A stretch of DNA of 64,000 nt from Candidatus Stahliibacteriota bacterium. GTDB taxonomy: Bacteria > Hydrothermota > Tepidihabitantia > SM23-42. Shown here piece by piece: positions 1-64,000 of the stretch. The stretch is from assembly GCA_030602565.1 (NCBI GenBank), contig JAUVZL010000007.1, positions 761-64,760 of the forward strand. Reading direction: 5' to 3'. The translations under genes were made by a program, and so were the position numbers. Numbering within the stretch: position 1 is the first letter of the stretch; every line of letters starts with the position of its first letter. The notes under the pieces are model-generated. The model saw only the letters and a program-made list of their open reading frames with translations, made no database searches and was not told where the DNA came from.

Positions 1-117
1 CTCGACCGAGTCCGCGATTCTTAAGCATCACTTCTTACCTTCTAATATGAATAGACTATAACAATACATTCGAATAAATATATACAGATATAGTAGTTTG
101 TCAAGTGTTATTTGTTA

Positions 118-522
118 CTATTTCTTAGGTAGATCAACGAGGGTTTGACCAGCAAAAGTTTCTTCTATGCATTCTGCAAGTTTTGCCCAGAGCTTCCGCG
201 TTGAACAGGTTCTTATTAAGGTACATACTTTCGGATTATCAAGGCAGTCAACCGGGGCAAATGATCCTTCCAGTATCTTATAGATAGCAGTGATTTTTAT
301 TTTCCTTGGGTCTTTGATCAGGAAATAACCACCCTTTGAACCTCTAGTTGCGCCGATCAAGCCCGCGGTACGCAATGTAATAACGATTTGCTCAAGGTAT
401 TTCTTGGAGATTCTTTCACATTCTGCGATGTCTTTAAGCAGGACCAGTCCTTTTCCATAACTCGCTGCTAAATCGACGAGAAGCCTTAATCCGTAACGGA
501 ATCGTGATGATACTTTCATCAT
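118..522 (-). CDS. Rrf2 family transcriptional regulator (IscR-like, 3 Cys ligands near C-terminus)
   Basis: 134 aa; N-terminal wHTH signature SRFRYGLRLL..GATRGSKGGY typical of Rrf2; Cys cluster CxxxxxxCxxxxxC. Confidence 0.8.
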   Translation of the reverse strand: MMKVSSRFRYGLRLLVDLAASYGKGLVLLKDIAECERISKKYLEQIVITLRTAGLIGATRGSKGGYFLIKDPRKIKITAIYKILEGSFAPVDCLDNPKVCTLIRTCSTRKLWAKLAECIEETFAGQTLVDLPKK

Positions 523-555
523 ATCCTTTCTTTTTAAGTCTCAAACGACATGTAT

Positions 556-945
556 TCAATTCCCCAAATATATTATTACTGTATCGACAGGTCCGCGGAG
601 ATTAGGGTACCAGGCAGTATCAGACCAAGTTGGATTGTCCACACTATCTATAAACATAGTCACATAGGTTACCCCCTGGATTTTGGTCGTGCCGTAACAG
701 ACACTGTCTATTTCAAAGTAACCAGGTAGAGAATCTTTAGTCTGAGTTATTAATGTGCGGTCACGCAGTACCTCGAGATCATGCGGGTTTATGTCTCTTA
801 TTTTTATTGTTAAGCCATTTATTCCAGTAGAATCACTTGTTTTATAAGCCCAACCGTACACATACGATAAAAGCGGTTCTTCGCCATCTGTACAATTGAT
901 ACATACAAACATGAAAAGAAATAGTAATATTGTAATTTTTTTCAT
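556..945 (-). CDS. small lipoprotein, carboxypeptidase-regulatory-like beta-sandwich (inferred)
   Basis: 129 aa; signal peptide ending in Cys (lipobox-like CINC); pattern resembles CarboxypepD_reg domain. Confidence 0.45.
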   Translation of the reverse strand: MKKITILLFLFMFVCINCTDGEEPLLSYVYGWAYKTSDSTGINGLTIKIRDINPHDLEVLRDRTLITQTKDSLPGYFEIDSVCYGTTKIQGVTYVTMFIDSVDNPTWSDTAWYPNLRGPVDTVIIYLGN

Positions 946-978
946 ATTGATTCTCCCTATTTATTATATGTATTACCC

Positions 979-1006
979 TTGCAATGTCAAGATATATATG
1001 TATAAT
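979..1006 (+). promoter_or_regulatory. sigma70-like promoter TTGCAA-16-TATAAT, -10 ends 9 nt before ATG 1016
   Basis: hexamers read directly; no SD between -10 and ATG, consistent with a leaderless transcript. Confidence 0.4.
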
Positions 1007-1015
1007 GATGCAAAT

Positions 1016-2104
1016 ATGAAGGTACTCATCCTGGCCGTACCGATCGGCGCCGGACATCTTAAGGCAGCAAAGGCGATTGAGCAAGCACTACATGAGATTG
1101 ATCCGAATATAGATGTGAGGTTTGAGAATTGTTTTAAATGGGTACAACCTATATATGGTTATTCATACAAGAAGATTTACGATTTCGGTCAAAAGAAGGC
1201 TCGGCGATTACTCAAGTTTCTCTATGGCGGGGTTGGTGTAAGTACCGGGGCATCGCCGTTTCTTTATCGTATGCATAAGGTTCTGGCTCATCGCTTCAGA
1301 ATCTTGCTTGATGAATATAAACCAGACTATATACTGTGCACACATTTTTCTCCAGGTTATTTTGCAGCTCTTTATGAAAATAACCATAACTACAGAATAG
1401 GGATTGTTGTGACCGATTATTATGTGCACCCACATTGGGTTAATAAGGAGATAGACGATTATTTCATACCACATGAATTCTTAACTGAGCAGATCATGGC
1501 TTATGGTGTGAAGCGAGAGCAGGTTTTTCCCTTTGGCATACCGGTCGCCCTTGAATTGGAGCAAGATATCGATGAGGAAGCTGCGCGCAAGCGCTTTGGT
1601 TTATCAAAAAACAGGGTTTCTGCTACGGTGATGGGAAGTAGGGTTTTTGGCGGAGAGTGGTTTGAACTAGTAAAGAGAATCGTCGATTTTGACTATGACC
1701 TATTGGTTTTGTGTGGCGATAACAATGAGGTCATGGGCAGGGTTAAGAAATTAAAGGGTAAATCACATTTGAGTACCTACGGTATGGTTGAGCGGATCCA
1801 TGAGTTGATCGGGACTACCGATATACTCATTACCAAAGCGGGTGGCATAACTTCAACTGAAGCATCTAAGGTTGGACCATGCCTTTTGTTTGCGAATTCG
1901 ATCGTCGGCTTAGAGAATATGAACGAGGATTTCTTCATAAGCCACAATGCCGCAATACGGCTTACCCTGGAAAACGCAAGTTCAGTAATAGCTGATCTCT
2001 TATTCCATCCTGAGAAAATGACAGCAATGAGGAAGAACTTGAAGGATATCGGGAAGAGAGAGACAACGCTCAATATCGCCAAGACGATTCTCCATGGAAC
2101 TTGA
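1016..2104 (+). CDS. MGDG-synthase family glycosyltransferase (diacylglycerol glycosyltransferase-like, GT28)
   Basis: N-terminus MKVLILAVPIGAGHLKAAKAI typical of MGDG_synth N-domain; C-terminal GT-B half; ORF track start 896 rejected in favour of ATG 1016. Confidence 0.7.
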   Translation: MKVLILAVPIGAGHLKAAKAIEQALHEIDPNIDVRFENCFKWVQPIYGYSYKKIYDFGQKKARRLLKFLYGGVGVSTGASPFLYRMHKVLAHRFRILLDEYKPDYILCTHFSPGYFAALYENNHNYRIGIVVTDYYVHPHWVNKEIDDYFIPHEFLTEQIMAYGVKREQVFPFGIPVALELEQDIDEEAARKRFGLSKNRVSATVMGSRVFGGEWFELVKRIVDFDYDLLVLCGDNNEVMGRVKKLKGKSHLSTYGMVERIHELIGTTDILITKAGGITSTEASKVGPCLLFANSIVGLENMNEDFFISHNAAIRLTLENASSVIADLLFHPEKMTAMRKNLKDIGKRETTLNIAKTILHGT

Positions 2105-2429
2105 AGAGTTTGAAAAAGTTGTTGAGCGTGCATTAGCGACTTTACCAGATTTTATCCGCAGCAAACTCCAGAATATCGATATTGTAATTGAAGAACAACC
2201 GATTCTTCATAAATCATTGCTGGGTCTTTATCAGGGAGTGCCTTTGAAAAAGCGGGGCGTTTGGTACGGCAATGTGATGCCCGATAAGATTACCTTATTC
2301 AAGAAGAACATAGAGCGGATAAGTAGTAATGAAGAAGAACTAAGACACTGGATTCACCGGGTCATAATCCACGAAATCGGACACTACTTCGGGTTTGATG
2401 AGGAAGGACTGAGACAAAGCGGATACTGA
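2094..2429 (+). CDS. zincin-like metallopeptidase family protein (Zincin_1/DUF1025 type)
   Basis: 111 aa; whole-length resemblance to the family, C-terminal HEIGHYFGFDEEG HExxH motif. Confidence 0.75.
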   Translation: MELEEFEKVVERALATLPDFIRSKLQNIDIVIEEQPILHKSLLGLYQGVPLKKRGVWYGNVMPDKITLFKKNIERISSNEEELRHWIHRVIIHEIGHYFGFDEEGLRQSGY

Positions 2430-2528
2430 AGTGAGTTTTGGAGTATCGGAGTACCGGAGTATCGGAGTACCGGAGTATGGGAGTAACGGAGAATAGGAGT
2501 AACGGTGAAACAGGACTAACGAGTAGAC
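2425..2528. repeat. degenerate 8-bp periodic tandem array (GAGTAxCG x ~11) with leader ACTGAAGTGAGT
   Basis: gagtatcg gagtaccg gagtatcg gagtaccg gagtatgg gagtaacg ... read directly; starts at stop codon of upstream gene. Confidence 0.8.
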
Positions 2529-2666
2529 TTTAAGGAGTAGTGTATCCTACTGAGGGCACGATTAATAATATCACTGTAATCTTTCTTCCATCACCGTCAT
2601 CGATTTAACCGTAGGTTAAAATGAACTTTTTTTTATCAAAATGGATTATTAATAATAGGAGGTAAG

Positions 2667-4796
2667 ATGAAGAAATTTCAACTATTTCTTGTTCTTGTTA
2701 TATTGGTTTTGTTGAGTTGTGCACCGACATATGTTGAGAGTATTGTTACATCACAAGGTACAGTTTTGGAAATAGACGGAGCTCGATTTGAAATACCGGA
2801 AAACAGTGTTCGGGATTCTACGTGGATCAGGATTGAGAAAAAGGGCGTGGCAAAGAAAAACTATGAACAGGGATATCGTATCAAAGGTGAATCTTTTGTC
2901 ATAAGCCCAGAGACATTGTTTTTTGAGAAACCTTTGCGGTTTTCTTTGCCAGTCAAGGACTCAAACGCTGCATTAGGCGCTAAAATAGGCAGTGGGTTCG
3001 TTTCTTTGGCAAGTTCGTTTGTTGAGGGTGAAACACTGCGGGCGCAGCTACGGCACGGCGGTGAATACTACCTTATAAGTAAACCTGCAGCATACGGCAT
3101 AAGAGATCATTCAGAGACTAAAGAGGGGCTGCTCATTGTCAGTGATATATACGTGAGTGATTATATCAAGAATTTCAAAAAGGTATTAAGGCAGGGCGGT
3201 TATGATTTTCCGATATGGACATTTGTTTATTCAAATGACAATTCAATTGAAGAAAATGCTAAATTTCTCGCTGAAGAACTTAAGACATTACATGAACAAT
3301 ACGGCAATTTCCGCCTTGATATCGTGAGTTTTGGTATTGGTGGCTTAATTGCACACCGCTATATTGCAGATACAATGACATATCAAAGAGACATTTCGCC
3401 CGCAATTATTGCAGTAGGTACACCTTTTTTCGGTTCGAGCTTTGCGAATATTGATAGTATTAAGAAAGCAAAAAGCCCTTATCGTTTCTTTTTTGTTGAT
3501 GGTATGGGAGAAAATGCAAAAGACTTAGAACCTGAATCAGATTTTATCACCTGGCTAAAAAAACATAAAGGTTTACGTGGCGGTTGGTTAAAAGATCCTG
3601 AGGAAGATAAAAACCCTGCTTCTATTAGAGGAAAATTTGGGTTTCCTGGAGAGTTAACCGAAGAAAAAGATGGTGATGGATTGGTTTCTTTATCTTCCAC
3701 AATGCTGACACCAATTGAGCCAGATCCATTCCCTTTAAGTCATTTTGATCTATTTGAAGACAGTGATGTTCATGAAGTAACTAGTGAATTTGTTCAACTG
3801 TATCGTAGTTTTGCGTGGATGGATTTTTTTCTTAAGGTCTGGGAAGAAGATGAACCATTTTCAGAAATCAGCAAGCTCTGGGAAAGAGAAATAAAATTAC
3901 ATTATCGAAATACGATCGATTTTGAAATATTGCTTGAATGGAATGAGAATATGCTGAAGTCGACACCTGAAAATGCTATCCTCATAACTAATGGCGATAA
4001 TGATACTTATCCTGCCTGGTTTCTTCAAGAAAAAGGTATTAGAGACGATATTATAGTAGTAAACCGCAACCTTTTAAATTTAAATGAATACGTACGTTTC
4101 CTTCTCAAACGCGGTTTACCTTTGGACCTCAGTGAAGAGGATTTGGATAGTCTGAAGCATAAGAAGAACGGTGAATTTATCACCAAGTCTGACCAACTTA
4201 TTGTGATGCTTATCGAGCAGAATGAACGACCTTTGGTTTTCTCAACAACCGTATATAGCCCCCAACTTTATGGTTATCCCTTGGAACTTGTTGGAAAAGT
4301 CTATGAAATTGCCGAAGAGAAAGGCGTTGACATAGTCAGGACAACAAAATTACTATATGAGGAGTTCAGTTATGATAAGGTTTCTTCGGTTCCTTTTGAA
4401 TCCTTGAGCGAACCTATTCAACAGTTATGTGGCAACTATGCGGCTTGTGCTCATGAGTTATCAATTGCACTTTTAGATGAAGAAAGATATGATGAAGCAC
4501 TAGCGGCTAATGCATTTGCAAAACGATTCGTAGGTTCTGAGAGTAGTATCATTTTATATTATAATGATGCGCTCATTTTTCTCAAACTCAATAATAAAGA
4601 AAAAGCTGACAGTGCTTTTCGACGATTGCTTAGCAAAGCAGACACTGGTGTTTTGATGAAGAAAAACATTGCAAAATATTATTACGAGATGGATATGAAA
4701 GAAGAAGCCATAAGAATACTTGCCGAGTGTTTGAAGGAAAACCCTGGTGACAGTGAACTCCCTGAGTTAATCAAGAAATACCAGGAGGGCTTATAG
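2667..4796 (+). CDS. secreted/lipoprotein with alpha/beta-hydrolase-like domain (DUF676/PGAP1-like) and C-terminal TPR-like repeats
   Basis: 709 aa; signal peptide with Cys (LLSCAPT); nucleophile-elbow-like segment IVSFGIGGL; helical repeat C-terminus. Confidence 0.45.
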   Translation: MKKFQLFLVLVILVLLSCAPTYVESIVTSQGTVLEIDGARFEIPENSVRDSTWIRIEKKGVAKKNYEQGYRIKGESFVISPETLFFEKPLRFSLPVKDSNAALGAKIGSGFVSLASSFVEGETLRAQLRHGGEYYLISKPAAYGIRDHSETKEGLLIVSDIYVSDYIKNFKKVLRQGGYDFPIWTFVYSNDNSIEENAKFLAEELKTLHEQYGNFRLDIVSFGIGGLIAHRYIADTMTYQRDISPAIIAVGTPFFGSSFANIDSIKKAKSPYRFFFVDGMGENAKDLEPESDFITWLKKHKGLRGGWLKDPEEDKNPASIRGKFGFPGELTEEKDGDGLVSLSSTMLTPIEPDPFPLSHFDLFEDSDVHEVTSEFVQLYRSFAWMDFFLKVWEEDEPFSEISKLWEREIKLHYRNTIDFEILLEWNENMLKSTPENAILITNGDNDTYPAWFLQEKGIRDDIIVVNRNLLNLNEYVRFLLKRGLPLDLSEEDLDSLKHKKNGEFITKSDQLIVMLIEQNERPLVFSTTVYSPQLYGYPLELVGKVYEIAEEKGVDIVRTTKLLYEEFSYDKVSSVPFESLSEPIQQLCGNYAACAHELSIALLDEERYDEALAANAFAKRFVGSESSIILYYNDALIFLKLNNKEKADSAFRRLLSKADTGVLMKKNIAKYYYEMDMKEEAIRILAECLKENPGDSELPELIKKYQEGL

Positions 4797-5335
4797 ACTA
4801 TACTGAGCTTGAGCCGTTTGCACTCTACAAATTATTCAAAGATGGTGATGAAAGAGCATTTGAGATATTATATCAGAGGTTTAATTCAGGGTTGTTCAAT
4901 TATTGTGTGCGGCTGCTCGGTGACTGGCATTATGCTGAGGATGTTTTGGTTGAAACATTCACAAAACTAGCGCACTCAAGCTTGAATGATAAAGGCAGTC
5001 TGAAAGCATGGTTGTACCGTGTGGCAACAAATAGCTGCTACCGGGTTTTCAGGAAAAAGAGGGGAGAGGTTTGTTTTTCAGAAGAAGAGTGTAAGGCAGG
5101 TATTCCAGACCATGGTCCACGTCTTCTTAAGGAAGTGAGGGTTCAGAAAATACTCAATGAACTGCCTGAAAAGCAAAGGGTCGTTGTTTTGTTGAAATTC
5201 TATGAAGACATGAGCTATCAGGAAATTGCGGATATTTTAGGTTGCCCTCTTGGTACGGTTAAATCAAGGATACATGAAGGTATAGGGAAGTTGAGAAAGA
5301 TGATTAAACAGAGAAATGATTATGCAGGAAAATAA
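4793..5335 (+). CDS. ECF (RpoE-like) RNA polymerase sigma-70 factor; start codon uncertain (no ATG/GTG/TTG upstream of conserved region 2)
   Basis: region 2 LYKLFKDGDERAFEILYQRFNSGLFNYCVRLLGDWHYAEDVLVETF and region 4 EIADILGCPLGTVKSRIHEGIGKLRK; frame open from 4766; only ATA at 4793 after AGGAGGG. Confidence 0.7.
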   Translation: MDYTELEPFALYKLFKDGDERAFEILYQRFNSGLFNYCVRLLGDWHYAEDVLVETFTKLAHSSLNDKGSLKAWLYRVATNSCYRVFRKKRGEVCFSEEECKAGIPDHGPRLLKEVRVQKILNELPEKQRVVVLLKFYEDMSYQEIADILGCPLGTVKSRIHEGIGKLRKMIKQRNDYAGK

Positions 5336-5347
5336 TAATAAGGTAGC

Positions 5348-5419
5348 CCCTCGATTAACTTGGGACACTGAATTTTCAAGCAAAGAAGTCCCTCGATTAA
5401 CTCGGGACACTAAATTTTG
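5348..5419. repeat. two 31-bp direct repeats (CCCTCGATTAACTYGGGACACTRAATTTT), period 41 bp, between sigma and anti-sigma genes
   Basis: 5348-5378 and 5389-5419, 2 mismatches; each contains GTCCC-N11-GGGAC inverted arms; related copy 6121-6142. Confidence 0.8.
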
Positions 5420-5460
5420 CAGTCAAATATGAAATTTGAGCAAAATTTGTGGAGGTATGA

Positions 5461-5901
5461 ATGAAATGCCAAGATATTAGGAGTTCTCTTGATGATTATA
5501 TTCTGGGGGATCTCGATTCAGATACTGAAATACAGATGAATGAACACCTTAGCGAATGCAAGGAGTGCGCAGAGGAATTAACCAAAAGGGAAGCAGCATT
5601 TAACATCGTGAAAAGCTCGGCAAGATTCGAGCCATCGGCTGAAATATTTAGGCGTATTAAGAGACAAATATTCATACAGAGGAAGCAACGAAGATCACTG
5701 TGGATTTTCCCGAAGAGCTTTGCTTATGCTGTGGTTGCTTTTTTGTTTGGAATTGCGCTTATGAAATCTCTCGATGTCTTTATTCTAAAACCCGCAGAGC
5801 GTCCCCGGGTTGAGATAAAATACGAAACGCGGCATGAAGAACCATTTGTAGATACAGTGGAGTTTTATCATGCACCGGCTAAGAACCTGGCTAGAATATA
5901 G
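5461..5901 (+). CDS. anti-sigma factor, zf-HC2 type with one TM segment
   Basis: 146 aa; HLSECKECAEEL (HxxxCxxC) near N-terminus, hydrophobic helix AYAVVAFLFGIALM; directly downstream of ECF sigma. Confidence 0.65.
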   Translation: MKCQDIRSSLDDYILGDLDSDTEIQMNEHLSECKECAEELTKREAAFNIVKSSARFEPSAEIFRRIKRQIFIQRKQRRSLWIFPKSFAYAVVAFLFGIALMKSLDVFILKPAERPRVEIKYETRHEEPFVDTVEFYHAPAKNLARI

Positions 5902-5967
5902 GAGTAACTGAAGTGAGTAACGGGGTGTCGGGGTAATGGTGTATCGGGGAAACGGTGTAACGGAGCA
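5902..5967. repeat. 8-bp periodic degenerate array with same leader ACTGAAGTGAGT
   Basis: gagtaact gaagtgag taacgggg tgtcgggg taatggtg tatcgggg aaacggtg taacggag; immediately after anti-sigma stop. Confidence 0.75.
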
Positions 5968-6354
5968 TAAAAGAAAACATTGTAGTTGTCTGATTTATCA
6001 GACATTGCCCGATGAATCCCGCTCCTTCATAAGGGGCGTGGATGAATCGGGCGACTACCAGGAACTAAGTTCCAAGAACATAATTACTTAATAACTGAAT
6101 GATGCTAAGCATAGAAGTGATCCCTCGACTTGCTCGGGATGGAAATGATCCACGCACTTTCATCAAAAGTGCGGGATGGAATGGATTCTTCGAATGGAAT
6201 AATTCGAAATATTCCAGCGTAGCTCCCTTCCAGTACTGTGTACTTCTTTCCAGCCAATGGCTCCTTTCCAGCCGAAGGTCTCGTCGAAGATATCGAACGG
6301 CGTGAGATGAGTTTTTCGAGAGGCAGTGCCATTTCTTCTTGTTTCTTGGAATTT

Positions 6355-6397
6355 GTCTTTAGGTATTTAGGAATTTAGGTGTTTAGGTATTTGATAC
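6355..6397. repeat. tandem 8-bp repeat GTNTTTAG x5
   Basis: gtctttag gtatttag gaatttag gtgtttag gtatttga; reverse-complement-related copy next to tRNA at 17418-17455. Confidence 0.75.
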
Positions 6398-6422
6398 ATT
6401 CTCTCTTCCAATCCGTTAGGAT

Positions 6423-7001
6423 TCAAAGGTCTTCCAGTTCTTTTTTTGCTGAGTCAGCGAGGATTTTGCTGATTAAGGGGTTTTTCAGAATGGCTTGAAG
6501 TTTCTCACCGATATCATAATTTCTTTCTTTGACTTTAACTAAGAATTTCTTTACTACTGCATAACTCGGGTTAACCTTTTTCAACTCATCTATTATTTCT
6601 TTTATCCCTTCTATAATGAGTTCTTTCAAATCACTGTTTATGCTGTCATCAACTTCTGTAGCATCTATAAGGAGGGTGAATTGATTAAATACATTGTCCG
6701 GTGGCGATGCTCTTTTGACAGCTGGAAACATGATATCAAATTCGTACTCGTTTTCTACAAGATCAATGCCCCGGTAGGTGATTCGTGCTCCGACAAAAAG
6801 GCTGCCTTCAAGAGGTTTTTGCAGTTCTATGAGACCTTTGTCTTCAAGGTATATCATATTGTAGTTCAGATCTCTAAGACTGATGCCCAATTGCTCTTTG
6901 AATTCCTTTGGGGTTGTTCTATTATACGGGTGTTCGACAAATCGCTCATAGAGTATTTCTAGAATCCTACGTCTTACTTTGATTTTATCCATTACTTCCA
7001 T
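6423..7001 (-). CDS. hypothetical protein (possible N-terminal winged-helix)
   Basis: 192 aa ORF, no recognisable catalytic motif. Confidence 0.4.
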   Translation of the reverse strand: MEVMDKIKVRRRILEILYERFVEHPYNRTTPKEFKEQLGISLRDLNYNMIYLEDKGLIELQKPLEGSLFVGARITYRGIDLVENEYEFDIMFPAVKRASPPDNVFNQFTLLIDATEVDDSINSDLKELIIEGIKEIIDELKKVNPSYAVVKKFLVKVKERNYDIGEKLQAILKNPLISKILADSAKKELEDL

Positions 7002-7012
7002 TCAAATTGGTG

Positions 7013-7801
7013 TTAGAGCTTTGTTTGCTCACAGAATTTTTCAAAAATCCGGGAAGGCCGGCGTTTTAAGAATCGATCCTGTGCATCTTTGTCTTCGATG
7101 AATTTTAGAATCCAATCTCTATTCGCTTTTGCCATTTTGCCGTATTCCATTGTTTTCTCCGGTTCGCCCGTGACAAAAATAAGTTTTTCTGAACGGAATA
7201 TGAGATCCCTCAGTTTGGCAAATTCGTCTTTCCGGTCAAGGAATTGATTTTCATACTGACGTTTAATCTTTTTTTCTGTTAGTATCTTATAGAATTCATT
7301 CTTGTTTTCGAGAAGCCTTTCACAATCAAAAAAGTTTTTGTTAAGCTCATAGCAGTTTTGGTCGATGAATATTTCACCGACCGGTGCTTTTTCTTCAAGT
7401 AAAGAGGCAGTATCAATAACCGGGCCGTAGACGTTACCGTCTTCACAAATCACTTCGCCGGTGGCAATACCGAGATGAGTGCCCATTAACTGAGTGATTT
7501 CTTTTGTAGCTTCCAATATTCTTAAGCCGCTTAGAACCGCGCTATACGAATCATAGCCATGCGATTTCGGGAAGCCAAAGATCGCCATGACACGGTCGCC
7601 TTCGTGGCGCAAAACAGTGCCGTCATGGATGTGGATTATCGAATCCAGGGTTCTGAAGCACTCGTTGACAAATTCGGCGATTCTTTCAGGTCCCAGTTTT
7701 GAGGTTAGCTCAGTAAATCCAGTAAGGTCTGCATAGAGGATTGTGGCAAGTCTTTTTTCCCTCACGATAAGTATTATACCTAAAAAAGGAATATTAGTCA
7801 A
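7013..7801 (-). CDS. class III adenylate/guanylate cyclase domain protein
   Basis: RLATILYADLTGFTELT ... VLRHEGDRVMAIFGFP cyclase homology domain signatures; TTG start. Confidence 0.75.
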   Translation of the reverse strand: MTNIPFLGIILIVREKRLATILYADLTGFTELTSKLGPERIAEFVNECFRTLDSIIHIHDGTVLRHEGDRVMAIFGFPKSHGYDSYSAVLSGLRILEATKEITQLMGTHLGIATGEVICEDGNVYGPVIDTASLLEEKAPVGEIFIDQNCYELNKNFFDCERLLENKNEFYKILTEKKIKRQYENQFLDRKDEFAKLRDLIFRSEKLIFVTGEPEKTMEYGKMAKANRDWILKFIEDKDAQDRFLKRRPSRIFEKFCEQTKL

Positions 7802-7879
7802 TGATTGACCGTAAGGATAGGATGCACTAGGAACTAGAAGGTGAGCGGCAAGAGAAGCGTCATTAAGTCACTCAACTGT

Positions 7880-7912
7880 GTATTGGGGTAACGGAGTACC
7901 GGTGTATCGGTG
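7880..7912. repeat. short 8-bp periodic array (tattgggg taacggag taccggtg tatcggtg)
   Basis: same unit family as 2425-2528 and 5902-5967. Confidence 0.6.
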
Positions 7913-8042
7913 AAAAAGAACAAATAAAAAAACCAAATAAACTAAAGAAACTAAATAGACTAAAGAAACGATATTAACGATCACAACGCCTATCTATGCG
8001 CATTCAATATTGACTTTCGGATTTTTTAGGATATCATTCAGT

Positions 8043-9470
8043 ATGGATGAACGGCTGAGGAAACTCGCGGAGCTGCGCAAGATGAAAATTAACCCTTACC
8101 CGTACAAATATGAGCGTACCCATACTTTTACTGAGCTGAAGGAGGGTTTTGAGAAGCTGAGCCAATCAGAAGAGATAGTGGCAAGCTGCGGTAGAATTCT
8201 TGCGATTCGTGGCCACGGCAAGACTATTTTTGCTACCCTCACGGATGAGACTTCGAAAATGCAGGTCTATTTTCGTCAAGACAGACTTGGTGACAGATTT
8301 GCTGTCTTTGGGCTATTTGACATCGGCGATTTTATCGGCATCAAAGGTAATCTTTTTAAGACAAAAACCGGTGAGATAACAATACTCGTAAGTGATTTTG
8401 CATTGCTTGCGAAAACCCTAAGACCCCTACCTGAGAAATGGCACGGGTTGAAAGATGTTGAAATAAGGTATAGAAAACGTTATCTTGACCTTATCGCTAA
8501 CCCTGAGATACGTGAGATTTTTAAAAAGAGGACAAGATTGGTGGGTTTGATTCGCAAATTCTTTGATGACCATGGATTTGTTGAGATGGAAACACCTATT
8601 CTCCAGCCTATCTATGGTGGCGGTGAGGCTAATCCATTTAAAACTTATTATAATGCTTTGGAAAGGGATATGTATTTGAGGATCGCTGATGAGCTTTATC
8701 TCAAGAGATTGATCGTTGGTGGTTATGAGAAGGTGTATGAAATCTGCCGTGACTTTCGCAATGAAGGTATTGACCGTTTCCATAACCCCGAGTTCAGCAT
8801 GATTGAGGTGTATCAAGCTTATACTGATTATGAAGGTATTATGGATCTTGTTGAACACCTTGTGGAATTTTTGCTCGATAATCTAAGTAGTTCAAAAACC
8901 ATGGTATTCTGCGACCGTGAGGTAGAATTCAAACGACCCTTCAAACGGATCAAATATACTGATACGTTAAGTGAAAAACTTGGCTTTGACATATTGTCAG
9001 CAAAAGAGAGCGAGGTGGATAAACTCTGCAAAGCACACGGCATTGATTATAAGATATTGTCAACTGGTGCAAAGATTGACAAGCTGTTTAGTGAATTGAT
9101 TCAAAAATACATCATAGAACCTACTTTTGTAATTGACCACCCGAAAGTGATATCGCCGCTTGCTAAAGTGCACAGAAAAGACGAGCGTCTCGTTGAGCGC
9201 TTTGAGTTCATTATGTTTGGTATTGAGCTGGCAAACGCCTTTTCTGAGCTGAATGACCCGGTGGAACAACGTAAGCGGTTTGAAGCGCAACTCGCTCAGA
9301 AGGCAGAAGGTATCAGCAAAATAGATGAAGATTTCCTTGAAGCATTAGAATACGGTATGCCGCCGTGTGGAGGTTTGGGTATTGGCATCGACCGTTTGTT
9401 AATGATTTTGCTTGATCAACCTTCAATCCGGGACGTAATCCTTTTCCCGCAACTACGGCAGGAGAGGTGA
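8043..9470 (+). CDS. lysS: lysine--tRNA ligase (class II)
   Basis: full-length class II aaRS with LysRS motifs (FRNEGID..HNPEF, GGLGIGIDRL); start moved to ATG 8043 (MDERLRKL). Confidence 0.9.
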   Translation: MDERLRKLAELRKMKINPYPYKYERTHTFTELKEGFEKLSQSEEIVASCGRILAIRGHGKTIFATLTDETSKMQVYFRQDRLGDRFAVFGLFDIGDFIGIKGNLFKTKTGEITILVSDFALLAKTLRPLPEKWHGLKDVEIRYRKRYLDLIANPEIREIFKKRTRLVGLIRKFFDDHGFVEMETPILQPIYGGGEANPFKTYYNALERDMYLRIADELYLKRLIVGGYEKVYEICRDFRNEGIDRFHNPEFSMIEVYQAYTDYEGIMDLVEHLVEFLLDNLSSSKTMVFCDREVEFKRPFKRIKYTDTLSEKLGFDILSAKESEVDKLCKAHGIDYKILSTGAKIDKLFSELIQKYIIEPTFVIDHPKVISPLAKVHRKDERLVERFEFIMFGIELANAFSELNDPVEQRKRFEAQLAQKAEGISKIDEDFLEALEYGMPPCGGLGIGIDRLLMILLDQPSIRDVILFPQLRQER

Positions 9471-10669
9471 TAAACACCGAGTTCTTTGTTGCCAAGCGTT
9501 ATCTCCGTTCAAAGCACAGGAGGTTCTTTTCGCTTTCGACATTAATTGCTATCGGCGGGATTTTTGTCGGTGTTGCAGCTCTTCTTATTACACTCTCGAT
9601 GATGAACGGGTTTCAGAACGAATTGAGAAGAAGGATTCTCGGTGGTACGCCACACATTGTTGTTGGTCGATATTTCAATGAACCATTGGAAAATCATGTG
9701 GCGGTAATGCAAGAGCTGGAAAAACACAAGTTCATCAAGGCTATGGCGCCGTTCATAATTCAGAAATCCATTATCAGATCACGCAAGATGATGGATGGGG
9801 TGGTGATAAAAGGTGTTGATGAAGCATTAGAGAGAAACATAACAGAGATTGAACACAAGATAGTCAATGGCATTTTTGATTTGGATGGCGGTTGCGTGTT
9901 AGGCATTGAATTGGCGCATAACCTGAGGGTTACGGTTGGTGACACACTTATTGTCGCTTCACCATTTGGCGACCAGCTGGGCATGTTGCCGCGTGCAAAA
10001 AGAGTTGTTCTAAAAGGTATATTCGATTTTGGATACTATGATTACAACTCGACTATCGTCTACATGAATCTGGAAGATGTACGGTCTTTATTTGAGATGG
10101 GTGATGTCGTAAGTGCCATAGGTTTGAGCGTTGATGATGTATACGCCACACCCCATTACTCTGAGCTAATCGAAAATGATCTTGGCTATCCTTATCGTGT
10201 CAAGGATTGGATAAGGAGAAATCATTCGGTGTTCGCGGCGCTCAAACTTGAAAAGATTATTACATTTATCGTCCTGGCTTTGATCGTTCTGGTGGCTGGG
10301 TTCAATATTATCGGTACTTTAGTAAACATGGTCAAGAAGAAGACCAAGGAAATCGGCATACTCCGTTCTTATGGTTTCACATCAGGCGCCATTATGAGAC
10401 TCTTCATCTATCATGGAAGTATGATCGGTATCCTCGGTACCACCCTGGGATTAATTTTTGCTTTTGTTGCATGTCTTGTATTAGACAAGATCATTTTCAT
10501 ACACTTACCTGGTGATGTTTACTTTATTGATACCCTGCCGGTTGAAATGGCGACTCAGGATTTTGTGGTTACTGCCACCGCCGCGATTCTTATCAGCTTC
10601 TTGTCGACCATATATCCGGCTAAAAGAGCCGCAAAATTGACAACCGTTGAGGCACTCCGTAATGAATAA
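9467..10669 (+). CDS. lolC: lipoprotein-releasing system permease LolC/LolE (FtsX family)
   Basis: 400 aa; N-terminus FVAKRYLRSKHRRFFSLSTL typical of LolC/E, 4 TM with large periplasmic loop. Confidence 0.8.
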   Translation: MINTEFFVAKRYLRSKHRRFFSLSTLIAIGGIFVGVAALLITLSMMNGFQNELRRRILGGTPHIVVGRYFNEPLENHVAVMQELEKHKFIKAMAPFIIQKSIIRSRKMMDGVVIKGVDEALERNITEIEHKIVNGIFDLDGGCVLGIELAHNLRVTVGDTLIVASPFGDQLGMLPRAKRVVLKGIFDFGYYDYNSTIVYMNLEDVRSLFEMGDVVSAIGLSVDDVYATPHYSELIENDLGYPYRVKDWIRRNHSVFAALKLEKIITFIVLALIVLVAGFNIIGTLVNMVKKKTKEIGILRSYGFTSGAIMRLFIYHGSMIGILGTTLGLIFAFVACLVLDKIIFIHLPGDVYFIDTLPVEMATQDFVVTATAAILISFLSTIYPAKRAAKLTTVEALRNE

Positions 10670-11336
10670 CATTCTTCGATTGAGTGACATAGCAAAGACT
10701 TATTTTCTAAAGAATGAAACCATAGAAGTGTTGAAAGAGGTTAACCTGGAAGTGGGAAAAGGGCGGTTTGTGGTCATTGTTGGGCCTTCAGGATGCGGTA
10801 AGTCCACACTATTAAACATAATGGGTAGTTTGGACCGTCCGACCAGGGGAACGGTTGTTTTAGATGATGTTGATATTTCATCACGTGATGACACAGAGCT
10901 TTCCGCGTTAAGAAACAAAAAACTAGGGTTTGTTTTTCAGTTTCATCATCTTTTGGCTGAATTCACCTGCCTTGAAAATATAGCTTTGCCAGGTTTGCTC
11001 AGCGGTGAGCAGCCGAGACGCGTCTACCAGCGGGCTGAACATCTGCTTGATGAATTCGGCATGGCTGATAAGGTGAACCGTCTCCCTGAGCAGCTTTCAG
11101 GTGGTGAGAAGCAACGTGTGGCTATTGCCCGTGCTTTAATAAATGACCCCCTGATCATCCTGGCAGATGAACCCGCAGGAAACCTTGATGAAGGGAATAC
11201 AAATAAACTATTGGAAGTATTCCTGGGTCTAAAGAACGAAGGTAAGGCAGTCATTCTCGTGACTCACTCTTTAGATATTGCAAAGACAGGTACAGATGTG
11301 TATAATTTAAGAGAAGGAAGGTTATATGCTATGTGA
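10662..11336 (+). CDS. lolD: lipoprotein-releasing system ATP-binding protein LolD
   Basis: Walker [13 protein letters not shown] signature [15 protein letters not shown], Walker B ILADEP; overlaps lolC stop (ATGAATAA). Confidence 0.85.
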
Positions 11337-11802
11337 TGATTGCAAGAAGAAGCCGGCAACGATATTCTTTAAGGAAGTATTACCAGGTAAGGTAACAGAG
11401 TTGCACCTTTGTGAGGCATGTGCACAAAAACGCGGTTTGATGATGGACAAGAAGCTGTCGCCCTTTGAGCTTCTCCAAAAGCTTTTACAAAAGAGAAGTG
11501 CTAAGGATGAACAGGTGATATGTCAGGTCTGCTATTTGTCGCTCGCAGAATTCAAACGCCAGGGCAGGTTTGGCTGCAGTCATTGCATAGAGCACTTCAG
11601 ACCGTACATTGAGAATTTGATAAAACAGATACACCAGTCCAGCAAACATGTTGGAAGACGACCAAAACAGGGTGCACGGAAGAGTTTCAAGGTCTTCAAG
11701 TTGCGTGAGGAATTGCGACGTGCTTTGGAAAAAGAAGCCTATGAGGACGCGGCTCAGATAAGGGATAGACTGAAGGATTTTGGAGTAGATGATGCTGAAT
11801 AA
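11326..11802 (+). CDS. mcsA: McsA-like protein (zinc-finger pairs plus UVR domain), activator of protein-arginine kinase
   Basis: CDDC..CEAC and CQVC..CSHC Cys pairs; C-terminal UvrB/C motif EAYEDAAQIRDRL. Confidence 0.7.
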   Translation: MLCDDCKKKPATIFFKEVLPGKVTELHLCEACAQKRGLMMDKKLSPFELLQKLLQKRSAKDEQVICQVCYLSLAEFKRQGRFGCSHCIEHFRPYIENLIKQIHQSSKHVGRRPKQGARKSFKVFKLREELRRALEKEAYEDAAQIRDRLKDFGVDDAE

Positions 11803-12841
11803 CATAAGGTGGTTAGTTCCTGCAAAGCAGGGTGGAGACTCAAGCGAAGATAGAGAAATCGTTGTTTCATCGCGCGTAAGGCTTGCTCGTAACTTATCTG
11901 ATTTCCCATTTGAGATAAAACTGAAGGTAAAGGATTCTGAACGACTGCTTCAATTATCCAGGTCAGTTATTGAAAGAGATTGTCCTGGTCAATATATCGA
12001 CATGAAGGAACTCACGTCATTGGAAAGGGAATCCCTTTTGGAATGTCACTTGATTTCACCGGCGTTTCTCAAGATGAACAAACCGACGGGTCTTTATCTT
12101 AATGAGCACGGGAATATCTCAATAATGATAAATGAAGAAGACCATTTGAGAATCCAGGGTTTGACCGGTGGTCTGAACCTAACTGATATTTCCGCCCAGG
12201 TCTTCGAGTGCGAAGAAGAGATTGGCAGAGATTTGGAATATGCATTCGATGAAGCTTATGGATTTCTTACCTCCTGTCCAACCAACCTTGGTACTGGGTT
12301 GAGGGCGTCGGTTCTCCTGCATCTGCCTGGTTTGGTTTTCACAAATGAGGTTGAAAAGGTCTTAAGAGGCGCCTTGCAGATCGGCATGGCGGTGCGGGGA
12401 CTTTATGGTGAAGGGAGTGAGATTAAAGGGAGCCTTTTCCAGATTTCTAATCAGCATACGCTCGGTTTGAAAGAAGAAGAATTAATACAGACTATCATAA
12501 AACTAACCCACATGATTGTTGATGTCGAAATGAAGGCACGCGATGCAATCTTCACAAAAGCAAAACATGAATTTGAAGACAAGATATTCAGAAGTCTGGC
12601 AGTCTTAAGATCAGCCAGAGTTATGAGTACTGACGAGACACTGAATCTGTTGTCAGCACTCAGGTTTGGTATTGGGACCGGTACTATTAAAGATGTATCG
12701 CTCGATGTCGTGAATGAGATAATGCTCGTTGCGCGACCAGCTAATATCCAATTGTACTTTAGCCAAATCCTTGAAGAGCATGAACGGGACATCCGGCGTG
12801 CCGAATATATAAGAAAGAAACTTGGTGGCAACGAAAAATAG
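11789..12841 (+). CDS. mcsB: protein-arginine kinase McsB (ATP:guanido phosphotransferase family)
   Basis: 350 aa; phosphagen-kinase C-domain signatures (EEDHLRIQ, CPTNLGTGLRASV); adjacent to mcsA. Confidence 0.8.
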   Translation: MMLNNIRWLVPAKQGGDSSEDREIVVSSRVRLARNLSDFPFEIKLKVKDSERLLQLSRSVIERDCPGQYIDMKELTSLERESLLECHLISPAFLKMNKPTGLYLNEHGNISIMINEEDHLRIQGLTGGLNLTDISAQVFECEEEIGRDLEYAFDEAYGFLTSCPTNLGTGLRASVLLHLPGLVFTNEVEKVLRGALQIGMAVRGLYGEGSEIKGSLFQISNQHTLGLKEEELIQTIIKLTHMIVDVEMKARDAIFTKAKHEFEDKIFRSLAVLRSARVMSTDETLNLLSALRFGIGTGTIKDVSLDVVNEIMLVARPANIQLYFSQILEEHERDIRRAEYIRKKLGGNEK

Positions 12842-13607
12842 TATTGTTTTTCTCGGCACGGGCGGTGCACGTTACGTCATTGCCAGGCAGATGAGGGCAA
12901 CTGGCGGCATTTTGTTTAGAATTAATGGAAAGGACATCCTGGTTGACCCAGGGCCTGAGTCATTATTGCGTCTTTTAAACTATGTGCCTAAATTCAGCCC
13001 TGAGAAGCTCGATGCCATAGTACTTTCGCATAAACATATTGATCATTCAGCTGACATAAATGTCTATCTCGATATTCTGACACGAGGTGGTTTTAAACAT
13101 GGAGGGCATCTAATTGCACCTGCGGATGCATTTGGTGAGGATGGCGTAATATTCAAATATCTCACGCAATATCTTGAGAAAACACAGACAATTAAACCAG
13201 AACTTGAGCTTAATATTGGGGATGTGACATTTGAGTTTCCATTACGTCATATTCATCCAGTAGAGACCTACGGCTTAAAGATAAAGGGTGATGATTATTC
13301 AATTTCCTATATCAGTGACACGAAGTTCTTCCCTGAACTGATCCATGCATATATGGCAGATATCGTCATTTTGAACCTCTTGTGCCTGGAGCCATCTGAT
13401 ATCGATCATCTTTCTGTACCAGATTGTGCTCGGATAATTTCTGGTATAAAACCAAAGGTTGCCATCATTACCCATTTTGGCATGACCATGCTAAGAGCCG
13501 GACCCTGGAACATTGCCCGGCGATTAAAACAAGAGACCGGCGTAACAGTCCTTGCTGCGGAGGATGGAAAGCACTACGCGATAGACAAACTTCTGTCATA
13601 CAAGTAA
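12822..13607 (+). CDS. MBL-fold metallo-hydrolase
   Basis: SHKHIDHSADI (HxHxDH) motif. Confidence 0.7.
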   Translation: MVATKNSIVFLGTGGARYVIARQMRATGGILFRINGKDILVDPGPESLLRLLNYVPKFSPEKLDAIVLSHKHIDHSADINVYLDILTRGGFKHGGHLIAPADAFGEDGVIFKYLTQYLEKTQTIKPELELNIGDVTFEFPLRHIHPVETYGLKIKGDDYSISYISDTKFFPELIHAYMADIVILNLLCLEPSDIDHLSVPDCARIISGIKPKVAIITHFGMTMLRAGPWNIARRLKQETGVTVLAAEDGKHYAIDKLLSYK

Positions 13608-13682
13608 AACACTGCCCACGTTTCCGTATTCATCAATTCGGCAATTACCGAATTAATGAATTGAGAGGATAAGTTGGTGGTC

Positions 13683-13710
13683 TTGACATGCGAGGCGTAT
13701 TTGTTATAAT
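13683..13710 (+). promoter_or_regulatory. sigma70 promoter TTGACA-16-TGtTATAAT with upstream 7-bp-arm palindrome AATTCGG-N6-CCGAATT (13635-13654)
   Basis: consensus hexamers read directly; SD GGAGG and ATG 13731 follow. Confidence 0.55.
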
Positions 13711-13730
13711 TTAGTTAGAATGGAGGAAAA

Positions 13731-15218
13731 ATGAGAAAAATCCTTGTAATTGTGTTTTTAATAAACATCTCATTTGCGTGGTGGTCATCGCCGATGAATC
13801 TTGGGATAACTGGCGCAGATGATATTAATCCCCAGACCTGTCGTATGCAGTTAATGTTTTATCCTCACACCTGTCTTGTCTGGCAGACAGATCTCAATGG
13901 CAACTGGGATATCTTTTCTCGGTTCAGCTACGGAGGAACATGGGGTGATACACTAAGAGTAACAACTGATGTTTCCACTGATAGTTGTCCGAGTGTTGCC
14001 TATGATTTTTCACGAGATTGTTTTTGGTGTGCCTGGCAGAACAATAGCACTGGTTACTGGGATATTTTTGTGGCTCAGACTGATACGTCAGGCGGATGGT
14101 TGTCACCATATCAACTTACGACGAGTGATGCTGATGATGAATCACCGTCTGTCTATGTTGATTTCGATACTGTTTGGGTAGTCTGGCAACATTCAGTTAC
14201 CGACTCAACAAATATCTATTCAACTTATTATGATGGTACAACCTGGGCAACGCCGGCTCCAATCACCAGTGATTCTAATGTTAGCAATATTCATCCAAAG
14301 ATAAATAGCCGCTATAATCATCCAATTGTAGTATGGGAGAGAGGTGATGAATTTTCTCAGCATGATATCTACTACAGTGAATATCTCAGTGGCACCTGGC
14401 AACTACCGCAGCCTATTACCACTGATCTGGGTCATGATTGTAACCCTGAAATAACGAGCGAAATTGACCCTGGTGGTAATGATACGTATGGTTCATGGGT
14501 GGTGTGGCAGTCAGACCGTGATGGGAATTACGAGATTTATTCTACTGGATATGATACATTCAATGTGTGTCATCGTTTGACTTTTGATGATTCCACTGAT
14601 ATTACGCCAAATCCACTGTTTTTTGACGCCGTAACTCAAGACAATGGTCCAACATGTACAGCTTTTAGTACAAATCGGAATGGTAATGCTGATATCTATA
14701 CGCATTTTGCTTATTGGGGAGGAGCAGATACGATAGTACCTGTGGATACTGATCCAGCCGACGACATTTCGCCTGTCATGACAGGTGGCAATATGTATAT
14801 CTGGGTCCTGTGGCAAACAGATAGGAACACTGATTGGGATATTTACGGAAGCTATATCTTTGTTGGAGGAGTTGAGGAATCAAAGGTTTATAATACTAAA
14901 GCGACTGCTGATTTAACCATCTACCCCAATCTGTTCAGACAAAAAACCAAGATCAGCTTTTGCATAGAGCATACCAATAGGAGAACACGTTCCTCCTACG
15001 GGACAGGAAGAGCAAAGGGCGCAGAGCTAAAAATCTATGATGCTACAGGGAGTGTGGTCAAGAATTTTTCACTGCCTACTGCTTACTCCTTACTGCCTGC
15101 TACTATCTTCTGGGATGGTACTAACAGCAAAGGTGAGCGATTGCCTCCAGGGGTTTATTTTGTGCGGTTGGAAAATGAGTCTGAAGCATTAACTGAAAAG
15201 GTTGTGCTGATTGAATAG
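13731..15218 (+). CDS. secreted PD40/TolB-like beta-propeller repeat protein with T9SS C-terminal sorting domain
   Basis: signal peptide; about 8 repeats of WQxDRDGNxDIY type; C-terminus KIYDATGSVV...GVYFVRLENE matches Por_Secre_tail. Confidence 0.7.
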   Translation: MRKILVIVFLINISFAWWSSPMNLGITGADDINPQTCRMQLMFYPHTCLVWQTDLNGNWDIFSRFSYGGTWGDTLRVTTDVSTDSCPSVAYDFSRDCFWCAWQNNSTGYWDIFVAQTDTSGGWLSPYQLTTSDADDESPSVYVDFDTVWVVWQHSVTDSTNIYSTYYDGTTWATPAPITSDSNVSNIHPKINSRYNHPIVVWERGDEFSQHDIYYSEYLSGTWQLPQPITTDLGHDCNPEITSEIDPGGNDTYGSWVVWQSDRDGNYEIYSTGYDTFNVCHRLTFDDSTDITPNPLFFDAVTQDNGPTCTAFSTNRNGNADIYTHFAYWGGADTIVPVDTDPADDISPVMTGGNMYIWVLWQTDRNTDWDIYGSYIFVGGVEESKVYNTKATADLTIYPNLFRQKTKISFCIEHTNRRTRSSYGTGRAKGAELKIYDATGSVVKNFSLPTAYSLLPATIFWDGTNSKGERLPPGVYFVRLENESEALTEKVVLIE

Positions 15219-15316
15219 ACAGTGATTACCTGATTACTCGAATCGGCTGAGTTCTTGTATCTTAGCCTATACTTAGCGGGACAAAGTATGGACCAGAAGG
15301 TGGTGGCAACCTATTC

Positions 15317-16165
15317 TTATCCGCAGCCGAATGCGAATTTGCACGACATCATATTTTGAAAACCAATATCCGTGATTTTCCGTCTGAGTCGATTGCAGTA
15401 ATGGTCTGCGTCATTCTGAAACGAACGAAAATGCTCAATAGCCTCGGGAAAGTGTTTCTTGACCAGGCGTTTCAGATTTTTCCAGACCTTTGGATATGGG
15501 TTGAGTGTATCAAACATAATATAGCGCGCACCTGCATTACGCGCTTTTTTAATGATTTGAGTGATCATATATTCAGAATCAGTAAAATAGGGGAGTACTG
15601 GTGCAACAAATACCCAGGTATGGATTTTATATTGGCTGAGTATTTTAATTGCCCTGAAGCGTTGTCTCGGTGGAGAAGTCCCAGGTTCAAAAACCTTTCT
15701 AACCTTTGGGTCAAGCGTGGTGATTGTAAAACCGACTTCAATATCATCAATCCGTCTTAGCAGATCTATGTCCCTGGTTACAAGAGGAGATTTTGTGAGT
15801 ATGGATACTGAATGATTGTATGGGATGAGTTTGCTCAGGCATTCTCTTGTGATCTTGTATTTTCGTTCAATAGGTTGATAAGCATCGCAGACCGTACCGA
15901 AATTTATATGGCTCCTCCTTTTCAGTCGTGTCAGTTGGCGTTCAAGCACGACAGGGGCATTTGTCTTAATATCAACAAAGTCACCCCAGGGTTCAGTATG
16001 TCCTGAGAATCTCTTCATGAATACGGCATAGCAGTACTGGCATTTGTGAGTGCAACCGATATAGGGATTTATCGCGTAATCGATACCCGGGATACCTGAT
16101 TTGTTAAGTATTGAACGACACTCGATAGTCTTAAGGTACTTCACTGAACCATTATGCTCCCACAA
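15317..16165 (-). CDS. radical SAM protein, spore-photoproduct-lyase-like (COG1533) family
   Basis: CxxxCxxC cluster GCTHKCQYCY near N-terminus; length and context typical. Confidence 0.7.
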   Translation of the reverse strand: MWEHNGSVKYLKTIECRSILNKSGIPGIDYAINPYIGCTHKCQYCYAVFMKRFSGHTEPWGDFVDIKTNAPVVLERQLTRLKRRSHINFGTVCDAYQPIERKYKITRECLSKLIPYNHSVSILTKSPLVTRDIDLLRRIDDIEVGFTITTLDPKVRKVFEPGTSPPRQRFRAIKILSQYKIHTWVFVAPVLPYFTDSEYMITQIIKKARNAGARYIMFDTLNPYPKVWKNLKRLVKKHFPEAIEHFRSFQNDADHYCNRLRRKITDIGFQNMMSCKFAFGCG

Positions 16166-16228
16166 ACATCCTAAGCTACTAGAATAGCATGATTAGTTGA
16201 ACTGGGCAAATAGAGCTTAAGAACAGTT

Positions 16229-17242
16229 TTATTTTTTACGATACCTACCAATTCTGAGGATTTTGGCAATATTGGCATTGGCACTGATCACCGGTTCAAT
16301 AATCGGTATGCTGGCAGATAGTAAAGTGGATACACCTGGTCCATGACCAGCATAGCGGCAATCACCGTGGATGACAATGCCTATGGTCACCGCGCCCTTG
16401 CGAAAACTCCTGCCAAAGAGATTATCGTGGTCCATCAAGGCAACAAAATCACCAAAGCGCAACTTGTCGATCTTATATTTTTTGATGAACTTCTTATCAG
16501 TTGTCATGATGTCATAGTCGCCGCCAGTCATCATCATGCTGCCCGTACCTGAACCCATCAATGCGGCGGGGATTTTTGTCGTAACTGGTACCTGGATTAT
16601 TTGGCCCCGTGTTTTTATCGACATTTTTCGAATGAGCCTGGGATCGAGGTTATAGACTGCAATATCAGGATAGTCTAAGAGTTTCAAGCCCTGACCAAAT
16701 CCTTTTATCAGAATTTTGTCATCAAGGGTCATTTTTTCAAGCGTCACATCAGCAAAGTCGATCATCACGTGTTCGGCACCGCCGTGGTGGCCAGTAACTA
16801 CTCCTTTCTTACCTTTGGCATCGCCTGATTTAATGATCGCCTCGTTGCCTATGCAAGCATAAAAGACATACCCTGCATTAGGTCCTTCATATCTTTTTTT
16901 CTCATCGAGTATTGTAGAAGCGCAGGGTTCGAGATGATCTGCTTCCCATCCAAAAGCAGGGTCACCCACTTTGACATTGTAGACAATACCGCCAGTTCCG
17001 GGCAAATGGAACGGCTTTCCAGCTGAGTCCACACTGTGCATCCGGCGTCCACCAGGGTTCGCTACTTTGCCTTGAACTGACATCATCACCAATTTTTTTT
17101 CATTTATCCGAAGCATTGTTTTCCTCCTTAGATTTTCTATTATAAGAGGCTTTTTTCTAATGTCAACAATAATGTAGAAGGTTGAGAAAGGGCAGAAGAG
17201 GATGACTGGAAGGCGATAGGGGATCATCAAAGCGGTTGACAA
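16229..17242 (-). CDS. hypothetical protein (possibly co-transcribed with the radical SAM gene)
   Basis: 337 aa ORF; Gly/His-rich segments, no assignable family from sequence alone. Confidence 0.4.
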   Translation of the reverse strand: MSTALMIPYRLPVILFCPFSTFYIIVDIRKKPLIIENLRRKTMLRINEKKLVMMSVQGKVANPGGRRMHSVDSAGKPFHLPGTGGIVYNVKVGDPAFGWEADHLEPCASTILDEKKRYEGPNAGYVFYACIGNEAIIKSGDAKGKKGVVTGHHGGAEHVMIDFADVTLEKMTLDDKILIKGFGQGLKLLDYPDIAVYNLDPRLIRKMSIKTRGQIIQVPVTTKIPAALMGSGTGSMMMTGGDYDIMTTDKKFIKKYKIDKLRFGDFVALMDHDNLFGRSFRKGAVTIGIVIHGDCRYAGHGPGVSTLLSASIPIIEPVISANANIAKILRIGRYRKK

Positions 17243-17335
17243 TTATGATTTGCTGCTTATAATACCCCAAGAAAAAGATTTTCAGAGATTGAAATTTGGT
17301 TTTTGGAGTTTGTAATTTTCCGCTGAAAGCGGGGA

Positions 17336-17409
17336 GGGCCTGTAGCTCAGTTGGTTAGAGCAGCTGACTCATAATCAGCGGGTCGGGGGTTCAAGTCCCT
17401 CCGGGCCCA
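17336..17409 (+). tRNA. tRNA-Met (anticodon CAT), elongator-type (or tRNA-Ile2 if lysidinylated)
   Basis: cloverleaf folded by hand: acceptor GGGCCTG/CGGGCCC, D-arm GCTCAGTTGGTTAGAGC, anticodon stem GCTGA/TCAGC loop CTCATAA, T-arm GGGGG-TTCAAGT-CCCTC; lacks initiator 3xGC anticodon stem. Confidence 0.85.
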
Positions 17410-17568
17410 TTTTAAGGAGAAACTCTAATCTCTAAATACGAAATTCTAAATTCCGATTTATGGTCGAGAATCCTCGCAAAACGGGACAATTTCAAAAATC
17501 CAATGCTCGAAATTCAAAACTGTTTCTGTAGGCAAAACACAGATATAATTAGCTGATAGCAGGAGAAA

Positions 17569-17961
17569 ATGAAAGTAACCAAGAAGAATATAGAAAAGCA
17601 TTTATCTAAATGGCAAGTTAAACTCCAGTTACGGGATTGGGATATATCTGTTAAGATTATACGCACAAGGTGGCGCAAATCAGGTGATATAAAGGTAGAT
17701 TTGGAAAATAGAAAAGCAACGCTTCTATTAAATCATAAACCCAAATGCCTGAATCTTGAAGAAATAATTGTGCATGAGTTATTACACATCAAGTTATATG
17801 GTTTGGATCAAATGATTGAGGATTTAATTGACATTCTGTATGGTAAGCGGAAGACAAAGAAACGACAGTTTGCATGGAATCAATTTATGTCGCTGCTTGA
17901 AACTACTGTTGAGGATTTGACAAAAGGATATCTTTATCATACAAATAACTCAAATAACTAA
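17569..17961 (+). CDS. small hypothetical protein with HExxH motif (HELLH)
   Basis: 130 aa; VHELLHIKL; SD AGGAG 4 nt upstream. Confidence 0.4.
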   Translation: MKVTKKNIEKHLSKWQVKLQLRDWDISVKIIRTRWRKSGDIKVDLENRKATLLLNHKPKCLNLEEIIVHELLHIKLYGLDQMIEDLIDILYGKRKTKKRQFAWNQFMSLLETTVEDLTKGYLYHTNNSNN

Positions 17962-17964
17962 TTC

Positions 17965-18528
17965 ATGGTTGAAAGCGTGAGTAAATCTAAACTCGATATG
18001 CGTTTATATGGTTTATGTGTATATCTTCGTCCTGTAATTATTGAAGACGCAGCAATAATTAGAAAATGGCATAATGATCCTGAACTAATGAGGATGGCAC
18101 GTGTAGGTGAGAAGAGAACTACCTTAAGGCAGGAAAGAGAAGATATAAAAATTGCACGCAGATCCAGTAATCAGACATATCATTTGATTTTGACCAAATT
18201 AGATAATACTCCTATTGGTTTTCTCAGATTCAATTTTATTGATAAATCAAGCGGTAATGTATGGTTTCGTATGATGATTGGAGAAAAGAAATCGCAAGGA
18301 AAAGGTTATGCTCGTGAGGCACTGCAGTGTTACTTAAAGTGGATGTTTGCTAAATTGAGGATTCACCGGGTTACGCTTGAATGTTATTCAACAAATCTAA
18401 GAGGTATCAAATTCTTTAAAAAAATAGGGTTTCAAAAAGAGGGTGTACTAAGAGAAGCGGTTTTCATTAATGGAAAATACCACGATATTATCTCGTTTGG
18501 TATGCTAAGAAAAGATTTCAAAGACTGA
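17965..18528 (+). CDS. GNAT family N-acetyltransferase (RimJ/RimL-like)
   Basis: 187 aa; acetyl-CoA binding region QGKGYAREAL; Acetyltransf_3-like N-terminus. Confidence 0.75.
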   Translation: MVESVSKSKLDMRLYGLCVYLRPVIIEDAAIIRKWHNDPELMRMARVGEKRTTLRQEREDIKIARRSSNQTYHLILTKLDNTPIGFLRFNFIDKSSGNVWFRMMIGEKKSQGKGYAREALQCYLKWMFAKLRIHRVTLECYSTNLRGIKFFKKIGFQKEGVLREAVFINGKYHDIISFGMLRKDFKD

Positions 18529-18543
18529 CATGCGATCAGATTG
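18525..18543. repeat. junction motif copy 1: CTGACATGCGATCAGATTG (includes stop TGA of GNAT gene)
   Basis: identical 15-nt core ACATGCGATCAGATT shared with 4 downstream junctions; following frame gives MRSDCKDCGNI* mini-ORF. Confidence 0.85.
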
Positions 18544-18549
18544 TAAGGA

Positions 18550-19743
18550 TTGTGGAAATATCTGATTATGCTAAAAGGCATCCATGAGATAGTGCTCGGT
18601 CTTTACTGGCGTTCTTGCCAGTATCCCTGGTACATCTTTGTCAATATTGGACTTGCTGTTATATTCTATTTATTGGCTCTTAAATATGGACCTACTCTTC
18701 GCACGTTTATTTGTGACAAAGTGCTGGGATTGAAATGTCCGTCTGATTCAGTCTTCGTCCTTTTACTGGATATTGGAATTCCTTTTATTCTCTGCTCTAT
18801 ACTCGTGGTCATACTGTCTCTGCCCTTGTTGTTGTATAAGGGCATAGTTTTTAATGTTTTGGGATACGCTCTTTTTTACTGGTTTTTGTTCTTCTCTATC
18901 CAGCTTTTTTATAATCTTCTGAGGAAACAGATTACTGCGCATTCCTTAACAATACCGTTGTTTGTTATAGGGATATTTCTGCTCCTTGTTTTTGTGATGG
19001 CATTATTTTATTACCCGAATCAAATCAAGCAGCGTTTTCTGGCATTTGAATCGGAAAAAATAACGGAAAAAGTCAGGATAATCCATTTATCCGATGTCCA
19101 TGCGGAAAATTATGGCTCACGAGAAAAAGAATTAATAAAGATCGTGAGTTCGCTTAATGCAGATATTATCTTGATAACTGGGGATATGTTCATCAAGCCA
19201 TACAAATACAATACCAGAGGATTTAATGCTGCGGTGAAAATCCTTGATCAATTGCATTCAAAGCATGGCGTCTATCTGGTAGAAGGGCATCACGATTACC
19301 AGGAAACCCATTACCTGGCTGATGTTCTTGGCGATAAAATCAATGTACTTAATGAGCAGTGGCACTGTCTTGATTTGCTTGGCATATCGATTTTTGGAGC
19401 AACTCTGTACAGCGAAATTGAGCCATTTAGTGAACCTGTTCCAGACGACAATTTTAACATATATTTCTCACACGATCCAGACAGAATGGAATACCGCAAA
19501 GACACGGATTTTGATCTGGCGTTGTTTGGTCATACTCATGCCGGGCAGGTTTACATTCCGGTACTCTCGTATTTAATCGTAGGGAAATACAGACATGGTC
19601 TCTATGATCATCATGGTATACCGATATACGTTAATGCTGGTATTGGATTAGAAGGATATCTTGCTCCACGTATACGTTGGTTTACCTATCCGGAGGTGGT
19701 TGTGATTGATTTGGAGCCTTTGGATCCAGGAGGCGAGGACTAA
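18550..19743 (+). CDS. membrane-anchored metallophosphoesterase (calcineurin-like)
   Basis: N-terminal TM helices then IIHLSDVHAE, ITGDMF, GHHDY, GHTHAGQ motifs; start TTG 18550 or ATG 18568. Confidence 0.7.
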   Translation: MWKYLIMLKGIHEIVLGLYWRSCQYPWYIFVNIGLAVIFYLLALKYGPTLRTFICDKVLGLKCPSDSVFVLLLDIGIPFILCSILVVILSLPLLLYKGIVFNVLGYALFYWFLFFSIQLFYNLLRKQITAHSLTIPLFVIGIFLLLVFVMALFYYPNQIKQRFLAFESEKITEKVRIIHLSDVHAENYGSREKELIKIVSSLNADIILITGDMFIKPYKYNTRGFNAAVKILDQLHSKHGVYLVEGHHDYQETHYLADVLGDKINVLNEQWHCLDLLGISIFGATLYSEIEPFSEPVPDDNFNIYFSHDPDRMEYRKDTDFDLALFGHTHAGQVYIPVLSYLIVGKYRHGLYDHHGIPIYVNAGIGLEGYLAPRIRWFTYPEVVVIDLEPLDPGGED

Positions 19744-19744
19744 T

Positions 19745-20575
19745 ATGCAAGCGAACAGTAATAGCGAAAAGAGTAAAGTCATAATGATGCTGAAGAGGAT
19801 TTTTGGTATACTGCTTGGCTTAATGATAAGTGCCATTGGTATGATTGTACTAGGGAATGAAAAATCGCTATTAGGATGGTTTTTCATGTGGTATCTGCCC
19901 TTGTTCTTAGGAGGAATTATTGCAGGCTACTTTGCACACGATAAAGGGTGGATTTCAGGTTTTATAATTGCTATGATTTGGGCAAGTAGCTCGGTATTTA
20001 CTGATCTAAGTGGCAAAACCCCAATGATTTTTGTTCTCTGGCATACAATGGGATTACCAGTTGGTGCTGCAAGTGGATATTTTGGTCAGTTCTTAGCACG
20101 AATGATCTCGGCAAAAATGCAGAGAAAAATTACCGCCGTAATTGTAGGCTCATTTGTTGCATTTGCATTATCAATGATATTGATTTGTCTTTTCGGTAAT
20201 GTAGGCAAAACGTGTTCATATAATGGAGGTCAGTTTTGGTTGAAAGACTTGATAAATAATTGTCTACCATTGCTTATTGGGGGTATTTTTGCAGGTATTA
20301 TTGCTCAACGACATGGCTGGGTCTGTGCTTTTCTCAGTTGGCTTTTCTTCCAAGCATTTACTATTGTAATCTTACTTATGATAGGACTTGGCAAACCAAT
20401 CATTTCCTCATTTGCCACATATGAGTGGTCATTTATTGCCAGAACGATGTCTCGTCTTATTTCTACATTGATTCCCGCTTGGTGGTTATATGCAATCTCG
20501 TTGTTTTCCGCTGTCATTGGTGGATATCTTGGACAGCTTTTGGTACAGAAATATCATAAAAGAATTCATAGCTAA
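19745..20575 (+). CDS. polytopic membrane protein, hypothetical
   Basis: multiple hydrophobic helices; ATG 19745 preceded by GGAGG. Confidence 0.5.
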   Translation: MQANSNSEKSKVIMMLKRIFGILLGLMISAIGMIVLGNEKSLLGWFFMWYLPLFLGGIIAGYFAHDKGWISGFIIAMIWASSSVFTDLSGKTPMIFVLWHTMGLPVGAASGYFGQFLARMISAKMQRKITAVIVGSFVAFALSMILICLFGNVGKTCSYNGGQFWLKDLINNCLPLLIGGIFAGIIAQRHGWVCAFLSWLFFQAFTIVILLMIGLGKPIISSFATYEWSFIARTMSRLISTLIPAWWLYAISLFSAVIGGYLGQLLVQKYHKRIHS

Positions 20576-20591
20576 CATGCGATCAGATTGG
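20572..20591. repeat. junction motif copy 2: CTAACATGCGATCAGATTGG
   Basis: stop TAA of upstream gene, 1 nt, ATG of next gene (MRSDW...). Confidence 0.9.
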
Positions 20592-21506
20592 TCTAAGAAA
20601 TACTGGAAAAATTTTTTGATTGAACAACGTAAATACCAATGGTTTGAAGATACAGTGGAAAAACTTGCTGATTGGATGCACTTAGAACACGGAATGGTTG
20701 TAGTCGATGTTGGATGTGGTTTGGGACAGTTGGGCCTGTTATACTGGCCTCACTTCGGCAGACAGGGACGATACATAGGAGTAGATCTTTCATATAAGTT
20801 GCTCCGGGATGCCAAAAAGGCTGCAAAAAACTGGATCAAGAAAGGTAAGTCATATTTTATAACAGGGGATGCTTACAAATTACCTTTCCCCGATGCCTTT
20901 GCGGACTGCGTTATGTGTCAGACCCTTTTTTATCACCAAAGAACTCCACAAATTGCACTAAGTGAGATGGTTCGTATAGCAAAACCTGGCGGTTTTATTG
21001 TATGTAAAGACCTTGATTATTTATCAACGTTTCTGGCAAAGGATTTCACATCACTTCCTGAATTTACGCTCAAGGAACAACTGCTTTCCGCGAAGGTTCT
21101 TTTGGTTTCACATAAGGGTAAAATAAAACTGGGCAGAGGAGATAACAGCATCGGTCGGAAAATTCCTATGATGATGAAAGAAGCAGGATTGGTCGATATA
21201 GATATAAAGAACAACGATCTTGTCTATTTTTTACAACCACCTTATGAAAGTCCACGTCAACAATATTATATCAGCATGTTAAAAAAGCGACTTAGACGAG
21301 AAAAAGATAATCTAACTTGGTGGAGGCAAGCAGAGGAAGAATTCGTAGCAGGAGGCGGTGAGAAAAATGATTTTATTCGTTATAAGAGGGTGGTGAATAA
21401 ACACAAATCATTATACAGAAAGCAGATAAAGAATGGTGAGTATTATCGCTGCACCCCAGGATATTTCTTGGTTACGATAGGTAGAAAACCAAAGAAAAGA
21501 AAATAA
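20577..21506 (+). CDS. class I SAM-dependent methyltransferase
   Basis: VVDVGCGLGQLG motif I; starts MRSDWSKKYW at junction motif. Confidence 0.75.
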   Translation: MRSDWSKKYWKNFLIEQRKYQWFEDTVEKLADWMHLEHGMVVVDVGCGLGQLGLLYWPHFGRQGRYIGVDLSYKLLRDAKKAAKNWIKKGKSYFITGDAYKLPFPDAFADCVMCQTLFYHQRTPQIALSEMVRIAKPGGFIVCKDLDYLSTFLAKDFTSLPEFTLKEQLLSAKVLLVSHKGKIKLGRGDNSIGRKIPMMMKEAGLVDIDIKNNDLVYFLQPPYESPRQQYYISMLKKRLRREKDNLTWWRQAEEEFVAGGGEKNDFIRYKRVVNKHKSLYRKQIKNGEYYRCTPGYFLVTIGRKPKKRK

Positions 21507-21527
21507 CTAACATGCGATCAGATTGGG
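21507..21527. repeat. junction motif copy 3: CTAACATGCGATCAGATTGGG
   Basis: read directly. Confidence 0.9.
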
Positions 21528-21712
21528 TAGCTATTTTAATGTGGATTTTTTTCGTGATGCCGATGGTAATTCTGTTAACGATAATCGCCCCGAGTCTGTT
21601 TGCGGATAAAGAAAGAGTATTTATCATACAGGGAATCATACTTTTCGTTGGAATTGCTATAATAATATTCAACATTATAAGAATAATTAAATCATTGAAG
21701 GATAAAGACTAA
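21512..21712 (+). CDS. small membrane protein (66 aa), starts MRSDW
   Basis: two hydrophobic helices. Confidence 0.35.
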   Translation: MRSDWVAILMWIFFVMPMVILLTIIAPSLFADKERVFIIQGIILFVGIAIIIFNIIRIIKSLKDKD

Positions 21713-21729
21713 CATGCGATCAGATTGGG
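21709..21729. repeat. junction motif copy 4: CTAACATGCGATCAGATTGGG (preceded by AAAGACT as in copy 1)
   Basis: read directly. Confidence 0.9.
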
Positions 21730-22289
21730 AACGCTTTTTCGATACTTTTCCGGAATTTGATTTCGAAGGGTATAAACTACGGGCTTTCCGGAAAAACGAT
21801 GCCGACGACCTATACAAATGTTTATCCGATCCTGACGTTACTGAATTAACGAGCTTTGAACTAAATTCATTTGACCAAATCACAAAACTGATCGAAGCCA
21901 GCAGCATCAAATTCAATAAAAAACATGGTGTAAATTGGGCAATAGTTGATAAAAAGACCGATCGGGTAATAGGTTTCTATGGTTTAGTATGGATCGACCA
22001 ACATAATTCCAGAACAGAAGTTGGTTTTATCTTGGCAAAGGAATATTGGAATAAGGGAATAACCACACAAGTTCTTAAACGGATTTTGGAATTGGTATTT
22101 ACCGAACTTGGTGTAAACAGCGTTGAAGCTACTGCAATGGTTGGTAATAATGCCTCAGCGCGAGTCTTGGAGAAATGCGGTTTCAAGAAAGAAGGCATAT
22201 TAAGAGAGTTGCGATATTGCAGAGGAAAATACCATGATTTTTGGAAATTCTCCCTATTACAGAAGGAGTGGGTACATGATAAGAACTAA
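21714..22289 (+). CDS. GNAT family N-acetyltransferase, starts MRSDW
   Basis: 191 aa; RimL-like pattern, NKGITTQVLK region. Confidence 0.75.
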   Translation: MRSDWERFFDTFPEFDFEGYKLRAFRKNDADDLYKCLSDPDVTELTSFELNSFDQITKLIEASSIKFNKKHGVNWAIVDKKTDRVIGFYGLVWIDQHNSRTEVGFILAKEYWNKGITTQVLKRILELVFTELGVNSVEATAMVGNNASARVLEKCGFKKEGILRELRYCRGKYHDFWKFSLLQKEWVHDKN

Positions 22290-22299
22290 CATGCGATCA
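22286..22299. repeat. junction motif copy 5 (partial): CTAACATGCGATCA then diverges; 17-codon leader ORF ends ATGA-overlapping next start
   Basis: read directly. Confidence 0.8.
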
Positions 22300-22340
22300 A
22301 AAAAGACAGAATGGTTTAAGGCCTATATGACGAATTTAGG

Positions 22341-23036
22341 ATGAAGAGGACATTTGGTGGTGTTTCTGATGAGAGAACAAGACAGGATGTTGATTTCATA
22401 ATTGATGTTCTTAACTTATCTGAAGGGGCAAAAATTCTTGAATTATTCTGTGGTATAGGAAGACACTCAATTGAACTCGCGAAGAGAGGTTATAAACCTG
22501 TTGGGATTGAATATAATCGAGAATATCTTAAAATCGCACAAAGCAAGTCGCAAGAGAAGAATGTTCATGTAAAATTTATTCAAGGCGATGTTAGAGAAAT
22601 TGAATTTGGTATTAATTTTGATGCTGCTATTATAATGTATCAGAGTTTTGGATACTTCAGCGATGAAGAAGACAAAATGGTTTTACAAAAAATCTATAAA
22701 GCCTTGAGACAAAACGGTAAATTTTTAATTGAAATTCTTAGCAAGGATTGGATTTTGAACAACTTTGTAGAGAATGAAGTGACTGAGGTAAATGGTATAA
22801 ACATAGATCAAACAAGAACATTCGATGCTACAACAAGCCGAGTGAATTTTACCATTAATAGACATTTAGAAGAAGGAGTGGTTACTAAAAAAGGTTCATG
22901 GAGACTTTATTCTTCATCTGAAATTATCAGCAAATTGGACAATATTGGATTCAAGTATGTTGCAGGTTACAATGATTTGGATAAAACTCCACTAACAAAG
23001 AATACAAGACTCATGCGTCTGGTGTTCGAAAAATGA
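22341..23036 (+). CDS. class I SAM-dependent methyltransferase
   Basis: ILELFCGIGRHS motif I. Confidence 0.75.
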   Translation: MKRTFGGVSDERTRQDVDFIIDVLNLSEGAKILELFCGIGRHSIELAKRGYKPVGIEYNREYLKIAQSKSQEKNVHVKFIQGDVREIEFGINFDAAIIMYQSFGYFSDEEDKMVLQKIYKALRQNGKFLIEILSKDWILNNFVENEVTEVNGINIDQTRTFDATTSRVNFTINRHLEEGVVTKKGSWRLYSSSEIISKLDNIGFKYVAGYNDLDKTPLTKNTRLMRLVFEK

Positions 23037-23659
23037 GTAGGTATAAAGCCATAATTTTCGATTGTGGCGGTGTTATCTTCACTTGTTCATTCGATAAAGC
23101 ACTCAACTATTGGGCAATGGTGAGTGGCAAGGATATTAATGAAATCAAAAATAAGTTTGATTTCGACGAAATATTTCAAGGACTTGAGAGAGGTGAAATT
23201 AATTCTACCGCGTTCAGAAAACATGCTTTGAGTAAACTAGGGTTAAAAATTAGTGATGAGAAATTTGACAAAGGATGGAATAGTATATATTTAGATTTAG
23301 TCCCTGGTATCAAACAGTTGCTCCAAGAATTAAAGCAAAAGCATAGACTGGTTGCCTTAACAAACACAAATGAAATACATGCAAAAAAATGGAAAATTAC
23401 GTTTGCATCTATTCTCAATTATTTTGAGAAAGTGTTCAGTTCCCACGAGATCCATGCACGAAAGCCAGAACGAAAAGCATATAACACCGTATTGAATTAT
23501 CTCCGATTAGAACCCAATGAAGTAGTATTCTTAGACGATAATCCTGAATACGTTCAAGCTGCCTCTGAGATGAATATTGCAAGTATTCACGTTACGTCAT
23601 TCAAGCAAATGGTTGAAGACCTAAGTAAGCTTGGCGTGGAGGTTAAGAGTGCCGTTTGA
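23033..23659 (+). CDS. HAD-superfamily hydrolase (variant motif I DCGGV)
   Basis: IIFDCGGVIF, later LTNTNE and FLDDN motifs. Confidence 0.6.
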   Translation: MSRYKAIIFDCGGVIFTCSFDKALNYWAMVSGKDINEIKNKFDFDEIFQGLERGEINSTAFRKHALSKLGLKISDEKFDKGWNSIYLDLVPGIKQLLQELKQKHRLVALTNTNEIHAKKWKITFASILNYFEKVFSSHEIHARKPERKAYNTVLNYLRLEPNEVVFLDDNPEYVQAASEMNIASIHVTSFKQMVEDLSKLGVEVKSAV

Positions 23660-23714
23660 GGTGTTAAGGGACATCTGTCCTTGATATTATTCCAGATTGA
23701 CATTATAATGTTAT

Positions 23715-24398
23715 ATGCACGATGAATCACAACGGGAGTTATTTGCTTATTATAATGAGAGAGCACAGGAATACGACGATGTTTATTGCGGCAAAGGTAC
23801 CGCAATTCCACATCAACATCTATATAAGAAAGATGCAGCGAAAATCAGCAATATCATTTCGTCATTTGGTAAAGGGCACATTATAGATATAGGTTGTGGT
23901 ACAGGTTATTGGCTACCACATTATGCGCGAAACTGTGAGAAAATAACATTGATTGATGTTTCGGAAAAAATGATTGCAGAGTGCAGGAATAAATGCGACA
24001 AACTCGGTATTACAAACAAATGTCATTGTGTAAAAGGTGATTTCTTTGAACTTGATTTCAAAGACCACCTATTTGATAGTGTACTTGTTGGATTTCTTCT
24101 AAGCCACTTGACGCAGAAAACAGAAAAAGCCTTCTTTGAGAAACTCAGACGTATCACTGTAACAAAAGCACAAGTGTTTTTTATCGATACTCTATGGAAC
24201 AAACTACGCCAGCAATATAGAAAAAAAGAAGGAATTCACGAACGCTTTCTAAATGATGGACGTAAATTCAGGATATATAAAAGATATTTCACTAAATCTG
24301 ATATCCATGAAATTTTCAAGAACAACGCCCTCAAACTGATTTCATTCTCTCAAGGACATGTATTTTTTGCAGCAACTGGAGTGATTGAGGAGCAGTAG
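23715..24398 (+). CDS. class I SAM-dependent methyltransferase
   Basis: IIDIGCGTGYW motif I. Confidence 0.7.
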   Translation: MHDESQRELFAYYNERAQEYDDVYCGKGTAIPHQHLYKKDAAKISNIISSFGKGHIIDIGCGTGYWLPHYARNCEKITLIDVSEKMIAECRNKCDKLGITNKCHCVKGDFFELDFKDHLFDSVLVGFLLSHLTQKTEKAFFEKLRRITVTKAQVFFIDTLWNKLRQQYRKKEGIHERFLNDGRKFRIYKRYFTKSDIHEIFKNNALKLISFSQGHVFFAATGVIEEQ

Positions 24399-24415
24399 AC
24401 TGTCTCTTCTTAGCT

Positions 24416-24536
24416 AACTCACCAGGATGTCCGAGATATTGAGTTCATCGAAATGCATTAGTATCGCCTGTCCCGAGTAATATCGAGGGGAGTAAACCGA
24501 GATGTCGAAGATCTCGAGTAAATCGAGAGGTTATAG
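24416..24536. repeat. short copy of composite dispersed repeat (left end AACTCACCAGGATGTC, internal GTATCGCCTGTCCCGAGTAATATCGAGGGGAGTA and CCGAGATGTCGAAGATCTCGAG blocks)
   Basis: blocks identical to 28282-28437. Confidence 0.8.
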
Positions 24537-24600
24537 GTAAGAAACAGTCAAAATATTGAGAGTGTTGTTTGAAGTGGTAAGGAATTTTGAACGAAAAGGC

Positions 24601-24629
24601 TTGAATTTACATGCTACCTGTATTATAAT
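24601..24629 (+). promoter_or_regulatory. sigma70 promoter TTGAAT-17-TATAAT
   Basis: read directly; precedes ATG 24646. Confidence 0.5.
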
Positions 24630-24645
24630 CAAGCGCAGGAAAAAG

Positions 24646-25896
24646 ATGAAGACAAAAACTATTATTCTAATCGCGATTTTTGTATATATAACGGCACCAG
24701 GATGTGAAAAAAAAGAACAGACTGCACTAAAGAGAAATCCAAAGGCACAAGCTTTATATGAAAAAATGATTCAGGTGATGCGTGATGCTCAGACAATGTA
24801 CTACGAGAGCGCATATGAGTGCGAGGAATTAGAAGGAGAAACTATACCAAAAAGCAATTATAGAATCTGGTTAAAAAAGCCAAATTTCGCTCGTGTAGAA
24901 GTTGAACAAGAGGGTGACCTGAGAGGGGTCATCATTGGCGACGGTAAATGTTGGTGGTCCTACTGGCCAAATAAACGCCCTTTTTTTCCATGGGAAGACT
25001 CAATAGAATATGTGAAAACGTGTTCAACATCATACACGAAAGAACATCTTTCATTAGGTCTATACTCTATTGCCCATTTGATAGGCAACTTACGAATAAA
25101 CATGGGTATGCCAATATTACAGCCAAGTGTTTTCTATAATTATCCAGACCATCTTGTTAAACATGTAGACAGCGTCATATGTTTAGGAACTGAAAAAATA
25201 GGTGAACAAGAGTATGATGTCATCGAAGTGAGCTACATGAATCATCAACGTAGTAAATACTACTGGTTATCTAAGGTTGATCACTTACCGAGGAAGCTAA
25301 AACAGGTAATTCGGACTGCTGAGACTTATGTATCACATGAGCTATGGTCTTATATAGCTATTGATATGGAAATACCTGATGAAAAATTTACTTGGCAACC
25401 ACCTGAACATTGGCAAGAGTACGGCTTTCCGCAAAAGCGAGATGGGTTATTGAACCCAGGCACAGAAGCGCCAGATTTCGCATGTAAGGGGGTAGATGGT
25501 AGTACTATTAAGCTTTCAGATTACCGCGGCAAGATTATTATAATAAACTTCTGGCGTGTAGGGTGTCCGCCGTGTCGTAAAGGCATACCGTATCTTGAAG
25601 AATTATACAGAAAATATAAGGATAAAGGTTTAGTAGTTATCGGATTCAATTGTGATGATGACTTAAAAATCACTTTGTGTCTGCTAAAAGAACATTCAGT
25701 TACTTATCCTAATATTGTAGATGCCTCTGGTGAAGCAAGGGATGTATGCTATAGACAATATCAAACTATAAGAGGAAAATCCGCTGTGCCATTGCATTAC
25801 TTGATAGACAAAGAAGGTAGGGTCATTGATGCTTGGTATGGATTGTGGGGTGAGGAGTTACTCTACCAGGCATTGTTAAAAGCAGGATTGAAATAA
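24646..25896 (+). CDS. TlpA/ResA-family thiol-disulfide oxidoreductase lipoprotein with N-terminal LolA-like domain
   Basis: signal+lipobox (ITAPGC); thioredoxin CxxC active site WRVGCPPCRKG; ORF-track start 24556 rejected (lies upstream of promoter). Confidence 0.7.
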   Translation: MKTKTIILIAIFVYITAPGCEKKEQTALKRNPKAQALYEKMIQVMRDAQTMYYESAYECEELEGETIPKSNYRIWLKKPNFARVEVEQEGDLRGVIIGDGKCWWSYWPNKRPFFPWEDSIEYVKTCSTSYTKEHLSLGLYSIAHLIGNLRINMGMPILQPSVFYNYPDHLVKHVDSVICLGTEKIGEQEYDVIEVSYMNHQRSKYYWLSKVDHLPRKLKQVIRTAETYVSHELWSYIAIDMEIPDEKFTWQPPEHWQEYGFPQKRDGLLNPGTEAPDFACKGVDGSTIKLSDYRGKIIIINFWRVGCPPCRKGIPYLEELYRKYKDKGLVVIGFNCDDDLKITLCLLKEHSVTYPNIVDASGEARDVCYRQYQTIRGKSAVPLHYLIDKEGRVIDAWYGLWGEELLYQALLKAGLK

Positions 25897-25927
25897 TGAC
25901 TATTACAAAATCTAAGCACACAATGAC

Positions 25928-25942
25928 CTACGGACGAGCACC
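25928..25942. repeat. 15-bp direct repeat CTACGGACGAGCACC (copy 1), inside hairpin CCTACGGAC..GTCCGTAGG
   Basis: identical copy at 27114-27128 on the other side of pilT. Confidence 0.8.
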
Positions 25943-26002
25943 ATTACAAATCAATTGTAACGGCGCAGGCAGTCCGTAGGTTTAGTTGAATCAAATTTAA
26001 AC

Positions 26003-26020
26003 GGTCGGTGAAAGCCGACC
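26003..26020 (-). terminator. hairpin GGTCGG-TGAAAG-CCGACC followed on minus strand by GUUUAAAUUUGAUU; candidate pilT terminator
   Basis: read directly. Confidence 0.4.
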
Positions 26021-26032
26021 CTATAACTCGTA

Positions 26033-27067
26033 TTATGGATAATTTAGAAGGATAGCGTCAGCTTGATCTTCAGTGATAAGTTTTTCCTCAAGCAGTTTAG
26101 TAATGGATTGACGCATAGTAATCATCCCTTCCCTACCACCAGTCGCCATTACATTCCTCAAGAAATATGCTCCCCTCTTCCGAAATATATGCCGCGTCGC
26201 GCCAGTTGCAACCATAATCTCACAAGCCACGCGCTTTTCACCTGAGATTGTGGGAATAAGTTCTTGATGAATTATTGCTTGGACTGAATCTGCCAACAAA
26301 TACCGGATGTGCATTTCGAAATCAGTTGAACCATAGCTGACCAGGCGTTCGATAACTTTGTCGATCGATATTGTGTGCAAAGTCGAAAGGACCAGAATAC
26401 CAGTTGATGCAGCAATCAAGGCAATTTTAAACGTCTCAAAATCCCGCATTTCACCAATCGATATAACGTCCGGGTTCTGACGGAGCGCGGCTCGTAAACC
26501 TTGAGCAAAAGTTTTCGTGTCTCGACCAACTTCTCGCTGCCGAACTACACTCTTGATATTTCTATGTACATATTCAATCGGATCTTCTATAGTTACAATA
26601 TGTTTTTTATAATTTCGATTTATTTCATGGATCACAGCCGCCATTGTCGTGGTTTTCCCTTGACTTGTGGCACCGGTAATCAGAACAAGACCCTTAGTTA
26701 AGGTTGTGAACTTTTTTATAACTGATGGTAGATGTAATTCGTCAATGGTTTGAGGATTATCGATCAAAATCCTCAAGACCGATCCGATGTTGCCATCGTT
26801 AAAGCTAATATTAATTCGATACCGATTCTGATGGTATGCAAGCATAAAATCAATATCTAACTCATCCTCAAAAGTTTTTATCTGATCATTGTTCATTAAA
26901 TCGTAGGATAATTTTTTGGATACATCGGAAGTCAAAACGGTTTCATTCATTGGGATTAAATCATCACCAATCCTGAAAAGAATTGGCGCATGTGCACAAA
27001 TATGAATATCTGTCGCATTTTTCTGTTTTGCTATTTCGAATATTTTCTTAAGCTCATCGGATAACAT
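26033..27067 (-). CDS. pilT: type IV pilus twitching-motility ATPase PilT
   Basis: 344 aa; Walker A GATSQGKTTT, PilT-family Asp/His boxes, typical length. Confidence 0.85.
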   Translation of the reverse strand: MLSDELKKIFEIAKQKNATDIHICAHAPILFRIGDDLIPMNETVLTSDVSKKLSYDLMNNDQIKTFEDELDIDFMLAYHQNRYRINISFNDGNIGSVLRILIDNPQTIDELHLPSVIKKFTTLTKGLVLITGATSQGKTTTMAAVIHEINRNYKKHIVTIEDPIEYVHRNIKSVVRQREVGRDTKTFAQGLRAALRQNPDVISIGEMRDFETFKIALIAASTGILVLSTLHTISIDKVIERLVSYGSTDFEMHIRYLLADSVQAIIHQELIPTISGEKRVACEIMVATGATRHIFRKRGAYFLRNVMATGGREGMITMRQSITKLLEEKLITEDQADAILLNYP

Positions 27068-27073
27068 TATAAT

Positions 27074-27101
27074 ATTCTAATCTGTTAGATTGCAATGTCA
27101 A
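27074..27101 (-). promoter_or_regulatory. sigma70 promoter TTGACA-16-TAGAAT ending 6 nt before pilT ATG (leaderless candidate)
   Basis: reverse complement of 27065-27110 read directly. Confidence 0.45.
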
Positions 27102-27113
27102 GATGCCCATACT

Positions 27114-27128
27114 CTACGGACGAGCACC
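27114..27128. repeat. 15-bp direct repeat CTACGGACGAGCACC (copy 2)
   Basis: identical to 25928-25942. Confidence 0.8.
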
Positions 27129-27217
27129 CCGTCGCTCTACCTTGACAAAGTCGATTTTTCATTATAATGTTACAGACAAGTTTGTGGTACAAACCTATCT
27201 GGAGAAAGGAGGTTATA

Positions 27218-27838
27218 ATGGAACAGAGCATTAACATCGAAGAAGTAAAGCGAAAGACGTATCGTGCCATTCAGCAGGATGGACTAGACAAAATCCTTCT
27301 GGGCATTTTGTTTGGTCTCTGCTCCCTCATCTATGTTAGTATGGTTTGGATAGCTGTTGTTGCGTGCAGCCCAGTATTAGCACAGTTTGCGAGAGAAATA
27401 ATAAGGAAAAAGCTTACCTATAATAGGATAGGCTATGTGGAGTTCTCCAAGAGCCTTGATAAAAAAGAAACACTATTCACTCTTTTGACTGTTACAATAT
27501 TCCTATCGCTCCTGGTGATAGTGAACCGTACGGGATTCAAAGCACTCTTACCTCTTCTCGTTGTTATCATTCCATCCGGTATATACTTCATGATTACCCA
27601 CTATCGATCGAGGGCTAAAATAGATTATATGATTACAATTCTTTTCCTGCTCAGTGGAGTCATTGGACTTTTCTTTACGCTACACGGGTATGATACTACC
27701 ACCGTATTGGTTGTCCAAATCAGCGGATTAGGTGTAGTATTACTCACGATTGGTATTGTTCAATTCATTCGTTTTCTCCGCAAGTACCCTAAACAAACTG
27801 TGGAGGCATCTAATGTCTTCAAAGAAAAAAGAAAATAA
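27218..27838 (+). CDS. membrane protein, hypothetical
   Basis: ATG 27218 after AAAGGAGG; 4-5 TM helices. Confidence 0.45.
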   Translation: MEQSINIEEVKRKTYRAIQQDGLDKILLGILFGLCSLIYVSMVWIAVVACSPVLAQFAREIIRKKLTYNRIGYVEFSKSLDKKETLFTLLTVTIFLSLLVIVNRTGFKALLPLLVVIIPSGIYFMITHYRSRAKIDYMITILFLLSGVIGLFFTLHGYDTTTVLVVQISGLGVVLLTIGIVQFIRFLRKYPKQTVEASNVFKEKRK

Positions 27839-28142
27839 AGATTTCCAGCCGATAACTGATATAGATCGAATTATTCATGAACCAGCGCGTCTCATGATCT
27901 TGGCTTTCCTGTACGTCGTTGAAAGGGCGGATTTTATCTTCTTGATGCGTCAGACCAATCTAACTAAAGGTAATCTGTCTTCTCATCTGAGTAAGCTGGA
28001 GGCTGCAGGTTATATCGATATCGAAAAGAAGTTTGTAAGCAAAATCCCGCGGACGCTTCTCCGTCTCACCAAGAGAGGCAGAAAAGCATTTCAGATCTAC
28101 CGACAGAACATGAAAAATGTATTCGAGAATCTGCCTGAATGA
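27813..28142 (+). CDS. winged-helix transcriptional regulator (HTH_34-like)
   Basis: IHEPARLMILAFL...LSSHLSKLEAAGYI pattern; overlaps upstream membrane gene. Confidence 0.55.
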   Translation: MSSKKKENKDFQPITDIDRIIHEPARLMILAFLYVVERADFIFLMRQTNLTKGNLSSHLSKLEAAGYIDIEKKFVSKIPRTLLRLTKRGRKAFQIYRQNMKNVFENLPE

Positions 28143-28281
28143 CAGATAGGCTCAGCGATTAAGATCGTAATATTATGGTTATTGCATTATAACGCACTGT
28201 GAATTAATGGTCCGCTACTTTACATCAGATGGGAATAGTCAAAATACCCCAGCGCATGATAAGTCCATTGTTTAACTCGTC

Positions 28282-28555
28282 CAACTCACCAGGATGTCGG
28301 AGATATCGTCGAAGATATCGAGGGTAATGAGATGAAGTATTTGAGATGCGTCAGTATCGAGTATCCCGAGATGTCGAAGATCTCGAGCACACCGAGAGGC
28401 ATCAGTATCGCCTGTCCCGAGTAATATCGAGGGGAGTATCCCGAGATGCTGAAAGTCCTGAGGAATCGAAGGGATTTGACCCCAATTTCTTCCCTTAGTA
28501 TCGAGAGAAGCCGAGATGAAGAATTGAAGGGACCTGATCCCCAACCTTTCCGCCA
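28282..28555. repeat. full-length composite dispersed repeat (MITE-like): left end CAACTCACCAGGATGTC, 8-bp-periodic TATCGAG/GTCCCGAG interior, right end tandem GAATCGAAGGGATTTGACCCCAATTTCTTCCC-like units
   Basis: fragments of same element at 24416-24536, 30322-30338 (left end only) and 31487-31576 (right end only). Confidence 0.8.
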
Positions 28556-28562
28556 CTCATTT

Positions 28563-28748
28563 TCATGGTTTTGGTATTTCTAACCTTCTGGTTATTTTAA
28601 TGACTAACTTTTTCGCAATTTCTGTGTGCCGTGGTATCGCTTCTATAATACCGTTCCTTGGATTCAACCAAAGAGAATGCTTAGTACCTTCGCGTTTCAA
28701 AATGCAACCATGACGACGAAGATGTCGCAATAATTTTATCCTTTTCAC
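28563..28748 (-). CDS. hicA: type II toxin HicA (mRNA interferase)
   Basis: 61 aa; LRHLRRHGCILKREGTKHSLW pattern of YcfA/HicA. Confidence 0.8.
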   Translation of the reverse strand: MKRIKLLRHLRRHGCILKREGTKHSLWLNPRNGIIEAIPRHTEIAKKLVIKITRRLEIPKP

Positions 28749-28961
28749 TTATATTGAAATTGTTTCTTTTATAGCCTTGGCTGGCATGCCTCTTAGTGAA
28801 TCCTCAAGACGGTCTTGTAGAATTAGTTTAATGGCTTCGGTCAAGTTTTTTCGACATTCTTCCAACGTGCACCCCTGACCATTTGCACCAGGAACTTCGG
28901 GACAGTAACCAATCCACCATTTACCGTCCTTTTCATAAATTGCATGAAATAGATTTGCCAT
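28749..28961 (-). CDS. hicB: HicB-family antitoxin
   Basis: 70 aa UPF0150/HicB-like; adjacent and co-directional with hicA. Confidence 0.65.
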   Translation of the reverse strand: MANLFHAIYEKDGKWWIGYCPEVPGANGQGCTLEECRKNLTEAIKLILQDRLEDSLRGMPAKAIKETISI

Positions 28962-29056
28962 CTTGCACCTCTTTTTTTCAAGAATTTTAAACCTTATTCC
29001 TCCTTCATTATATATGAAGTCAACTAAAAGTCAATAGACCGATTTGCACTAACTCT

Positions 29057-29096
29057 ATCACTGTCCCGCTCACGAGGACTCTTGGAGTAATCTGCT
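29057..29096. repeat. 40-bp exact repeat ATCACTGTCCCGCTCACGAGGACTCTTGGAGTAATCTGCT (copy 1)
   Basis: identical at 30393-30432; 16-bp partial reverse-complement copy at 48926-48941. Confidence 0.9.
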
Positions 29097-29193
29097 ATTT
29101 TTACCCCGTTAGATGACTGCTAAAGTGTCTTTTAGACACCTTAAATACTTGCGAGCAATTAACAATGTTTGACTGCCAATTTAATAAAGATTT

Positions 29194-29823
29194 CTAACGG
29201 GGTGAATCAGTGTCCCGAGTGTATCGAGAGAAGGTTGTCGAGGGGATTTTCTTTTTGTTAGTTTCATTTTTGTTTATTTTATATATTATGTGATAACGAT
29301 ACCATATGCCTCTTGTTTTTCTGAAACCTGCTTTCTCATAAACTCTTATTGCTGGTATATTTTCTTTATGGGGAGGGACTAGAAGGATATCAGCTTTTGT
29401 CTCGGAAAAAACGTATTGCACGATGGTTTTCATTACCTCGGTGCCGTACCCTTTATTCCAGTAAGTTTTGATTAACTTAACATCAGTCATTAGAGCAAGC
29501 TTATTTTTTGGAGCTTTATAGTTTGGACACGACCAGCCTGATCTTAATCTTCCCAACCCACTTTCTCCAATCCGCCCTTCTTTCTTAAGTTTAACAATAA
29601 AATGGATTTCAGTGTTACCATACTTTGTTATATTTTTTTTATATTTCTCAAACCATTTGCAGATTTGGGCGTAATTCCAGTTTTTTGCAAAGCCAGCGTA
29701 CCGCATAATTTCGGGATCATTCCAGAGTTTTAATAGAAACTTCAAATGTTGTTGAGTCATAGGATGGATCACTAGATGTCGTGTCTTTATAATTTGCCTT
29801 TTTTTCATATTTTGTACATTCAT
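29194..29823 (-). CDS. GNAT family N-acetyltransferase
   Basis: 209 aa; acetyl-CoA-binding-like region NKGYGTEVM. Confidence 0.7.
   Translation of the reverse strand: MNVQNMKKRQIIKTRHLVIHPMTQQHLKFLLKLWNDPEIMRYAGFAKNWNYAQICKWFEKYKKNITKYGNTEIHFIVKLKKEGRIGESGLGRLRSGWSCPNYKAPKNKLALMTDVKLIKTYWNKGYGTEVMKTIVQYVFSETKADILLVPPHKENIPAIRVYEKAGFRKTRGIWYRYHIIYKINKNETNKKKIPSTTFSRYTRDTDSPR
29209..29272. repeat. ~65-bp dispersed element GTGTCCCGAGTGTATCGAGAGAAGGTTGTCGAGGGGWTTTTCTTTTTGTTRGTTTCATTTYTG (copy 1)
   Basis: copies at 30622-30694 and partial 31367-31411. Confidence 0.85.
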
Positions 29824-30264
29824 TTATTCCTGAGATGGCTCATAGATTTTTTGACCGCCTGTCCAGCTGTCTCGCCATTCAATCTTGTTGATGTTGATTT
29901 TTAAAAGACAATATTCTTTAGACTCCGGACCATCTGGAAAATACTGTGACAAATCAAATGTTGCCAACTTCCATATTCTCCTTTTTTCTTCCATGTCTGG
30001 AATTATTTCAGCTTGACCGATGATAGTAGCAGCTTTGTCCCCACGGGGTTGTTCTGCAAAAGCAAGACAAATTTTGGGATTTTGCTGAATTTGCTTCACC
30101 TTTCTGGAAGTATTGAAAGTCGTTACCCAGACCGACAGATTGTCTTCAACTATTGGTGACACTGGACGAACTCTTGGTTGGTCTCCATCACAAGTGGCAA
30201 GATATGCATGGAGACAATTTTTTTTCATTATTTCTATTATTTTTTGTTTGTCAGATGAATTCAT
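29824..30264 (-). CDS. pyridoxamine 5'-phosphate oxidase-family (PNPOx-like/general stress protein 26) FMN-binding protein
   Basis: start at MNSSDK with strong SD AAAGGAGGTGG; split-barrel pattern. Confidence 0.65.
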   Translation of the reverse strand: MNSSDKQKIIEIMKKNCLHAYLATCDGDQPRVRPVSPIVEDNLSVWVTTFNTSRKVKQIQQNPKICLAFAEQPRGDKAATIIGQAEIIPDMEEKRRIWKLATFDLSQYFPDGPESKEYCLLKININKIEWRDSWTGGQKIYEPSQE

Positions 30265-30392
30265 TATCCACCTCCTTTTTTTCAAAGAGTATATTCTGAA
30301 GTTAACACATGTCAAGCCAATCCAACTCACCAGGATGTATCTCTACGAGATTCGATTACGGCGATAAACCAAATAAATTACATACCAGTGAT

Positions 30393-30432
30393 ATCACTGT
30401 CCCGCTCACGAGGACTCTTGGAGTAATCTGCT
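30393..30432. repeat. 40-bp exact repeat (copy 2)
   Basis: identical to 29057-29096. Confidence 0.9.
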
Positions 30433-30621
30433 CATAATCGCTGTCCCGCATAGCGTGGATCCTCGTCTTGTATGGCGGGATAATCATACGAGTCTACTCG
30501 TTGCATTTAATTATTGTTGTATCTGTAAATCACTGTCATCTGTTGTTAATCGCTGAAATTGACCCTAGGAGATAATGGCTGTCACGAATTTTTCTCAAAT
30601 CTATGATTTGATTGCAAAACT

Positions 30622-30694
30622 CAGTGTCCCGCCTGTCCCGAGTGTATCGAGAGAAGGTTGTCGAGGGGTTTTTCTTTTTGTTGGTTTCATTTCT
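30622..30694. repeat. ~65-bp dispersed element (copy 2, with extra GTCCCGCCT prefix)
   Basis: see 29209-29272. Confidence 0.85.
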
Positions 30695-31064
30695 GGGCTC
30701 CTTATATCTATTGGTTGCCGTAGGTCTCGTCGTAGATCTCGAAGTATTGAGAGGAGTGTATCGAGAGGCAATTTTTTCATAGACGGAGCAACCGTTTCTC
30801 CAAGTCTTAACAAGATGACACCATTTGCTTCTTTTGTAGCATTTGTCAAACGTTTAGATTTGACGCCATTTGTTTACAAAACAGTATAATCAAAGATAAT
30901 AAAGTCATATTGTCATGCACCGTCCCTACTTCCCAACAGTTAATTTTAGACAACCAGGCGGACGAGGATCGGTCTCAAGATTCTTTATCGAACGTAAAAT
31001 TCGAATAGCATCATTAGGGGAGAGTCTATAGATGAATTTTTCGGCTGATGGTTTTATTAAAACT

Positions 31065-31277
31065 CTATAATTCAAGTTTAGTATTATGCAATTTTTCGTA
31101 GCGTTCTACTACATCAGAAACTGAAATTGGTTGCCCTTTCTCTTCTTTTGCTTTCTTTAAGTCCTCAAGATCCTCAAGGATCTCAATTAATTCAGTGAAA
31201 GCTGGATTAGATTTTGCCCATTCCCAAATCTCTTTTGAAATAATAACTGAATCCTTTTCTATGTTGACTTTCGACAT
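31065..31277 (-). CDS. small hypothetical protein (70 aa), only ORF in a repeat-rich 1.5-kb stretch
   Basis: acidic helical protein; no family assigned. Confidence 0.3.
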   Translation of the reverse strand: MSKVNIEKDSVIISKEIWEWAKSNPAFTELIEILEDLEDLKKAKEEKGQPISVSDVVERYEKLHNTKLEL

Positions 31278-31486
31278 AAGATCCTCCTTATATTCAGTAT
31301 ACGATTATATGTCTAATTCACATTCTGTCAACATAAATGGTGCACGTTTTTATCTGAGTTCTGCAAAGCGAGACGATGAGGGGTTTTTCTTTTTGTTAGT
31401 TTCATTTTTGGCTGCACAAAATTTACTGTCCTCGTTTTCTGTAAAAGAAACGGGACTTCATCAATTTGTGAATTGTGAAGCTGAAA

Positions 31487-31576
31487 GTATCGCCTGTCCC
31501 GAGATGTCGAAGATCTCGCCTGTATCGAGTTTATCGAGATGAGTGAATCGAAGGGATTTGACCCCAATTTCTCTCC
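31487..31576. repeat. right-end fragment of composite dispersed repeat
   Basis: AGTATCGCCTGTCCCGAGATGTCGAAGATCTCG...GAATCGAAGGGATTTGACCCCAATTTCTCTCC. Confidence 0.8.
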
Positions 31577-31579
31577 TGG

Positions 31580-31702
31580 ATACCCTGGTCCCCTGATCAA
31601 GTCAGAGGATGCCAGGGTATGACCCCCGTACGATTAACATCCTACGGGACAGGCGGGATAAATAAAGCGAAAAGACTGAATACCCTGGTCAAGCCAGGGT
31701 AT
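31580..31702. repeat. two hairpins with identical 9-bp stems ATACCCTGG/CCAGGGTAT (31580-31620 and 31680-31702)
   Basis: second has loop TCAAG; both followed by TATGAC. Confidence 0.7.
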
Positions 31703-31889
31703 GACAATAAGTATGCTATAGGGTCAAATATGCCTTCGTTGGAAACTACGGCATACATGCCTACCCTCTCCCTCAATGGGAGAGGGAATTTTTTATTTGA
31801 CTTTTTATCGATATCCTATATAATCAAAACGCAATGAGATTTCAGGGGATAGGACACGAGAGCAGTGCAAGTGATTTATTCTTAATGAT

Positions 31890-32336
31890 ATGCAAAACTA
31901 TTTGCCTATGAAGTGGTCTGTCCATCCAGCAAAAGATAACTTTATAAAGACTATTTTCAGTCTTATTTTCATCGTTGGTTTCCTCGTGTTTGTATCAATT
32001 TTCTACGGAGTTTTCTGGGCTATCCTGGGTTCCATAATTCTTTTTGTCAGTTTGTATTCCTACTTTTTTCCATCGCATTATGAAGTGAATCAGGAGCAGG
32101 TGATTATCAGGAATATATTCCTTACCCAACGCAGGCGCCTGGCCGAGTTCAAGAAAGTCTACCGAGGTAAAAATGGGATACTACTCAGTCCGTTCAAAAG
32201 AAAAACCTTTTTGAACCAGTTTCGCGGTGTTTTTCTTTTGTTGCCGAGAGAACGACAGGAAATTGAGGACTACGTAAGGGGGCTGGTTGAAAGTGATGAA
32301 ATGACCGAGGACGAGCATTCGAAGAAAGATGGTTAG
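31890..32336 (+). CDS. membrane protein, hypothetical
   Basis: two long hydrophobic helices. Confidence 0.4.
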   Translation: MQNYLPMKWSVHPAKDNFIKTIFSLIFIVGFLVFVSIFYGVFWAILGSIILFVSLYSYFFPSHYEVNQEQVIIRNIFLTQRRRLAEFKKVYRGKNGILLSPFKRKTFLNQFRGVFLLLPRERQEIEDYVRGLVESDEMTEDEHSKKDG

Positions 32337-33849
32337 TTCAGATAAGTACGCTGTTGTCGACAAGGTGATTGCTCAGAGATACTCATCGGATTTCTCTATA
32401 CCTTATGAACTCGCACAAATCCTCGCGGCGCGTTTCCCGTCATACAGTGAAGCAAAAAGATTCTTATTTCCAAACGTTGCAAACCTCCATGACCCATGGT
32501 CAATCCCAGACATGGGAAAAGCAGTTGATGAAATTGTTGCTTCAATAAAGGGCAACGAATGTATCCTTATTTACTGCCACGATGATCCTGATGGCTACAC
32601 TTCAGCATCAATTATGTACAAGACTCTTATCGACCTAACAAAGGGGCAGGATGAGAGGATTTTTTTGTACCCGGTTGTGCGTGAAAAAGACGGTTACATC
32701 CTTAACCCGGATGTTCTGAAAAGATATCAAGAACAAGGGGTTAGACTTCTCATAACAGTTGATTTTGGTATCAGTAGTATGGAGAATTTTCGCATCGCCT
32801 CTGAACTCGGCCTGAAACTCGTTGTTTGTGATCATCACGAAACCAAGCTGTCTGATTTTCCTGCTCCAGCAGTAGATCCGAAACGGCCCGATTCACAATA
32901 TCCATTCCGCGAACTGGCGGGCGTTGGCGTTAGCTTCAAGCTTGCCCAGTGTCTTTATCAAAGAGCACTCAATCTAAATGCGGCTGAATTCTATTCGTTG
33001 AAAAGAGATTTTTTTCCATTATTAATGCTTGGTACTATATCAGATCGAGTTGTTCTATTGGATGAGAACCGCATATTTAGCTCCTATGGTTTGAGCGTTT
33101 TTAACAGATTCGATGAACCGTGGATAAAGTACTTCAAAAGAGATGACGAGGTCGATACGTTTTTGATAAGACGTGAGATCATCCCGACAATTGGTTCAGC
33201 CGCTTATGTTGATCCCAACCTCGGTGTAGAGGTGTTCTTATGCCGTGATTTTGAGCGCGTGTCGGAAATTCTTGGTGTTTTAGAGGATATGAACAAGGAA
33301 CGGAAGCGAGGTGTTGATGAGTTATTGAACGCGGTTATTTCAGCAGCAAAGTTCTTCCCCCAACTCGTTGTTTCAATAGTTCCCTTTTCAAAACAGCATT
33401 ATCTTGGTTCGGTTGCCGCACGCCTGAGAGCCCGGTATAAAAAAACCGCGGTCCTTATTGGGCTCAAAGATGCCAAGTGTTTTGGTGAACTGCGTAGTAA
33501 TACAGTCGATCTATTCAAGATGTTAGACCGTTTCAGGTCATTGTTTATAGACTTTGGTGGTCATTGCAAGGCGGCTGGGTTCACGATGTCTGAGACGAAC
33601 CTTGATAGGTTTGTTGACGGCGTGGTTGGATACATTTCAAACGACGATTTACCAGTGAAATTAGAAGAAGAACCAGGTTTGAATGCTCAACCCATTTTTT
33701 TTCTTGAACGTACAAAAATAAATTTATTGCAGCCGCTGACACCGTTTGGCGAAGGCAATCCGCCGCCTCTATTGACAGACCGCACAAATATCTATACAAT
33801 CGATGACAGGCTCAATATAATCGAGAAGGAGATCGATGGCAAACCTTAA
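32329..33849 (+). CDS. DHH-family phosphoesterase (RecJ-like, DHH + DHHA1)
   Basis: motifs YCHDDPDG, DFGISS, CDHHE (DHH). Confidence 0.7.
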   Translation: MVSSDKYAVVDKVIAQRYSSDFSIPYELAQILAARFPSYSEAKRFLFPNVANLHDPWSIPDMGKAVDEIVASIKGNECILIYCHDDPDGYTSASIMYKTLIDLTKGQDERIFLYPVVREKDGYILNPDVLKRYQEQGVRLLITVDFGISSMENFRIASELGLKLVVCDHHETKLSDFPAPAVDPKRPDSQYPFRELAGVGVSFKLAQCLYQRALNLNAAEFYSLKRDFFPLLMLGTISDRVVLLDENRIFSSYGLSVFNRFDEPWIKYFKRDDEVDTFLIRREIIPTIGSAAYVDPNLGVEVFLCRDFERVSEILGVLEDMNKERKRGVDELLNAVISAAKFFPQLVVSIVPFSKQHYLGSVAARLRARYKKTAVLIGLKDAKCFGELRSNTVDLFKMLDRFRSLFIDFGGHCKAAGFTMSETNLDRFVDGVVGYISNDDLPVKLEEEPGLNAQPIFFLERTKINLLQPLTPFGEGNPPPLLTDRTNIYTIDDRLNIIEKEIDGKP

Positions 33850-34432
33850 TTTTGCAAAGAAGGAACTCAATCTAAAAATTGTCTACTACGGAACAGGTCT
33901 TTGTGGCAAAACAACTAATTTACGTACGATATTTTCCGCGATGGGTCCAGCAAGACGGGGACAGATGATGAGTCTTGCTACAGAACTCGATCAGACACTA
34001 TTTTTTGATTTCTTGCCGGTAGATCTGGGAAGTGTTAAGGGCTGGAAACTACGACACCACCTTTACACTGTACCAGGTCAAATATACTACAATGTTTCAC
34101 GCAAGTTAGTTCTTAAGAACGTTGACGGTTTGGTCTTCGTAGTAGATTCCCAGGAAGAACGCGTCGACGAAAATATCGAAAGTCTCAACAACTTACATGA
34201 TAATCTGGGTAGTTATGGTTTGAACCTCAAGGATATCCCAATGGTTATTCAATATAATAAGCGGGATCTTCCCAATATTATACCGATAAGTGATCTGCAA
34301 TTGCATATTAACCGGAACGGATATACTTATTTTGAAAGCGTGGCAATCCGGGGCATAGGTGTTTTTGATACGCTCAAGTCAATCTGTCAGCTCACCGTAG
34401 TCAAGCAGATGGAAAGTTTGCCCCAGGTCTAA
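33836..34432 (+). CDS. mglA: Ras-like small GTPase MglA
   Basis: KIVYYGTGLCGKTTNL P-loop and TLFFDFLP...YTVPGQ switch regions match MglA almost residue-for-residue pattern. Confidence 0.85.
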   Translation: MANLNFAKKELNLKIVYYGTGLCGKTTNLRTIFSAMGPARRGQMMSLATELDQTLFFDFLPVDLGSVKGWKLRHHLYTVPGQIYYNVSRKLVLKNVDGLVFVVDSQEERVDENIESLNNLHDNLGSYGLNLKDIPMVIQYNKRDLPNIIPISDLQLHINRNGYTYFESVAIRGIGVFDTLKSICQLTVVKQMESLPQV

Positions 34433-34470
34433 GCAGCCCCTATTCATAGCCCATTCAACCTAAAAAACTA

Positions 34471-34499
34471 TTGACTTTGGTTTAGTTGTTTGCTATAAT
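34471..34499 (+). promoter_or_regulatory. sigma70 promoter TTGACT-17-TATAAT, -10 ends 9 nt before mglB ATG (leaderless candidate)
   Basis: read directly. Confidence 0.55.
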
Positions 34500-34508
34500 T
34501 TACGTACA

Positions 34509-34916
34509 ATGGATAGACAACGAACAATCATCCTAACCACTGAAAAAGTCAAAAAACTCGACAGTCTACTAGCTGATTTCTGCGAAGAGGCAAATATAGT
34601 ATGGGCGATTTTTACTACAGCATCAGGTCAGATTCTGGTGCAGAAAGGGTTTGTCCATTCCTTTGATGTGTTAGCGATATCTGCGTTGGCATGTGGTGTT
34701 TTCAATTCGACTATGGAACTAGCCCGGATAGTTGGAGAAAGGCATTTCAGTCAATTCCTCCAAGAAGGTAAAAAATTCAGCGTCTACTATATCGGGGTCC
34801 ACGAAGATTATTTATTGGTTTCTCTTTTTGACGACCGTACGCTACCTGGCGTCGTTAAGGTGGCGAGCAAGGATTTTTCAGTAGGTGCAGAGGAGGTTCT
34901 GAGAAACGGAAAATGA
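34509..34916 (+). CDS. mglB: roadblock/LC7-domain protein MglB (MglA GAP)
   Basis: 135 aa roadblock fold pattern; adjacent to mglA. Confidence 0.75.
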   Translation: MDRQRTIILTTEKVKKLDSLLADFCEEANIVWAIFTTASGQILVQKGFVHSFDVLAISALACGVFNSTMELARIVGERHFSQFLQEGKKFSVYYIGVHEDYLLVSLFDDRTLPGVVKVASKDFSVGAEEVLRNGK

Positions 34917-36871
34917 AACGCCGACCAGACTTCGAAAATTTCTATGTGTATGAAGGCAACAAGGTTGCTTATCTTGCTGCCCGGAAGATTATTGAGTTCC
35001 CAGGTGAACTCTTCAATCCATTATATGTATACGCCAATACTGGTTTGGGTAAGACTCATATCTTGTTAGCAGTACAAGCTGAATTGAACAAGAAATCCAC
35101 GACGAAGTTTTTCTCCGCCAAAGAATTCGAAAAAGCCCTGGATGAAACAAAAGTCTTTGACTGTTCGATTATTGTCGATGACCTACATGCGATATCAGAT
35201 ACATATCATGATGCACTTCTCGGAGTTATTGATACAGCATTAGCGAACAACCGACAGGTGTGCTTCTCTGGTAACGCGGCACCCCGGGATTTGAAGAATT
35301 TTGATCACCACCTAGTTTCCCGACTTGAAGGTGGTCTTATCTGCGACATATTACCGCCAAAGGAGATGGCACTCATCGATATGATCAAGAAGAAATCTGG
35401 TGAAGCCGGGGTTCTTTTGCCAGACGAGGTTGCCTTGGAACTTGCTCAGATATCGATTGGTTCAATACGCACGATAGAGGGCATGATCAATCGCATAGTT
35501 GCCTATTCATCGCTCGGAAACCTATCACTCGACCCTAACAGCGTTCGCATGATTTTGAAGGAGTTTTATCCCAAGGGTATTTATAGTCCAGTTTCTTCAC
35601 TCCTTGAGGAATTGAAGAAGAACGCGAGTGAAGTATTGGCTGATGTGTCAGAAAAACTCGATGTGCGCGAAGAGTACAAGGAGAAGATATACATCTGGAA
35701 GATGAAGGGGTTTGATACTACCGTTCTTAAACCTTTGCTGGAAGGCGACGTTGAAAAACTAAAAAAAACATATGATGAATTCATCAAGAAGGTGGAAAGG
35801 CTTATTGAACTCCAGAAGGAATTCGGTTCACTTAACACGAGCAATTTTCCTGACGAAGCCATGAAGATTGAATCGATGTTATTTTCTCCAGAACACGTCG
35901 ATGACATCGAAGAACTCATCGCGAAAATAAAACAGGTGGTTCGGGTTGCTCAAGCAAAGAGAGCATTTGAGGACTACCTGATTGGTGCGTGCAACAAGGA
36001 TGCATATGACCTGTACAAAGAGCAGGTCGTCAAGAATTTAGGGGAGAAATTTAATCCCTTTATGGTATTTGGTAAAGAAGGGACCGGTCGAACGAGGTTC
36101 TTGAAAGAAGTAAGGATTGATCTGGAATCAGTAGATAAGGTGGTTTGCTTTGTTGATCTTGACGTTGAAGATGCGGTACACCAGCTTGAGAAGACGAACA
36201 GCTTTGATGTTCTGATAATGGACAACTTCCATAATATTTTTTCTTATAACAAGGAACTTCGCAAGAAAGTATTTGATATTGTGAGAAATTTCCTTGGTTC
36301 TGGGAAGGCAGTAATATTCAGTTCAGCTACATTCTCTTCGGATGTAGTGCTGGAAGAAGACGAAAAATCGATTTTCGAACTCGGTATCGAGGTCGAGTTG
36401 AAAGAACCGAGCTCTGACGTAGTTGAGTCTTATATCAAGACAAAGCTGGAGCCTGATAAGGCTGAATCTTTGATTGGCAAAGGGTTGCCAGAATTTGCTG
36501 CTTTCTCCAAGATAGACGATTTTATCAGTGATATGGCAAAGGAAGGTATTGCTTCAGTTGCCGCGGTGCCTGTCAGCGAGGTATTTGAACGAACCGAAGC
36601 ACCTGCCGAGCAGGAAGTAGTGCCATTGGGTCTGCTCGGAGAGACAATTGAAGCAGGCGAGGTCGCCAGTGAAGAAACATCGGTTGTATCATTAGGTCTG
36701 CCTGGGGAAGAAGCAATCAGCAAACAAGAGGTTGAGGAAGAAAGACCACCAGAAAAACTAAAGGAAAAAACCGAGCCTCCAGTTGTTAAAGGCGAGCCAC
36801 TCAAGGAAATCAAAGAAGAAAGGTTTATAGTAAAAGAAATACGTGGTGAGTTGATTGAAGATAATTATTAA
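34913..36871 (+). CDS. protein with two tandem DnaA/Hda-like AAA+ modules and acidic Pro/Glu-rich C-terminal tail (no DnaA DNA-binding domain IV)
   Basis: module 1: NPLYVYANTGLGKTHILLA, IIVDDLHAI, SRLEGGL, IRTIEGMINRIVAY (DnaA boxes); module 2: NPFMVFGKEGTGRTRFL, VLIMDNFHNIF (degenerate Walker A). Confidence 0.55.
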   Translation: MKRRPDFENFYVYEGNKVAYLAARKIIEFPGELFNPLYVYANTGLGKTHILLAVQAELNKKSTTKFFSAKEFEKALDETKVFDCSIIVDDLHAISDTYHDALLGVIDTALANNRQVCFSGNAAPRDLKNFDHHLVSRLEGGLICDILPPKEMALIDMIKKKSGEAGVLLPDEVALELAQISIGSIRTIEGMINRIVAYSSLGNLSLDPNSVRMILKEFYPKGIYSPVSSLLEELKKNASEVLADVSEKLDVREEYKEKIYIWKMKGFDTTVLKPLLEGDVEKLKKTYDEFIKKVERLIELQKEFGSLNTSNFPDEAMKIESMLFSPEHVDDIEELIAKIKQVVRVAQAKRAFEDYLIGACNKDAYDLYKEQVVKNLGEKFNPFMVFGKEGTGRTRFLKEVRIDLESVDKVVCFVDLDVEDAVHQLEKTNSFDVLIMDNFHNIFSYNKELRKKVFDIVRNFLGSGKAVIFSSATFSSDVVLEEDEKSIFELGIEVELKEPSSDVVESYIKTKLEPDKAESLIGKGLPEFAAFSKIDDFISDMAKEGIASVAAVPVSEVFERTEAPAEQEVVPLGLLGETIEAGEVASEETSVVSLGLPGEEAISKQEVEEERPPEKLKEKTEPPVVKGEPLKEIKEERFIVKEIRGELIEDNY

Positions 36872-36885
36872 TAAGAGGGCAGTAA

Positions 36886-38475
36886 ATGGCAATTAAGGGA
36901 TCTTTGGCTGAGGCATCTTTGCCAGACGTTATTCAGCTGCTAACATATTCTGGTAAATCTGGTTGTCTGTCGGTGACCGACGGTCGAAACTTCGGCAATG
37001 TTTTTATCAAAGACGGCAGAATCATTTATGCCACAATATTGAACAAGAAACAGCGACTCGGCGACATTCTTTTGATGAAGAGCATAATTGATAATGAAAC
37101 CTTGTCGCGTGCCCTGGAAATACAGAAAACAGCTAAGAAAAAGAGACTGGGCGAAATATTCATTGAAATCGGCGCTTTGACAAAAGATGTATTAGAGAAA
37201 GAACTCAAGGGGCAGATCGAGCAAACGATTTTCACCATGTTGACGTGGGAAACCGGGTATTTCAATTTTGAGGCTGATCTGCTACCATCACATGAGGAAT
37301 ATACAGTACAGCTGTCAGCTCAAGAACTTCTGCTTGAAGGAGCAAGACGAATAGACGAATGGCGGCAAATTGAAAACAAGATACCGTCTTTTGAAACCGT
37401 GCTAGTTCACAAAGGAGATAGCGCAGACATACCACTGACCACTGAGGAGAAGCAGATCATTGAGTTGATTGATGGCGCGCGGAGTATTGACGATGTCTTG
37501 AAGTTGTCGAAGTTTGATTTCTTTGAGACATGCCGAACAATCTATGGATTACTTTCTGCTGGTTTATTGGAGAAACCTGAGAAACTCTTGAGGAGCAAGA
37601 AGACAACAGGGGACGTATCAGAATATAAGAACCTCGGGTTTGCTTTTTACAAAACGGAGATGTTTGACGAGGCTGAACGGGAATATAAAAAGGTTCTCGA
37701 TATTGATGACAAGAACGCGGAAGCACTATTCTATCTCGGACTTATTGAATTAACTCATGGTAGCTTTACCGACGCGCGAGACAATTTATTGAAAGCACTA
37801 GCTCAAGACAATCGGGCATCAGTGCTCACTAATTTGGGTTATGTCTACCTGAAGTTGGAATTGTATGATGAAGCAGTAGATTATCTGAATCAAGGGGTCG
37901 GGCTCGCACCAGATAACATGAGAGTAAAAACCAACCTGGCGATTGCCTTCTATGAAAAGGACGATTTTGATAAAGCCGCTGAGATTTTTAGGGAAATTAT
38001 TGATAAATCACCGGAAATTATAAGCCCATATATTTACTTACCGTTAGTTCATTTGAAGCAGGGGGATAGTGGGGCATCAGCCAAATTGCTGAATGATGCG
38101 ATCGACCGATTCCCCAGATTCTCGATTTTTAAGAACAACCTTGCGGTGCTCTACGAAAGCACTGATCGACCCGAAGATGCCGAGAAGCTCTATAGGCAAG
38201 CGCTTGAAACAGATCTTGGAGACAACGTGGTGTGCCGAAATCTTGCTGATTTTTATTACGAAGCTCAGATTTTAGGTGCGGCGAAAGAATTGTATGAGAA
38301 GATCCTTGATGAAAACAAAGATTGGCAGATTTTATTCAAGCTGGGTAATATTTCATTACGCCAGGGCGATGCGGAAAATGCGCTGAGTTTTTGGGAACGA
38401 GCTCAGCAACTGAATCCGTCAGAAGAGATTATTGCACGTAACATCGAAGTGTTGAAGAAGTCGGGTGGAAAATAG
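36886..38475 (+). CDS. DUF4388/PATAN-like N-terminal domain protein with C-terminal TPR repeats
   Basis: N-terminus SLPDVIQLLTYSGKSGCLSV...GRIIYA matches DUF4388 consensus; TPR region from about residue 250. Confidence 0.6.
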   Translation: MAIKGSLAEASLPDVIQLLTYSGKSGCLSVTDGRNFGNVFIKDGRIIYATILNKKQRLGDILLMKSIIDNETLSRALEIQKTAKKKRLGEIFIEIGALTKDVLEKELKGQIEQTIFTMLTWETGYFNFEADLLPSHEEYTVQLSAQELLLEGARRIDEWRQIENKIPSFETVLVHKGDSADIPLTTEEKQIIELIDGARSIDDVLKLSKFDFFETCRTIYGLLSAGLLEKPEKLLRSKKTTGDVSEYKNLGFAFYKTEMFDEAEREYKKVLDIDDKNAEALFYLGLIELTHGSFTDARDNLLKALAQDNRASVLTNLGYVYLKLELYDEAVDYLNQGVGLAPDNMRVKTNLAIAFYEKDDFDKAAEIFREIIDKSPEIISPYIYLPLVHLKQGDSGASAKLLNDAIDRFPRFSIFKNNLAVLYESTDRPEDAEKLYRQALETDLGDNVVCRNLADFYYEAQILGAAKELYEKILDENKDWQILFKLGNISLRQGDAENALSFWERAQQLNPSEEIIARNIEVLKKSGGK

Positions 38476-39259
38476 CTTTCAGAACCTAATCAGGTACATT
38501 GAACAGAAAACCCCGTTCAGATGTCAGAGTTATAAAGAAAAGCCACTCAAGAGACGTCTCAGAGTCAGAATGAGGGTTCTGAATATCAAAGATTTTGCAA
38601 AATATGAAACATACTTGAGAGACGATGACACTGAGCTGAAGAAATTAGTGGAAACGCTGACTATAAATCTGTCGTATTTCTTCCGAAACCCTGAAACTTT
38701 TTTCTTTTTGAAAGACTACATATTTCCAGTATTTAAAAGAAAAAAAGACGACCTTGTTTTCTGGAGCGCTGGATGTGCACAAGGTGAGGAACCGTATTCT
38801 CTTGCAATTATGGCGGCGGAGAGTAGGATGCTCGATAACGTGAAGATATTTGGTACTGATATAGACAGCAGGGTGTTGGATGTCGCACACCAGGGGTTGT
38901 ATTCAGACATTGCCTTTCAGTATACTCCAGACGATCTGCAGAAGAAATATTTCAAACGTGTTTCTGGTGGTCATTTGATCGATACCAGGTTGAGAGAGCG
39001 GGTTAGTTTTTTAAATGTTGATCTCTTTGCAACCCCTCCTTTCGGACCATGTGATTTGATAATGTGCCGAAATGTGATGATCTATCTTGACCGAAATGCC
39101 CAATCAACTATCCTTAAGAATTTCTACGATCATTTGAACCCTGATGGCTACTTGGTGATCGGTAAAGTGGAGTTGCTGATAGGCATCCCTGAGGTAGAGT
39201 TGTTCAACACAGTAAGCCGAGTTGAACACGTCTACCAGAGAAAAGAAATGCCTTTATAA
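38465..39259 (+). CDS. cheR: chemotaxis protein methyltransferase CheR
   Basis: FFRNPETF, WSAGCAQGEEPYSLAI, GTDIDSRVL motifs. Confidence 0.8.
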   Translation: MENSFQNLIRYIEQKTPFRCQSYKEKPLKRRLRVRMRVLNIKDFAKYETYLRDDDTELKKLVETLTINLSYFFRNPETFFFLKDYIFPVFKRKKDDLVFWSAGCAQGEEPYSLAIMAAESRMLDNVKIFGTDIDSRVLDVAHQGLYSDIAFQYTPDDLQKKYFKRVSGGHLIDTRLRERVSFLNVDLFATPPFGPCDLIMCRNVMIYLDRNAQSTILKNFYDHLNPDGYLVIGKVELLIGIPEVELFNTVSRVEHVYQRKEMPL

Positions 39260-39301
39260 GACAACTGGGAAAAGGATAGTGCAGGTTAGCTATTCGCAGA
39301 G

Positions 39302-39760
39302 ATGAACGAACAAAAGGTTGGTATCGGTGAAGTTCGGGTTGAACAAGGTAAGGTTAAACTCCTTGCTTTTGGCGTTGGTTCTTGTATTGTGATAATACTT
39401 TATGACGAAACGAAGAAAATTGGCGGACTTGCCCATTGCCTTTTACCGTTTGGCAGCGATATGAGTCTAAAATATCCGCGTGATGCGATAGCCGAAATGC
39501 TCAGACAGATGTCTCAAAAAGGGGCATCTAAAGGTCAGGTCATCGCCAAGATAGTGGGTGGTGCTACAATGTTCGAAGGTTTTGAACGACATGCAATTGG
39601 TAAGCGTAACGTAGTCAAAACCAGGGAGGAACTGAACAGCGTCGACATCCCAATAATTGCTGAAGACGTATTTGGTAACTGGGGTAGATCGATTTCATTC
39701 AATATTGATAATGGTGAAGTCAAGGTGAGGTCGTACCGACACGGTGAGAAAATTCTATGA
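39302..39760 (+). CDS. cheD: chemoreceptor glutamine deamidase CheD
   Basis: LLAFGVGSCIVIILYD...GGLAHCLLP pattern. Confidence 0.8.
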   Translation: MNEQKVGIGEVRVEQGKVKLLAFGVGSCIVIILYDETKKIGGLAHCLLPFGSDMSLKYPRDAIAEMLRQMSQKGASKGQVIAKIVGGATMFEGFERHAIGKRNVVKTREELNSVDIPIIAEDVFGNWGRSISFNIDNGEVKVRSYRHGEKIL

Positions 39761-39792
39761 AGATAATAGTCCGCAAAGCGAGGCGTGGTCCG

Positions 39793-40811
39793 TGAAGAAG
39801 AAAGTCCTCATTGTCGAAGATTCAATTTTAATGCAAAGGGTTATTGGCGACATTATTAGTTCGTCTGGCGATTTTGAGGTTTGCGGTTATGCCCGTGATA
39901 TAGTTGAAGGATGGGCGAAATTCAACAAGCGGCAGCCTGACCTCGTTACCCTCGATTATGAGCTGCCTGGTGAGAATGGTTTGGTATTACTGAGTAAGAT
40001 CATGAATTCAAAGCCAACACCTGTTCTAATGCTATCAGCACACACTAAAGACGGCGCTGAGTTGACGATCCGTTCATTAGAAATGGGGGCAGTGGATTTC
40101 TTCACAAAACCATCGGGTACTATTTCTATTGATTTATATAACTATAAGATGGACTTGATAGATAAACTGCAGATCGCGAGTCAAGCAAGGCTTCCCGAGG
40201 TCCTGGAGGGTAAGGTTCGGAAGAAAATATCGATATTCCGCGAGCTCTATGTTGGTATCGCTGCATCGACCGGCGGTGTGCGCGCGCTCAACTATATCAT
40301 CCCTTCGTTTCCGGCAAAGTGTGGTTTACGAATTATTGTGGTGCAGCATATGCCAAGGTATTTTACTGCCAGCCTTGCCTTGCACATGAATGAGCGAGCC
40401 AGTATGGTCGTCAGAGAAGCAGAAGATGGTGATCCAATCTCGGATGGAGAAGTTCTTGTTGCACCGGGTGGCCATCACATAAAGGTCGATGATGCCGGCA
40501 CCAAAGTTGTGCTGAGTGACGAGCCAGCAAGACACGGCGTTAAGCCATCGGCAGATATTTTATTTGAATCTATGGCAACCGTTTACAAAGATGCCGCAGT
40601 CGGTATTGTTTTGACTGGGATGGGACGTGACGGCGCCGCTGGCATAAAGGTAATCAAGAGACACGGTGGTGTTGTTATTGCTCAAGACCCGGATGACGCG
40701 ATTATCGGAGGGATGCCGCAATCAGCGATAAACACCGGTGTGGTCGATTATGTTCTGCCATTGAATTTAATCCCAGACAAGATTTTTGAGTATGTTGCGA
40801 AAAAGATATGA
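39793..40811 (+). CDS. cheB: protein-glutamate methylesterase/response regulator CheB
   Basis: receiver KVLIVEDS..D..LPG; methylesterase GASTGG, HMP motifs; GTG start chosen downstream of cheD stop. Confidence 0.8.
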
Positions 40812-41698
40812 AACAAGGGAATAAAGATCTACAGGAGCGGCTTACAGCACTGGAACATAGAGTCAAACACTTCAAACCTGAAGATGACAAAGCGATAAGG
40901 GACGAAATAAAAAAGATATACGTCGACATTGCGAATGGCCTTAAGATACTCACCGAAGCCCAGGAAAAAATAAGAAGCATTGCCCATGAGTTTAAGAAAA
41001 GTAAAACAACTTATACTGAAGTTGGTAAATTCTATTCTTTTGTGAAATCACAGACATCAGCTGAATTGGACCTGGCTACCTTGCTTGACCGCGCTTGGAA
41101 CCTCATAGTCATGGAGGACTTGGATGAAGCAATAAAGGTGCTTAAGAGAGTTCTTGATATTGAGCCAAAAAACATAAAAGGATTAGGTTTTATGTGCTTA
41201 GCTTTGATGGACAAGGATCAATATGATGATGCCATGATGCACCTACAAAAGGTTTTGGTTAATGAACCTGACAACCCTTTTGCGCTCAACAACCTTGGCT
41301 ATATATGCTATAAAAAAGGCATATGGGGTGAAGCAATAGAACATCTGGGTAAAGCCGCAAAGCAAACAAAAGATCGAATGGCGTCTCTGTATGCCAACTA
41401 CTACTTGGGTCTGGTCTATTACGAGCGGTCAATGCTCGACGATGCAGTAAGATTCTTCAAGAAGGCGCTCAAACTTGGGCCAAATTTACAGGAAGCTTAT
41501 TACTATCTGGGTTTGGCTGAGGTGAAGCGCTATGAGTTCAAGAATGCGATTGGCTATTTCGAGAAGTGTGTTCTTATCGACCGCCGGTCAAAATACAGCA
41601 AGCTCAGCAAGGCTGAATGCGATAAAATCAGACCCCTGATTGATACCCGCAAGAAACTGAAGGATTTAAGTAGCCGGCAATCAAATGACGATGAGTAG
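40808..41698 (+). CDS. TPR-repeat protein
   Basis: several 34-aa TPR units (ALNNLGYICYKKG etc.). Confidence 0.6.
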   Translation: MKQGNKDLQERLTALEHRVKHFKPEDDKAIRDEIKKIYVDIANGLKILTEAQEKIRSIAHEFKKSKTTYTEVGKFYSFVKSQTSAELDLATLLDRAWNLIVMEDLDEAIKVLKRVLDIEPKNIKGLGFMCLALMDKDQYDDAMMHLQKVLVNEPDNPFALNNLGYICYKKGIWGEAIEHLGKAAKQTKDRMASLYANYYLGLVYYERSMLDDAVRFFKKALKLGPNLQEAYYYLGLAEVKRYEFKNAIGYFEKCVLIDRRSKYSKLSKAECDKIRPLIDTRKKLKDLSSRQSNDDE

Positions 41699-42488
41699 AA
41701 TGATACAAAAGCGTGAACTCAAACGCTGTTTAGGTGATATCATCGATCTAGCGATAAAAGTAGGTGCCTACATATTCAAGAGTGCTGAGAAAAAGAAGCA
41801 GCTTCGTTACAAGGGAGAAATTGATATTGTGACGCAATTCGACAAAAAATCACAGGATATGATTGTTGCGGAACTGGCAAAGAAATATCCACGATATGGT
41901 ATCCTTAGTGAAGAGGGGATAAGGTGTAATGCCGATGCTTTGCTAAAGTGGATAATCGATCCCCTGGATGGTACAACGAATTTTGCTCACGGATTACCGA
42001 TCTGGACAATTTCCATTGCCCTGGAAGTAGAAGGAGATATTTTACTCGGTGTTGTCTATGACCCGACGCGTCAGGAAATGTTTTTTGCAATCAAAGGTAA
42101 TGGTGCATTCAGGGATCGGAAGAGAATAAAAGTGTCAGGTGTTCGGAAGTTAGACCGTGCCCTCCTTGTTACTGGTTTTCCTTACGACATAAGAACGTCA
42201 AGTGAAAACAACTTGAGTCACTTTGCCGATTTTGCGGTACGTGCCCAGGCCGTGAGGCGTTTGGGCTCTGCTGCATTAGATCTGTGCTACACTGCGTGCG
42301 GTAGATTCGACGGTTATTGGGAACTTAAACTTTCACCATGGGATCAAGCAGCAGGTTCGTTGATTCTCAAGGAGGCAGGTGGTAGAATTACTGATTTCAA
42401 GGGTAACAAATTTGATATCTATGGCGACGAAGTCCTTGGAACAAACCGTCTAATTCACCATCAAATGATGAAAGTGTTGAGATTGTAG
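41685..42488 (+). CDS. inositol monophosphatase family protein (SuhB-like)
   Basis: LSEEG, WIIDPLDGTTNF, WDQAAG motifs. Confidence 0.8.
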   Translation: MTMSRMIQKRELKRCLGDIIDLAIKVGAYIFKSAEKKKQLRYKGEIDIVTQFDKKSQDMIVAELAKKYPRYGILSEEGIRCNADALLKWIIDPLDGTTNFAHGLPIWTISIALEVEGDILLGVVYDPTRQEMFFAIKGNGAFRDRKRIKVSGVRKLDRALLVTGFPYDIRTSSENNLSHFADFAVRAQAVRRLGSAALDLCYTACGRFDGYWELKLSPWDQAAGSLILKEAGGRITDFKGNKFDIYGDEVLGTNRLIHHQMMKVLRL

Positions 42489-42501
42489 CTTGTTTGATCT
42501 T

Positions 42502-43761
42502 TTAAAATGCATAGCTGAACACTAACCCTGCAGCATATTGCCGTCCGGTAAGAAAATAACCATCATAAATTTGTTCTGTTTCATCAGTTGCATTGTGCAC
42601 GGTTAGAAACACCTTGAATATCTTGTACCTACAAGCGACACTTGGGTTTATCATAAACAACGGGGCTAGGTCATTCACTACTCCATCTCGCGCCGCATAA
42701 TGTACTGCTTCCGCCGCGATCACGATGGGGCCTACCCCTATACTTATCGTATCACACGCGGTATGTCGGGGGACAAAGGCGATTATTGTATCCGACCAAT
42801 TATAAGTAACACACAAGGAGTTTTCAAAATGCATATTTCTGTATGTGAAATCGTCTTTTATTGTTACGCAGATATTTAATTCCTCAACATCCCCTTTTGT
42901 TTTTATAATAAAACCTTGGCCGGGTGCGAGTTTTTCGCGCCAACTATTATAAGACCCGATAATTTGAAAGCTATGGTGATAAAGATCTAGTTTGAGATCA
43001 AGAGCAATACCGGTTTTGAGACTTTCACTGGGCATCGATATTCTGTATTGAAGCGGCAGTGCTGGATCGAACTTCTGTTTTAGCGTCCGTATCAAAGGAC
43101 CAGTCCTGAAGCTTGCGCCGACTTTCAATCTTGGATTGAGGTATTGTATGTTGAGTGTCGGTGATGGGAAGCCTTGAGATAACCGCGAACCGACCGAGAG
43201 ATGGAGGTTACTTATGTGTAATTTGCCAGTCAGGTTCGGTTCGAGTTTTTTCCCTGAATAAATACCCCTGATTTCAAAATGAGGCAGGTAGATAACACGA
43301 TCAAAGATAAGGTTTACAGCAGCAGTGTATTCTTGGTAATTCAGGCTATTGATCTGCCACAAATCAGCGTTGGTGGTAGCCAGGATGATTGCCCACGGTA
43401 GGTTCACTGCCATATCAAGGTTAGGGCAGAGCAAGCGGTATTCATCATCCCTTTTATGGAAAAGGCCGTTAACTGATGGTTTCAGAAAGAGATGGGCTAG
43501 TGGTATTGAGTAGGAAAGTGAACCACTTGCGCTTATTATTGAATCCCAATCCTCACGTTGATCGTACAAGGCAGAAAGCTTGAAATTCTTGAACACAATA
43601 TCACACAAACCGCCAAAATACTGACCTCCATAAGAACCGAGCTCGACACTTTTCTCGGCTGGTTCTAACCACAGGTGCGGTTCTGGAAATATTACCTGGG
43701 ATAGGTCAGGGATCGGCGGCAGTGAATCAACGCTGACAAGGAACAATAGGAGTCCTATCAT
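42502..43761 (-). CDS. outer-membrane beta-barrel-like hypothetical protein
   Basis: signal peptide; alternating-hydrophobic strands; C-terminal ...FSYAF. Confidence 0.4.
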   Translation of the reverse strand: MIGLLLFLVSVDSLPPIPDLSQVIFPEPHLWLEPAEKSVELGSYGGQYFGGLCDIVFKNFKLSALYDQREDWDSIISASGSLSYSIPLAHLFLKPSVNGLFHKRDDEYRLLCPNLDMAVNLPWAIILATTNADLWQINSLNYQEYTAAVNLIFDRVIYLPHFEIRGIYSGKKLEPNLTGKLHISNLHLSVGSRLSQGFPSPTLNIQYLNPRLKVGASFRTGPLIRTLKQKFDPALPLQYRISMPSESLKTGIALDLKLDLYHHSFQIIGSYNSWREKLAPGQGFIIKTKGDVEELNICVTIKDDFTYRNMHFENSLCVTYNWSDTIIAFVPRHTACDTISIGVGPIVIAAEAVHYAARDGVVNDLAPLFMINPSVACRYKIFKVFLTVHNATDETEQIYDGYFLTGRQYAAGLVFSYAF

Positions 43762-44783
43762 AGATACTTGTTTAAACCACTATTCTTGAGTCTTTCTATT
43801 TTCGTTCGGTCTGGTCGTTCTATGATACCTTTCTCAGTTACTATGCCACTTATCAAATCAGCTGGTGTAATATCAAATGCGGGGTTGTAAATTCCTGCCC
43901 GGTCAGCAACGATTTTTTTATTATTGAATTTTCTTAGTTCGTCTTCAGAGCGCATTTCGATCGGTATATCAGCGCCTGTTTCGATACTGAAATCAAAAGT
44001 GGAGAGTGGTGCTGCAACATAGAATGGTACGTTATTATATCGGGCAATGATTGCCAAGCCGCGGGTGCCGATCTTATTGGCAGTATCCCCGTTTAACGCA
44101 ATGCAGTCTGCACCCACAATGGCCAGGTCCATCTCCGGCATATAAGTGGCAGCCATATTATCAGATATAACATAGGTCTTAATACGGTTCTTCGTGAGTT
44201 CCCAGGAAGTCAGTCGCGCCCCTTGCAATAGTGGTCTAGTTTCACAAGCATAGACAACCGGGTTCTTGTTCTGGCTTTCTGCCGTGTAGATAATACCGAG
44301 CGCCGTGCCAATACCGGCGGTAGCCAAGGCGCCAGCATTGCAGTGAACCATGATCTTAGCATGTGCCTTCACCAATTCACTGCCATATTGCCCGATGTAC
44401 TGACAAGCACTACGGTCTTCCTGCTCGATTGCCTGTGCTTCTTTCAAAAGCCCTTCAAACAGGTTTTTTGACTTGGCAGCAACATCTTTCATACGTTTGA
44501 TCGCCCAAGAAAGGTTAACTGCCGTAGGTCGGGCAGATTCTAAGTAGTCAGCTGCTTTGAGTATGCTCTCGAGCTCGTTTGAATGAGCTGTTAAGACAAT
44601 GCCATAGGCAGCGGCAATACCGATCAACGGAGCGCCGCGTAGCTTCATGCTTTTTATCGCCTCATATACATCGTCTACAGTTTTCAGGTGTTTATACATC
44701 TCTTTTTCAGGTAGCTGAGTTTGATCCAGGATGACTATTGTATTTGCAGTTTGCCTGTACTCAAGGGGTTTGAATCCCAGCAT
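43758..44783 (-). CDS. mtnA: S-methyl-5-thioribose-1-phosphate isomerase (eIF-2B alpha/beta/delta family)
   Basis: 341 aa full-length family match. Confidence 0.8.
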   Translation of the reverse strand: MLGFKPLEYRQTANTIVILDQTQLPEKEMYKHLKTVDDVYEAIKSMKLRGAPLIGIAAAYGIVLTAHSNELESILKAADYLESARPTAVNLSWAIKRMKDVAAKSKNLFEGLLKEAQAIEQEDRSACQYIGQYGSELVKAHAKIMVHCNAGALATAGIGTALGIIYTAESQNKNPVVYACETRPLLQGARLTSWELTKNRIKTYVISDNMAATYMPEMDLAIVGADCIALNGDTANKIGTRGLAIIARYNNVPFYVAAPLSTFDFSIETGADIPIEMRSEDELRKFNNKKIVADRAGIYNPAFDITPADLISGIVTEKGIIERPDRTKIERLKNSGLNKYL

Positions 44784-44785
44784 AG

Positions 44786-45673
44786 CTACTCAATACCAGC
44801 GTGTTTTTTCGCGGCTTGGATTGTGTTATGCAAGAGCATACTAATGGTCATCGGTCCGACGCCACCAGGTACTGGGGTGATTGCACTTGCCTTTTCGCTC
44901 ACCTCTTCAAAGTCAACATCACCGACGAGGCGGTAGCCTCTTTTTCTGGTTTTGTCTTCAACCCTATTCACACCGACATCGATGACCACAGCTCCTTGTT
45001 TAACCATATCTTTGGTGACCGTGTGGGGCCTGCCCACCGCAGCTACAAGGATATCAGCAGTTCTCGTGATTTCCTGGATGTTTTTAGTGCGCGTGTGGCA
45101 CAATGTCACCGTGGCATTTGCCCCGGGTTTTTTCTGTATGAGGATCATTGCTAAAGGCTTGCCAACGATATTGCTTCGGCCAATAATCACAACGTGTTTA
45201 CCTTGGATCTCAATATCATTACGGACAAGGAGTTGTTGAATGCCGTGTGGTGTACAAGGCAGAAAACACGATCCACCAATCATCATCTTTCCGACATTAA
45301 CCGGGTGAAAACCATCGACATCTTTTCCAGGGTCGATAGCATAGAGTACCTTTTCTTCATTGATATGGTCAGGTAGAGGTAACTGTACCAAGATACCGTG
45401 AATATTATTATTATTATTTAAATCGTTTATGAGCTTTAGAAGTTCTTCTTCTTTGTAGTCTGTATTGAACTTGTGGTCATGCGAGACAATGCCCACTTCA
45501 GCACAGGCTTTTTCTTTGAGTTTGACATAAGACAACGATGCGGGGTTGTCACCGATCAAGACTACTGCAAGGCCTGGTACAACATTATGCTGTTGTTTCA
45601 TCTGTTCTATTTCTTTTTTATACTCTTGTTTCATCTTGTCCGCAAGGTCTCGACCACTCAAAATTTTTGCCAT
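44786..45673 (-). CDS. folD: bifunctional methylenetetrahydrofolate dehydrogenase/cyclohydrolase
   Basis: LAVVLIGDNPAS..YVKLKEKAC and GGVGPMT motifs. Confidence 0.9.
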   Translation of the reverse strand: MAKILSGRDLADKMKQEYKKEIEQMKQQHNVVPGLAVVLIGDNPASLSYVKLKEKACAEVGIVSHDHKFNTDYKEEELLKLINDLNNNNNIHGILVQLPLPDHINEEKVLYAIDPGKDVDGFHPVNVGKMMIGGSCFLPCTPHGIQQLLVRNDIEIQGKHVVIIGRSNIVGKPLAMILIQKKPGANATVTLCHTRTKNIQEITRTADILVAAVGRPHTVTKDMVKQGAVVIDVGVNRVEDKTRKRGYRLVGDVDFEEVSEKASAITPVPGGVGPMTISMLLHNTIQAAKKHAGIE

Positions 45674-45790
45674 TTAACCTCCTCGTTCAATAAATAAAAT
45701 GGTTTGAAAAGATGATATTCATAATGTCGTTAATGTCAATATAATGAATAGAAACTTGGACACATCCTTATCCCTTGATTCTGCGTTATA

Positions 45791-45962
45791 AAGGAACTTC
45801 TCGATGCGCCCCGTTCTGTGGGACTTACTCGAAGAGTAAAGAGTTACTGTTCGAGCTTGTCGAGAACATACATTAAGGAACTTCTCGATGCGTCCTTTGA
45901 TAAACTCAGGACTTACTCGAAGGATAAAATATTACTGTTCGAGCTTGTCGAGAACACACATT
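45791..45962. repeat. two tandem copies of an ~85-bp unit (about 85% identical)
   Basis: 45791-45874 and 45875-45962; AAGGAACTTCTCGATGCG...TTACTGTTCGAGCTTGTCGAGAACAYACATT. Confidence 0.85.
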
Positions 45963-46007
45963 TCGTGGATGATATGAGAACTATTTTATGTTTTCCTTAA
46001 TAATACA

Positions 46008-46032
46008 CCCTCTCCTTTTTTAAGGGAGAGGG
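46008..46032 (-). terminator. hairpin CCCTCTCC-loop-GGAGAGGG downstream of minus-strand GT39 gene
   Basis: 8-bp perfect stem; weak U-tract. Confidence 0.35.
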
Positions 46033-46155
46033 AAAGAGCCTGCCCTGAACCTTGTGCTGAATATCATTTCAGTATTGTTTCAGGGGTGAGGGTTTCCTAA
46101 AATATCTATTAAACGATGTGTCCAAGTTTCTGAATACAAGTCTTGCTACTTCGGT

Positions 46156-47427
46156 CTACAATTGCTTCTTTGTGAAGTATCCCTTGAACTCAGTAACAGA
46201 AAGACTGGCAAAAATTAGAAGAATCGTTTCGACCGGCATTCGGTATCTTGCAAGACCGACATGGGTAAAGATATATGTTGTTGAGATAATGATTAACACA
46301 AGGATGAGCACTAAAGACTGCTTTTTGTAGTTGTGGCTCAGGGACAATACAATGCCGATAATACCAAGTACAAGGAGCGGTGCATAGATCATGGTGTTTA
46401 TTACCCGGTACTTTATCGCGTCGACTGAGCCGTTTATCTCAGGAGGTGCAAACCACCAGAAATAGAAGGTTTTGGTGAATAGCAGGTTCATAGATTTGGT
46501 AGGGTTTTGCACGATGAATACAAGTCCTTGGTTGAGGAAGTAATCTGAGCGTTCTATTTCAGTTTGTCTGCTGAGGTTGTGCTTAACCTCTCTCGGTAAT
46601 GTGCTGGTCATTAGCACGAAAACGGGTTTGTCATTTCGTAATACTCGGTAGTAATCAGTGCCGGTTGCATTTGGGTTGTTACCAATCCAGAAATTCTTGC
46701 AAAACTGCGTTGTAACCGGGACGAGCCGGTGGTGGATTTTGTGATTCCTGGTTGTCCAGGGTACCAGAACAACAAGGGTTACTAAAATAAGCAGGCAGAG
46801 CTTTCTGAATCCGACAGGTTTTTTTACGAGATACCATATAATGAGCGCTGGGAAAAATGCAAAAGCAATAGGGTTAGTCAATATAGATAAACCCATGGTT
46901 AGACCGCAGAGAAAAGTAGTCCTCAGAGAGTTGTTTTTGAGTTTTAGTATAAAAAAGATAGTTAGGCTCATGAAAAAGACGGTCCACACCGTAGGGGTTA
47001 GCTTGGTTGAATAGTAGATAAGGGGAGGGTACAAAGACGCCCCAAGCGCGGCAATGATTGCTGATAGTCTATTAAATAACAATAGCGTAGTTTTGTAGAT
47101 AATCCCTATAGTCAAAGCAGATACGAGTATTTGGATTAATTGGATAATCAAGTAAACCCAGTTCTTTTGTCCGAATTGGTAGAAAAAACTGAGAAAGTAA
47201 GGATATAGCGGAGCGTGGCTTGAGGTGTTTTCTATAGTATGGCTGAATTCATTGATGCGAGAAAAGCCGCGACCTTCCACGATATTTTCTGCAATGTCAC
47301 CATACTCCCACGCTTGCGGCGCTATGTAGCTTTTCAGCACAATCATGGACATGATCCTCAAACTGAAGCCGATTATAATCAGCAGGGTAATGAGCGTGGG
47401 GTAATTTAGGGGTTTGTCTGACTGCAT
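46156..47427 (-). CDS. glycosyltransferase family 39 (ArnT/PMT-like) membrane protein
   Basis: polytopic; N-terminal loop with DxD-like region typical of GT39/GT83. Confidence 0.65.
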   Translation of the reverse strand: MQSDKPLNYPTLITLLIIIGFSLRIMSMIVLKSYIAPQAWEYGDIAENIVEGRGFSRINEFSHTIENTSSHAPLYPYFLSFFYQFGQKNWVYLIIQLIQILVSALTIGIIYKTTLLLFNRLSAIIAALGASLYPPLIYYSTKLTPTVWTVFFMSLTIFFILKLKNNSLRTTFLCGLTMGLSILTNPIAFAFFPALIIWYLVKKPVGFRKLCLLILVTLVVLVPWTTRNHKIHHRLVPVTTQFCKNFWIGNNPNATGTDYYRVLRNDKPVFVLMTSTLPREVKHNLSRQTEIERSDYFLNQGLVFIVQNPTKSMNLLFTKTFYFWWFAPPEINGSVDAIKYRVINTMIYAPLLVLGIIGIVLSLSHNYKKQSLVLILVLIIISTTYIFTHVGLARYRMPVETILLIFASLSVTEFKGYFTKKQL

Positions 47428-47541
47428 TTGGTTATTATATTTTTTAGTACACCTGAGTCAAGACATAAATTCAGAAGAGATTGTTAAAGGGGAGTAATAT
47501 ACTCACAGGTGCAATAGAGTGTTATTGAATTGTTTAAGGAG

Positions 47542-47568
47542 TCAACCTCCCCTTTAAGGGGAGGTTGA
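47542..47568 (-). terminator. hairpin TCAACCTCCCC-TTTAA-GGGGAGGTTGA downstream of Spy-like gene
   Basis: 11-bp perfect stem; no clear U-tract. Confidence 0.35.
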
Positions 47569-47593
47569 CAAGAATAAGCAGTTTATAAACTTC

Positions 47594-48043
47594 TTAATGT
47601 ATTTTCTTAATCATTTTCTTTTCTATAGTTTTATGCATTGGTTTTTTCAATTGCTCTCTTTGTTCGGGTGTAAGGGTCGAATGGATCTTCAATTTCTGGT
47701 CTAACATAAGCTGTTTTATCTTCAGTTGGAGATCGCTCATTTGTTTGATGGTGGTCATGAGTTTGCTACGGTTCGGGTTATCTGCCTTCATTTCTTTTTG
47801 CATATCAAGGTGTTTGAGCTGGATTTCAGCACGCAGCGGGATTACTTTTTTCTCAACTTCGTACCTTGAGTTTTCAATTTCTTCTTGCTGCTCAGGGCTT
47901 AGGTCAAGCATTTCTAATTTCATCATGTGTTTGGGTTGATGTCTAACTTCGTGCCCACAATGTCCTGGGCGGTCGAATTCTTGTGCAAAACCATAAGATG
48001 TTATGATCATAAGCCCGATCAATACTAATAGGTTCCTTTTCAT
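47594..48043 (-). CDS. Spy/CpxP-family periplasmic protein (LTxxQ motifs)
   Basis: signal peptide; LSPEQQEEI and LTPEQREQLKK motifs. Confidence 0.6.
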   Translation of the reverse strand: MKRNLLVLIGLMIITSYGFAQEFDRPGHCGHEVRHQPKHMMKLEMLDLSPEQQEEIENSRYEVEKKVIPLRAEIQLKHLDMQKEMKADNPNRSKLMTTIKQMSDLQLKIKQLMLDQKLKIHSTLTPEQREQLKKPMHKTIEKKMIKKIH

Positions 48044-48106
48044 TTAATACCTCCTTCTATGAAATTTAGACTATTACCAGGTGGCAATGGTTTAATACTA
48101 TGCGAT

Positions 48107-48661
48107 TCAATTTATTTCCACGATCCAGACCTTTTCCATGATTACCGGAGTACTTGGTTGATCCATAGGGCCGGTCTTGACATTGCCAATCCGGCTGACA
48201 ATATCCATGCCCGTGATTATCTTGCCGATGATAGTATAACCGCTATCAAGTCGGGGTTGTGGTTCAAGACAGATATAGAATTGGCTGCCATTTGTATTAG
48301 GACCGCTATTAGCCATGGCAACAGTTCCTTTCAGATGGGTCAGGTTTGATGATATTTCATCGTCAATTCGGTAACCTGGTGAGCCAGTCCCGTCACCGCG
48401 CGGGCACCCCCCTTGAATCATAAAGCCTTTGATAATACGGTGAAAAGTAAGGCCGTTGTAAAAACCCTCATTAGTAAGCTTGACAATATTAGCTACATTA
48501 TTGGGTGCTTCTTCTTTGTACATTTTTATAATGATTTCACCATAGTCTTTTACGTTTATATGCATGTACGTACCTTTTTCCAATGCTACTTTGGTTTGTC
48601 CATCTTTTGGCCCTGCACACATGATAAGAGCTAAAAGGACAAGGAACAGATATTTCATCAT
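48107..48661 (-). CDS. ppiB: cyclophilin-type peptidyl-prolyl cis-trans isomerase, secreted
   Basis: FHRIIKGFMIQGGCP... motif; signal peptide. Confidence 0.85.
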   Translation of the reverse strand: MMKYLFLVLLALIMCAGPKDGQTKVALEKGTYMHINVKDYGEIIIKMYKEEAPNNVANIVKLTNEGFYNGLTFHRIIKGFMIQGGCPRGDGTGSPGYRIDDEISSNLTHLKGTVAMANSGPNTNGSQFYICLEPQPRLDSGYTIIGKIITGMDIVSRIGNVKTGPMDQPSTPVIMEKVWIVEIN

Positions 48662-48960
48662 ACCTCCTTAGATAGTTTATTATAATAATCGAGCACTTGC
48701 CGGGCGATATTTTACCATTGGTGTAAGGTCCAACATTGTAAACCGTGCAGATAAGTACTCGCAGCCGTCTCAAAGCACTCTATAATAGCAAGATAATGAA
48801 GAAAGTCAAATGATATTTTATGAGAGCTCTGACAAAGTATTCATCGCTCTCTCGATTACAAAGATGCACGAAAGATTATCCCGATTTATCATCTTAAAGG
48901 TCAATATAGGAAAATCGAGGATCCCGTACAGCGGGACAGTGATATTTTATGTATGTCCTA

Positions 48961-48995
48961 TTGACAAATAGCTTCTATTTTATATAATAGAAGCT
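48961..48995 (+). promoter_or_regulatory. sigma70 promoter TTGACA-16-TATAAT for rpsA with 9-bp perfect palindrome AGCTTCTAT/ATAGAAGCT overlapping the -10
   Basis: read directly. Confidence 0.5.
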
Positions 48996-49032
48996 TGAAC
49001 AGCGAACCTGTTCAAAGGAGGATTTGTACGAA

Positions 49033-50703
49033 ATGAAAAGGTATTCTGAAGAAGAGATGAAGAAGCTTTTAGAAGCTTCTTTTGTCATCGCAAAAGAGGG
49101 CGATATCGTAAAGGCTTCAGTAATCAAAAAGACTGAGAATGGCGTTCTTCTGAATCTCGGACTTAAAGCCGAAGGTTTTTTACCTTTAGAAGAATTTGCA
49201 GCATCAGAAGATGCAGCAGTTGGCAAAGACGTTTATGTATTTTTGGAAGCCTATGAGGACCGCGATGGGTTTCCAGTGATTTCAAAAAAGAAAGCCGAAT
49301 TTCAGCTTGCCTGGGATAAAATAAAACATCTCTACGAAAATGGCGAACTTGCCATGGCCACCTTGAAGAAACGCATAAAAGGCGGGTTTACTGTTGATAT
49401 AATCGGCGTTGAGGCTTTCTTGCCCAGTTCTCAGATTGAATTCAAATCACAGGCTGAGATTGATGCTGCGATTGGTAACAAGGTTGGTGTGAAGATTGTA
49501 AAGATCAATATGATGCGCAAGAATATTGTTGTTTCCAGGAGATTTGTGGTTGAAGAAGAGCAGGTGAAAACACGTAAGATAATCTTCAGCAAGATAAAGG
49601 TCGGCGATATTATTGAAGGCACAGTACGTAACATAACTGATTTCGGCGGTTTTATCGATATCGGTGGGATCGATGCTTTGCTTCACATAACTGATATCTC
49701 ATGGTCAAAGATAACCCATCCAGCTGAGATATTAAAGGTCGGCAGCAAGATAAAGATTAAGGTATTAGTAATGGACCCTGAGACCGGCCGTATAGCTGTT
49801 GGTTTAAAGCAACTGTCTCTTCATCCATGGGCAAAAATCGAGAAGAATTTCCCGGTTGGCGCAAGGATTAAAGGAAAAGTCACGAGCGTCGTTGACTATG
49901 GCGCATTTGTTGAAATCGAGAAGGGTATTGAAGGACTCGTTCACGTTTCGGAAATGTCCTGGAAAAAAGATATCAAAGACCCGGCGAAAATTCTCAAAGT
50001 TGGTGATATTGTAGAGGCAGTCGTCTTGTCGATTGCTCGTGATGAACGAAGGATTTCGCTCGGCATGAAACAGACCAAACCAGATCCTTGGTCAACGGTC
50101 GATGAGAGATTCGAAGTTAATCAAAAGGTTGTAGTGAAAGTTACTAACCTCAAGGACTTTGGTGCTTTTGTGCAGCTTATCGATGGGGTTGAAGGTTTGA
50201 TTCATGTGAACGACTTTTTCTGGGATAAAAAGGTTAAGAAGGCTTCTGATTATTTGAAGAAAGGTCAGAATGTTGAGGTTGTGATCCGAATGGTCGACCG
50301 CAGAAACCGTAGGATTTCGTTGTCCATAAAACACACAAAAGAAGATCCTTTTAACAGATTCACGGACTGCCATAATGAAGGTACGATGGTGATCGGAAAG
50401 GTCAGCGATATTTTGCCTAAAGGCATAAGGATTATGCTCGAAGGAGGCATTGAGGAGTTTATCCCGGCGAACTATTTGGCACGGCGTGGGAAAAAGCCTA
50501 AGGATTTGTACAAGTTGGGTGAAGAAGTCGAGGTCATAATCAGGAAGATTAACCCCAGATTAAGAAGGATTATACTCAGCGAAAAAGAACTCCATAAACC
50601 ACGCGTCAAGAAGAAGGAACCGGTTAAGCCTAAGCCAACTGATAAGTTTACAATCGGTGATATTCTCGGTGCCAAAAATAAAGAAACCGATAAACCAAAA
50701 TAG
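49033..50703 (+). CDS. rpsA: 30S ribosomal protein S1
   Basis: six S1 domains; ATG 49033 spaced from AGGAGG. Confidence 0.9.
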   Translation: MKRYSEEEMKKLLEASFVIAKEGDIVKASVIKKTENGVLLNLGLKAEGFLPLEEFAASEDAAVGKDVYVFLEAYEDRDGFPVISKKKAEFQLAWDKIKHLYENGELAMATLKKRIKGGFTVDIIGVEAFLPSSQIEFKSQAEIDAAIGNKVGVKIVKINMMRKNIVVSRRFVVEEEQVKTRKIIFSKIKVGDIIEGTVRNITDFGGFIDIGGIDALLHITDISWSKITHPAEILKVGSKIKIKVLVMDPETGRIAVGLKQLSLHPWAKIEKNFPVGARIKGKVTSVVDYGAFVEIEKGIEGLVHVSEMSWKKDIKDPAKILKVGDIVEAVVLSIARDERRISLGMKQTKPDPWSTVDERFEVNQKVVVKVTNLKDFGAFVQLIDGVEGLIHVNDFFWDKKVKKASDYLKKGQNVEVVIRMVDRRNRRISLSIKHTKEDPFNRFTDCHNEGTMVIGKVSDILPKGIRIMLEGGIEEFIPANYLARRGKKPKDLYKLGEEVEVIIRKINPRLRRIILSEKELHKPRVKKKEPVKPKPTDKFTIGDILGAKNKETDKPK

Positions 50704-50721
50704 ATTCCCTCACGACATAAT

Positions 50722-51879
50722 TTGCAGAAGATAATTAACCTTGGCTGCAAACTAAATCAGTATGAGGGGTTTTGTTTGGCAAAGAAATTTGCCGACACCC
50801 AAAATTTGATTATTGTCAATACTTGTTGTGTGACAAAAGAAGCTGAGACCAAGTCACTGAGGAAATTCAGATCAGCAAAAAGGCAGTATCCTGATCACAA
50901 GGTTATTGCCACTGGATGTGCCTGTCGGCTCGCCCCTGAAAAATTCCATAGTGCTGATCAAGTTATTGATAACGTACAAAGGAATGAGTTCATCAAAGGC
51001 ATTTTTCCAGAGCCTGAAAAATCCAGATATTTTTTGAAAATTCAAGACGGTTGCAATGGGGAATGTTCTTACTGTGTCGTGGTAAAGGTCAGGGACAAGG
51101 TTGAGAGCAGATCGACAGAAGAAATCATCGAGGAAATCAAATGGGCTGTGTCGCATGGTTATCAAGAAGTTGTGCTTGTCGGTGCTAATATCGGTCTTTA
51201 CGGTTATGATATTGGGTTGCAACTAATAGATTTACTGAAAGCGCTTAGTAAAATATCTGGTCTGCCGCGACTCAGGCTTTCGTCACTTGAACCTAATTTC
51301 GTCAATGAAGACTTGATTCGATGCCTGAAAGATTTGCCCTTTTGTCGCCATTTTCACTTGCCTGTACAGAGTGCTGATAACAGCATCCTGGTAGCAATGA
51401 AACGGCAGTACGACATCGTGTATCTTGAAAAGATAGTTTCTCTGATAGCTAAGAGTTTCACTGATGTTGCGATTGGTGCAGATATAATCGTAGGCTTTCC
51501 CGGTGAAATGGAACACGAGTTTGACAATACCTACAAGTTTATCAAAAGACAGCCATTTACTCATTTGCATGTTTTCCCCTATTCACCAAGACCATTGACG
51601 AGCGCGTATATCCTGGGCGACCCAATAGACCGTAGAACAAAGCGACAACGCCTCTGGCAACTAAAGGACCTGATCAAGGAGAAAAACCACCTGTTCAGAA
51701 AAAGCCTCTTGGGCAAGTTGTTTGACGTTGTGATTGAGGGAAGGGATCCAGTACCGAAGGGATTAACGGATAACTATATCAGGGTATTTATCAATGGCGT
51801 GTGCAATACAAAGCGAGCAACCATTAAAGTTGAAAGGGTAACAGCTGATAAGACGTTTGGGACCGTTGATAATGCCTGA
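50722..51879 (+). CDS. mtaB: MiaB-family radical SAM methylthiotransferase, MtaB-like
   Basis: N-terminal INLGCKLNQYEG, radical SAM GCNGECSYC; 385 aa; TTG start. Confidence 0.7.
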   Translation: MQKIINLGCKLNQYEGFCLAKKFADTQNLIIVNTCCVTKEAETKSLRKFRSAKRQYPDHKVIATGCACRLAPEKFHSADQVIDNVQRNEFIKGIFPEPEKSRYFLKIQDGCNGECSYCVVVKVRDKVESRSTEEIIEEIKWAVSHGYQEVVLVGANIGLYGYDIGLQLIDLLKALSKISGLPRLRLSSLEPNFVNEDLIRCLKDLPFCRHFHLPVQSADNSILVAMKRQYDIVYLEKIVSLIAKSFTDVAIGADIIVGFPGEMEHEFDNTYKFIKRQPFTHLHVFPYSPRPLTSAYILGDPIDRRTKRQRLWQLKDLIKEKNHLFRKSLLGKLFDVVIEGRDPVPKGLTDNYIRVFINGVCNTKRATIKVERVTADKTFGTVDNA

Positions 51880-51986
51880 CTGAAGGCGAGGCGGCGAGAT
51901 GAAGCCACTTGATTAGGCGTAGCCCTCTCAATGGAGAAACAAGGTGTAATTTCAATAATTGAACTTATGGGACAGGTTTTATTTAC

Positions 51987-52014
51987 TTGACAAAAACTGA
52001 AAAATGTGTAAAAT
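51987..52014 (+). promoter_or_regulatory. sigma70 promoter TTGACA-16-TAAAAT
   Basis: read directly; upstream of 52061 gene. Confidence 0.45.
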
Positions 52015-52060
52015 CTATGTTGTATAAATATTTACGATAGTTACTTAGGAGATAACTAAC

Positions 52061-52861
52061 ATGAATAATAGTACAGCTGAAAAATATCTTGGCCCAAAGG
52101 AAACAGAAGTAATTGCAAGACTTTCTTACGAGAAAGCAACCTTAATTACAAAAGAGCAGTTTGACAAGTGGTTTGAGTTTAACCCCGCACTGCGGAAACA
52201 GATAATCTTTAGGCTCAAGAAAAAAGGCATACTGACTGCTATTAAAAGAGGAGTTTATTTTTATTCGCCGCTTGAATCAGGTCCGGCAGGAAGTAGTATA
52301 AACGAGTTCCTTGTGCCGCCTGTTTTCTTTCCAGGAGGCAATTACTACGTAGGGTATTCAATTATGTATAACTATTATGGCTTCACAGACCAGATTTTCC
52401 AGACAATGTATATTCTCAACACTTCTTTACAACGTGCGAAGACAATAGGCAATGTGCGATATAAAATGGTTAAAATACCTGCAAAAAGAATGTTTGGGCT
52501 TGAAAATATTAAGATAGAGGATACTGAAGTCATAATAAGCGATAGGGAAAGGACTCTTGTGGATTTGATTTATTTTTCAGGACCTGTCGGTGGACTAAAG
52601 AAAGCATTTGAGATATTAGAAGAGCAGGCAAAAAATCGTAAGGTTAATGTTAGTAAATTGGTTAAATATGCTGCTAAATTTCCTAATATTTCAACTCGAA
52701 AAAGGATAGGTTTTGTTTTAGAAAAGGCAGGCATCGATTATAAGAGACTCGAGCCTTTGCTTAAAACCGTAAGAAAGACATCCTTTGTTACGCTTTATCC
52801 TTCAAAATCAAGAAGAGGAAGAATAAATAAGAAGTGGATGGTAATTGAAAATGCTCCATAG
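52061..52861 (+). CDS. AbiEi-like (type IV TA antitoxin-like) winged-helix protein, orphan
   Basis: N-terminal wHTH with KRGVYFY motif reminiscent of AbiEi; no AbiEii partner present. Confidence 0.35.
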   Translation: MNNSTAEKYLGPKETEVIARLSYEKATLITKEQFDKWFEFNPALRKQIIFRLKKKGILTAIKRGVYFYSPLESGPAGSSINEFLVPPVFFPGGNYYVGYSIMYNYYGFTDQIFQTMYILNTSLQRAKTIGNVRYKMVKIPAKRMFGLENIKIEDTEVIISDRERTLVDLIYFSGPVGGLKKAFEILEEQAKNRKVNVSKLVKYAAKFPNISTRKRIGFVLEKAGIDYKRLEPLLKTVRKTSFVTLYPSKSRRGRINKKWMVIENAP

Positions 52862-52974
52862 CAATAAGGACGAATAGCATGGCAAAAACCAATCATGAGC
52901 GTAATGCGGTATTTAGAAATATTTATTAGATTTATCAAAAAAGATAAATTGGATTTTTTTGGAAAGGATAGAGA

Positions 52975-53150
52975 CATGTCATTCCCGCGCAAGCGGGAAT
53001 CTATGAATGGTTGGTTTGATTCTGGATTCCCAGTCAAGCTGGGAATGACAAGAGGGGATGCTGGGAATGACAAGAGGGGATGCCGGGCAATGACCAGACA
53101 GGTATTGCCGAAGGGTTTTCCTGTCTCGGCAATCGCAGGCATCCGACTTT
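52975..53150. repeat. cluster of hairpins with GGGAAT/ATTCCC arms incl. GNRA-looped ATTCCCGC-GCAA-GCGGGAAT, ATTCCCAG-TCAAG-CTGGGAAT, tandem 21/22-bp GGGAATGACAAGAGGGGATGC x2
   Basis: read directly; ORFs 52795-53142(-) and 52895-53152(+) here judged spurious. Confidence 0.7.
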
Positions 53151-53209
53151 AATTTCGACTATGCGCAGTATCTGCAGTAGCCATTAGGAAAGTCCCCCCG
53201 AAAAATGTA

Positions 53210-53238
53210 TTGCAATATCCGGCCGCAATATGTATAAT
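53210..53238 (+). promoter_or_regulatory. sigma70 promoter TTGCAA-17-TATAAT upstream of recombinase remnant/miaB
   Basis: read directly. Confidence 0.4.
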
Positions 53239-53345
53239 GTAAATCGTTCAATGAAATCTCAAAAAATGAGAATATAGCGAAAGGAAAACAATGAAGAGAA
53301 TTTCTATTAGACATAAGAGCTTCTCCCAAAATGAACGATAATTCG

Positions 53346-53447
53346 ATGAAGATGAAAATCGCTATCTATATTCGTATTTCTACGGAAGAACAGGCAAAAG
53401 AAGGTTATTCGATAGAATTTCAGCCAAATTCAAATATAAGCTCATAG
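53346..53447 (+). pseudogene. N-terminal remnant (34 codons) of a serine recombinase (resolvase/invertase/large serine recombinase)
   Basis: MKMKIAIYIRISTEEQAKEGYSIEFQ matches catalytic N-terminus (Ser in RIST/RVST); truncated by stop. Confidence 0.6.
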
Positions 53448-53456
53448 AAAATAATA

Positions 53457-54785
53457 ATGTCAAAAGAATCAAAATCGTATAAAAATTCACCGAAAAAATT
53501 CTACATTAAGACCTTCGGTTGTCAGATGAATAAAAATGATTCCTCAATAATAACCGATATTTTGGAAAGCAACGAGTATAAACGTACTGAAGACCCTTGT
53601 TACGCTGATATCTATATTGTAAATACGTGTTCAGTAAGGGAGCATGCAGAACAGCGTGCCTTGGGACATATCGCTTCTTTGAAAAAATGGTCAGATAAGG
53701 AAGAACGGGTAGTTGCCGTAGTCGGCTGCATGGCACAACGTTTGGCTAATGAGATCACCAAGCAATATGCTTTTGTAAATTTGGTCTTGGGTCCTGATTC
53801 ATACCGAAAGATCGCCGAGTACCTGGACCAGATATTTGATACCAAGACGAGAATTATCGAAACGAAGCTGGGTAATGAGGTCTACGGTGATATCTTTCCA
53901 AAACGGACAGGCATAACCGATTTCGTATCGATTATGCGCGGCTGTGATAACTTCTGTACCTACTGCATTGTACCTTATGTCAGGGGACGGGCGCGTTCCA
54001 GATCTGTAGATGAGATTATGAGCGAGATGCAGAGCATGGTGCGCAGCGGCGTGAAAGACATTACCCTTTTAGGACAGAATGTCAATGAATACTCACATGG
54101 CAATACGGATTTTGCCGGTCTGTTAAACATGGTTGCTCAGAACCTTGAATTAGTGCGGCTTCGTTTCCTGACCTCACATCCAAAGGATCTGGATGACGCA
54201 ACTATTAAGGCAGTTAGAAACAACGACAAGATATGTAGGTGGTTTCATTTGCCCCTCCAATCAGGGTGTGATCGGATACTTCAATTAATGAACCGCAAGT
54301 ACACCAAGAATGATTTTCAAGAGCTCGTTCAGAGAATAAGACAGAACATCCCTGATGCAACGGTCACGACCGACATCATTGTCGGTTTTCCTACAGAGAC
54401 CGAGGAGGAATTTCAGGAAACAGTTGGCATGATGACTGAGATAGGGTTTGATAATGCCTACTTGTATAGGTATTCACCAAGACAAGGCACAAAAGCATTT
54501 GAGTATGAATCTTTGCCTGAACACGTGATTAAAGATCGACTCAAGAGGATAATCAATGTTCAGAACAAGATAGTCATTAGTAAGGCAAGGCAGATGATTG
54601 GTCAGACATATGAAGTCCTTTTTGAAAGCCCGGCATTGAATAACGCGACACGGGCCAAGACACGGGGTAATAAGAATGTTATCGTTGAAAAAGAAATCGC
54701 ACCTGGTGTTTTGAGTAAAGTAATAGTAAAAGAGGTGAGAGGGAGGACCCCGATTGCCGAAATCATCAAATATTTTAGGTATTGA
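53457..54785 (+). CDS. miaB: tRNA-2-methylthio-N6-dimethylallyladenosine synthase
   Basis: FYIKTFGCQMNKNDS N-domain, MRGCDNFCTYC radical SAM, TRAM C-terminus. Confidence 0.85.
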   Translation: MSKESKSYKNSPKKFYIKTFGCQMNKNDSSIITDILESNEYKRTEDPCYADIYIVNTCSVREHAEQRALGHIASLKKWSDKEERVVAVVGCMAQRLANEITKQYAFVNLVLGPDSYRKIAEYLDQIFDTKTRIIETKLGNEVYGDIFPKRTGITDFVSIMRGCDNFCTYCIVPYVRGRARSRSVDEIMSEMQSMVRSGVKDITLLGQNVNEYSHGNTDFAGLLNMVAQNLELVRLRFLTSHPKDLDDATIKAVRNNDKICRWFHLPLQSGCDRILQLMNRKYTKNDFQELVQRIRQNIPDATVTTDIIVGFPTETEEEFQETVGMMTEIGFDNAYLYRYSPRQGTKAFEYESLPEHVIKDRLKRIINVQNKIVISKARQMIGQTYEVLFESPALNNATRAKTRGNKNVIVEKEIAPGVLSKVIVKEVRGRTPIAEIIKYFRY

Positions 54786-54870
54786 CAAATGGAGAATTAT
54801 TGTTAGTATATAGTAATTGTAAACTTAAGTCTTTCGGGGAGTTTGTAAGTTAGATATAAGAGGAGGAATT

Positions 54871-57800
54871 ATGAAGAAAATAGGATTAGGTATATTAGTG
54901 TTTGCTGTTTTTCTTAACGCGGCAGTGACAACAGCAATAGGGAAGACAAATCCAGTTCCGCTATACAATAACCAGAAGCAATCCATAAATGCTCCGGTTG
55001 TGCAGAGTGATGTGGTGCCGTGTATTGACCAAGAAAACCATGGTGTGTTCATACCGATGGTGTATGGAAATGCGGGTAAGATAACGTTTTCTAATGGCAT
55101 ATCGTTCGATACTGAGGTTTTAGAAAAGGCCGGCGAACCGAATCTGCCGGGTGAAATGCAGTATCGTCCTGACGAATCTGCGTATTATATTGTGCAGTTT
55201 AAAGGTCCGGTATATGAAGCGCAGAAGTCCTGGTTGAATAGTAATGGTGTGGTCATTCATTTCTATGTACCGCATTATGGTTTTGTCTGTAGTATTGAAG
55301 ATATGGGTGATGTTGAGAAGGTACGTGCGGCTTTGTCAGTGGCATGGGTTGGTATGTATCAGCCGGCGTACAAGGTATCTGGTTTATTTAAACATGTTGG
55401 TAATGAACATCGGGTTACAATACTAATGTTTATGGATGCGGATATCAGTGCTGTTTTGGCTGAGGTCGAGGTAATTACTGGTCGCGCGCAATTTGAAGTT
55501 ACAGACAATGGTATTAATAAGATGATTCATGGTATGGTTAGTCAGGGACATGTTAATGATTTGGCGCGTATCCCTGGTATTTACTGGATCGAGCCGTATA
55601 TTCAGCCAGTAACACATAATAATAATGTGCAGTGGATTGTCCAGGATGCGCAGAATAATGTTCGCAATATCTGGGATAAGGGTATACGTGGTGAGGGTGA
55701 GATTGTCAATAATACAGACTCGGGTATTAATACGAATCATTATCAACACCGGTCTGGAAGTTCAGCAATAGGCACATGGGGTTATTATCCTTCGCATAAT
55801 GCGATCGTAGCCTATGATTCAGGCGCGCCATCGACGATCGTGTTTGGTGATGGCGGTTCGTATCATGGTACACATACAGTCTGTACGCTGACTGGCGATG
55901 ATTCACCACATGCGTCTTCGAATCGTGATGGCATTGCCATGAAAGCAAAGGTGTATTTTAATGACTGCGGTGATAATACATCAGGTTCGATCTACACGTA
56001 TGGTGACCTTAATGATCTATATATAAGATCTTATAATCGTTATTATCCTCCGACCAGGGCACATATCAGTACTAACTCCTGGGGTGCTGAGGTTGATGGT
56101 GAGTATACCTCAACCTCGCTTGCGGTTGATCAGTTTATGTGGGGACAAAAAGATTTCCTTTTATGTTTTTCTGCTGGTAATAGTGGACCATCTTCTGGAT
56201 CAATAGGCGCACCGGCTTCTGCAAAGAATGTGGTGACAGTAGGCGGTTGCCTTAATGGTTCGGCTAATCAGTATCAATCGATTTATTTCTGGGGCAGCCG
56301 TGGGCCATGTCAGGATGGTCGAATGAAACCGACTATTATTACCCCGGCGCAGGCCGTGGTGTCTGCATGGTATGGGACGAGCAATTATCAAAGTATGAGT
56401 GGTACGAGTATGGCATCGCCGAGTGCAGCTGGTGCTGCAGCATTGGTCAGGCAGTATTTACGCGAGGGCTGGTATCCAACTGGTTCGCAGACTGCTTCGG
56501 ATTCATTTGCGTTTATTAGTGCCGCGCTATTAAAGGCAATCCTTGTCAATTGCGCTGATGACGATATTTCGGGTTATCAGGTTCCTGACAATAATATTGG
56601 CTGGGGCAGGGTAGACCTTGATTCGACGCTTTACTTTACTGGTGAGGCGCGCAAGACTTTGTTGGTTGATAATACTCCCGGTGTGCTAACTGGTGAACAA
56701 GTTGATTATCATTTTAATGTTCCTTCAGGTGCATCAAACCTTAAGATAGCACTTGTCTGGACTGATTATCCAGGAAATCCAGCGGTACTGACTCAGATTG
56801 TGAATGACCTGGACTTGGTCGTCACGATCAATGGTACATATTATAATGGTAATCAGTATTCAGGTGGTCAATCACAGGCTAATCCAGCAGGTCGTGATTC
56901 ATTGAACGTGGTGGAGTGTGTGCGTCGGAACAATCCATCGTCGGGTGATTACCGGGTGAGCATACTTGCGCGCAATGTGCCGTGTGGACCCCAGCCATTC
57001 AGTCTTGCTATCAGTTATAATGCAGGAGCAATTGCTGGCGTTGTGACCCTTGATAAGCCCGTGTATAGGGCAAATGACTTTGTGGTTGACACGGTACGTA
57101 TAAGAGTAGAAGATACGAACTATGGCGCTCCAGGTTCAGTTGATCAGGTAATGGTAGTAATTAATAGTGCGATAACTGAAACACAACCTGAGACATTATA
57201 CTGCACAGAGCTCGCGGCGAATGCGTATGTATTTACCGGTGAAATGTCGCTGCTCTTTCACAAACCAGTACATGGTGATTCAAAGTTATCAGTATGCCAG
57301 GGTGATACAATCCATGTGGCATATACTGATGCAAATCCTTCCTACACCTCGATAGCATGGGCTGGCGTTGATGCTTCGTACTTTGTGATTAGCGATGTCC
57401 ACTGCGAGAACATTGAGGCGGATATGGTTGACATAGTGTGGATAACCAATGAGAATTCCAGCTCGACGGTCTATTATGGTATTGATCCAGGTAATTTAAA
57501 TCAGGTTGTTTCGCCTGATACTCCGTATGTAAGCACACACCGCGTCCACATTACAGGTCTCAGCGAAACGACTCGCTACTACTACGACGTTGAATCAAGA
57601 GACTTCCGAGGAAACGTGGTGCGTGATAATAATGGTGGTCAGCACTACTCATTTAGCACCGGGAGTTTTGCCGGTGTCGATATTCTGGTTGCGCTTGCAG
57701 ATGGAATTGATGGCGGAGCCGCATCAGGCCAGCCTTTGCCTGGTTTGCAATACCGTTTCCGAAAGGCAATAGAAAGTGGAGGTTGGTCATACACGTGGTG

Positions 57801-59427
57801 GAGATCTTCGGATCACGGTGGTGAAATACCTGCTCGAGATATGATGAAGAATTACAAGGCAGTATTTGTGCCCTGTGAAGATGAATATCCACCATACCTT
57901 CGCGCCCAGCAGGAGACGATCAAGGTTTATCAGGAGAACGGTGGTAGAATTGCATTCGCTGGTCACGATTTTCTGTGGCATGCCTGGGATAATAGTACGA
58001 CTCCTGGCTATGATAGTCTGTGGTGTAAAAACTATCTCCAGGGACGGTATGTCAGTGATATCACCGTGGCCGGAAACTATGACATCTATGGTGTTGCGGG
58101 TGACCCGATAAGTGGTGATTATACTGGTGGTGTGTTTTATAGTCCTCACCGTACTGGTGCATGTGGTGATGAAATGCAAGGAATAAATAATCCACCGAAT
58201 GGATGGGATACTGGAACATCGACGAATATCTGGCGCTGGGACGCAATAAACGGTATGCTCGTCGGCACAAAATGGGAATCCAATAGTAACCACGGGACGC
58301 CAGGCGATGGTGTCTGGGGTGGATATCGTACCAGGACAGTGATGAATGCTTTCTCAGCTACTCAGATGGATACATTATTACTACCAGACATTCTCAACAA
58401 AATATTTATCTGGCTCATTGGACACGACCATCCTGACGTGACACTTAGCTCACCGCAAGGTGGTCAAACCTATTCATCGAGTCCGATTTCGATCGCCTGG
58501 ACCGCTTCAACACATGGTGGTGCGTCAGTTGATACAACCTGGATTGAATATTCACCTGATCAAGGACAAACCTGGATTGAATTAATATCAGGCACCGGCG
58601 TGACCTCGCCCTATTCCTGGGATATCAGTAGTTTGATCAATGGTTTACGATATCGTGTCAGGGTAACTGTCTGTGACAAGGATGTTTATCCGTCAATGAA
58701 AGGTTTTGACGAAACAGAAAATTTCACAATCAGTATTCCTGGCAATGATTACATAGGACCAAAGGTTATCCCGCAGTCGATGACAGTTCAATATAACCCG
58801 ATGATCGTGACCGCGACTAATCTTCTCCTGCCGATCGCTGCAGCGGTCAATGATTCTCTCAGTGGTCTAAGTAATATCGCAGCGGCTGAGTGGTCTTTGG
58901 GCTCTGACCCTGCTTCACCAGGTTCAGGGTATGCAATGGCAGCGCTTGATGGTTCATTCAATCAGATACAAGAAGCAGTGGTAGATACTATGGATTGCAT
59001 ATATAACCCTGGTGTTACTAATGTCTGTACGCTGTGGGTACGTGGACAGGATGCCGCCACAAATTGGGGGTCAGCGTTAATGCGGACCTTTACAATAATT
59101 GACGGCCAGATAATTATCGGTGTTTCTGAATCAGGTAAACTGATTCCGTTTCACTTTTCGCTATCCAATCCAATTCCTAATCCGTTCACAAACCAGGTAG
59201 CGATTTCTTATGGCATACCCAAATCTGTGCAAGTTAGTCTTAAGATCTACAATTGCCTTGGTCAGGTCGTTAAAACACTGGAAGACGGCGTAGTCGAGCC
59301 TGGTATTTACAGGGCTATGTGGAATGGTACTGACAACTTAAATCGTAAAGTTAGTGCGGGTATATATTTCTACAGATTCACGAGTGATGAATACACATCA
59401 ACGAAGAAGATGGTGATGGTAAGATAG
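54871..59427 (+). CDS. 1518-aa secreted subtilisin-like (S8) serine peptidase with multiple beta-sandwich domains and T9SS C-terminal sorting domain
   Basis: catalytic triad motifs NNTDSGIN, SYHGTHTV, GTSMASPSAAGAAALV; C-terminus NPIPNPF...SGIYFYRF...KKMVMVR = Por_Secre_tail. Confidence 0.8.
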   Translation: MKKIGLGILVFAVFLNAAVTTAIGKTNPVPLYNNQKQSINAPVVQSDVVPCIDQENHGVFIPMVYGNAGKITFSNGISFDTEVLEKAGEPNLPGEMQYRPDESAYYIVQFKGPVYEAQKSWLNSNGVVIHFYVPHYGFVCSIEDMGDVEKVRAALSVAWVGMYQPAYKVSGLFKHVGNEHRVTILMFMDADISAVLAEVEVITGRAQFEVTDNGINKMIHGMVSQGHVNDLARIPGIYWIEPYIQPVTHNNNVQWIVQDAQNNVRNIWDKGIRGEGEIVNNTDSGINTNHYQHRSGSSAIGTWGYYPSHNAIVAYDSGAPSTIVFGDGGSYHGTHTVCTLTGDDSPHASSNRDGIAMKAKVYFNDCGDNTSGSIYTYGDLNDLYIRSYNRYYPPTRAHISTNSWGAEVDGEYTSTSLAVDQFMWGQKDFLLCFSAGNSGPSSGSIGAPASAKNVVTVGGCLNGSANQYQSIYFWGSRGPCQDGRMKPTIITPAQAVVSAWYGTSNYQSMSGTSMASPSAAGAAALVRQYLREGWYPTGSQTASDSFAFISAALLKAILVNCADDDISGYQVPDNNIGWGRVDLDSTLYFTGEARKTLLVDNTPGVLTGEQVDYHFNVPSGASNLKIALVWTDYPGNPAVLTQIVNDLDLVVTINGTYYNGNQYSGGQSQANPAGRDSLNVVECVRRNNPSSGDYRVSILARNVPCGPQPFSLAISYNAGAIAGVVTLDKPVYRANDFVVDTVRIRVEDTNYGAPGSVDQVMVVINSAITETQPETLYCTELAANAYVFTGEMSLLFHKPVHGDSKLSVCQGDTIHVAYTDANPSYTSIAWAGVDASYFVISDVHCENIEADMVDIVWITNENSSSTVYYGIDPGNLNQVVSPDTPYVSTHRVHITGLSETTRYYYDVESRDFRGNVVRDNNGGQHYSFSTGSFAGVDILVALADGIDGGAASGQPLPGLQYRFRKAIESGGWSYTWWRSSDHGGEIPARDMMKNYKAVFVPCEDEYPPYLRAQQETIKVYQENGGRIAFAGHDFLWHAWDNSTTPGYDSLWCKNYLQGRYVSDITVAGNYDIYGVAGDPISGDYTGGVFYSPHRTGACGDEMQGINNPPNGWDTGTSTNIWRWDAINGMLVGTKWESNSNHGTPGDGVWGGYRTRTVMNAFSATQMDTLLLPDILNKIFIWLIGHDHPDVTLSSPQGGQTYSSSPISIAWTASTHGGASVDTTWIEYSPDQGQTWIELISGTGVTSPYSWDISSLINGLRYRVRVTVCDKDVYPSMKGFDETENFTISIPGNDYIGPKVIPQSMTVQYNPMIVTATNLLLPIAAAVNDSLSGLSNIAAAEWSLGSDPASPGSGYAMAALDGSFNQIQEAVVDTMDCIYNPGVTNVCTLWVRGQDAATNWGSALMRTFTIIDGQIIIGVSESGKLIPFHFSLSNPIPNPFTNQVAISYGIPKSVQVSLKIYNCLGQVVKTLEDGVVEPGIYRAMWNGTDNLNRKVSAGIYFYRFTSDEYTSTKKMVMVR

Positions 59428-59437
59428 CTAATGCAAA

Positions 59438-59471
59438 GGGGGCAGGTTTAACCTGCCCCCTTTTTGGTTTT
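59438..59471 (+). terminator. rho-independent terminator GGGGGCAGG-TTTAA-CCTGCCCCC + TTTTTGGTTTTT
   Basis: read directly. Confidence 0.8.
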
Positions 59472-59472
59472 T

Positions 59473-60117
59473 GTGGAAAACCTCAACAAATTCATAGACC
59501 AGACTATATTAAACCCCTCAGCTACAAAAGCTGAGATTATGGCATTCCTATGTGATGTCGAGAAGTATGAGTTTTATGCGGCAGTAGTTAATCCATGCTG
59601 GGTTTCCTCAGTGCGCCGAGCACTTCCTAAAGATATTAAGGTATGCAGTGTTGTTGGTTTTCCGCTTGGCGCATCAACCACTAAAGCTAAGGTATATGCG
59701 GCTCAGGATCTCATTGCTATGGGTTGTGATGAGATAGATATGGTGCTGAATATCGGCCAATTAAAGGATAAAAATTTCAAATATGTGGGGAAAGAGATAA
59801 AATCAGTAGTGGATGCAGCCCAAGGCAGGATTGTTAAGGTCATTATTGAAACATGTCTACTTGATCCTGATGAAAAACAAGCTGCAGCACGTATTGTCAA
59901 AGAAAGTGGCGCCCATTTTGTCAAAACTTCAACTGGATTTTCAAATGAAGGGGCTAAAGTAGAGGATGTGGCTTTGCTGCGCAGGGTTGTCGGCCCTAAG
60001 TTTGGTGTCAAGGCTTCAGGAGGGATTAGGCAACGCGTTTTTGCCGTAGAGCTCATAAAAGCTGGAGCCAATCGTATCGGTACATCAGCTGGTGTTCAGA
60101 TTATGAACAGTGATTAA
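59473..60117 (+). CDS. deoC: deoxyribose-phosphate aldolase
   Basis: FIDQTILNP, VVGFPLG, VKTSTGF (Schiff-base Lys), KASGGIR; GTG start chosen outside terminator. Confidence 0.85.
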   Translation: MENLNKFIDQTILNPSATKAEIMAFLCDVEKYEFYAAVVNPCWVSSVRRALPKDIKVCSVVGFPLGASTTKAKVYAAQDLIAMGCDEIDMVLNIGQLKDKNFKYVGKEIKSVVDAAQGRIVKVIIETCLLDPDEKQAAARIVKESGAHFVKTSTGFSNEGAKVEDVALLRRVVGPKFGVKASGGIRQRVFAVELIKAGANRIGTSAGVQIMNSD

Positions 60118-60179
60118 GAAGCAAGAAGAGACATCCGTGAATTAAGTCCTATAATATCGAGATTTATTCAATTTACCCC

Positions 60180-60207
60180 TTGACAAAGGGATATTTTTTA
60201 CTATAAT
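60180..60207 (+). promoter_or_regulatory. sigma70 promoter TTGACA-16-TATAAT for rpsU
   Basis: read directly; SD AAAGGAGG and ATG 60236 follow. Confidence 0.55.
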
Positions 60208-60235
60208 ATATCTATTAAAAGGAGGTGTAAACTAG

Positions 60236-60430
60236 ATGACAAAGATAACTGTCTACGAGGGCGAATCATTTGATAATGCGATACGTCGTTTTCGTAAGTC
60301 GGTTGAACGTGCTGGTATTTTAAGAGATGTAAAAAAGCATGAGATATTCGAAAAACCGAGCGAAAAAAGAAAAAGACGTCTTATTGCGGCACGCAAAAAG
60401 GAACAAAAACGACAGCGGGAGGAAATATAG
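60236..60430 (+). CDS. rpsU: 30S ribosomal protein S21
   Basis: MTKITVYEGESFDNAIRRFRKSVERAGIL... near-invariant family sequence. Confidence 0.9.
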   Translation: MTKITVYEGESFDNAIRRFRKSVERAGILRDVKKHEIFEKPSEKRKRRLIAARKKEQKRQREEI

Positions 60431-60447
60431 GCAGGACCCATGCCGAA

Positions 60448-62376
60448 GTGGTATTAGAACTCCCAAAAGTCCTTAACATACTTGTTGATTACTGCGATAT
60501 CTCTGCTACCCGGGAAAAAGTGAAGCGCTTATCTCCTTTTACGACTCAGAAGATCGCGGAGCATGAACTGAACCGGGTAGATAATATAATGAAAAGTGGT
60601 GAGTATGTTCAACTCTATTGCCCGTTTGAGCCGAGATATTTAGAAAATGAATTGGCTGTACTACCTTATTTAACGGCTGAACAATTAGTTAAGTTAAAGA
60701 ATTGGTTTATATTCATCCATAATATAAAAAGGAAATTCAGGACATGTGCAATCAAGGCATACTTTAGTAAACTCGGTAATTACCGTGATATTGTGAGTAC
60801 AATCGAGGAGAAGATTGATGATAATGAACAGATACTCGATAAAGCATCTCAAGAGCTATCCAGGATACGCGTGCAGAAAAAGAAGCTGCGCAGTCAGATT
60901 AAACAGATTTTGAATACTGTCCTGATGAATCGACAAAGCATTTTTTCAGACTTGAATATAGTGGAGAGAGAGGGTAGGTATGTGTTACCAGTACTACGCA
61001 ACTTTAAGAACGATATCTCGGGAATTATTCATTCCTATTCAAATACTGGTGAGACAGTTTTTATTGAACCGGTGGAGATCACTGACAACAGTGCTCGGCT
61101 TCGAGGGTTAGATGATCTTGAAAACGAGGAAATCAAACGTATTCTCAAAGGTTTGACCGATATAATACGCTTTGATATTACACGTATCGAAGCAGACATT
61201 GATACTATTATTGATCTTGATATGCTTTTTGCCAAGGTGCGATTTGCTCAGGACCTTAAGGCAAATATGCCCATTTTCAGTGAGAATGTGAGTATTTATA
61301 ATGGTTATCATCCAATCTTAAAGCGCCTTATTAAAAATGTCATTTCCTTAAACCTGAAAATGAACGGACACGAAAAAATCCTTTTGATTTCGGGACCTAA
61401 TGCTGGCGGCAAGACCGTTGTTCTCAAAACTGTTGGGCTTCTTGCACTCATGGCAAAATGTGGTTTATTTATCCCTGTTGATGAAGGCAGCACAATACCT
61501 TTTTATGATGAAGTGTATGCGGACATTGGGGATGAACAAAGCATAGAATCTAATCTCTCAACATTTGCTGCCCATATCAAGCAAATTAAATATGCTTTAG
61601 AAGGGAGCAAGAAAAGCTTAGTTTTGTTAGACGAACTAATGAGTCAGACATCAGTGGAAGAGGGTTCAGCTTTAGCAATAGCTATATTGGAACGTTTTGC
61701 GAGCCGGGGAAATACTGTGCTGGCAACAACTCATAATGAGGATTTGAAGATATTTGTGAGCCGTCGTCAGGATATGATGAACGCCGGGATGGAATTTATT
61801 GATCGACCAACCTACCGACTCATATTGGGTGTCCCGCAACCGAGTAATGCAATTAAGTTGGCTAAAAGTCTTGGTATTGCCAGACAGGTGATTAGCAATG
61901 CGATTGATCATCTCGATAAAGATAAGATGTCCGTGAACACACTATTTGAGGACCTGGCATGTGAGCTCAAGGCAATTAAAGAGCAAAGGCAGAGGTTGTC
62001 CAGCCTCATTAATGAATACGAGGTAAAGCTCGGTGATTTGAATATGAGAAAAAAGCAGGAACTGAGTGATTTGAAGGCGAAATACAAGAAGGAATTGATT
62101 GCTTCTAAAAGGAGCATAGAGAAGCTCATCAAGGAGCTGAAAAAAAGACCAAAGCCTGAAGTTGTGCATACGATTAGGAAGTTTTTTGAAGAAAAGCTGA
62201 AAGTGGACGAGAATCACGAACCATACTATCCAAAATTAGGTGAAATGGTGAGAATTAGGCAGCTCAAGAAGACTGGTCAAGTTGTTGAGGTTCATACCGG
62301 GAAGTTTAAAATCAGTCTTGACAACATATTTTACTGGGTCGGACCTGAAGAAATTGAGCAAGTCGACCAGTCCTAA
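60448..62376 (+). CDS. mutS2: endonuclease MutS2 family protein
   Basis: MutS domain V Walker A ISGPNAGGKTVVLKTVGL, DELMSQTS; 642 aa. Confidence 0.8.
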   Translation: MVLELPKVLNILVDYCDISATREKVKRLSPFTTQKIAEHELNRVDNIMKSGEYVQLYCPFEPRYLENELAVLPYLTAEQLVKLKNWFIFIHNIKRKFRTCAIKAYFSKLGNYRDIVSTIEEKIDDNEQILDKASQELSRIRVQKKKLRSQIKQILNTVLMNRQSIFSDLNIVEREGRYVLPVLRNFKNDISGIIHSYSNTGETVFIEPVEITDNSARLRGLDDLENEEIKRILKGLTDIIRFDITRIEADIDTIIDLDMLFAKVRFAQDLKANMPIFSENVSIYNGYHPILKRLIKNVISLNLKMNGHEKILLISGPNAGGKTVVLKTVGLLALMAKCGLFIPVDEGSTIPFYDEVYADIGDEQSIESNLSTFAAHIKQIKYALEGSKKSLVLLDELMSQTSVEEGSALAIAILERFASRGNTVLATTHNEDLKIFVSRRQDMMNAGMEFIDRPTYRLILGVPQPSNAIKLAKSLGIARQVISNAIDHLDKDKMSVNTLFEDLACELKAIKEQRQRLSSLINEYEVKLGDLNMRKKQELSDLKAKYKKELIASKRSIEKLIKELKKRPKPEVVHTIRKFFEEKLKVDENHEPYYPKLGEMVRIRQLKKTGQVVEVHTGKFKISLDNIFYWVGPEEIEQVDQS

Positions 62377-62385
62377 TTGCACAAA

Positions 62386-64000
62386 ATGATTGAGAAAGAA
62401 AAGATCGAAGAGATTAAGAGACAAACTGACATAGTCGGTCTAGTATCTCAATATATTCAGTTGAAAAAGGTAGGTAAGAACTATCGAGCTTTGTGTCCAT
62501 TCCATTTGGAAAAAACGCCTTCTTTTTATGTGAACTCTGAGAAGGGAATTTTTTATTGCTTTGGGTGTAAAAAAGGTGGAAATGCGATAAATTTTCTCAT
62601 GGAATATGAAAAAATGGATTTTCCAACCGCGGTTAAGTTATTGGCAAAGAACCTCGGTATTGAAATCGAAACGACAAAAGGTTTGAAATACAAGGAGATT
62701 TACGAAGCTAATGAAATCGCTTGTCAGTTCTATGCTTTATGCCTTTCAAAAAATATCGGTAAAAGAGGTCGGAACTATTTGGCTAAACGGAACATAGATA
62801 TTGAGAAATTGCAGGATTTCCAGCTTGGCTATGCGCCGTTGTCTGGTGGTCTAGTAACCTATGCAAGGCAAAACGGTGTATCCAAGCAAGCACTTTTTAC
62901 GGCTGGTCTTATTTCTCAGTCAACGTCAAGCAGGAGTCTTGAGGCGTTCCGGGATCGTTTGATTTTTCCAATCCTTAACTTGTCTGGAAGAATTATTGGT
63001 TTTGGTGGTCGAAGCATCGACGATCAGAACAGACCAAAATACCTTAATTCTCCAGAGACACCGATATTTAAGAAGGGCGATATCCTCTATGGCCTTTATC
63101 AGGCTAAAAAAGCCATACGCACCAAGAACGAAGCGATCCTTGTTGAAGGTTATTTTGATCTTTTGAGTTTGTTTCAGCAAGGCATTGATAATCTCTGTGC
63201 ACCTTTGGGCACGTCTTTGACTGAAAAACAAGCAATGTTGATTTCTCGTTTTGCTAAAAAGGTAAATATTCTGTTTGATGGAGATTTATCGGGTATGAAA
63301 GCTGCGCTGCGTGCGATAGGTTTGCTTATTAATGTACAGGTGGATGTATTCGTGACTTCACTGCCAGAAGATACTGACCCTGACCGTTTTATAAATGAGA
63401 GCGGTGCTGACGTGTTGAAAGAGGCCATTAAATCTGCAACAGATTTTTTCCACTTTTATAAAAAGATGTCAAAACCCGAAACTGTTGAACAGGAGGTTGT
63501 TTTAATAAAAGATCTCATTCAAATAATCGGTAATATACATGATCCCATCAGATTTGACAGGTATTTGAAATACGCATCCCATGTTTTTGACATCCCGGTT
63601 GAAACAATAAAAAAAGCGATGCGGCGTACTGACGTTACTGATAAGCCAGTCGCGCGAGCAAAGACCACGGCTGAAGAATGGCTCATCGCCATGATTCTAA
63701 ATCTGCGCGAACACTTCGCACAGATCAAAAGTATACTAGTTCCTGAAGATTTCAGTGAACCTGGAGTTAGACGGCTCTACAAACAGCTCCTTATGGGGGA
63801 AGATATTGATATTGACGATGCTTTGGCTAGCGCGGATCAGAATCTTCGTCAAAAGGTTTATTCAATCATCATGAGAGGCGAATCAGTGAGTAAAGAAGCG
63901 TTGTTAGAAAGCATTAAGCGTCATAAGAGTAGTATTGAAGAGACAAGGATAAGAACGAAGATCAGTGAAGCAAGAACCAAGGGTGATGATGCGGCACTGA
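62386..64000 (+). CDS. dnaG: DNA primase (partial, continues past window end)
   Basis: zinc ribbon CPFHLEKTPSFYVNSEKGIFYCFGCKKGG, TOPRIM EGYFD motif. Confidence 0.85.
   Translation, partial: MIEKEKIEEIKRQTDIVGLVSQYIQLKKVGKNYRALCPFHLEKTPSFYVNSEKGIFYCFGCKKGGNAINFLMEYEKMDFPTAVKLLAKNLGIEIETTKGLKYKEIYEANEIACQFYALCLSKNIGKRGRNYLAKRNIDIEKLQDFQLGYAPLSGGLVTYARQNGVSKQALFTAGLISQSTSSRSLEAFRDRLIFPILNLSGRIIGFGGRSIDDQNRPKYLNSPETPIFKKGDILYGLYQAKKAIRTKNEAILVEGYFDLLSLFQQGIDNLCAPLGTSLTEKQAMLISRFAKKVNILFDGDLSGMKAALRAIGLLINVQVDVFVTSLPEDTDPDRFINESGADVLKEAIKSATDFFHFYKKMSKPETVEQEVVLIKDLIQIIGNIHDPIRFDRYLKYASHVFDIPVETIKKAMRRTDVTDKPVARAKTTAEEWLIAMILNLREHFAQIKSILVPEDFSEPGVRRLYKQLLMGEDIDIDDALASADQNLRQKVYSIIMRGESVSKEALLESIKRHKSSIEETRIRTKISEARTKGDDAAL

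What the first reader, a model, noticed from the sequence alone, without database searches (positions are those of the whole stretch)
2425..2528. Degenerate 8-bp-periodic tandem arrays with a shared leader at gene 3' ends
Arrays of about 8-11 units of GAGTAxCG / TAxCGGxG occur at 2425-2528, 5902-5967 and 7880-7912. The first two begin with the identical 12-mer ACTGAAGTGAGT placed at or next to a stop codon. The unit shares the GAGTATC / TATCGAG core with the interior of the composite repeat at 28282-28555. An 8-bp period is off the DNA helical repeat, which hints at an RNA-level or protein-array-binding role, or slipped-strand instability.
Basis: seen in the sequence. Interest (0 to 1): 0.55.

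Follow-up and report, generated by a model that had tools for sequence, protein, structure and literature searches.

The report
Variable octamer repeats beside REP hairpins
Three runs of a degenerate 8-base repeat (GGnGTAnC) in an uncultured WOR-3 bacterium are real and change quickly between strains, and they are one building block of patchwork repeat DNA between genes that also holds REP-type hairpins, so they look like ordinary repeat turnover rather than a new signal.

Summary
The arrays exist where reported (2440-2521, 5914-5969, 7877-7916, all on the + strand). They are far beyond chance and are reproduced in independent assemblies, so they are not assembly noise. The shared 12-mer ACTGAAGTGAGT is also real. 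Only two of the three arrays follow a stop codon. The third lies between divergent genes. The claimed link to the 28282-28555 repeat is not supported.

The window comes from candidate division WOR-3. Among related strains the arrays stay at the same sites but differ in unit number (about 5, 10 or 13 at site 1), in unit sequence and in block duplications. Arrays at different sites share identical runs of 30-34 nt, so they are copied between sites. Array 2 is followed by a GTAG-tagged REP head-to-head dimer. In metagenome contigs this dimer is often flanked, in one polarity, by related GTA-core 7-8-nt arrays.

Composition-matched control octamer patterns are as common as GGnGTAnC in viral contigs, so the motif is not special across the biosphere. 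The arrays have no RNA structure and no Rfam match.

Best reading: a lineage-specific, slippage- and conversion-driven short tandem repeat module of REP/BIME-like mosaic intergenic DNA. The uneven conservation within the unit (G2, G4 and A6 nearly invariant) remains unexplained.

The parts
2425..2436 (+). 12-mer ACTGAAGTGAGT ('leader'), overlapping the TGA stop (2427-2429) of the Zincin_1 gene
   Evidence: There are exact copies only at 2425 and 5907 in the window. The same 12-mer is at the orthologous sites of L131 and L132, but is absent at site 1 of L134/L135.
2437..2528 (+). Array 1. It has 9 clean GGnGTAnC units (2440-2511), a partial unit before them and two degenerate units after them (AGGACTAAC GAGTAGAC). 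The 16-bp block GGAGTATCGGAGTACC is duplicated.
   Evidence: TRF gives period 8/16 with scores 83-97. Unit number differs between strains: 5 in L131-133 and about 13 in L134/135. No RNA structure, z -0.02.
5907..5918 (+). Second copy of the 12-mer, 6 nt after the TAG stop (5899-5901) of the zf-HC2 anti-sigma gene
5914..5969 (+). Array 2, with 7 units: TGAGTAAC GGGGTGTC GGGGTAAT GGTGTATC GGGGAAAC GGTGTAAC GGAGCATA
   Evidence: TRF period 16, score 59; register scan. In the L121-type strains the same site has 3 units, a 27-nt hairpin, then about 10 more units.
5970..5981 (+). A-rich linker (AAAGAAAACATT) between array 2 and the REP head
   Evidence: ATAAAAGAAAACAYTGTAGTT is conserved at L225 sites 1 and 2 and at L228/L129 site 2.
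5982..6003 (+). REP1: GTAG head plus hairpin GTCTGAT-TT-ATCAGAC
   Evidence: Exact copies at L225 sites 1 and 2 and in many metagenome contigs. It is part of a structure with z -7.1.
6008..6058 (-). REP2 in inverted orientation. Its reverse complement reads GTAG-TCG-CCCGAT..ATCGGG. It is interrupted by a nested hairpin at 6019-6041 and ATGAATC is duplicated.
   Evidence: The uninterrupted form CCCGATGAATCGGGCGACTAC is found in L129, L225, L228 and at 74 distinct metagenome sites. Together with REP1 it forms a head-to-head GTAG-REP dimer as defined in PMC3733652.
7877..7916 (+). Array 3, with 4-5 units (TGTGTATT GGGGTAAC GGAGTACC GGTGTATC GGTGAAAA), between divergent genes about 130 nt upstream of the lysS ATG
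   Evidence: Register scan 31/32 with 0 hits in shuffles. It is conserved with 2 substitutions in L121-L128 and absent in L129/L130.

Best explanation
The arrays are a lineage-specific family of degenerate octamer short tandem repeats (consensus GGnGTAnC). They form one module of mosaic, REP/BIME-like intergenic repeat DNA in a WOR-3 bacterium.

Shown. They sit in non-coding DNA. Their unit number and unit order change between related strains through gain and loss of single units and multi-unit blocks. They are copied between intergenic sites, as identical 30-34-nt runs at different loci and within-genome resemblance of sites 1 and 2 demonstrate. At several sites they directly precede a GTAG-tagged REP head-to-head dimer.

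Inferred. The change is driven by replication slippage and unequal exchange, plus gene conversion or duplication between copies. The position after stop codons reflects where such repeat DNA is tolerated, and where REP-type elements usually accumulate, rather than a signal read by the cell. At most the array acts as an unstructured purine-rich spacer between the stop codon and the REP hairpins.
For: The arrays are real and non-random and are reproduced in independent assemblies.

Site 1 has about 10 units in the window, 5 in L131-133 and about 13 in L134/135. The last includes a duplicated 40-bp block, and the flanks are conserved. Site 2 differs by insertions and by unit content among the window, L121, L132 and L135.

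Copying between loci is shown by a 34-nt identical run between window site 1 and L121 site 2, and by a 30-nt run between the fourth site of L122 and its site 2. Sites 1 and 2 are 85-93% identical within L225, L226 and L228. In L228 both copies carry the same nested insertion.

Other unrelated 7-9-bp arrays fill the same spacers: TTTAGGTA, TAAAGAAAC and CCAAGAAC-type. A REP dimer is adjacent. GTA-core arrays are enriched next to that dimer in one polarity: 13 sites against 1, with controls at 0-1.

Control octamer patterns are as frequent as GGnGTAnC in viral contigs (27 loci against 14, 17 and 31). The arrays have no RNA structure and no Rfam family.
Against: Variation within the unit is far from uniform. 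G2 and G4 are invariant in 21 of 21 window units and A6 in 20 of 21, while positions 3 and 7 vary freely (chi-square p = 3e-5 for all units, 1.4e-3 on unique unit types). This is what a recognition motif would look like, although the units are not independent.

Some purine-rich GTA-containing array follows the same two stop codons in every lineage examined, down to 57% identity of the neighbouring protein. That suggests either selection or a persistent generating process. Only about 64 kb of this genome was available, so the genome-wide distribution is unknown.
Confidence: 0.5

Rival explanations
1. The arrays are by-products of, or substrates for, the REP/RAYT system. They would be reiterated copies of the REP head region (core GnGTA, compare CT|GTAG), made by repeated cleavage and rejoining by a Y1 HUH transposase (RAYT) or by slippage at the REP head. 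They would then be moved together with the REP dimer as one polar composite.
For: Array 2 runs into a GTAG-REP dimer. In L240, L262, L330 and L245 heptamer arrays (GCGTAGG, GAGTAGG) run in register into the REP1 head, and L257 has an extra CTGTAG copy. The arrays keep one polarity relative to the asymmetric dimer, 13 sites against 1. L122 has an array in which octamers continue into GTA heptamers. RAYT-like Y1_Tnp genes are present on contigs that carry this REP family. RAYTs need the GTAG tag and cleave at CT next to the REP (PMC8266576).
Against: The octamer units never have G at position 7, so they lack GTAG itself. Window arrays 1 and 3 have no adjacent REP hairpin. No RAYT gene is in the 64-kb window. 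Strict GGnGTAnC arrays are rare near the REP dimer in metagenome contigs, 1 of 74 sites. The in-register junctions are a handful of loci inspected by eye.
Confidence: 0.2
2. The arrays are DNA binding sites for an oligomerising protein that reads one 8-bp unit per subunit. Known examples are ribbon-helix-helix proteins on tandem met boxes, omega heptads and ParG boxes, or FtsK/TraB gamma domains on 8-bp motifs.
For: Conservation is position-specific, G1 G2 n G4 W A6 n C. The 8-bp period and contiguous units match that kind of site (the MetJ, omega and ParG comparisons are from my own knowledge; tandem 8-bp TraB sites are mentioned in PMC4447253). All three window arrays share one strand, the one with positive GC skew.
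Against: Unit number is not conserved between strains. There is no conserved neighbouring regulator gene, and the flanking genes differ at the three sites. A related strain has an array on the other strand. The motif is no more frequent than control octamers elsewhere. No binding test is possible with these tools.
Confidence: 0.1
3. The arrays act in RNA as a 3'-UTR element. They could be a single-stranded purine-rich platform that binds a protein or the anti-Shine-Dalgarno end of 16S rRNA through the GGAG repeats. They could also set the distance between the stop codon and the REP hairpins, influencing mRNA decay or termination.
For: Arrays 1 and 2 start at or 6 nt after stop codons on the sense strand. 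This is true at those two sites in all lineages examined. The RNA is predicted to be unstructured. The organism uses AGGAGG ribosome-binding sites, and array 1 carries GGAG in every unit.
Against: Array 3 lies upstream of both predicted divergent promoters. The fourth array in L122 is antisense to its neighbours. L026 has an array upstream of a divergent gene. Arrays 2 and 3 mostly carry GGGG or GGTG rather than GGAG or GGA. No expression data were available.
Confidence: 0.12
4. The arrays are assembly artefacts.
For: Scaffold gaps occur near other repeats in L131 and L132.
Against: There is an identical sequence in an independent Logan assembly. Arrays sit at the same sites in at least 10 other assemblies from different samples.
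Confidence: 0.01

Closest known systems
REP / BIME / REPIN elements with RAYT (TnpA_REP) transposases
   Same: Both are intergenic and often sit just after stop codons. Here there is a GTAG tag plus a short hairpin, two units in head-to-head orientation, and tandem clusters of dimers with short linkers (L248). Y1_Tnp genes are found on related contigs.
   Different: The octamer arrays themselves are not palindromic and do not fold. REP descriptions (PMC3733652, PMC8266576) do not include flanking tandem 7-8-nt arrays. Copy number in this genome is unknown.
Neisseria intergenic mosaic elements (dRS3 / RS repeats)
   Same: The spacers are built from several interleaved short repeat families around small inverted repeats, and they vary between strains. 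PMC3733652 notes such mosaic regions.
   Different: The sequences, organism and unit sizes differ. No link to phage integration or to the Neisseria elements was tested.
Cyanobacterial STRR heptamer repeats (from my own knowledge)
   Same: Both are short (7-8 nt), tandem, degenerate and intergenic, and occur as lineage-specific families at several loci.
   Different: The period here is 8 rather than 7, the phylum is different, and the STRR function is itself unknown.
VNTR / simple sequence contingency loci
   Same: Both are head-to-tail repeats whose copy number differs between strains.
   Different: The units here are degenerate rather than identical. They do not lie inside a reading frame or between promoter elements, so no phase-variable switch is expected.
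Tandem operator or centromere arrays read by ribbon-helix-helix proteins (MetJ met boxes, omega heptads, ParG boxes) and 8-bp TraB/FtsK motifs
   Same: Contiguous 7-8-bp units with position-specific conservation.
   Different: There is no cognate gene nearby, unit number is not conserved, and no binding evidence exists.

Membership tests
Short tandem repeat (VNTR-like) | Head-to-tail copies of one short unit, more than chance gives | tested here: met
   TRF period 8/16. No hits in shuffles.
Short tandem repeat (VNTR-like) | Copy number differs between related strains at the same locus | tested here: met
   About 5, 10 or 13 units at site 1, with a block duplication. Site 2 also varies.
GTAG-REP / REPIN (applies to 5982-6058, not to the arrays) | Short palindrome preceded by the tetranucleotide GTAG | tested here: met
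   GTAG-TT-GTCTGATTTATCAGAC, and on the other strand GTAG-TCG-CCCGAT..ATCGGG. Fold z -7.1.
GTAG-REP / REPIN | Two REPs in inverted orientation (dimer) | tested here: met
   Head-to-head heterodimer with a 4-nt spacer, recurring at 74 distinct metagenome sites.
GTAG-REP / REPIN | Many copies per genome and a RAYT gene in the same genome | tested here: inconclusive
   There is one dimer in the 64-kb window and two in L225 and in L228. No RAYT gene is in the window, but Y1_Tnp genes are on L233/L238 and L326. The whole genome was not available.
GTAG-REP / REPIN (the arrays themselves) | Palindromic, hairpin-forming unit | tested here: not met
   The arrays fold no better than shuffles.
CRISPR array | Repeats of 24-48 nt separated by unique spacers of similar length | tested here: not met
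   The units are 8 nt and contiguous, with no spacers.
Phase-variable contingency locus | Perfect repeat tract inside a reading frame or between the -35 and -10 elements | tested here: not met
   The units are degenerate. The arrays lie after stop codons or more than 90 nt upstream of the predicted promoter.
CsrA/RsmA-sponge small RNA | Multiple GGA motifs, many presented in hairpin loops | tested here: not met
   There are no hairpins. Arrays 2 and 3 mostly have GGGG or GGTG. No Rfam match.
Ribbon-helix-helix operator or centromere array | Specific binding by a cognate protein, usually encoded nearby | not testable with these tools
   Flanking genes are Zincin_1, a TMEM260-like TPR protein, an ECF sigma/anti-sigma pair, an HTH_20 protein, a cyclase and LysRS. 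Small ORFs were not screened.
Widespread conserved motif (a universal GGnGTAnC element) | Occurs more often than composition-matched octamer arrays | tested here: not met
   In viral contigs there are 27 loci (about half from one phage group) against 14, 17 and 31 for three controls.

The most novel reading that the evidence does not exclude
The GnGTA-core arrays could be a physical record, or a working part, of REP/RAYT activity. Repeated cleavage and rejoining by a Y1 HUH transposase at CT|GTAG would reiterate the REP head. This would produce polar tandem arrays that travel with the REP dimer and could serve as extra binding or landing sites. That would be a previously undescribed component of REP systems, found in an uncultured phylum.
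Probability: 0.15. Interest if true: 0.6.

Novelty: new variant of a known kind. Interest (0 to 1): 0.33.

Why it matters
If the main reading is right, this is ordinary repeat turnover. It is useful mainly as a strain marker and as a warning that such tracts break assemblies and mimic signals at gene ends. It does document that WOR-3 genomes carry GTAG-REP dimers inside mosaic spacers. It also shows that short polar tandem arrays are attached to those dimers, which published REP surveys do not describe. If the arrays turn out to be made or used by a RAYT, they would give a sequence-level readout of how these domesticated transposases act in vivo.

Tried and rejected
1. A universal GGnGTAnC element. 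A genome-collection scan gave more than 119 loci in many phyla. Three composition-matched control patterns were equally common in viral contigs, so those hits are ascertainment.

2. Preference for the first 25 nt after a co-oriented stop codon across those loci (23 of 56 arrays classed intergenic). This was not relied on. The ORF caller was crude, and the G-rich strand carries TAA/TAG while the other strand cannot encode a stop, which creates an artefact in high-GC genomes.

3. CsrA-type sponge, G-quadruplex, CRISPR and known RNA families. These were rejected on unit sequence, folding and Rfam results.

4. Literature search by unit sequence found nothing relevant. A search for octamer repeats gave only the Streptomyces TraB lead.

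5. Link to the 28282-28555 repeat: no similarity.

6. Arrays or REPs as boundaries of the divergent cassette between strains. The identity profile is mosaic and is not bounded by the arrays.

7. Strict GGnGTAnC arrays next to the REP dimer in metagenomes were found at only 1 of 74 sites.

8. Taxonomy of the other low-GC MAGs with similar arrays (L056, L084, L099, L116) was not resolved. The last protein search was wasted on a 54-aa fragment.

9. Exact look-ups for two window proteins failed.

Full report
**The observation**

The reported arrays are present. Tandem Repeats Finder reports period 8 and 16 arrays at 2440-2521 and 5917-5963. A scan that scores four consecutive units in register finds exactly three arrays in the 64-kb window. 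They lie at 2432-2511, 5914-5969 and 7877-7916, all on the + strand, and the scan finds none in shuffled sequence. TRF rows with score 40 or more number 15 in the window against 1.6 +/- 1.3 in 30 dinucleotide-preserving shuffles.

The 12-mer ACTGAAGTGAGT occurs exactly at 2425 and 5907. The first copy overlaps the TGA stop of a Zincin_1 gene (2094-2429). The second begins 6 nt after the TAG stop of a zf-HC2 anti-sigma gene (5461-5901).

Array 3 is different. It lies between a minus-strand cyclase gene and lysS, about 130 nt upstream of the lysS ATG at 8043. A sigma-70-like promoter ends 6 nt before that ATG, so array 3 is probably upstream of both divergent promoters (the promoter assignment is inference).

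The proposed link to 28282-28555 is not supported. That region belongs to a separate dispersed repeat family and has no BLAST similarity to the arrays.

**Origin and reality**

LysRS and the neighbouring TMEM260-like protein place the window in candidate division WOR-3. A Logan assembly of SRR14872667 is 100% identical across arrays 1 and 2. More than ten assemblies of related strains from other samples carry arrays at the same sites. The arrays are therefore not assembly noise.

**Behaviour between strains**

At site 1, after the Zincin_1 stop, the window has 9 clean units plus 2 degenerate ones. Strains L131-L133 have about 5 units with a different unit sequence. L134/L135 have about 13 units, including a duplicated 40-bp block of five units, and lack the 12-mer. 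The downstream flank is conserved in all of them. The window array itself contains a duplicated 16-bp block.

At site 2, after the anti-sigma stop, the L121-type strains have the 12-mer, three units, a 27-nt hairpin and then about ten more units. L132 has a different 220-bp insertion, and L135 has three units followed by another repeat type.

Array 3 is conserved with two substitutions in the 96%-identical strains. It is absent in more distant relatives.

**Copying between sites**

Window site 1 and L121 site 2 share a 34-nt identical run that includes the odd unit GGAGTATG. L122 has a fourth array 10 kb downstream of lysS, on the minus strand, which shares a 30-nt run with its own site 2.

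Within L225, L226 and L228, the spacers after the two stop codons are 85-93% identical to each other over 76-154 nt. In L228 both carry the same nested insertion. L226 has heptamer arrays (GTAGNCA, AGTAAGT) with a shared tail at both sites instead of octamers.

The two 'leader plus array' copies are therefore paralogous. They flank the 3.3-kb TMEM260-like/sigma/anti-sigma cassette as direct repeats and evolve in concert.

**Context: REP-type mosaic DNA**

Array 2 is followed by an A-rich linker and then a head-to-head pair of GTAG-tagged hairpins:
- GTAG-TT-GTCTGATTTATCAGAC at 5982-6003.
- On the other strand, GTAG-TCG-CCCGAT..ATCGGG at 6008-6058, interrupted by a 23-nt nested hairpin.

This region folds far better than shuffles (z -7.1), whereas the arrays do not (z -0.02, +1.05, -0.08). 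The architecture matches the GTAG-REP head-to-head dimers described in PMC3733652 and the REP/BIME description in PMC8266576.

Among them are 74 distinct sites with the full ...CGACTAC end. Some are tandem clusters of dimers, such as L248 with an 84-bp period.

Within 250 nt of the dimer, tandem 7-8-nt units with a GTA core occur at 13 sites on the same strand and at 1 site on the other. Control cores give 0-1 sites, and the rest of those contigs gives one array in 336 kb. Strict GGnGTAnC arrays are rare there, at 1 of 74 sites.

In several contigs the heptamer arrays run in register into the REP head, and L257 has an extra CTGTAG copy. Y1_Tnp (RAYT-like) genes occur on three contigs that carry this REP family (L233/L238, which are the same sequence, and L326). 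The L233 gene is flanked by its own GTAG REPs. None is in the window.

**Is the motif special?**

Many of those hits are perfect repeats in high-GC genomes.

Three composition-matched control patterns gave 14, 17 and 31 loci in the viral collection, against 27 for the true pattern. About half of those 27 come from one phage group, and heterogeneity at the free positions is similar in the controls. The cross-phylum hits are therefore best read as ascertainment. One of them, L026, shares a 90-nt non-coding module with L228, so it is a WOR-3 relative with an array at yet another locus, upstream of a divergent gene.

**What remains unexplained**

Among the 21 window units, G2 and G4 never vary and A6 varies once. 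Positions 3 and 7 vary in about half of the units, and position 7 is never G. Chi-square against uniform gives p = 3e-5, or 1.4e-3 on unique unit types. The units are not independent, so these values overstate the case.

The octamers and the REP-flanking heptamers share the core GnGTA. Some purine-rich GTA-containing array follows the same two stop codons in every lineage examined, even where the neighbouring protein is only 57% identical. These points keep a recognition-motif or REP-linked origin open.

**Verdict**

The most likely explanation (about 0.5) is a lineage-specific, fast-evolving octamer tandem repeat. It forms one module of REP/BIME-like mosaic intergenic DNA, changes by slippage and unequal exchange, and is homogenised between nearby copies by conversion or duplication.

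The rivals are:
- Reiteration of the REP head by, or for, a RAYT (0.2).
- An RNA-level 3'-UTR role (0.12).
- A DNA-binding protein array (0.1).
- An assembly artefact (0.01).

Among known kinds it is closest to REP/BIME/REPIN mosaics, Neisseria-type mosaic spacers and cyanobacterial STRR repeats. The polar attachment of short tandem arrays to GTAG-REP dimers is not part of the published descriptions I could read. I therefore rate it a new variant of a known kind, of modest interest.

Noticed in passing
window 7013-7801 (junction about 7161-7169): The 262-aa cyclase ORF is a fusion left by a deletion of about 5.6 kb between two paralogous Guanylate_cyc-AAA-TPR genes (1102 and 1032 aa). Both genes are intact in L121-L133, L129 and L130.
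   Followed up: partly
window 6019-6041; L228 3648 and 7290: A 23-nt hairpin (CCGCTCCTTCATAAGGGGCGTGG) is inserted in the loop of REP2, with ATGAATC duplicated on either side. In L228/L129 the same hairpin sits in the other orientation in the loop of REP1, flanked by TTTA. It looks like a tiny element that targets hairpin loops.
   Followed up: partly
window 5968-6400: This segment is absent from the L121-type strains. Parts of it (ATGATGCTAAGCATAGAAG..., GCACTTTCATCAAAAGTGCGGGATGGAATGG) recur after REP dimers in metagenome contigs L242, L245 and L330, so it may be part of a larger composite repeat.
   Followed up: partly
window 6358-6392, 7925-7969, 7968-7990: The same spacers hold other short-period arrays: TTTAGGTA x4.4, TAAAGAAAC x5 and AACGATnTT-like repeats upstream of lysS. 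The last of these are longer in related strains.
   Followed up: no
window 24416-24521, 28282-28555, 29197-29272, 30392-30432, 30611-30695, 31349-31577: A separate dispersed intergenic repeat family with motifs GTCCCGAG, TATCGAG and GATGTCGAAGATCTCGAG. Related modules occur in L122 at about 19.06-19.25 kb.
   Followed up: partly
window 52977-53100: A 22-bp tandem repeat (GCTGGGAATGACAAGAGGGGAT x2.7) lies next to palindromes of the type GTCATTCCCGCGCAAGCGGGAATC. This is probably another hairpin repeat family.
   Followed up: no
window 8010-8045: A promoter-like TTGACT-N17-TATCAT ends 6 nt before the lysS ATG (8043) and is conserved in relatives. This suggests a leaderless or very short-leader lysS mRNA.
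   Followed up: no
L131 9473-9790, L132 9474-9790, L225 3580-3700: The 3' end of the Zincin_1 gene is tandemly duplicated in units of about 100 bp, together with a hairpin GCAACAAGAGGACTTGTTGC. The duplication coincides with scaffold gaps in L131 and L132.
   Followed up: no
L233 4977-5760: A RAYT-like Y1_Tnp gene is flanked by its own GTAG REPs (GTAGGGCAAGGCTTTACCCTTGC), with four tandem copies downstream. This is a REPtron-like arrangement on a contig that also carries the CCCGATGAATCGGGCGACTAC REP.
   Followed up: partly
window 2600-5600 versus L131: Identity to the closest strain group is mosaic: 99-100% at 2600-3400, about 60% at 4000-4600, and again low at 5200-5600. This indicates recombination inside the TMEM260-like/sigma/anti-sigma cassette.
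   Followed up: partly

What the first reader, a model, noticed from the sequence alone, without database searches (positions are those of the whole stretch)
17336..31890. tRNA-Met-anchored accessory region packed with modification enzymes, TA genes, an orphan pilT and several repeat families
From the tRNA-Met gene to about 31.9 kb the content changes from housekeeping genes to small accessory-type genes. These are an HExxH mini-protein, GNATs, methyltransferases, HAD, metallophosphoesterase, a thioredoxin lipoprotein, pilT flanked by direct repeats, a wHTH regulator, hicAB, another GNAT and a PNPOx-like protein. Multiple inter-related dispersed repeats concentrate here, and there is a 1.5-kb nearly gene-free repeat-rich tail (30.3-31.9 kb). 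tRNA genes are classical island integration sites.
Basis: partly seen in the sequence, partly recalled or inferred. Interest (0 to 1): 0.55.

Follow-up and report, generated by a model that had tools for sequence, protein, structure and literature searches.

The report
Variable gene-cassette islet beside tRNA-Met
This 14.5-kb stretch next to a tRNA-Met gene in an uncultured Stahlbacteria (WOR-3) genome is a real strain-variable accessory region, with no integrase, whose left half is a row of single genes joined by a conserved 20-base sequence at which related strains gain and lose genes.

Summary
tRNA-Met is at 17336-17409, every listed gene type is confirmed, and 72% of the window's dispersed repeats (16-mers or longer) lie in this 23% of the window.

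Six related WOR-3/TA06 genomes have tRNA-Met followed within 70-280 nt by the 148-aa gene and recJ. So 17.53-31.87 kb is extra DNA here. Close relatives carry different genes at the same spot.

It is not a classical tRNA island. I found no integrase and no repeat of the tRNA 3' end. Homology with empty sites runs about 115 nt past the tRNA.

The left half (17.57-24.4 kb) is a co-oriented array with few promoter-like sites. Its gene junctions carry a 20-nt motif, CTAACATGCGATCAGATTGG, which supplies a stop codon and then an ATG. About 48 credible copies occur in related contigs, and 43 of them sit at a gene's stop codon. The motif is the exact breakpoint between strains: one relative lacks a 3165-bp motif-to-motif block, and the same genes reappear between motifs at other loci. 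It has no hairpin and no linked recombinase, so the mechanism is unresolved.

The right half consists of modules with their own promoters, separated by mosaic repeats.

Interest is moderate. The island is ordinary; the junction motif appears undescribed.

The parts
17336..17409 (+). tRNA-Met (anticodon CAT), left anchor
   Evidence: ARAGORN; Rfam tRNA, 72 bits.
17410..17529 (.). Spacer after the tRNA that is still shared with empty-site relatives. The true left boundary of the variable DNA is about 17525-17530.
   Evidence: Alignment with L005 and L024.
17569..17961 (+). 130-aa HExxH mini-protein, selecase-like minimal metallopeptidase; first gene of the array
   Evidence: No Pfam family. 427 homologs in WOR-3, TA06 and Bathyarchaeota records. 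Model pLDDT 91; best fold match is selecase 4qhi, E 8e-4.
17965..18528 (+). GNAT acetyltransferase 1. Together with the HExxH gene it forms the constant proximal part shared by close relatives.
   Evidence: Pfam Acetyltransf_3, 7e-22. 97% nt identity to L099/L100 up to position 18543.
18525..18544 (+). Junction motif copy 1 (CTGACATGCGATCAGATTGT); homology breakpoint with L099, L100, L094 and L106
18550..19743 (+). Membrane-anchored metallophosphoesterase (YaeI/LpxG-like)
   Evidence: Pfam Metallophos; NCBIfam. A 61%-identical homolog follows HExxH plus the motif at another locus in L101.
19706..20575 (+). Multi-pass membrane protein (weak DUF3792/TIGR04086 resemblance)
20572..20591 (+). Junction motif copy 2 (exact)
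20576..21506 (+). Methyltransferase 1; it starts at the motif's ATG (MRSDW...)
   Evidence: Pfam Methyltransf_11. Called as 309 aa from this ATG in L112.
21507..21526 (+). Junction motif copy 3 (exact)
21512..21712 (+). 66-aa hydrophobic ORF starting at the motif's ATG
   Evidence: no family.
21709..21728 (+). Junction motif copy 4 (exact); right end of the 3165-bp block that L106 lacks
21714..22289 (+). GNAT acetyltransferase 2; it starts at the motif's ATG
   Evidence: Pfam, 2e-31. Homologs lie in other arrays in L104, L105 and L106.
22286..22305 (+). Junction motif copy 5, degenerate (CTAACATGCGATCAAAAAAG)
22341..24398 (+). Methyltransferase 2 (22341-23036), HAD hydrolase (23033-23659), terminator-like and promoter-like sites, then methyltransferase 3 (23715-24398)
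   Evidence: Pfam. In L089 the methyltransferase 2 homolog sits between two motif copies. Promoter and terminator scan.
24413..24530 (.). Mosaic repeat E1, left flank of the pilT block
   Evidence: Logan contigs L112 and L098 break here.
24556..28142 (.). Four-gene block: thiol-disulfide oxidoreductase with DUF2092-like N-terminus (24556-25896, +), PilT-type ATPase (26033-27067, -), membrane protein (27167-27838, +) and HTH_34 regulator (27750-28142, +)
   Evidence: Pfam. Contig L098 is 100% identical. PilT homologs are also solitary in varied contexts.
28280..28560 (.). Mosaic repeat E2, right flank of the pilT block
28563..28961 (-). hicA-like (28563-28748) and hicB-like (28749-28961) toxin-antitoxin pair, with a promoter-like site at 29034-29007
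   Evidence: Pfam (HicA is below the cut-off).
29056..29272 (.). Repeat Ea: a 41-nt perfect copy plus a 62-nt copy. It overlaps the 3' end of GNAT3.
29194..30330 (-). GNAT acetyltransferase 3 (29194-29823) and PNPOx-like protein (29824-30330, probable start at 30264), with a promoter-like site at 30315-30288
   Evidence: Pfam.
30321..30695 (.). Repeat Eb, a direct copy of Ea on the other side of the GNAT3-PNPOx pair
   Evidence: Pieces are 88-97% identical to L082.
30926..31277 (-). 49-aa ORF that looks like a truncated RelE/ParE toxin (30926-31075) and a 70-aa putative antitoxin (31065-31277), with a perfect promoter-like site at 31331-31304
   Evidence: Translations. No Pfam support; the assignment is by eye only.
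31349..31786 (.). Repeat E4 (31349-31577), two ATACCCTGG...CCAGGGTAT hairpins (31580-31702) and a terminator-like hairpin (31764-31786)
   Evidence: Logan contig L111 starts at 31747.
31890..32336 (+). Conserved 148-aa membrane-protein gene, right anchor. Relatives start at the ATGAAGTGG found at 31908. It is followed by recJ, mglA-like, mglB-like and dnaA-like genes.
   Evidence: Synteny in L005, L019, L020, L021, L022 and L024.

Best explanation
The region is a flexible genomic islet. It sits in a recombination hot spot between tRNA-Met and the conserved 148-aa gene/recJ block of a Candidatus Stahlbacteria (WOR-3) genome. It was not delivered as one integrase-borne island. It is assembled from small units that are gained, lost and exchanged at internal repeats.

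Left half (17.57-24.4 kb): an operon-like array of co-oriented genes, most lacking a strong promoter-like site of their own. Five of its gene junctions (18.5-22.3 kb) carry the lineage-specific 20-nt element CTAACATGCGATCAGATTGG. The element closes the upstream gene (TAA) and offers an ATG or a purine-rich ribosome-binding stretch to the next gene. Recombination between copies of this element adds, deletes and relocates cassettes.

Right half (24.4-31.9 kb): self-promoted modules (pilT block, hicAB, GNAT-PNPOx, a decayed toxin-antitoxin pair) separated by mosaic intergenic repeats. These repeats probably serve as substrates for the same kind of turnover.

Shown: the insertion relative to other species, the strain-level mosaicism, breakpoints exactly at the motif, and reuse of cassettes at other loci.

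Inferred: that the motif is itself the recombination site (site-specific or short-homology), which enzyme acts on it, and any role of the right-half repeats.
For: Empty site in other species: L005, L019 (complete chromosome CP070834), L020, L021, L022 and L024 have DUF4438 - tRNA-Met - 148-aa gene - recJ - mglA. Only 69-283 nt separate the tRNA from the 148-aa gene.

Same site, other content: L001 has NUDIX then the motif. L099/L100 have GNAT1, the motif, another GNAT and an ABC transporter.

Motif as breakpoint:
- 97% nt identity with L099/L100 ends at position 18543.
- L106 joins window 17382-18543 directly to 21704-22327 through a single motif. The window therefore has a 3165-bp motif-to-motif extra block.
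- L094 has GNAT1, the motif, then a gene resembling methyltransferase 2.
- L101 has HExxH, the motif, then the phosphoesterase at a different locus.

Cassette reuse between motifs elsewhere: methyltransferase 2 in L089, NUDIX in L091, GNAT2 in L104/L105. L108 carries four copies.

Motif statistics: none expected by chance in the window. 54 unique matches at up to 5 mismatches were found; about six in unrelated loci look like chance. In 43 of the remaining 48, an open frame of at least 60 codons (or one running to the contig edge) stops within 12 nt of the motif; 28 of those use the motif's own TAA. All copies in a contig share one orientation.

The motif is absent from the window's housekeeping gene junctions.

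No promoter-like site matching 11 or 12 of 12 positions lies inside 17569-23659. Such sites precede the right-half modules.

The array is confirmed by independent contig L112.
Against: - No recombinase, integrase or transposase was found in the region, among the window ORFs scanned, or beside arrays in L086, L089, L090, L099 and L100.
- The motif has no hairpin and only weak dyad symmetry (inspection), unlike known recombinase sites.
- Its position between a stop codon and a ribosome-binding site fits an mRNA-level role equally well.
- The metagenome contigs were retrieved by exact 19-mer match. Conservation is therefore biased upward for one copy per contig.
- The stretch 28.4-31.7 kb, the order of the repeat-flanked modules and the right junction are not confirmed by an independent contig.
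- No relative was found that shows turnover at the right-half repeats.
Confidence: 0.7

Rival explanations
1. The 20-nt motif is mainly an mRNA-level intercistronic element. It would act in translational coupling or re-initiation (stop, ATG, mini-ORF, ribosome-binding site) or as an RNA-processing or binding site. Cassette turnover would then be incidental homologous recombination at the only sequence the junctions share.
For: The motif always lies in the sense orientation at a stop codon. It is followed by purine-rich GGAG/GGAA stretches, with the next start 8-40 nt later or at its own ATG. Mini-ORFs from its ATG often end near the next start. It is unstructured, as ribosome-loading sequences tend to be. 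No recombinase is linked. In L105 the copy at the start of the GNAT2 homolog has drifted (ATGCGAAAAAATTGG) while still opening the 191-codon ORF.
Against: It is absent from all housekeeping co-directional junctions of the window. It occurs where no downstream co-directional gene exists (L001). Conservation is at nucleotide level with no synonymous variation in most copies. Two of three L105 copies share the same variant, suggesting recognition by a trans-acting factor. Moving cassettes between unrelated loci through 20-nt homology would be inefficient for RecA-type recombination (established knowledge).
Confidence: 0.3
2. A classical tRNA-targeting integrative island (prophage, ICE or pathogenicity-island type) that has lost its integrase and its attachment repeats through decay.
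For: It lies next to a tRNA gene, has lower GC and is absent from other species. The closest relative, L001, carries a partial duplicate of the tRNA 3' end about 130 nt downstream. This shows that integrations into this tRNA have occurred in the lineage.
Against: The window has no tRNA 3'-end repeat. No integrase, transposase, phage or conjugation genes were found. There is no plasmid or phage similarity. The boundary lies about 115 nt beyond the tRNA. Strain differences are cassette-by-cassette, not all-or-none.
Confidence: 0.1
3. An assembly or binning artefact: unrelated fragments joined through the dispersed repeats.
For: Short-read Logan contigs break exactly at the repeats (24.47, 28.43 and 31.75 kb). 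The stretch 28.4-31.7 kb has no independent confirmation.
Against: Both outer flanks are the two sides of one syntenic locus in six relatives, which a chimeric join would not restore by chance. Segments 17365-24489 and 24465-28433 are each confirmed at 100% identity and overlap by 25 nt. The left junction is also seen in L099, L100, L094 and L106.
Confidence: 0.07

Closest known systems
Integron cassette arrays and CALINs (attC clusters lacking an integrase)
   Same: Both have co-oriented, mostly single-gene, largely promoterless cassettes read from one end. A conserved repeat lies at every junction, right at the stop codon. Cassettes are gained, lost and found in other arrays. The content (acetyltransferases, small unknown proteins, toxin-antitoxin genes nearby) resembles what I recall of sedentary chromosomal integrons; that recollection is from my own knowledge.
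   Different: The junction here is 20 nt, not 55-140 nt. It has no R''/L''/L'/R' inverted structure and does not fold. No IntI integrase or attI site was found. The repeat also supplies the next gene's ATG.
Additive flexible genomic islands and Neisseria 'minimal mobile elements'
   Same: A fixed chromosomal spot between conserved flanking genes (here tRNA-Met and the 148-aa gene/recJ) holds different gene sets in different strains. No mobility genes are present. The comparison concept is from my own knowledge of the literature.
   Different: Here much of the exchange is bounded by an internal 20-nt junction element, not only by the conserved flanks.
Classical tRNA-linked genomic or pathogenicity islands
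   Same: tRNA adjacency, accessory content, lower GC and absence from relatives.
   Different: No integrase and no tRNA-derived direct repeat. The boundary is not at the tRNA 3' end.
R64 shufflon sfx sites (19-bp repeats used by the Rci recombinase) and Acinetobacter pdif modules (28-bp XerC/D sites bounding gene modules)
   Same: Both are precedents, recalled from my own knowledge, for short (19-28 bp) sites that partition DNA into exchangeable modules. The sfx sites are also asymmetric.
   Different: sfx sites are inverted, lie within coding sequence and drive inversion. pdif sites have two recognisable Xer arms and alternate in orientation. Neither overlaps stop and start codons. No Rci or Xer gene is linked here.
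Mosaic intergenic repeat arrays (REP/BIME, Neisseria NIME/Correia-type)
   Same: The right-half repeats are short, mosaic and shuffled in order between genomes (window 30423-30926 versus L082). They are restricted to intergenic DNA and also occur elsewhere in the window.
   Different: No sequence similarity to any named family was tested or found. Rfam gives nothing.

Membership tests
Classical tRNA-integrated genomic island | Located directly at a tRNA gene | tested here: met
   tRNA-Met at 17336-17409; variable DNA starts about 115 nt downstream.
Classical tRNA-integrated genomic island | Tyrosine or serine integrase gene at one end | tested here: not met
   No integrase or transposase family in any main ORF of 17.4-31.9 kb or in the tail ORFs. 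None among the other window ORFs scanned.
Classical tRNA-integrated genomic island | Direct repeat of the tRNA 3' end at the distal boundary | tested here: not met
   No second copy within 3 mismatches of 22 nt; the best short-BLAST matches are 8-11 nt, at chance level.
Classical tRNA-integrated genomic island | Absent from related genomes; deviant composition | tested here: met
   Empty site in six relatives. GC is 0.355-0.40 against 0.41-0.45 in the flanks. Tetranucleotide distance is raised at 17.5-25 kb only.
Integron / CALIN | attC sites: 55-140 nt imperfect inverted repeats (RYYYAAC...GTTRRRY) that fold as single strands | tested here: not met
   The junction is 20 nt and its minimum free energy as ssDNA is 0 kcal/mol on both strands. 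No conserved sequence extends beyond about 28 nt.
Integron / CALIN | IntI integrase with an adjacent attI site and promoter | tested here: not met
   No recombinase was found in the region, in the other window ORFs scanned, or in array-bearing loci. The rest of the genome could not be searched.
Integron / CALIN | Array of co-oriented, mostly promoterless cassettes that vary between strains | tested here: met
HicAB toxin-antitoxin | Adjacent small HicA (RNA-binding fold) and HicB genes | tested here: inconclusive
   HicA_toxin scores 23.3 bits, below the 27-bit cut-off. UPF0150 (HicB-like) scores 30.7 bits, above 27.3. Homologous pairs exist in L023 and L086.
Type IV pilus retraction ATPase PilT | T2SSE ATPase of about 345 aa, closest to annotated PilT/PilU proteins | tested here: met
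   T2SSE E-value 4e-42. Named homologs at about 56-61% identity, labelled PilT/PilU, come mostly from Planctomycetota. None of the ORFs scanned in the window is another pilus gene. Homologs are also solitary.
Minigluzincin (selecase-like) metallopeptidase | Protein of about 110-130 aa with HExxH in a helix after a three-stranded sheet | tested here: inconclusive
   Model pLDDT 91. Foldseek best hit is selecase 4qhi: E 8e-4, probability 1.0, but TM-score only 0.43-0.51. No sequence-family hit.

The most novel reading that the evidence does not exclude
Stahlbacteria may carry a previously undescribed gene-cassette system that works like an integron but is built differently. In this reading, a 20-bp unstructured site overlapping the stop codon of one gene and the start of the next is recognised by an unlinked, still unidentified recombinase. 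That enzyme excises and inserts single promoterless genes at many chromosomal arrays, including the one beside tRNA-Met.
Probability: 0.3. Interest if true: 0.75.

Novelty: new variant of a known kind. Interest (0 to 1): 0.5.

Why it matters
As a tRNA-adjacent accessory islet the region is ordinary. It does give a clean example of strain-level gene turnover in an uncultured phylum (WOR-3/Stahlbacteria) for which I found no published account of mobile DNA or repeats.

The junction motif is the part worth following. If it is a recombination site, it would be a second, structurally different way of building promoterless gene-cassette arrays. It would also bear on the open question of how integron-type cassettes come to be trimmed so tightly to gene boundaries. 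If it is instead an RNA-level coupler, it would be an unusually long and invariant intercistronic signal restricted to accessory operons.

Either way, the motif is a practical marker for finding flexible loci in these genomes.

Tried and rejected
- **tRNA 3'-end repeat.** I searched for a direct repeat of the tRNA 3' end by pattern (up to 3 mismatches) and by short BLAST. None was found.
- **Integrase, transposase or recombinase.** I ran Pfam on all main ORFs of the region, the tail ORFs, ten other window ORFs and ORFs beside arrays in L086, L089 and L090. I also read the gene tables of L099, L100, L107 and L108. None was found.
- **attC-like folding of the motif.** There is no structure on either strand.
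- **Dyad symmetry.** By inspection, only 5 of 8 positions match between the motif's two halves, which is not beyond chance once the possible registers are considered.
- **Complementarity to the 16S rRNA 3' end.** By eye, against E. coli sequence recalled from memory, nothing was convincing. No Stahlbacteria 16S sequence was available.
- **Rfam.** Both the gathering and E-value thresholds returned only the tRNA.
- **Plasmid and phage collections.** No megablast match.
- **Viral contigs.** One 17-mer match (L097), not at a credible gene junction, is consistent with chance.
- **nhmmer profile of the motif.** No copies in other-species loci L002-L080.
- **RelE-like ORF and putative antitoxin.** No Pfam support; the labels remain by eye.
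- **HExxH protein.** No hit by sequence in Pfam, NCBIfam or PDB; only the fold search gave a lead.

Full report
**1. Observation**

The window carries a single tRNA gene, tRNA-Met(CAT), at 17336-17409.
- three GNAT acetyltransferases;
- three class-I methyltransferases;
- a HAD hydrolase;
- a membrane-anchored metallophosphoesterase;
- an AhpC/Redoxin protein with a DUF2092-like N-terminal half;
- a PilT-type ATPase;
- an HTH_34 regulator;
- a HicA/HicB-like pair, with HicA below Pfam's cut-off;
- a PNPOx-like protein.

The HExxH mini-protein has no sequence family. It belongs to a family of 427 homologs. Its model is confident (pLDDT 91), and the best fold match is the minimal metallopeptidase selecase, with moderate TM-scores.

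GC drops to 0.355-0.40, against 0.41-0.45 in the flanks. Tetranucleotide distance is raised at 17.5-25 kb only.

Dispersed repeats do concentrate here: 72% of repeat coverage at 16-mers or longer lies in 23% of the window. Related 8-nt-period repeats also occur at 2.4, 5.9 and 7.9 kb.

The flanks are housekeeping genes. One side has the DUF4438 gene, a radical-SAM gene and an McsB-type kinase. The other has recJ, mglA/B-like genes, a DnaA-like gene, cheR/D/B and folD.

**2. Source organism and synteny**

The DUF4438 protein next to the tRNA is 96% identical to proteins of Candidatus Stahlbacteria / WOR-3 genomes assembled from metagenomes.

In six related genomes the order is DUF4438 - tRNA-Met - 148-aa gene - recJ - mglA. 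These are L005, L019 (a complete chromosome), L020, L021, L022 and L024. Only 69-283 nt separate the tRNA from the 148-aa gene. The window's 14.3 kb between these anchors is therefore extra DNA.

Homology with the empty sites runs from the tRNA to about 17525. It resumes just before the ATGAAGTGG start at 31908.

The closest relatives have different content at the same place:
- L001 has a NUDIX gene followed by oppositely oriented methyltransferase, GNAT and IS-like genes.
- L099 and L100 (97% nt identity in the flank) have HExxH, GNAT1, another GNAT and an ABC transporter.

**3. Not a classical island**

- No second copy of the tRNA 3' end exists in the window.
- No integrase, transposase, phage or conjugation gene was found.
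- Nothing matches plasmid or phage collections.

Only L001 shows a partial duplicate of the tRNA 3' end about 130 nt downstream. That is a trace of a past integration in that lineage.

**4. The junction motif**

*In the window.* Five gene junctions in the left half carry CTAACATGCGATCAGATTGG. Three copies are exact and two are degenerate. None is expected by chance, and there is no copy elsewhere in the window. The TAA inside the motif, or a stop codon immediately before it, ends the upstream gene. The ATG then opens either the next gene (methyltransferase 1, the 66-aa ORF, GNAT2: all start MRSDW) or a mini-ORF.

*In other contigs.* An exact 19-mer scan of metagenome contigs found 16 sediment or estuary contigs, many with 2-4 copies, all in one orientation per contig. 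Further copies came from contigs reached through protein homologs (L099-L108).

*Position relative to genes.* There are 54 unique matches at up to 5 mismatches. About six of them, in unrelated loci, look like chance. Of the remaining 48, 43 have an open frame of at least 60 codons (or one running to the contig edge) that stops within 12 nt of the motif. Twenty-eight use the motif's TAA and nine have a stop directly before it. In sixteen, the motif's ATG opens a long ORF. Downstream the sequence is purine-rich (AAGAGG, GGAGG), and the next start is usually 8-40 nt away.

*Neighbouring genes.* They are diverse: GNAT, methyltransferase, NUDIX, HAD, kinase, GrpB, formyltransferase, type-IX-secreted surface proteins and many small unknown proteins.

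*Other properties.* The motif does not fold. No known RNA family matches it. It was not found in the loci of more distant relatives. A degenerate version does follow the HExxH gene in the distant complete genome L107.

**5. The motif is the breakpoint of strain mosaicism**

a) Identity with L099/L100 ends at 18543, the last bases of copy 1.

b) L106 aligns to window 17382-18543 and then directly to 21704-22327, and the two alignments overlap only in the motif. The window thus has a 3165-bp motif-to-motif block (phosphoesterase, membrane protein, methyltransferase 1, 66-aa ORF) that L106 lacks. L106's single motif is a hybrid of copies 1 and 4.

c) L094 has GNAT1, the motif, then a gene resembling methyltransferase 2.

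d) L101 has HExxH, the motif, then the phosphoesterase at an unrelated locus, without GNAT1.

e) Methyltransferase 2, NUDIX and GNAT2 homologs each occur between two motif copies in other arrays (L089, L091, L104, L105). Homologous upstream genes are followed by unrelated downstream cassettes (L088 versus L093; L083 versus L086).

The GNAT1-motif junction thus has four different successor genes across the relatives examined.

**6. Mechanism**

What is shown is that cassettes are gained, lost and relocated with boundaries at the motif. How this happens is inferred.

A site-specific system is favoured by:
- relocation of cassettes between unrelated loci;
- nucleotide-level invariance;
- restriction of the motif to accessory arrays;
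- copies at array ends or in a leader with no gene to couple to (L001, L082);
- a shared variant in two of three L105 copies.

Against it:
- no recombinase is linked to any array;
- the site lacks the symmetry or folding of known sites.

The main rival is an mRNA-level intercistronic element (stop, restart, ribosome-binding site) at which occasional homologous recombination occurs. I put about 0.3 on that reading and about 0.3 on a dedicated cassette system. The rest of my weight goes to motif-centred recombination of unspecified kind.

**7. The right half**

It has a different make-up. Promoter-like sites matching 10-12 of 12 consensus positions precede the oxidoreductase gene, pilT, hicB, the PNPOx gene, the 70-aa ORF and the 148-aa gene.

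The modules are separated by mosaic repeats:
- E1 (24413-24530) and E2 (28280-28560) flank the four-gene pilT block.
- Ea (29056-29272) and Eb (30321-30695), which include a 41-nt perfect copy and a 62-nt copy at 95% identity, flank the GNAT3-PNPOx pair.
- E4 (31349-31577) combines pieces of both families.

Pieces of the tail recur, in a different order, in L082.

PilT's named homologs, at about 56-61% identity, are mostly from Planctomycetota. Closer unnamed homologs are also solitary, next to varied genes. The tail holds a 70-aa ORF and a 49-aa ORF that by eye look like an antitoxin and a truncated RelE/ParE toxin, without Pfam support. I found no relative that documents turnover at these repeats, so their role is inferred by analogy.

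**8. Reliability of the assembly**

Logan contigs from run SRR14872667 match the window at 100% over 17365-24489, 24465-28433 and 31747-42336, and they break at the repeats. The stretch 28434-31746 is unconfirmed. The two outer flanks are the two sides of one syntenic locus in six relatives, which argues against a chimeric contig.

**9. Verdict**

The closest known kinds are additive flexible genomic islands or minimal mobile elements for the locus as a whole, and integron/CALIN cassette arrays for the left half. The left half fails the defining attC and IntI tests for integrons. A search of the paper library for "Stahlbacteria" returned nine papers, none of whose titles or abstracts concern repeats or mobile DNA. 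To my knowledge the motif is undescribed.

Interest is moderate: 0.5 overall, and higher if the motif proves to be a recombination site.

Noticed in passing
window 2440-2521, 5917-5963, 7870-7928, 6358-6392: Intergenic tandem arrays with an 8-nt period (GGAGTATC/GGAGTAAC and relatives) lie just after or between genes. They resemble the GAGNNNNC-type units inside the island's mosaic repeats, so this looks like a genome-wide intergenic repeat style.
   Followed up: partly
window 45750-46131: An intergenic stretch of about 480 nt between folD and a PMT_2 glycosyltransferase gene contains 84-88-nt tandem repeats (54-nt copies, 89% identical). It is bracketed by a 20-nt inverted repeat that is 95% complementary.
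   Followed up: no
window 53038-53098 and 52061-52861: A 22-nt tandem repeat (GCTGGGAATGACAAGAGGGGAT, 2.7 copies) lies just downstream of a gene with an AbiEi antitoxin C-terminal domain.
   Followed up: no
window 48930-48956: An inverted copy of the sequence around the 41-nt island repeat (ACATAC..GTGATATCACTGTCCCGCT) lies 18.5 kb away, upstream of the gene at 49024. It may be a shared operator or promoter-proximal element.
   Followed up: no
L001 3440-3600 (minus strand): The closest relative has a partial duplicate of the tRNA-Met 3' end (AAGTCCCTCCAAACCCATTCATTGCAG) about 130 nt after the tRNA. This is an att-like scar that the window lacks.
   Followed up: partly
L019 7968-10009; L022 3842-7951: In these relatives the other side of the tRNA is also variable: 2-4 kb lie between DUF4438 and tRNA-Met, against 93 nt in the window. 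In L002-L004 and L006-L008, DUF4438 is not next to the tRNA at all.
   Followed up: no
L082 4909-4937 (minus strand), with downstream genes at 3790-4872 and 1516-3789: A solitary exact motif copy sits in the leader of an RNase_H_2-domain gene followed by an MrfA-like DEAD-box helicase with an MZB zinc domain. No co-directional gene of at least 60 codons ends at it.
   Followed up: partly
window 34913-36871: A 652-aa protein with two Bac_DnaA-type ATPase regions and an acidic C-terminal tail lies directly after mglA-like and mglB-like genes and before a che gene cluster. This arrangement is conserved in the relatives.
   Followed up: no
L105 158-1308: Two of the three motif copies in this more distant contig share the same variant (CTAACATAYGGACAGATT..). 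This hints at concerted change of the motif within a genome.
   Followed up: partly
window 25930-25977: A 48-nt segment in the convergent gap between the oxidoreductase gene and pilT is about 90% identical to segments in L099, L100 and L090. It is another small dispersed element, next to a terminator-like hairpin.
   Followed up: no

What the first reader, a model, noticed from the sequence alone, without database searches (positions are those of the whole stretch)
18525..22299. Cassette-like gene array with an identical ~20-bp junction sequence, so unrelated genes all begin MRSDW
The sequence (A)CTAACATGCGATCAGATTGGG occurs five times (18525, 20572, 21507, 21709, partial at 22286). Each copy sits exactly at a gene boundary: the stop codon of the upstream gene is inside the motif and the ATG of the next gene is 1 nt later. 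Four unrelated downstream reading frames therefore start with identical codons ATG CGA TCA GAT TGG. These are the methyltransferase (20577), the small membrane protein (21512), the GNAT (21714), and mini-ORFs at 18530 and 22291. Copies 1 and 4 share a further upstream AAAGACT. Nucleotide-level identity across junctions between non-homologous genes is not expected from translational coupling alone and points to a recombination-built cassette structure or a reused start module. The array lies immediately downstream of a tRNA-Met gene, all on one strand, and consists of small-molecule or protein modification enzymes (2 GNAT, 3 SAM MTases, HAD, metallophosphoesterase).
Basis: seen in the sequence. 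Interest (0 to 1): 0.8.

Follow-up and report, generated by a model that had tools for sequence, protein, structure and literature searches.

The report
Gene cassettes joined by a 21-base motif
In an uncultured WOR-3-type bacterium, accessory genes sit in a row separated by one nearly invariant 21-base sequence that ends one gene and starts the next, and relatives show genes gained, lost and reshuffled exactly at it, so it resembles a gene-capture array that fits no described system.

Summary
ACTAACATGCGATCAGATTGG occurs five times on the + strand, at 18524, 20571, 21506, 21708 and (truncated) 22285, and nowhere else in the 64 kb. Every copy lies at a gene junction.

It is neither the general operon junction of this genome nor an assembly artefact. 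The motif recurs in WOR-3/Stahlbacteria MAGs and sediment metagenomes: 59 distinct copies in about 40 loci. All copies are co-oriented with the genes and usually form arrays of one-gene units 200-1200 bp apart.

Three window cassettes occur elsewhere between different neighbours, with nucleotide homology starting and stopping at the motif:
- GNAT191, 92-95% identity.
- MT309, 94%.
- TM66, 98.7%, next to a resident gene that is only 86.6% identical.

Four different gene contents follow the same GNAT187-motif junction in relatives that are up to 97% identical on the left side.

The motif supplies the upstream stop codon (34 of 59 copies). It also supplies either the next gene's ATG (21 fusions beginning MRSDW) or a Shine-Dalgarno-like GG+AAGAG placed 7-11 nt before that gene's own start codon.

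There is no attC-like hairpin, no dyad symmetry and no nearby integrase.

Best reading: this is the boundary and crossover site of mobile, promoterless cassettes, and it doubles as a translation-restart module. The enzyme is unknown. This is a new variant of the gene-cassette-array idea.

The parts
17236..17263 (+). Perfect sigma-70-type promoter (TTGACA-16-TATAAT) ahead of tRNA-Met; candidate driver of read-through into the array
   Evidence: consensus scan only; function inferred
17336..17409 (+). tRNA-Met (CAT). Homology with the orthologous locus L009 ends at 17411
17569..17961 (+). Resident 'head' gene: 130-aa HExxH protein with no Pfam match. It belongs to a conserved WOR-3/TA06 family. 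In other loci the motif directly follows its stop codon
17965..18528 (+). GNAT acetyltransferase (187 aa). Its TGA stop is motif positions 2-4
18524..18544 (+). Motif copy 1, ACTGACATGCGATCAGATTGT (19/21). This is the breakpoint against L026, L032, L031 and L038/L039
18530..18565 (+). Mini-ORF MRSDCKDCGNI*, opened by the motif ATG and ending 2 nt before the ATG at 18568
18568..19743 (+). Membrane-anchored metallophosphoesterase cassette. A 68%-identical homologue follows head gene plus motif in L040
19745..20575 (+). Polytopic membrane protein (276 aa, faint DUF3792). The junction before it (19739, ACTAATATGCAAGCGAACAGT, 13/21) may be a decayed motif, but that match is not significant on its own
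20571..20591 (+). Motif copy 2, GCTAACATGCGATCAGATTGG (20/21)
20577..21506 (+). SAM methyltransferase cassette MT309, starting MRSDW. The same cassette (94% nt) lies between NUDIX and HAD in L033-L035
21506..21526 (+). Motif copy 3 (21/21)
21512..21712 (+). 66-aa membrane protein cassette TM66, starting MRSDW. The same cassette (98.7% nt) lies between the head gene and another methyltransferase in L037
21708..21728 (+). Motif copy 4 (21/21)
21714..22289 (+). GNAT cassette GNAT191, starting MRSDW; the motif ATG is its only possible start. The same cassette appears in four other contexts (L012, L030, L031, L032)
22285..22299 (+). Motif copy 5, truncated (first 15 nt, then AAAAAG). The same truncation occurs in L032
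22291..22344 (+). Mini-ORF MRSKKTEWFKAYMTNLG*. It is a frameshifted remnant of the native N-terminus (M[DN]WFKD...) of the next methyltransferase and overlaps its ATG as ATGA
   Evidence: L021 and L026 N-termini
22341..23036 (+). SAM methyltransferase MTwfk. Its homologue in L021 (71% nt) is flanked by motifs on both sides, and in L026 it directly follows GNAT187 plus motif
23033..23659 (+). HAD hydrolase, joined by an ATGA overlap with no motif. It belongs to the low-GC island
23715..24398 (+). Third SAM methyltransferase, with its own promoter-like site (23681-23709). It is the last gene of the island

Best explanation
The motif is the boundary element of a lineage-specific system of mobile, promoterless, mostly single-gene cassettes in WOR-3/Stahlbacteria-type bacteria. 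It does two jobs.

(1) DNA level. It is where cassettes are exchanged: recombination inside the roughly 21-bp core joins the left part of one copy to the right part of another. Circles or blocks of cassettes are thereby inserted, deleted or moved between arrays. The arrays hang on the 3' end of an ordinary expressed gene.

(2) RNA level. It makes each incoming gene translatable without its own signals.
- Its TAA stops the upstream gene.
- An AUG one base later (UAACAUG) lets the ribosome restart.
- The cassette is then either fused in frame (N-terminus MRSDW...) or reached through a 4-25-codon mini-ORF.
- The motif's 3' GG plus AAGAG/AGGA acts as the Shine-Dalgarno sequence for the cassette's own start codon.

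What is shown and what is inferred:
- Shown: the boundaries, the hybrid site and the reading-frame geometry.
- Inferred: co-transcription from an upstream promoter, and reinitiation.
- Inferred and least certain: the enzyme. I favour a sequence-specific recombinase encoded elsewhere in the genome (about 0.4) over plain short-homology recombination (about 0.3).
For: Occurrence and clustering. There are five clustered copies with chance expectation 0. The motif is confined to WOR-3/Stahlbacteria-type MAGs and sediment metagenomes. The single hits in viral contigs and in a Fuerstiella MAG are probably chance.

Sequence conservation. In 49 copies, positions 0-20 are nearly invariant, +21..+24 read AAgA, and nothing further out is conserved.

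Cassette boundaries.
- GNAT191 in the window versus L012: 92% identity over 590 nt, from the first base of one motif to the next, with unrelated flanks.
- MT309 versus L033: 94% over window 20561-21526 only; the neighbours there are NUDIX and HAD.
- TM66 versus L037: 98.7%, while the adjacent resident head gene is 86.6% identical.

Alleles of one locus. After tRNA-Met, head gene, GNAT187 and the motif come:
- the metallophosphoesterase block in the window;
- GNAT191 in L032 and L031;
- MTwfk in L026;
- a 130-aa GNAT plus an ABC transporter in L038/L039.
L038 is 96.9% identical to the window up to the motif and unrelated after it.

Insertion. These relatives, including the more distant L031, lack window 18545-21707, so that block is most simply an insertion.

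Hybrid site. L032 carries ACTGAC (as window copy 1) joined to GATTGGgaacgc (as copy 4). This places the crossover between positions 4 and 18 and fits reciprocal exchange better than target duplication.

Translation geometry in 59 copies.
- 50 have a co-oriented ORF of at least 60 codons ending within -15..+5 of the motif start.
- 34 of these use the motif's TAA and 9 stop at position 0.
- 21 downstream genes are fused at the motif ATG.
- 11 start 7-11 nt after the motif, 8 of them at exactly 8 nt.

Constraint is on nucleotides, not on the peptide. Variants are non-synonymous. Distant homologues of GNAT191 and MT309 have ordinary N-termini.

Other support. The island has lower GC, 0.367 against 0.414/0.417 in the flanks. 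The cargo is a mixed accessory set.
Against: - No recombinase is linked to the arrays. Among 113 ORFs from 27 loci there is one integrase, 4.5 kb from a motif in L024. None appears in the listed results for the 52 window ORFs.
- The motif has no hairpin. Its dyad symmetry is weak, 5 of 10 pairs around the central GA by my own inspection, which is unusual for tyrosine or serine recombinase sites.
- Deletions between 21-bp direct repeats need no enzyme, so part of the variation could be loss only.
- The variant G at position 0 travels with the downstream MT309 cassette in two contexts, whereas G at position 3 stays with the upstream GNAT187. If this is not coincidence, the crossover point is not fixed, which favours homology-driven exchange.
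- The copy set is ascertained through exact matches. Among non-ascertained copies only about half have a perfect centre (my count from the listing).
- There are no expression data, and no circular intermediate has been seen.
Confidence: 0.55

Rival explanations
1. Homology-driven shuffling of a regulatory motif, with no dedicated enzyme. The motif is conserved because it is a translation coupling and RBS module. Being identical at many junctions, it also serves as a 21-25-bp patch for RecA-dependent, slippage or template-switch recombination. Indels and swaps between copies follow as a by-product. This is how PeSL promoter-terminator motifs shuffle genes in T4-type phages.
For: - No recombinase was found beside any of about 40 loci.
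- The motif has no dyad symmetry and no structure.
- Its length is about the minimum for RecA-type pairing (established knowledge).
- Clear translational roles exist for the TAA, the ATG and the 3' GG+AAGAG.
- The crossover position seems variable, from the G0 versus G3 linkage.
- In decayed arrays (L030, L031) the flanks ACTAAC and CAGATTGG outlast the centre.
- There is a precedent: PeSL-mediated modular shuffling and mini-circles (PMC2839356, PMC4122927).
Against: - Positions 9-18 (CGATCAGATT) have no evident translational role, yet they are kept in most copies, including those where the mini-ORF is irrelevant.
- Insertions through only about 21 bp of homology should be very rare in a cellular genome. 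Even so, near-identical cassettes (94-98.7%) sit in new contexts next to much more diverged DNA.
- The conserved block has sharp edges, as a protein- or RNA-recognised site would.
Confidence: 0.3
2. Target-site duplication. An integrase or transposase makes staggered cuts on either side of the 21-bp target and fills the gaps. Every insertion of foreign DNA then duplicates the motif, as CRISPR repeats are duplicated at spacer acquisition. Incoming DNA does not need to carry the motif.
For: - The arrays consist of co-oriented identical direct repeats separated by unrelated inserts.
- The model would solve the problem of how new cassettes first arise.
- MT309 seems to have been joined to the motif at a native GATTGG (Asp-Trp) microhomology.
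Against: - In the window/L032 comparison the two flanking copies are not duplicates of the empty site. Copy 4 has ACTAAC where the empty site has ACTGAC, and copy 1 has GATTGT where it has GATTGG. That is the pattern of reciprocal exchange with an incoming motif.
- The same cassette keeps the same boundaries in several genomes.
- Strict co-orientation and in-frame fusions would need heavy selection.
- No Cas1-like or transposase gene was seen.
Confidence: 0.05
3. A purely regulatory site. The motif would be the operator or RNA target of one regulator that controls a regulon of accessory genes. The gene-content differences nearby would be unrelated rearrangements.
For: - Constraint acts at nucleotide level and is independent of coding.
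- The motif always sits at a gene start and on the sense strand.
Against: - Homology breakpoints fall on the motif in every informative comparison, 8 or more independent junctions.
- A hybrid motif exists.
- There is no complementarity to 16S rRNA beyond shuffled controls, although only E. coli 16S could be tested.
- No Rfam family matches.
Confidence: 0.07
4. A classical integron or a CALIN array (a cluster of attC sites lacking an integron integrase), with the motif being part of attC.
For: - The cassettes are promoterless, co-oriented, single-gene units of 200-1200 bp with typical integron-like cargo: GNAT, methyltransferase, NUDIX, HAD and small membrane proteins.
- A promoter lies upstream.
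Against: - There is no intergenic space: stop and start codons are 1 nt apart.
- No inverted repeats were found, and junctions do not fold better than shuffles on either strand (z from -1.25 to +2.25).
- No R''/R' core pair is present and no IntI is nearby.
Confidence: 0.01
5. Assembly or binning artefact, either collapsed repeats or chimeric joins at a shared k-mer.
For: A repeated 21-mer could in principle mislead assembly steps that use k=21.
Against: - An independent Logan assembly matches the window base for base over 7125 bp.
- The motif occurs in NCBI MAGs, JGI, ENA and Logan assemblies from many samples.
- The repeat (up to 25 nt) is shorter than the final k of these assemblers (31 to 127), so every junction is spanned by real k-mers.
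Confidence: 0.01

Closest known systems
Integron cassette arrays (IntI, attI, attC, Pc), including translation help from short ORFs such as ORF-11 in attI1
   Same: - Arrays of promoterless, co-oriented, mostly single-gene cassettes with mixed accessory cargo.
- Expression depends on an upstream promoter.
- A short ORF at the recombination site can couple translation into cassettes that lack their own start signals (PMC8876359, PMC4670013, PMC11511950).
   Different: - The site here is an unstructured 21-24-bp direct repeat, not a 55-140-bp folded attC.
- It contains the stop and start codons themselves, leaving no intergenic space.
- No IntI lies next to any array.
- Arrays are appended to the 3' ends of ordinary genes at several loci per genome.
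dif modules / pdif sites of Acinetobacter plasmids, and Xer-exploiting integrative elements
   Same: - Small gene modules are bounded by a short (28-bp) site.
- They are shuffled among replicons by recombinases encoded elsewhere (host XerC/XerD), so no recombinase gene sits beside the module (PMC13141974, PMC6449649).
   Different: - pdif sites are an 11-6-11 imperfect dyad and alternate in orientation. Here all copies are direct, and there is no dyad.
- Only a 6-7 of 11 resemblance to a XerD arm (ATGTTA) was seen by eye.
- Here the arrays are chromosomal, in WOR-3, and the site is a translation signal.
PeSL regulatory cassettes in the hyperplastic regions of T4-type phages
   Same: - A short conserved expression signal flanks small accessory ORFs.
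- Recombination between copies gives insertions, deletions, replacements and mini-circles (PMC2839356, PMC4122927).
- This is the best analogue for an expression motif that doubles as a recombination handle.
   Different: - A PeSL is a promoter plus a terminator stem-loop. This motif is a stop/restart/RBS element with no stem-loop and no promoter consensus.
- The host is a cellular chromosome rather than a phage with hyperactive recombination.
- The motif is shorter.
Ordinary translational coupling at overlapping stop-start codons (ATGA, TAATG)
   Same: The stop codon and the next start codon are within 1-4 nt, and the genes are co-transcribed.
   Different: Ordinary coupling needs only the overlapping codons. 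It does not give 21 identical bases at junctions of unrelated genes, and it does not mark homology breakpoints between genomes.

Membership tests
Integron / CALIN | attC: imperfect inverted repeats (R''-L''...L'-R') that fold into a hairpin between cassettes | tested here: not met
   Stop and start codons are 1 nt apart. No inverted repeats lie at the junctions. Junctions with 40 nt on each side fold no better than shuffles on either strand.
Integron / CALIN | IntI tyrosine integrase adjacent and divergent, with attI | tested here: not met
   No integrase appears in the listed results for the 52 window ORFs. There is one unrelated integrase among 113 ORFs from 27 other loci. Whole genomes could not be scanned.
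Integron / CALIN | Promoterless, co-oriented cassettes downstream of a promoter | tested here: met
   All cassettes are on the motif strand. A promoter-like site lies upstream. No expression data exist.
dif modules / Xer sites | 28-bp site: XerC arm (11), spacer (6), XerD arm (11), with partial dyad symmetry | tested here: not met
   The logo is 21-24 nt and asymmetric. By inspection only 5 of 10 symmetric pairs are present. There is a partial XerD-arm-like ATGTTA only.
dif modules / Xer sites | Sites flanking a module are in inverted orientation (C/D then D/C) | tested here: not met
   All copies in every locus are direct repeats.
dif modules / Xer sites | Recombination carried out by host XerC/XerD | not testable with these tools
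   This needs whole genomes and assays.
PeSL-type regulatory cassettes | Composite of a sigma-70 promoter and a terminator stem-loop | tested here: not met
   No stem-loop is present, and no promoter hit coincides with the motif.
PeSL-type regulatory cassettes | Indels and replacements between close relatives have their end points in the motif | tested here: met
CRISPR array | Regularly spaced repeats with spacers of about 30-40 nt | tested here: not met
   Spacing is 202-4968 nt and each interval is a gene.
Known RNA families (Rfam 15) | A match at gathering score | tested here: not met
   Only the tRNA matches in the window.

The most novel reading that the evidence does not exclude
WOR-3/Stahlbacteria bacteria have their own gene-capture platform, functionally analogous to integrons but mechanistically unrelated. 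An as yet unidentified sequence-specific enzyme, protein- or RNA-guided, recombines an unstructured, asymmetric 21-24-bp site. That site is also a portable stop/restart/RBS module. Any captured ORF is therefore expressed at once as an extension of a host operon, and cassettes circulate between lineages.
Probability: 0.35. Interest if true: 0.9.

Novelty: new variant of a known kind. Interest (0 to 1): 0.75.

Why it matters
Integrons are the one well-understood way in which bacteria stockpile and express promoterless genes, and dif modules are a second, narrower case. This looks like a third solution, in a barely studied and almost uncultured phylum.

It differs in site logic: a short unstructured sequence is at once the crossover point and the translation signal. 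If a dedicated enzyme exists, it would be a new recombinase-site pair with a compact asymmetric 21-bp target, which would also interest genome engineers. If no enzyme exists, it is a cellular counterpart of phage PeSL shuffling and shows that an expression signal alone can create cassette-like modularity.

Either way the hypothesis is sharp and cheap to test. The motif can be searched in any read set. It also explains why unrelated proteins in these MAGs share the N-terminus MRSDW, which matters for annotation and start-site calling.

Tried and rejected
- attC or other secondary structure: rejected.
- Known RNA family: none.
- Pairing of the motif with 16S rRNA, as a TURBS-like restart signal: the duplex with E. 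coli 16S is no better than 79% of shuffles, and the 3' tail shows nothing either. WOR-3 16S was not available.
- Phage origin: one 17-mer hit in IMG/VR lacking ACTAAC, judged chance.
- Genomic island flanked by a tRNA 3'-end repeat: there is no second copy in the window, although L009 has one.
- Recombinase hunt: Pfam on 10 flanking ORFs gave T9SS-secreted proteins, a TonB receptor and TPR proteins. PHROGs on 113 locus ORFs gave one integrase, 4.5 kb away in L024. NCBIfam and PHROGs on 52 window ORFs gave housekeeping genes such as MiaB, LysS, S1, MutS2, primase and RecJ.
- The 130-aa head protein as an array-specific factor: rejected. It is a widespread conserved family and is absent from arrays at other loci.
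- Low-stringency search for decayed copies: matches at 12-13 of 21 are at noise level, about 198 observed against 261 in shuffles. The 19739 junction therefore stays only a possibility.
- Per-position decay pattern in non-ascertained copies: no clear arm/spacer pattern.
- Literature: no hits for the motif, for MRSDW, or for cassettes in WOR-3.

Full report
OBSERVATION

The sequence ACTAACATGCGATCAGATTGG is present on the + strand at 18524 (ACTGAC...GATTGT), 20571 (GCTAAC...), 21506 and 21708 (both perfect). A truncated copy (first 15 nt) lies at 22285. A search with up to 3 mismatches finds four copies against 0.00 expected from shuffles, and the 11-mer core finds all five. No other position in the 64 kb reaches 16 of 21 matches on either strand. 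A Logan assembly of run SRR14872667 is identical to the window over 17365-24489.

Pfam confirms the genes:
- GNAT, 17965-18528.
- Membrane-anchored metallophosphoesterase, 18568-19743.
- Membrane protein, 19745-20575.
- SAM methyltransferase "MT309", 20577-21506.
- 66-aa membrane protein "TM66", 21512-21712.
- GNAT "GNAT191", 21714-22289.
- Methyltransferase "MTwfk", 22341-23036.
- HAD hydrolase, 23033-23659.
- Methyltransferase, 23715-24398.

tRNA-Met is at 17336-17409. The upstream stop codon is the TAA/TGA at motif positions 2-4 for copies 1, 2, 4 and 5. For copy 3 it lies just before CTAAC. MT309, TM66 and GNAT191 start at the motif ATG, and for GNAT191 no other in-frame start exists. Copies 1 and 5 open mini-ORFs of 11 and 17 codons.

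WHERE ELSE THE MOTIF OCCURS

An exact-pattern scan of one genome per species returned 11 loci. Ten come from "candidate division WOR-3", "Candidatus Stahlbacteria" or unclassified "bacterium" MAGs. The eleventh, from a Fuerstiella MAG, lacks the ACTAAC context and is probably chance. The metagenome scan returned 16 contigs, including White Oak River sulfate-methane-transition-zone (SMTZ) records. The viral collection gave one 17-mer match without ACTAAC, judged chance.

A mismatch-tolerant search within the fetched loci shows arrays: four copies in L005, three or four in L012/L007 and in L022, and two in many others, always in one orientation. In 49 distinct copies, positions 0-20 are nearly invariant, +21..+24 read AAgA, and -4..-1 are purine-rich. 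Nothing further out is conserved. These copies were ascertained through exact matches, so the invariance is overstated. Among copies not forced by the search pattern, about half still have a perfect centre (my count from the listing).

The window itself is ordinary chromosome, carrying MiaB, LysS, ribosomal protein S1, MutS2, primase and RecJ. All five motif copies lie in a 7-kb stretch of lower GC: 0.367 against 0.414 and 0.417 in the flanks. The motif is therefore not this organism's general junction sequence.

THE MOTIF IS WHERE GENE CONTENT CHANGES

(a) GNAT191. The window and L012 are 92% identical over 590 nt, from the first base of one motif to the next motif, with unrelated DNA on both sides. 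The same cassette also lies:
- after GNAT187 in L032 and L031;
- after a 284-aa methyltransferase in L030.
It is followed by a formyltransferase (L012, L030), by GrpB (L031) or by MTwfk (window, L032).

(b) MT309. L033-L035 carry it at 94% nucleotide identity over window 20561-21526 only. There it sits between a promoter-bearing NUDIX gene and a HAD cassette that is itself 86% identical to a cassette of L005.

(c) TM66. L037 carries it at 98.7% identity, directly after the head gene, which is only 86.6% identical to the window's copy. Another methyltransferase follows it. A cassette much more similar than the resident gene beside it indicates recent transfer between lineages.

(d) One locus, several alleles. 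The stretch tRNA-Met, head gene, GNAT187, motif is shared with L026 (88%), L032 (90%), L031 (80%) and L038/L039 (96.9%). After the motif the content differs:
- L026 continues with MTwfk.
- L032 and L031 continue with GNAT191.
- L038/L039 continue with a 130-aa GNAT and an ABC transporter.
- The window continues with the metallophosphoesterase block.
All these relatives, including the more distant L031, lack window 18545-21707. That block is therefore most simply an insertion in the window's lineage.

(e) Hybrid site. The single motif of L032 has ACTGAC, as in window copy 1, joined to GATTGGgaacgc, as in window copy 4. This is the product expected from reciprocal exchange inside the core, between positions 4 and 18. 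It is not expected from target duplication.

(f) Other evidence of exchange and decay.
- In L009 the orthologous tRNA-Met locus (90-93% identity up to window 17411) carries a NUDIX gene, the motif and a small membrane ORF.
- In L040 the head gene is followed by the motif and a homologue of the metallophosphoesterase cassette.
- In the complete WOR-3 genome CP070834.1 the head gene is followed by a decayed solo motif (15 of 21) and no cassettes.
- Decayed copies also occur at the L004 methyltransferase-NUDIX junction and in L030 and L031. Copies that stop being exchanged evidently erode.

THE MOTIF AS A TRANSLATION MODULE

Geometry in 59 distinct copies:
- 50 have a co-oriented ORF of at least 60 codons ending within -15..+5 of the motif start.
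- In 34 of these the stop is the motif's own TAA. In 9 the stop ends at motif position 0.
- Downstream, 21 genes are fused in frame to the motif ATG. Many have signal-peptide-like starts, MRSDWK followed by a hydrophobic run.
- Otherwise the ATG opens a 4-25-codon ORF.
- In 11 cases the real start codon lies 7-11 nt after the motif, 8 of them at exactly 8 nt. GG plus AAGAG/AGGA then sits at Shine-Dalgarno distance.
- In 17 cases the gene has its own signals further downstream.

Motif variants change the encoded residues (Q, L, G, I), and one copy has ATA in place of ATG. Selection therefore acts on nucleotides, not on the peptide.

Distant homologues have ordinary N-termini. GNAT191 relatives begin MKLENFPDMFP.... 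MT309 relatives begin M..KKIDWSEERWK..., where the native Asp-Trp coincides with the motif's GAT TGG. This suggests capture at a microhomology.

The junctions are unstructured, with z-scores from -1.25 to +2.25, which suits initiation regions. A perfect TTGACA-16-TATAAT sits before the tRNA, and no convincing terminator interrupts the array before 23660. Co-transcription and termination-reinitiation at UAACAUG are inferred, not shown.

WHAT MOVES THE CASSETTES

This is the open part of the question.
- No recombinase is linked to the arrays. There is one integrase among 113 ORFs from 27 loci, 4.5 kb away. None appears in the listed results for the window. None was found among 10 flanking ORFs, which encode T9SS-secreted proteins, a TonB receptor and TPR proteins.
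- The site has no hairpin and only weak dyad symmetry. It is neither an attC nor a dif-type site.
- Arguments for a trans-encoded sequence-specific enzyme: the block has sharp edges; ten central bases are kept without any translational role; and cassettes are repeatedly gained in new contexts at high identity.
- Arguments for plain short-homology exchange, as in phage PeSL shuffling (PMC2839356): no enzyme is seen; the motif has evident function as an expression signal; and the crossover point may be variable. G at position 0 stays with the downstream MT309 cassette in two contexts, whereas G at position 3 stays with the upstream GNAT187.
- I put about 0.4 on a dedicated or co-opted recombinase and about 0.3 on homology-driven exchange. 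The rest goes to target duplication, pure regulation or something unforeseen.
- Pairing with 16S rRNA was tested with E. coli 16S only and is no better than shuffles.

COMPARISON WITH KNOWN SYSTEMS AND NOVELTY

The array works like an integron array: promoterless, co-oriented, single-gene accessory cassettes with translation aided by a short ORF at the site (PMC8876359, PMC4670013). It fails the defining integron tests, having no attC and no adjacent IntI.

It resembles Acinetobacter dif modules in having no adjacent recombinase (PMC13141974, PMC6449649). It differs from them in site architecture, site orientation and replicon.

It resembles PeSLs in that an expression signal doubles as a recombination handle. 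It lacks a promoter and a stem-loop, however, and it sits in a cellular chromosome.

Literature searches for the motif, for MRSDW, and for cassettes in WOR-3 found nothing. I rate it a new variant of a known kind (gene-cassette arrays), with a real chance of being a new mechanism.

VERDICT

Interest is 0.75. The comparative evidence for a cassette boundary is strong and independent of any mechanism. The dual stop/start/RBS role is well supported by geometry. The enzymology is unknown and is directly testable.

Noticed in passing
window 24426-24504 and 28370-28448; also L008 114-194: An intergenic repeat family (85% identity between the two window copies) built from units like CCGAGATGTCGAAGATCTCGAG and GTATCGAGGGGAGTA. 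One copy lies at the right edge of the low-GC island, and the Logan contig breaks inside it. Its nature is unknown.
   Followed up: partly
window 29211-29272 and 30634-30695: A 62-nt direct repeat, 95% identical, 1.4 kb apart.
   Followed up: no
window 45788-45962: Two tandem copies of a unit of about 87 nt, 79% identical.
   Followed up: no
window 17139-17166 (-) and 17236-17263 (+): Two perfect 12/12 sigma-70 consensus promoters (TTGACA-16-TATAAT) facing away from each other, between the DUF4438-like gene and tRNA-Met.
   Followed up: no
window 17569-17961: A 130-aa protein with an HExxH motif (VVHELLHIKLYG) and no Pfam match. It has more than 400 homologues of 125-166 aa, with source labels including WOR-3, TA06 and Bathyarchaeota MAGs; JGI labels it 'predicted metal-dependent hydrolase'. 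Motif arrays are often appended to its 3' end.
   Followed up: partly
L009 3560-3720: About 130 nt after tRNA-Met there is a second partial copy of the tRNA 3' end (AAGTCCCTCCAAACCCATTCATT). It looks like an att-type remnant of an integrated element at the same tRNA.
   Followed up: no
L043 8385-8405 (CP070834.1, complete WOR-3 genome): A solo decayed motif ATTAACGTGTGGTTAGATCGG (15/21) lies right after the head gene's stop codon, followed by about 470 nt of non-coding DNA and no cassettes. It may be an old empty site.
   Followed up: partly
L005 2584, L008 5807, L012 4321, L017 (- strand, 1242), L033 1586: The same motif variant (C to T at position 13, GATCAG to GATTAG) recurs in five loci. 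It falls in the central GATC. It could be a shared lineage of sites or a mutational hot spot.
   Followed up: no
L002 5232-5358 and L010 6136-6262: Two contigs of one MAG end in the same 127 nt, which begin exactly at a motif (ACTAAC...GATTTG) but are preceded by different cassettes. This is either two genomic copies or two alleles in the population.
   Followed up: partly
P0022 (homologue of window 20577-21506): An 83%-identical copy of the MT309 cassette protein is deposited under 'Candidatus Hodarchaeota archaeon'. It is probably a mis-binned contig.
   Followed up: no
window 22291-22360: Relative to its homologues in L021 and L026 (M[DN]WFKD[FL]YD...), the methyltransferase at 22341 has lost part of the motif and carries a 1-nt frameshift in its first codons. 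It now starts at an internal ATG that overlaps the mini-ORF stop (ATGA).
   Followed up: partly
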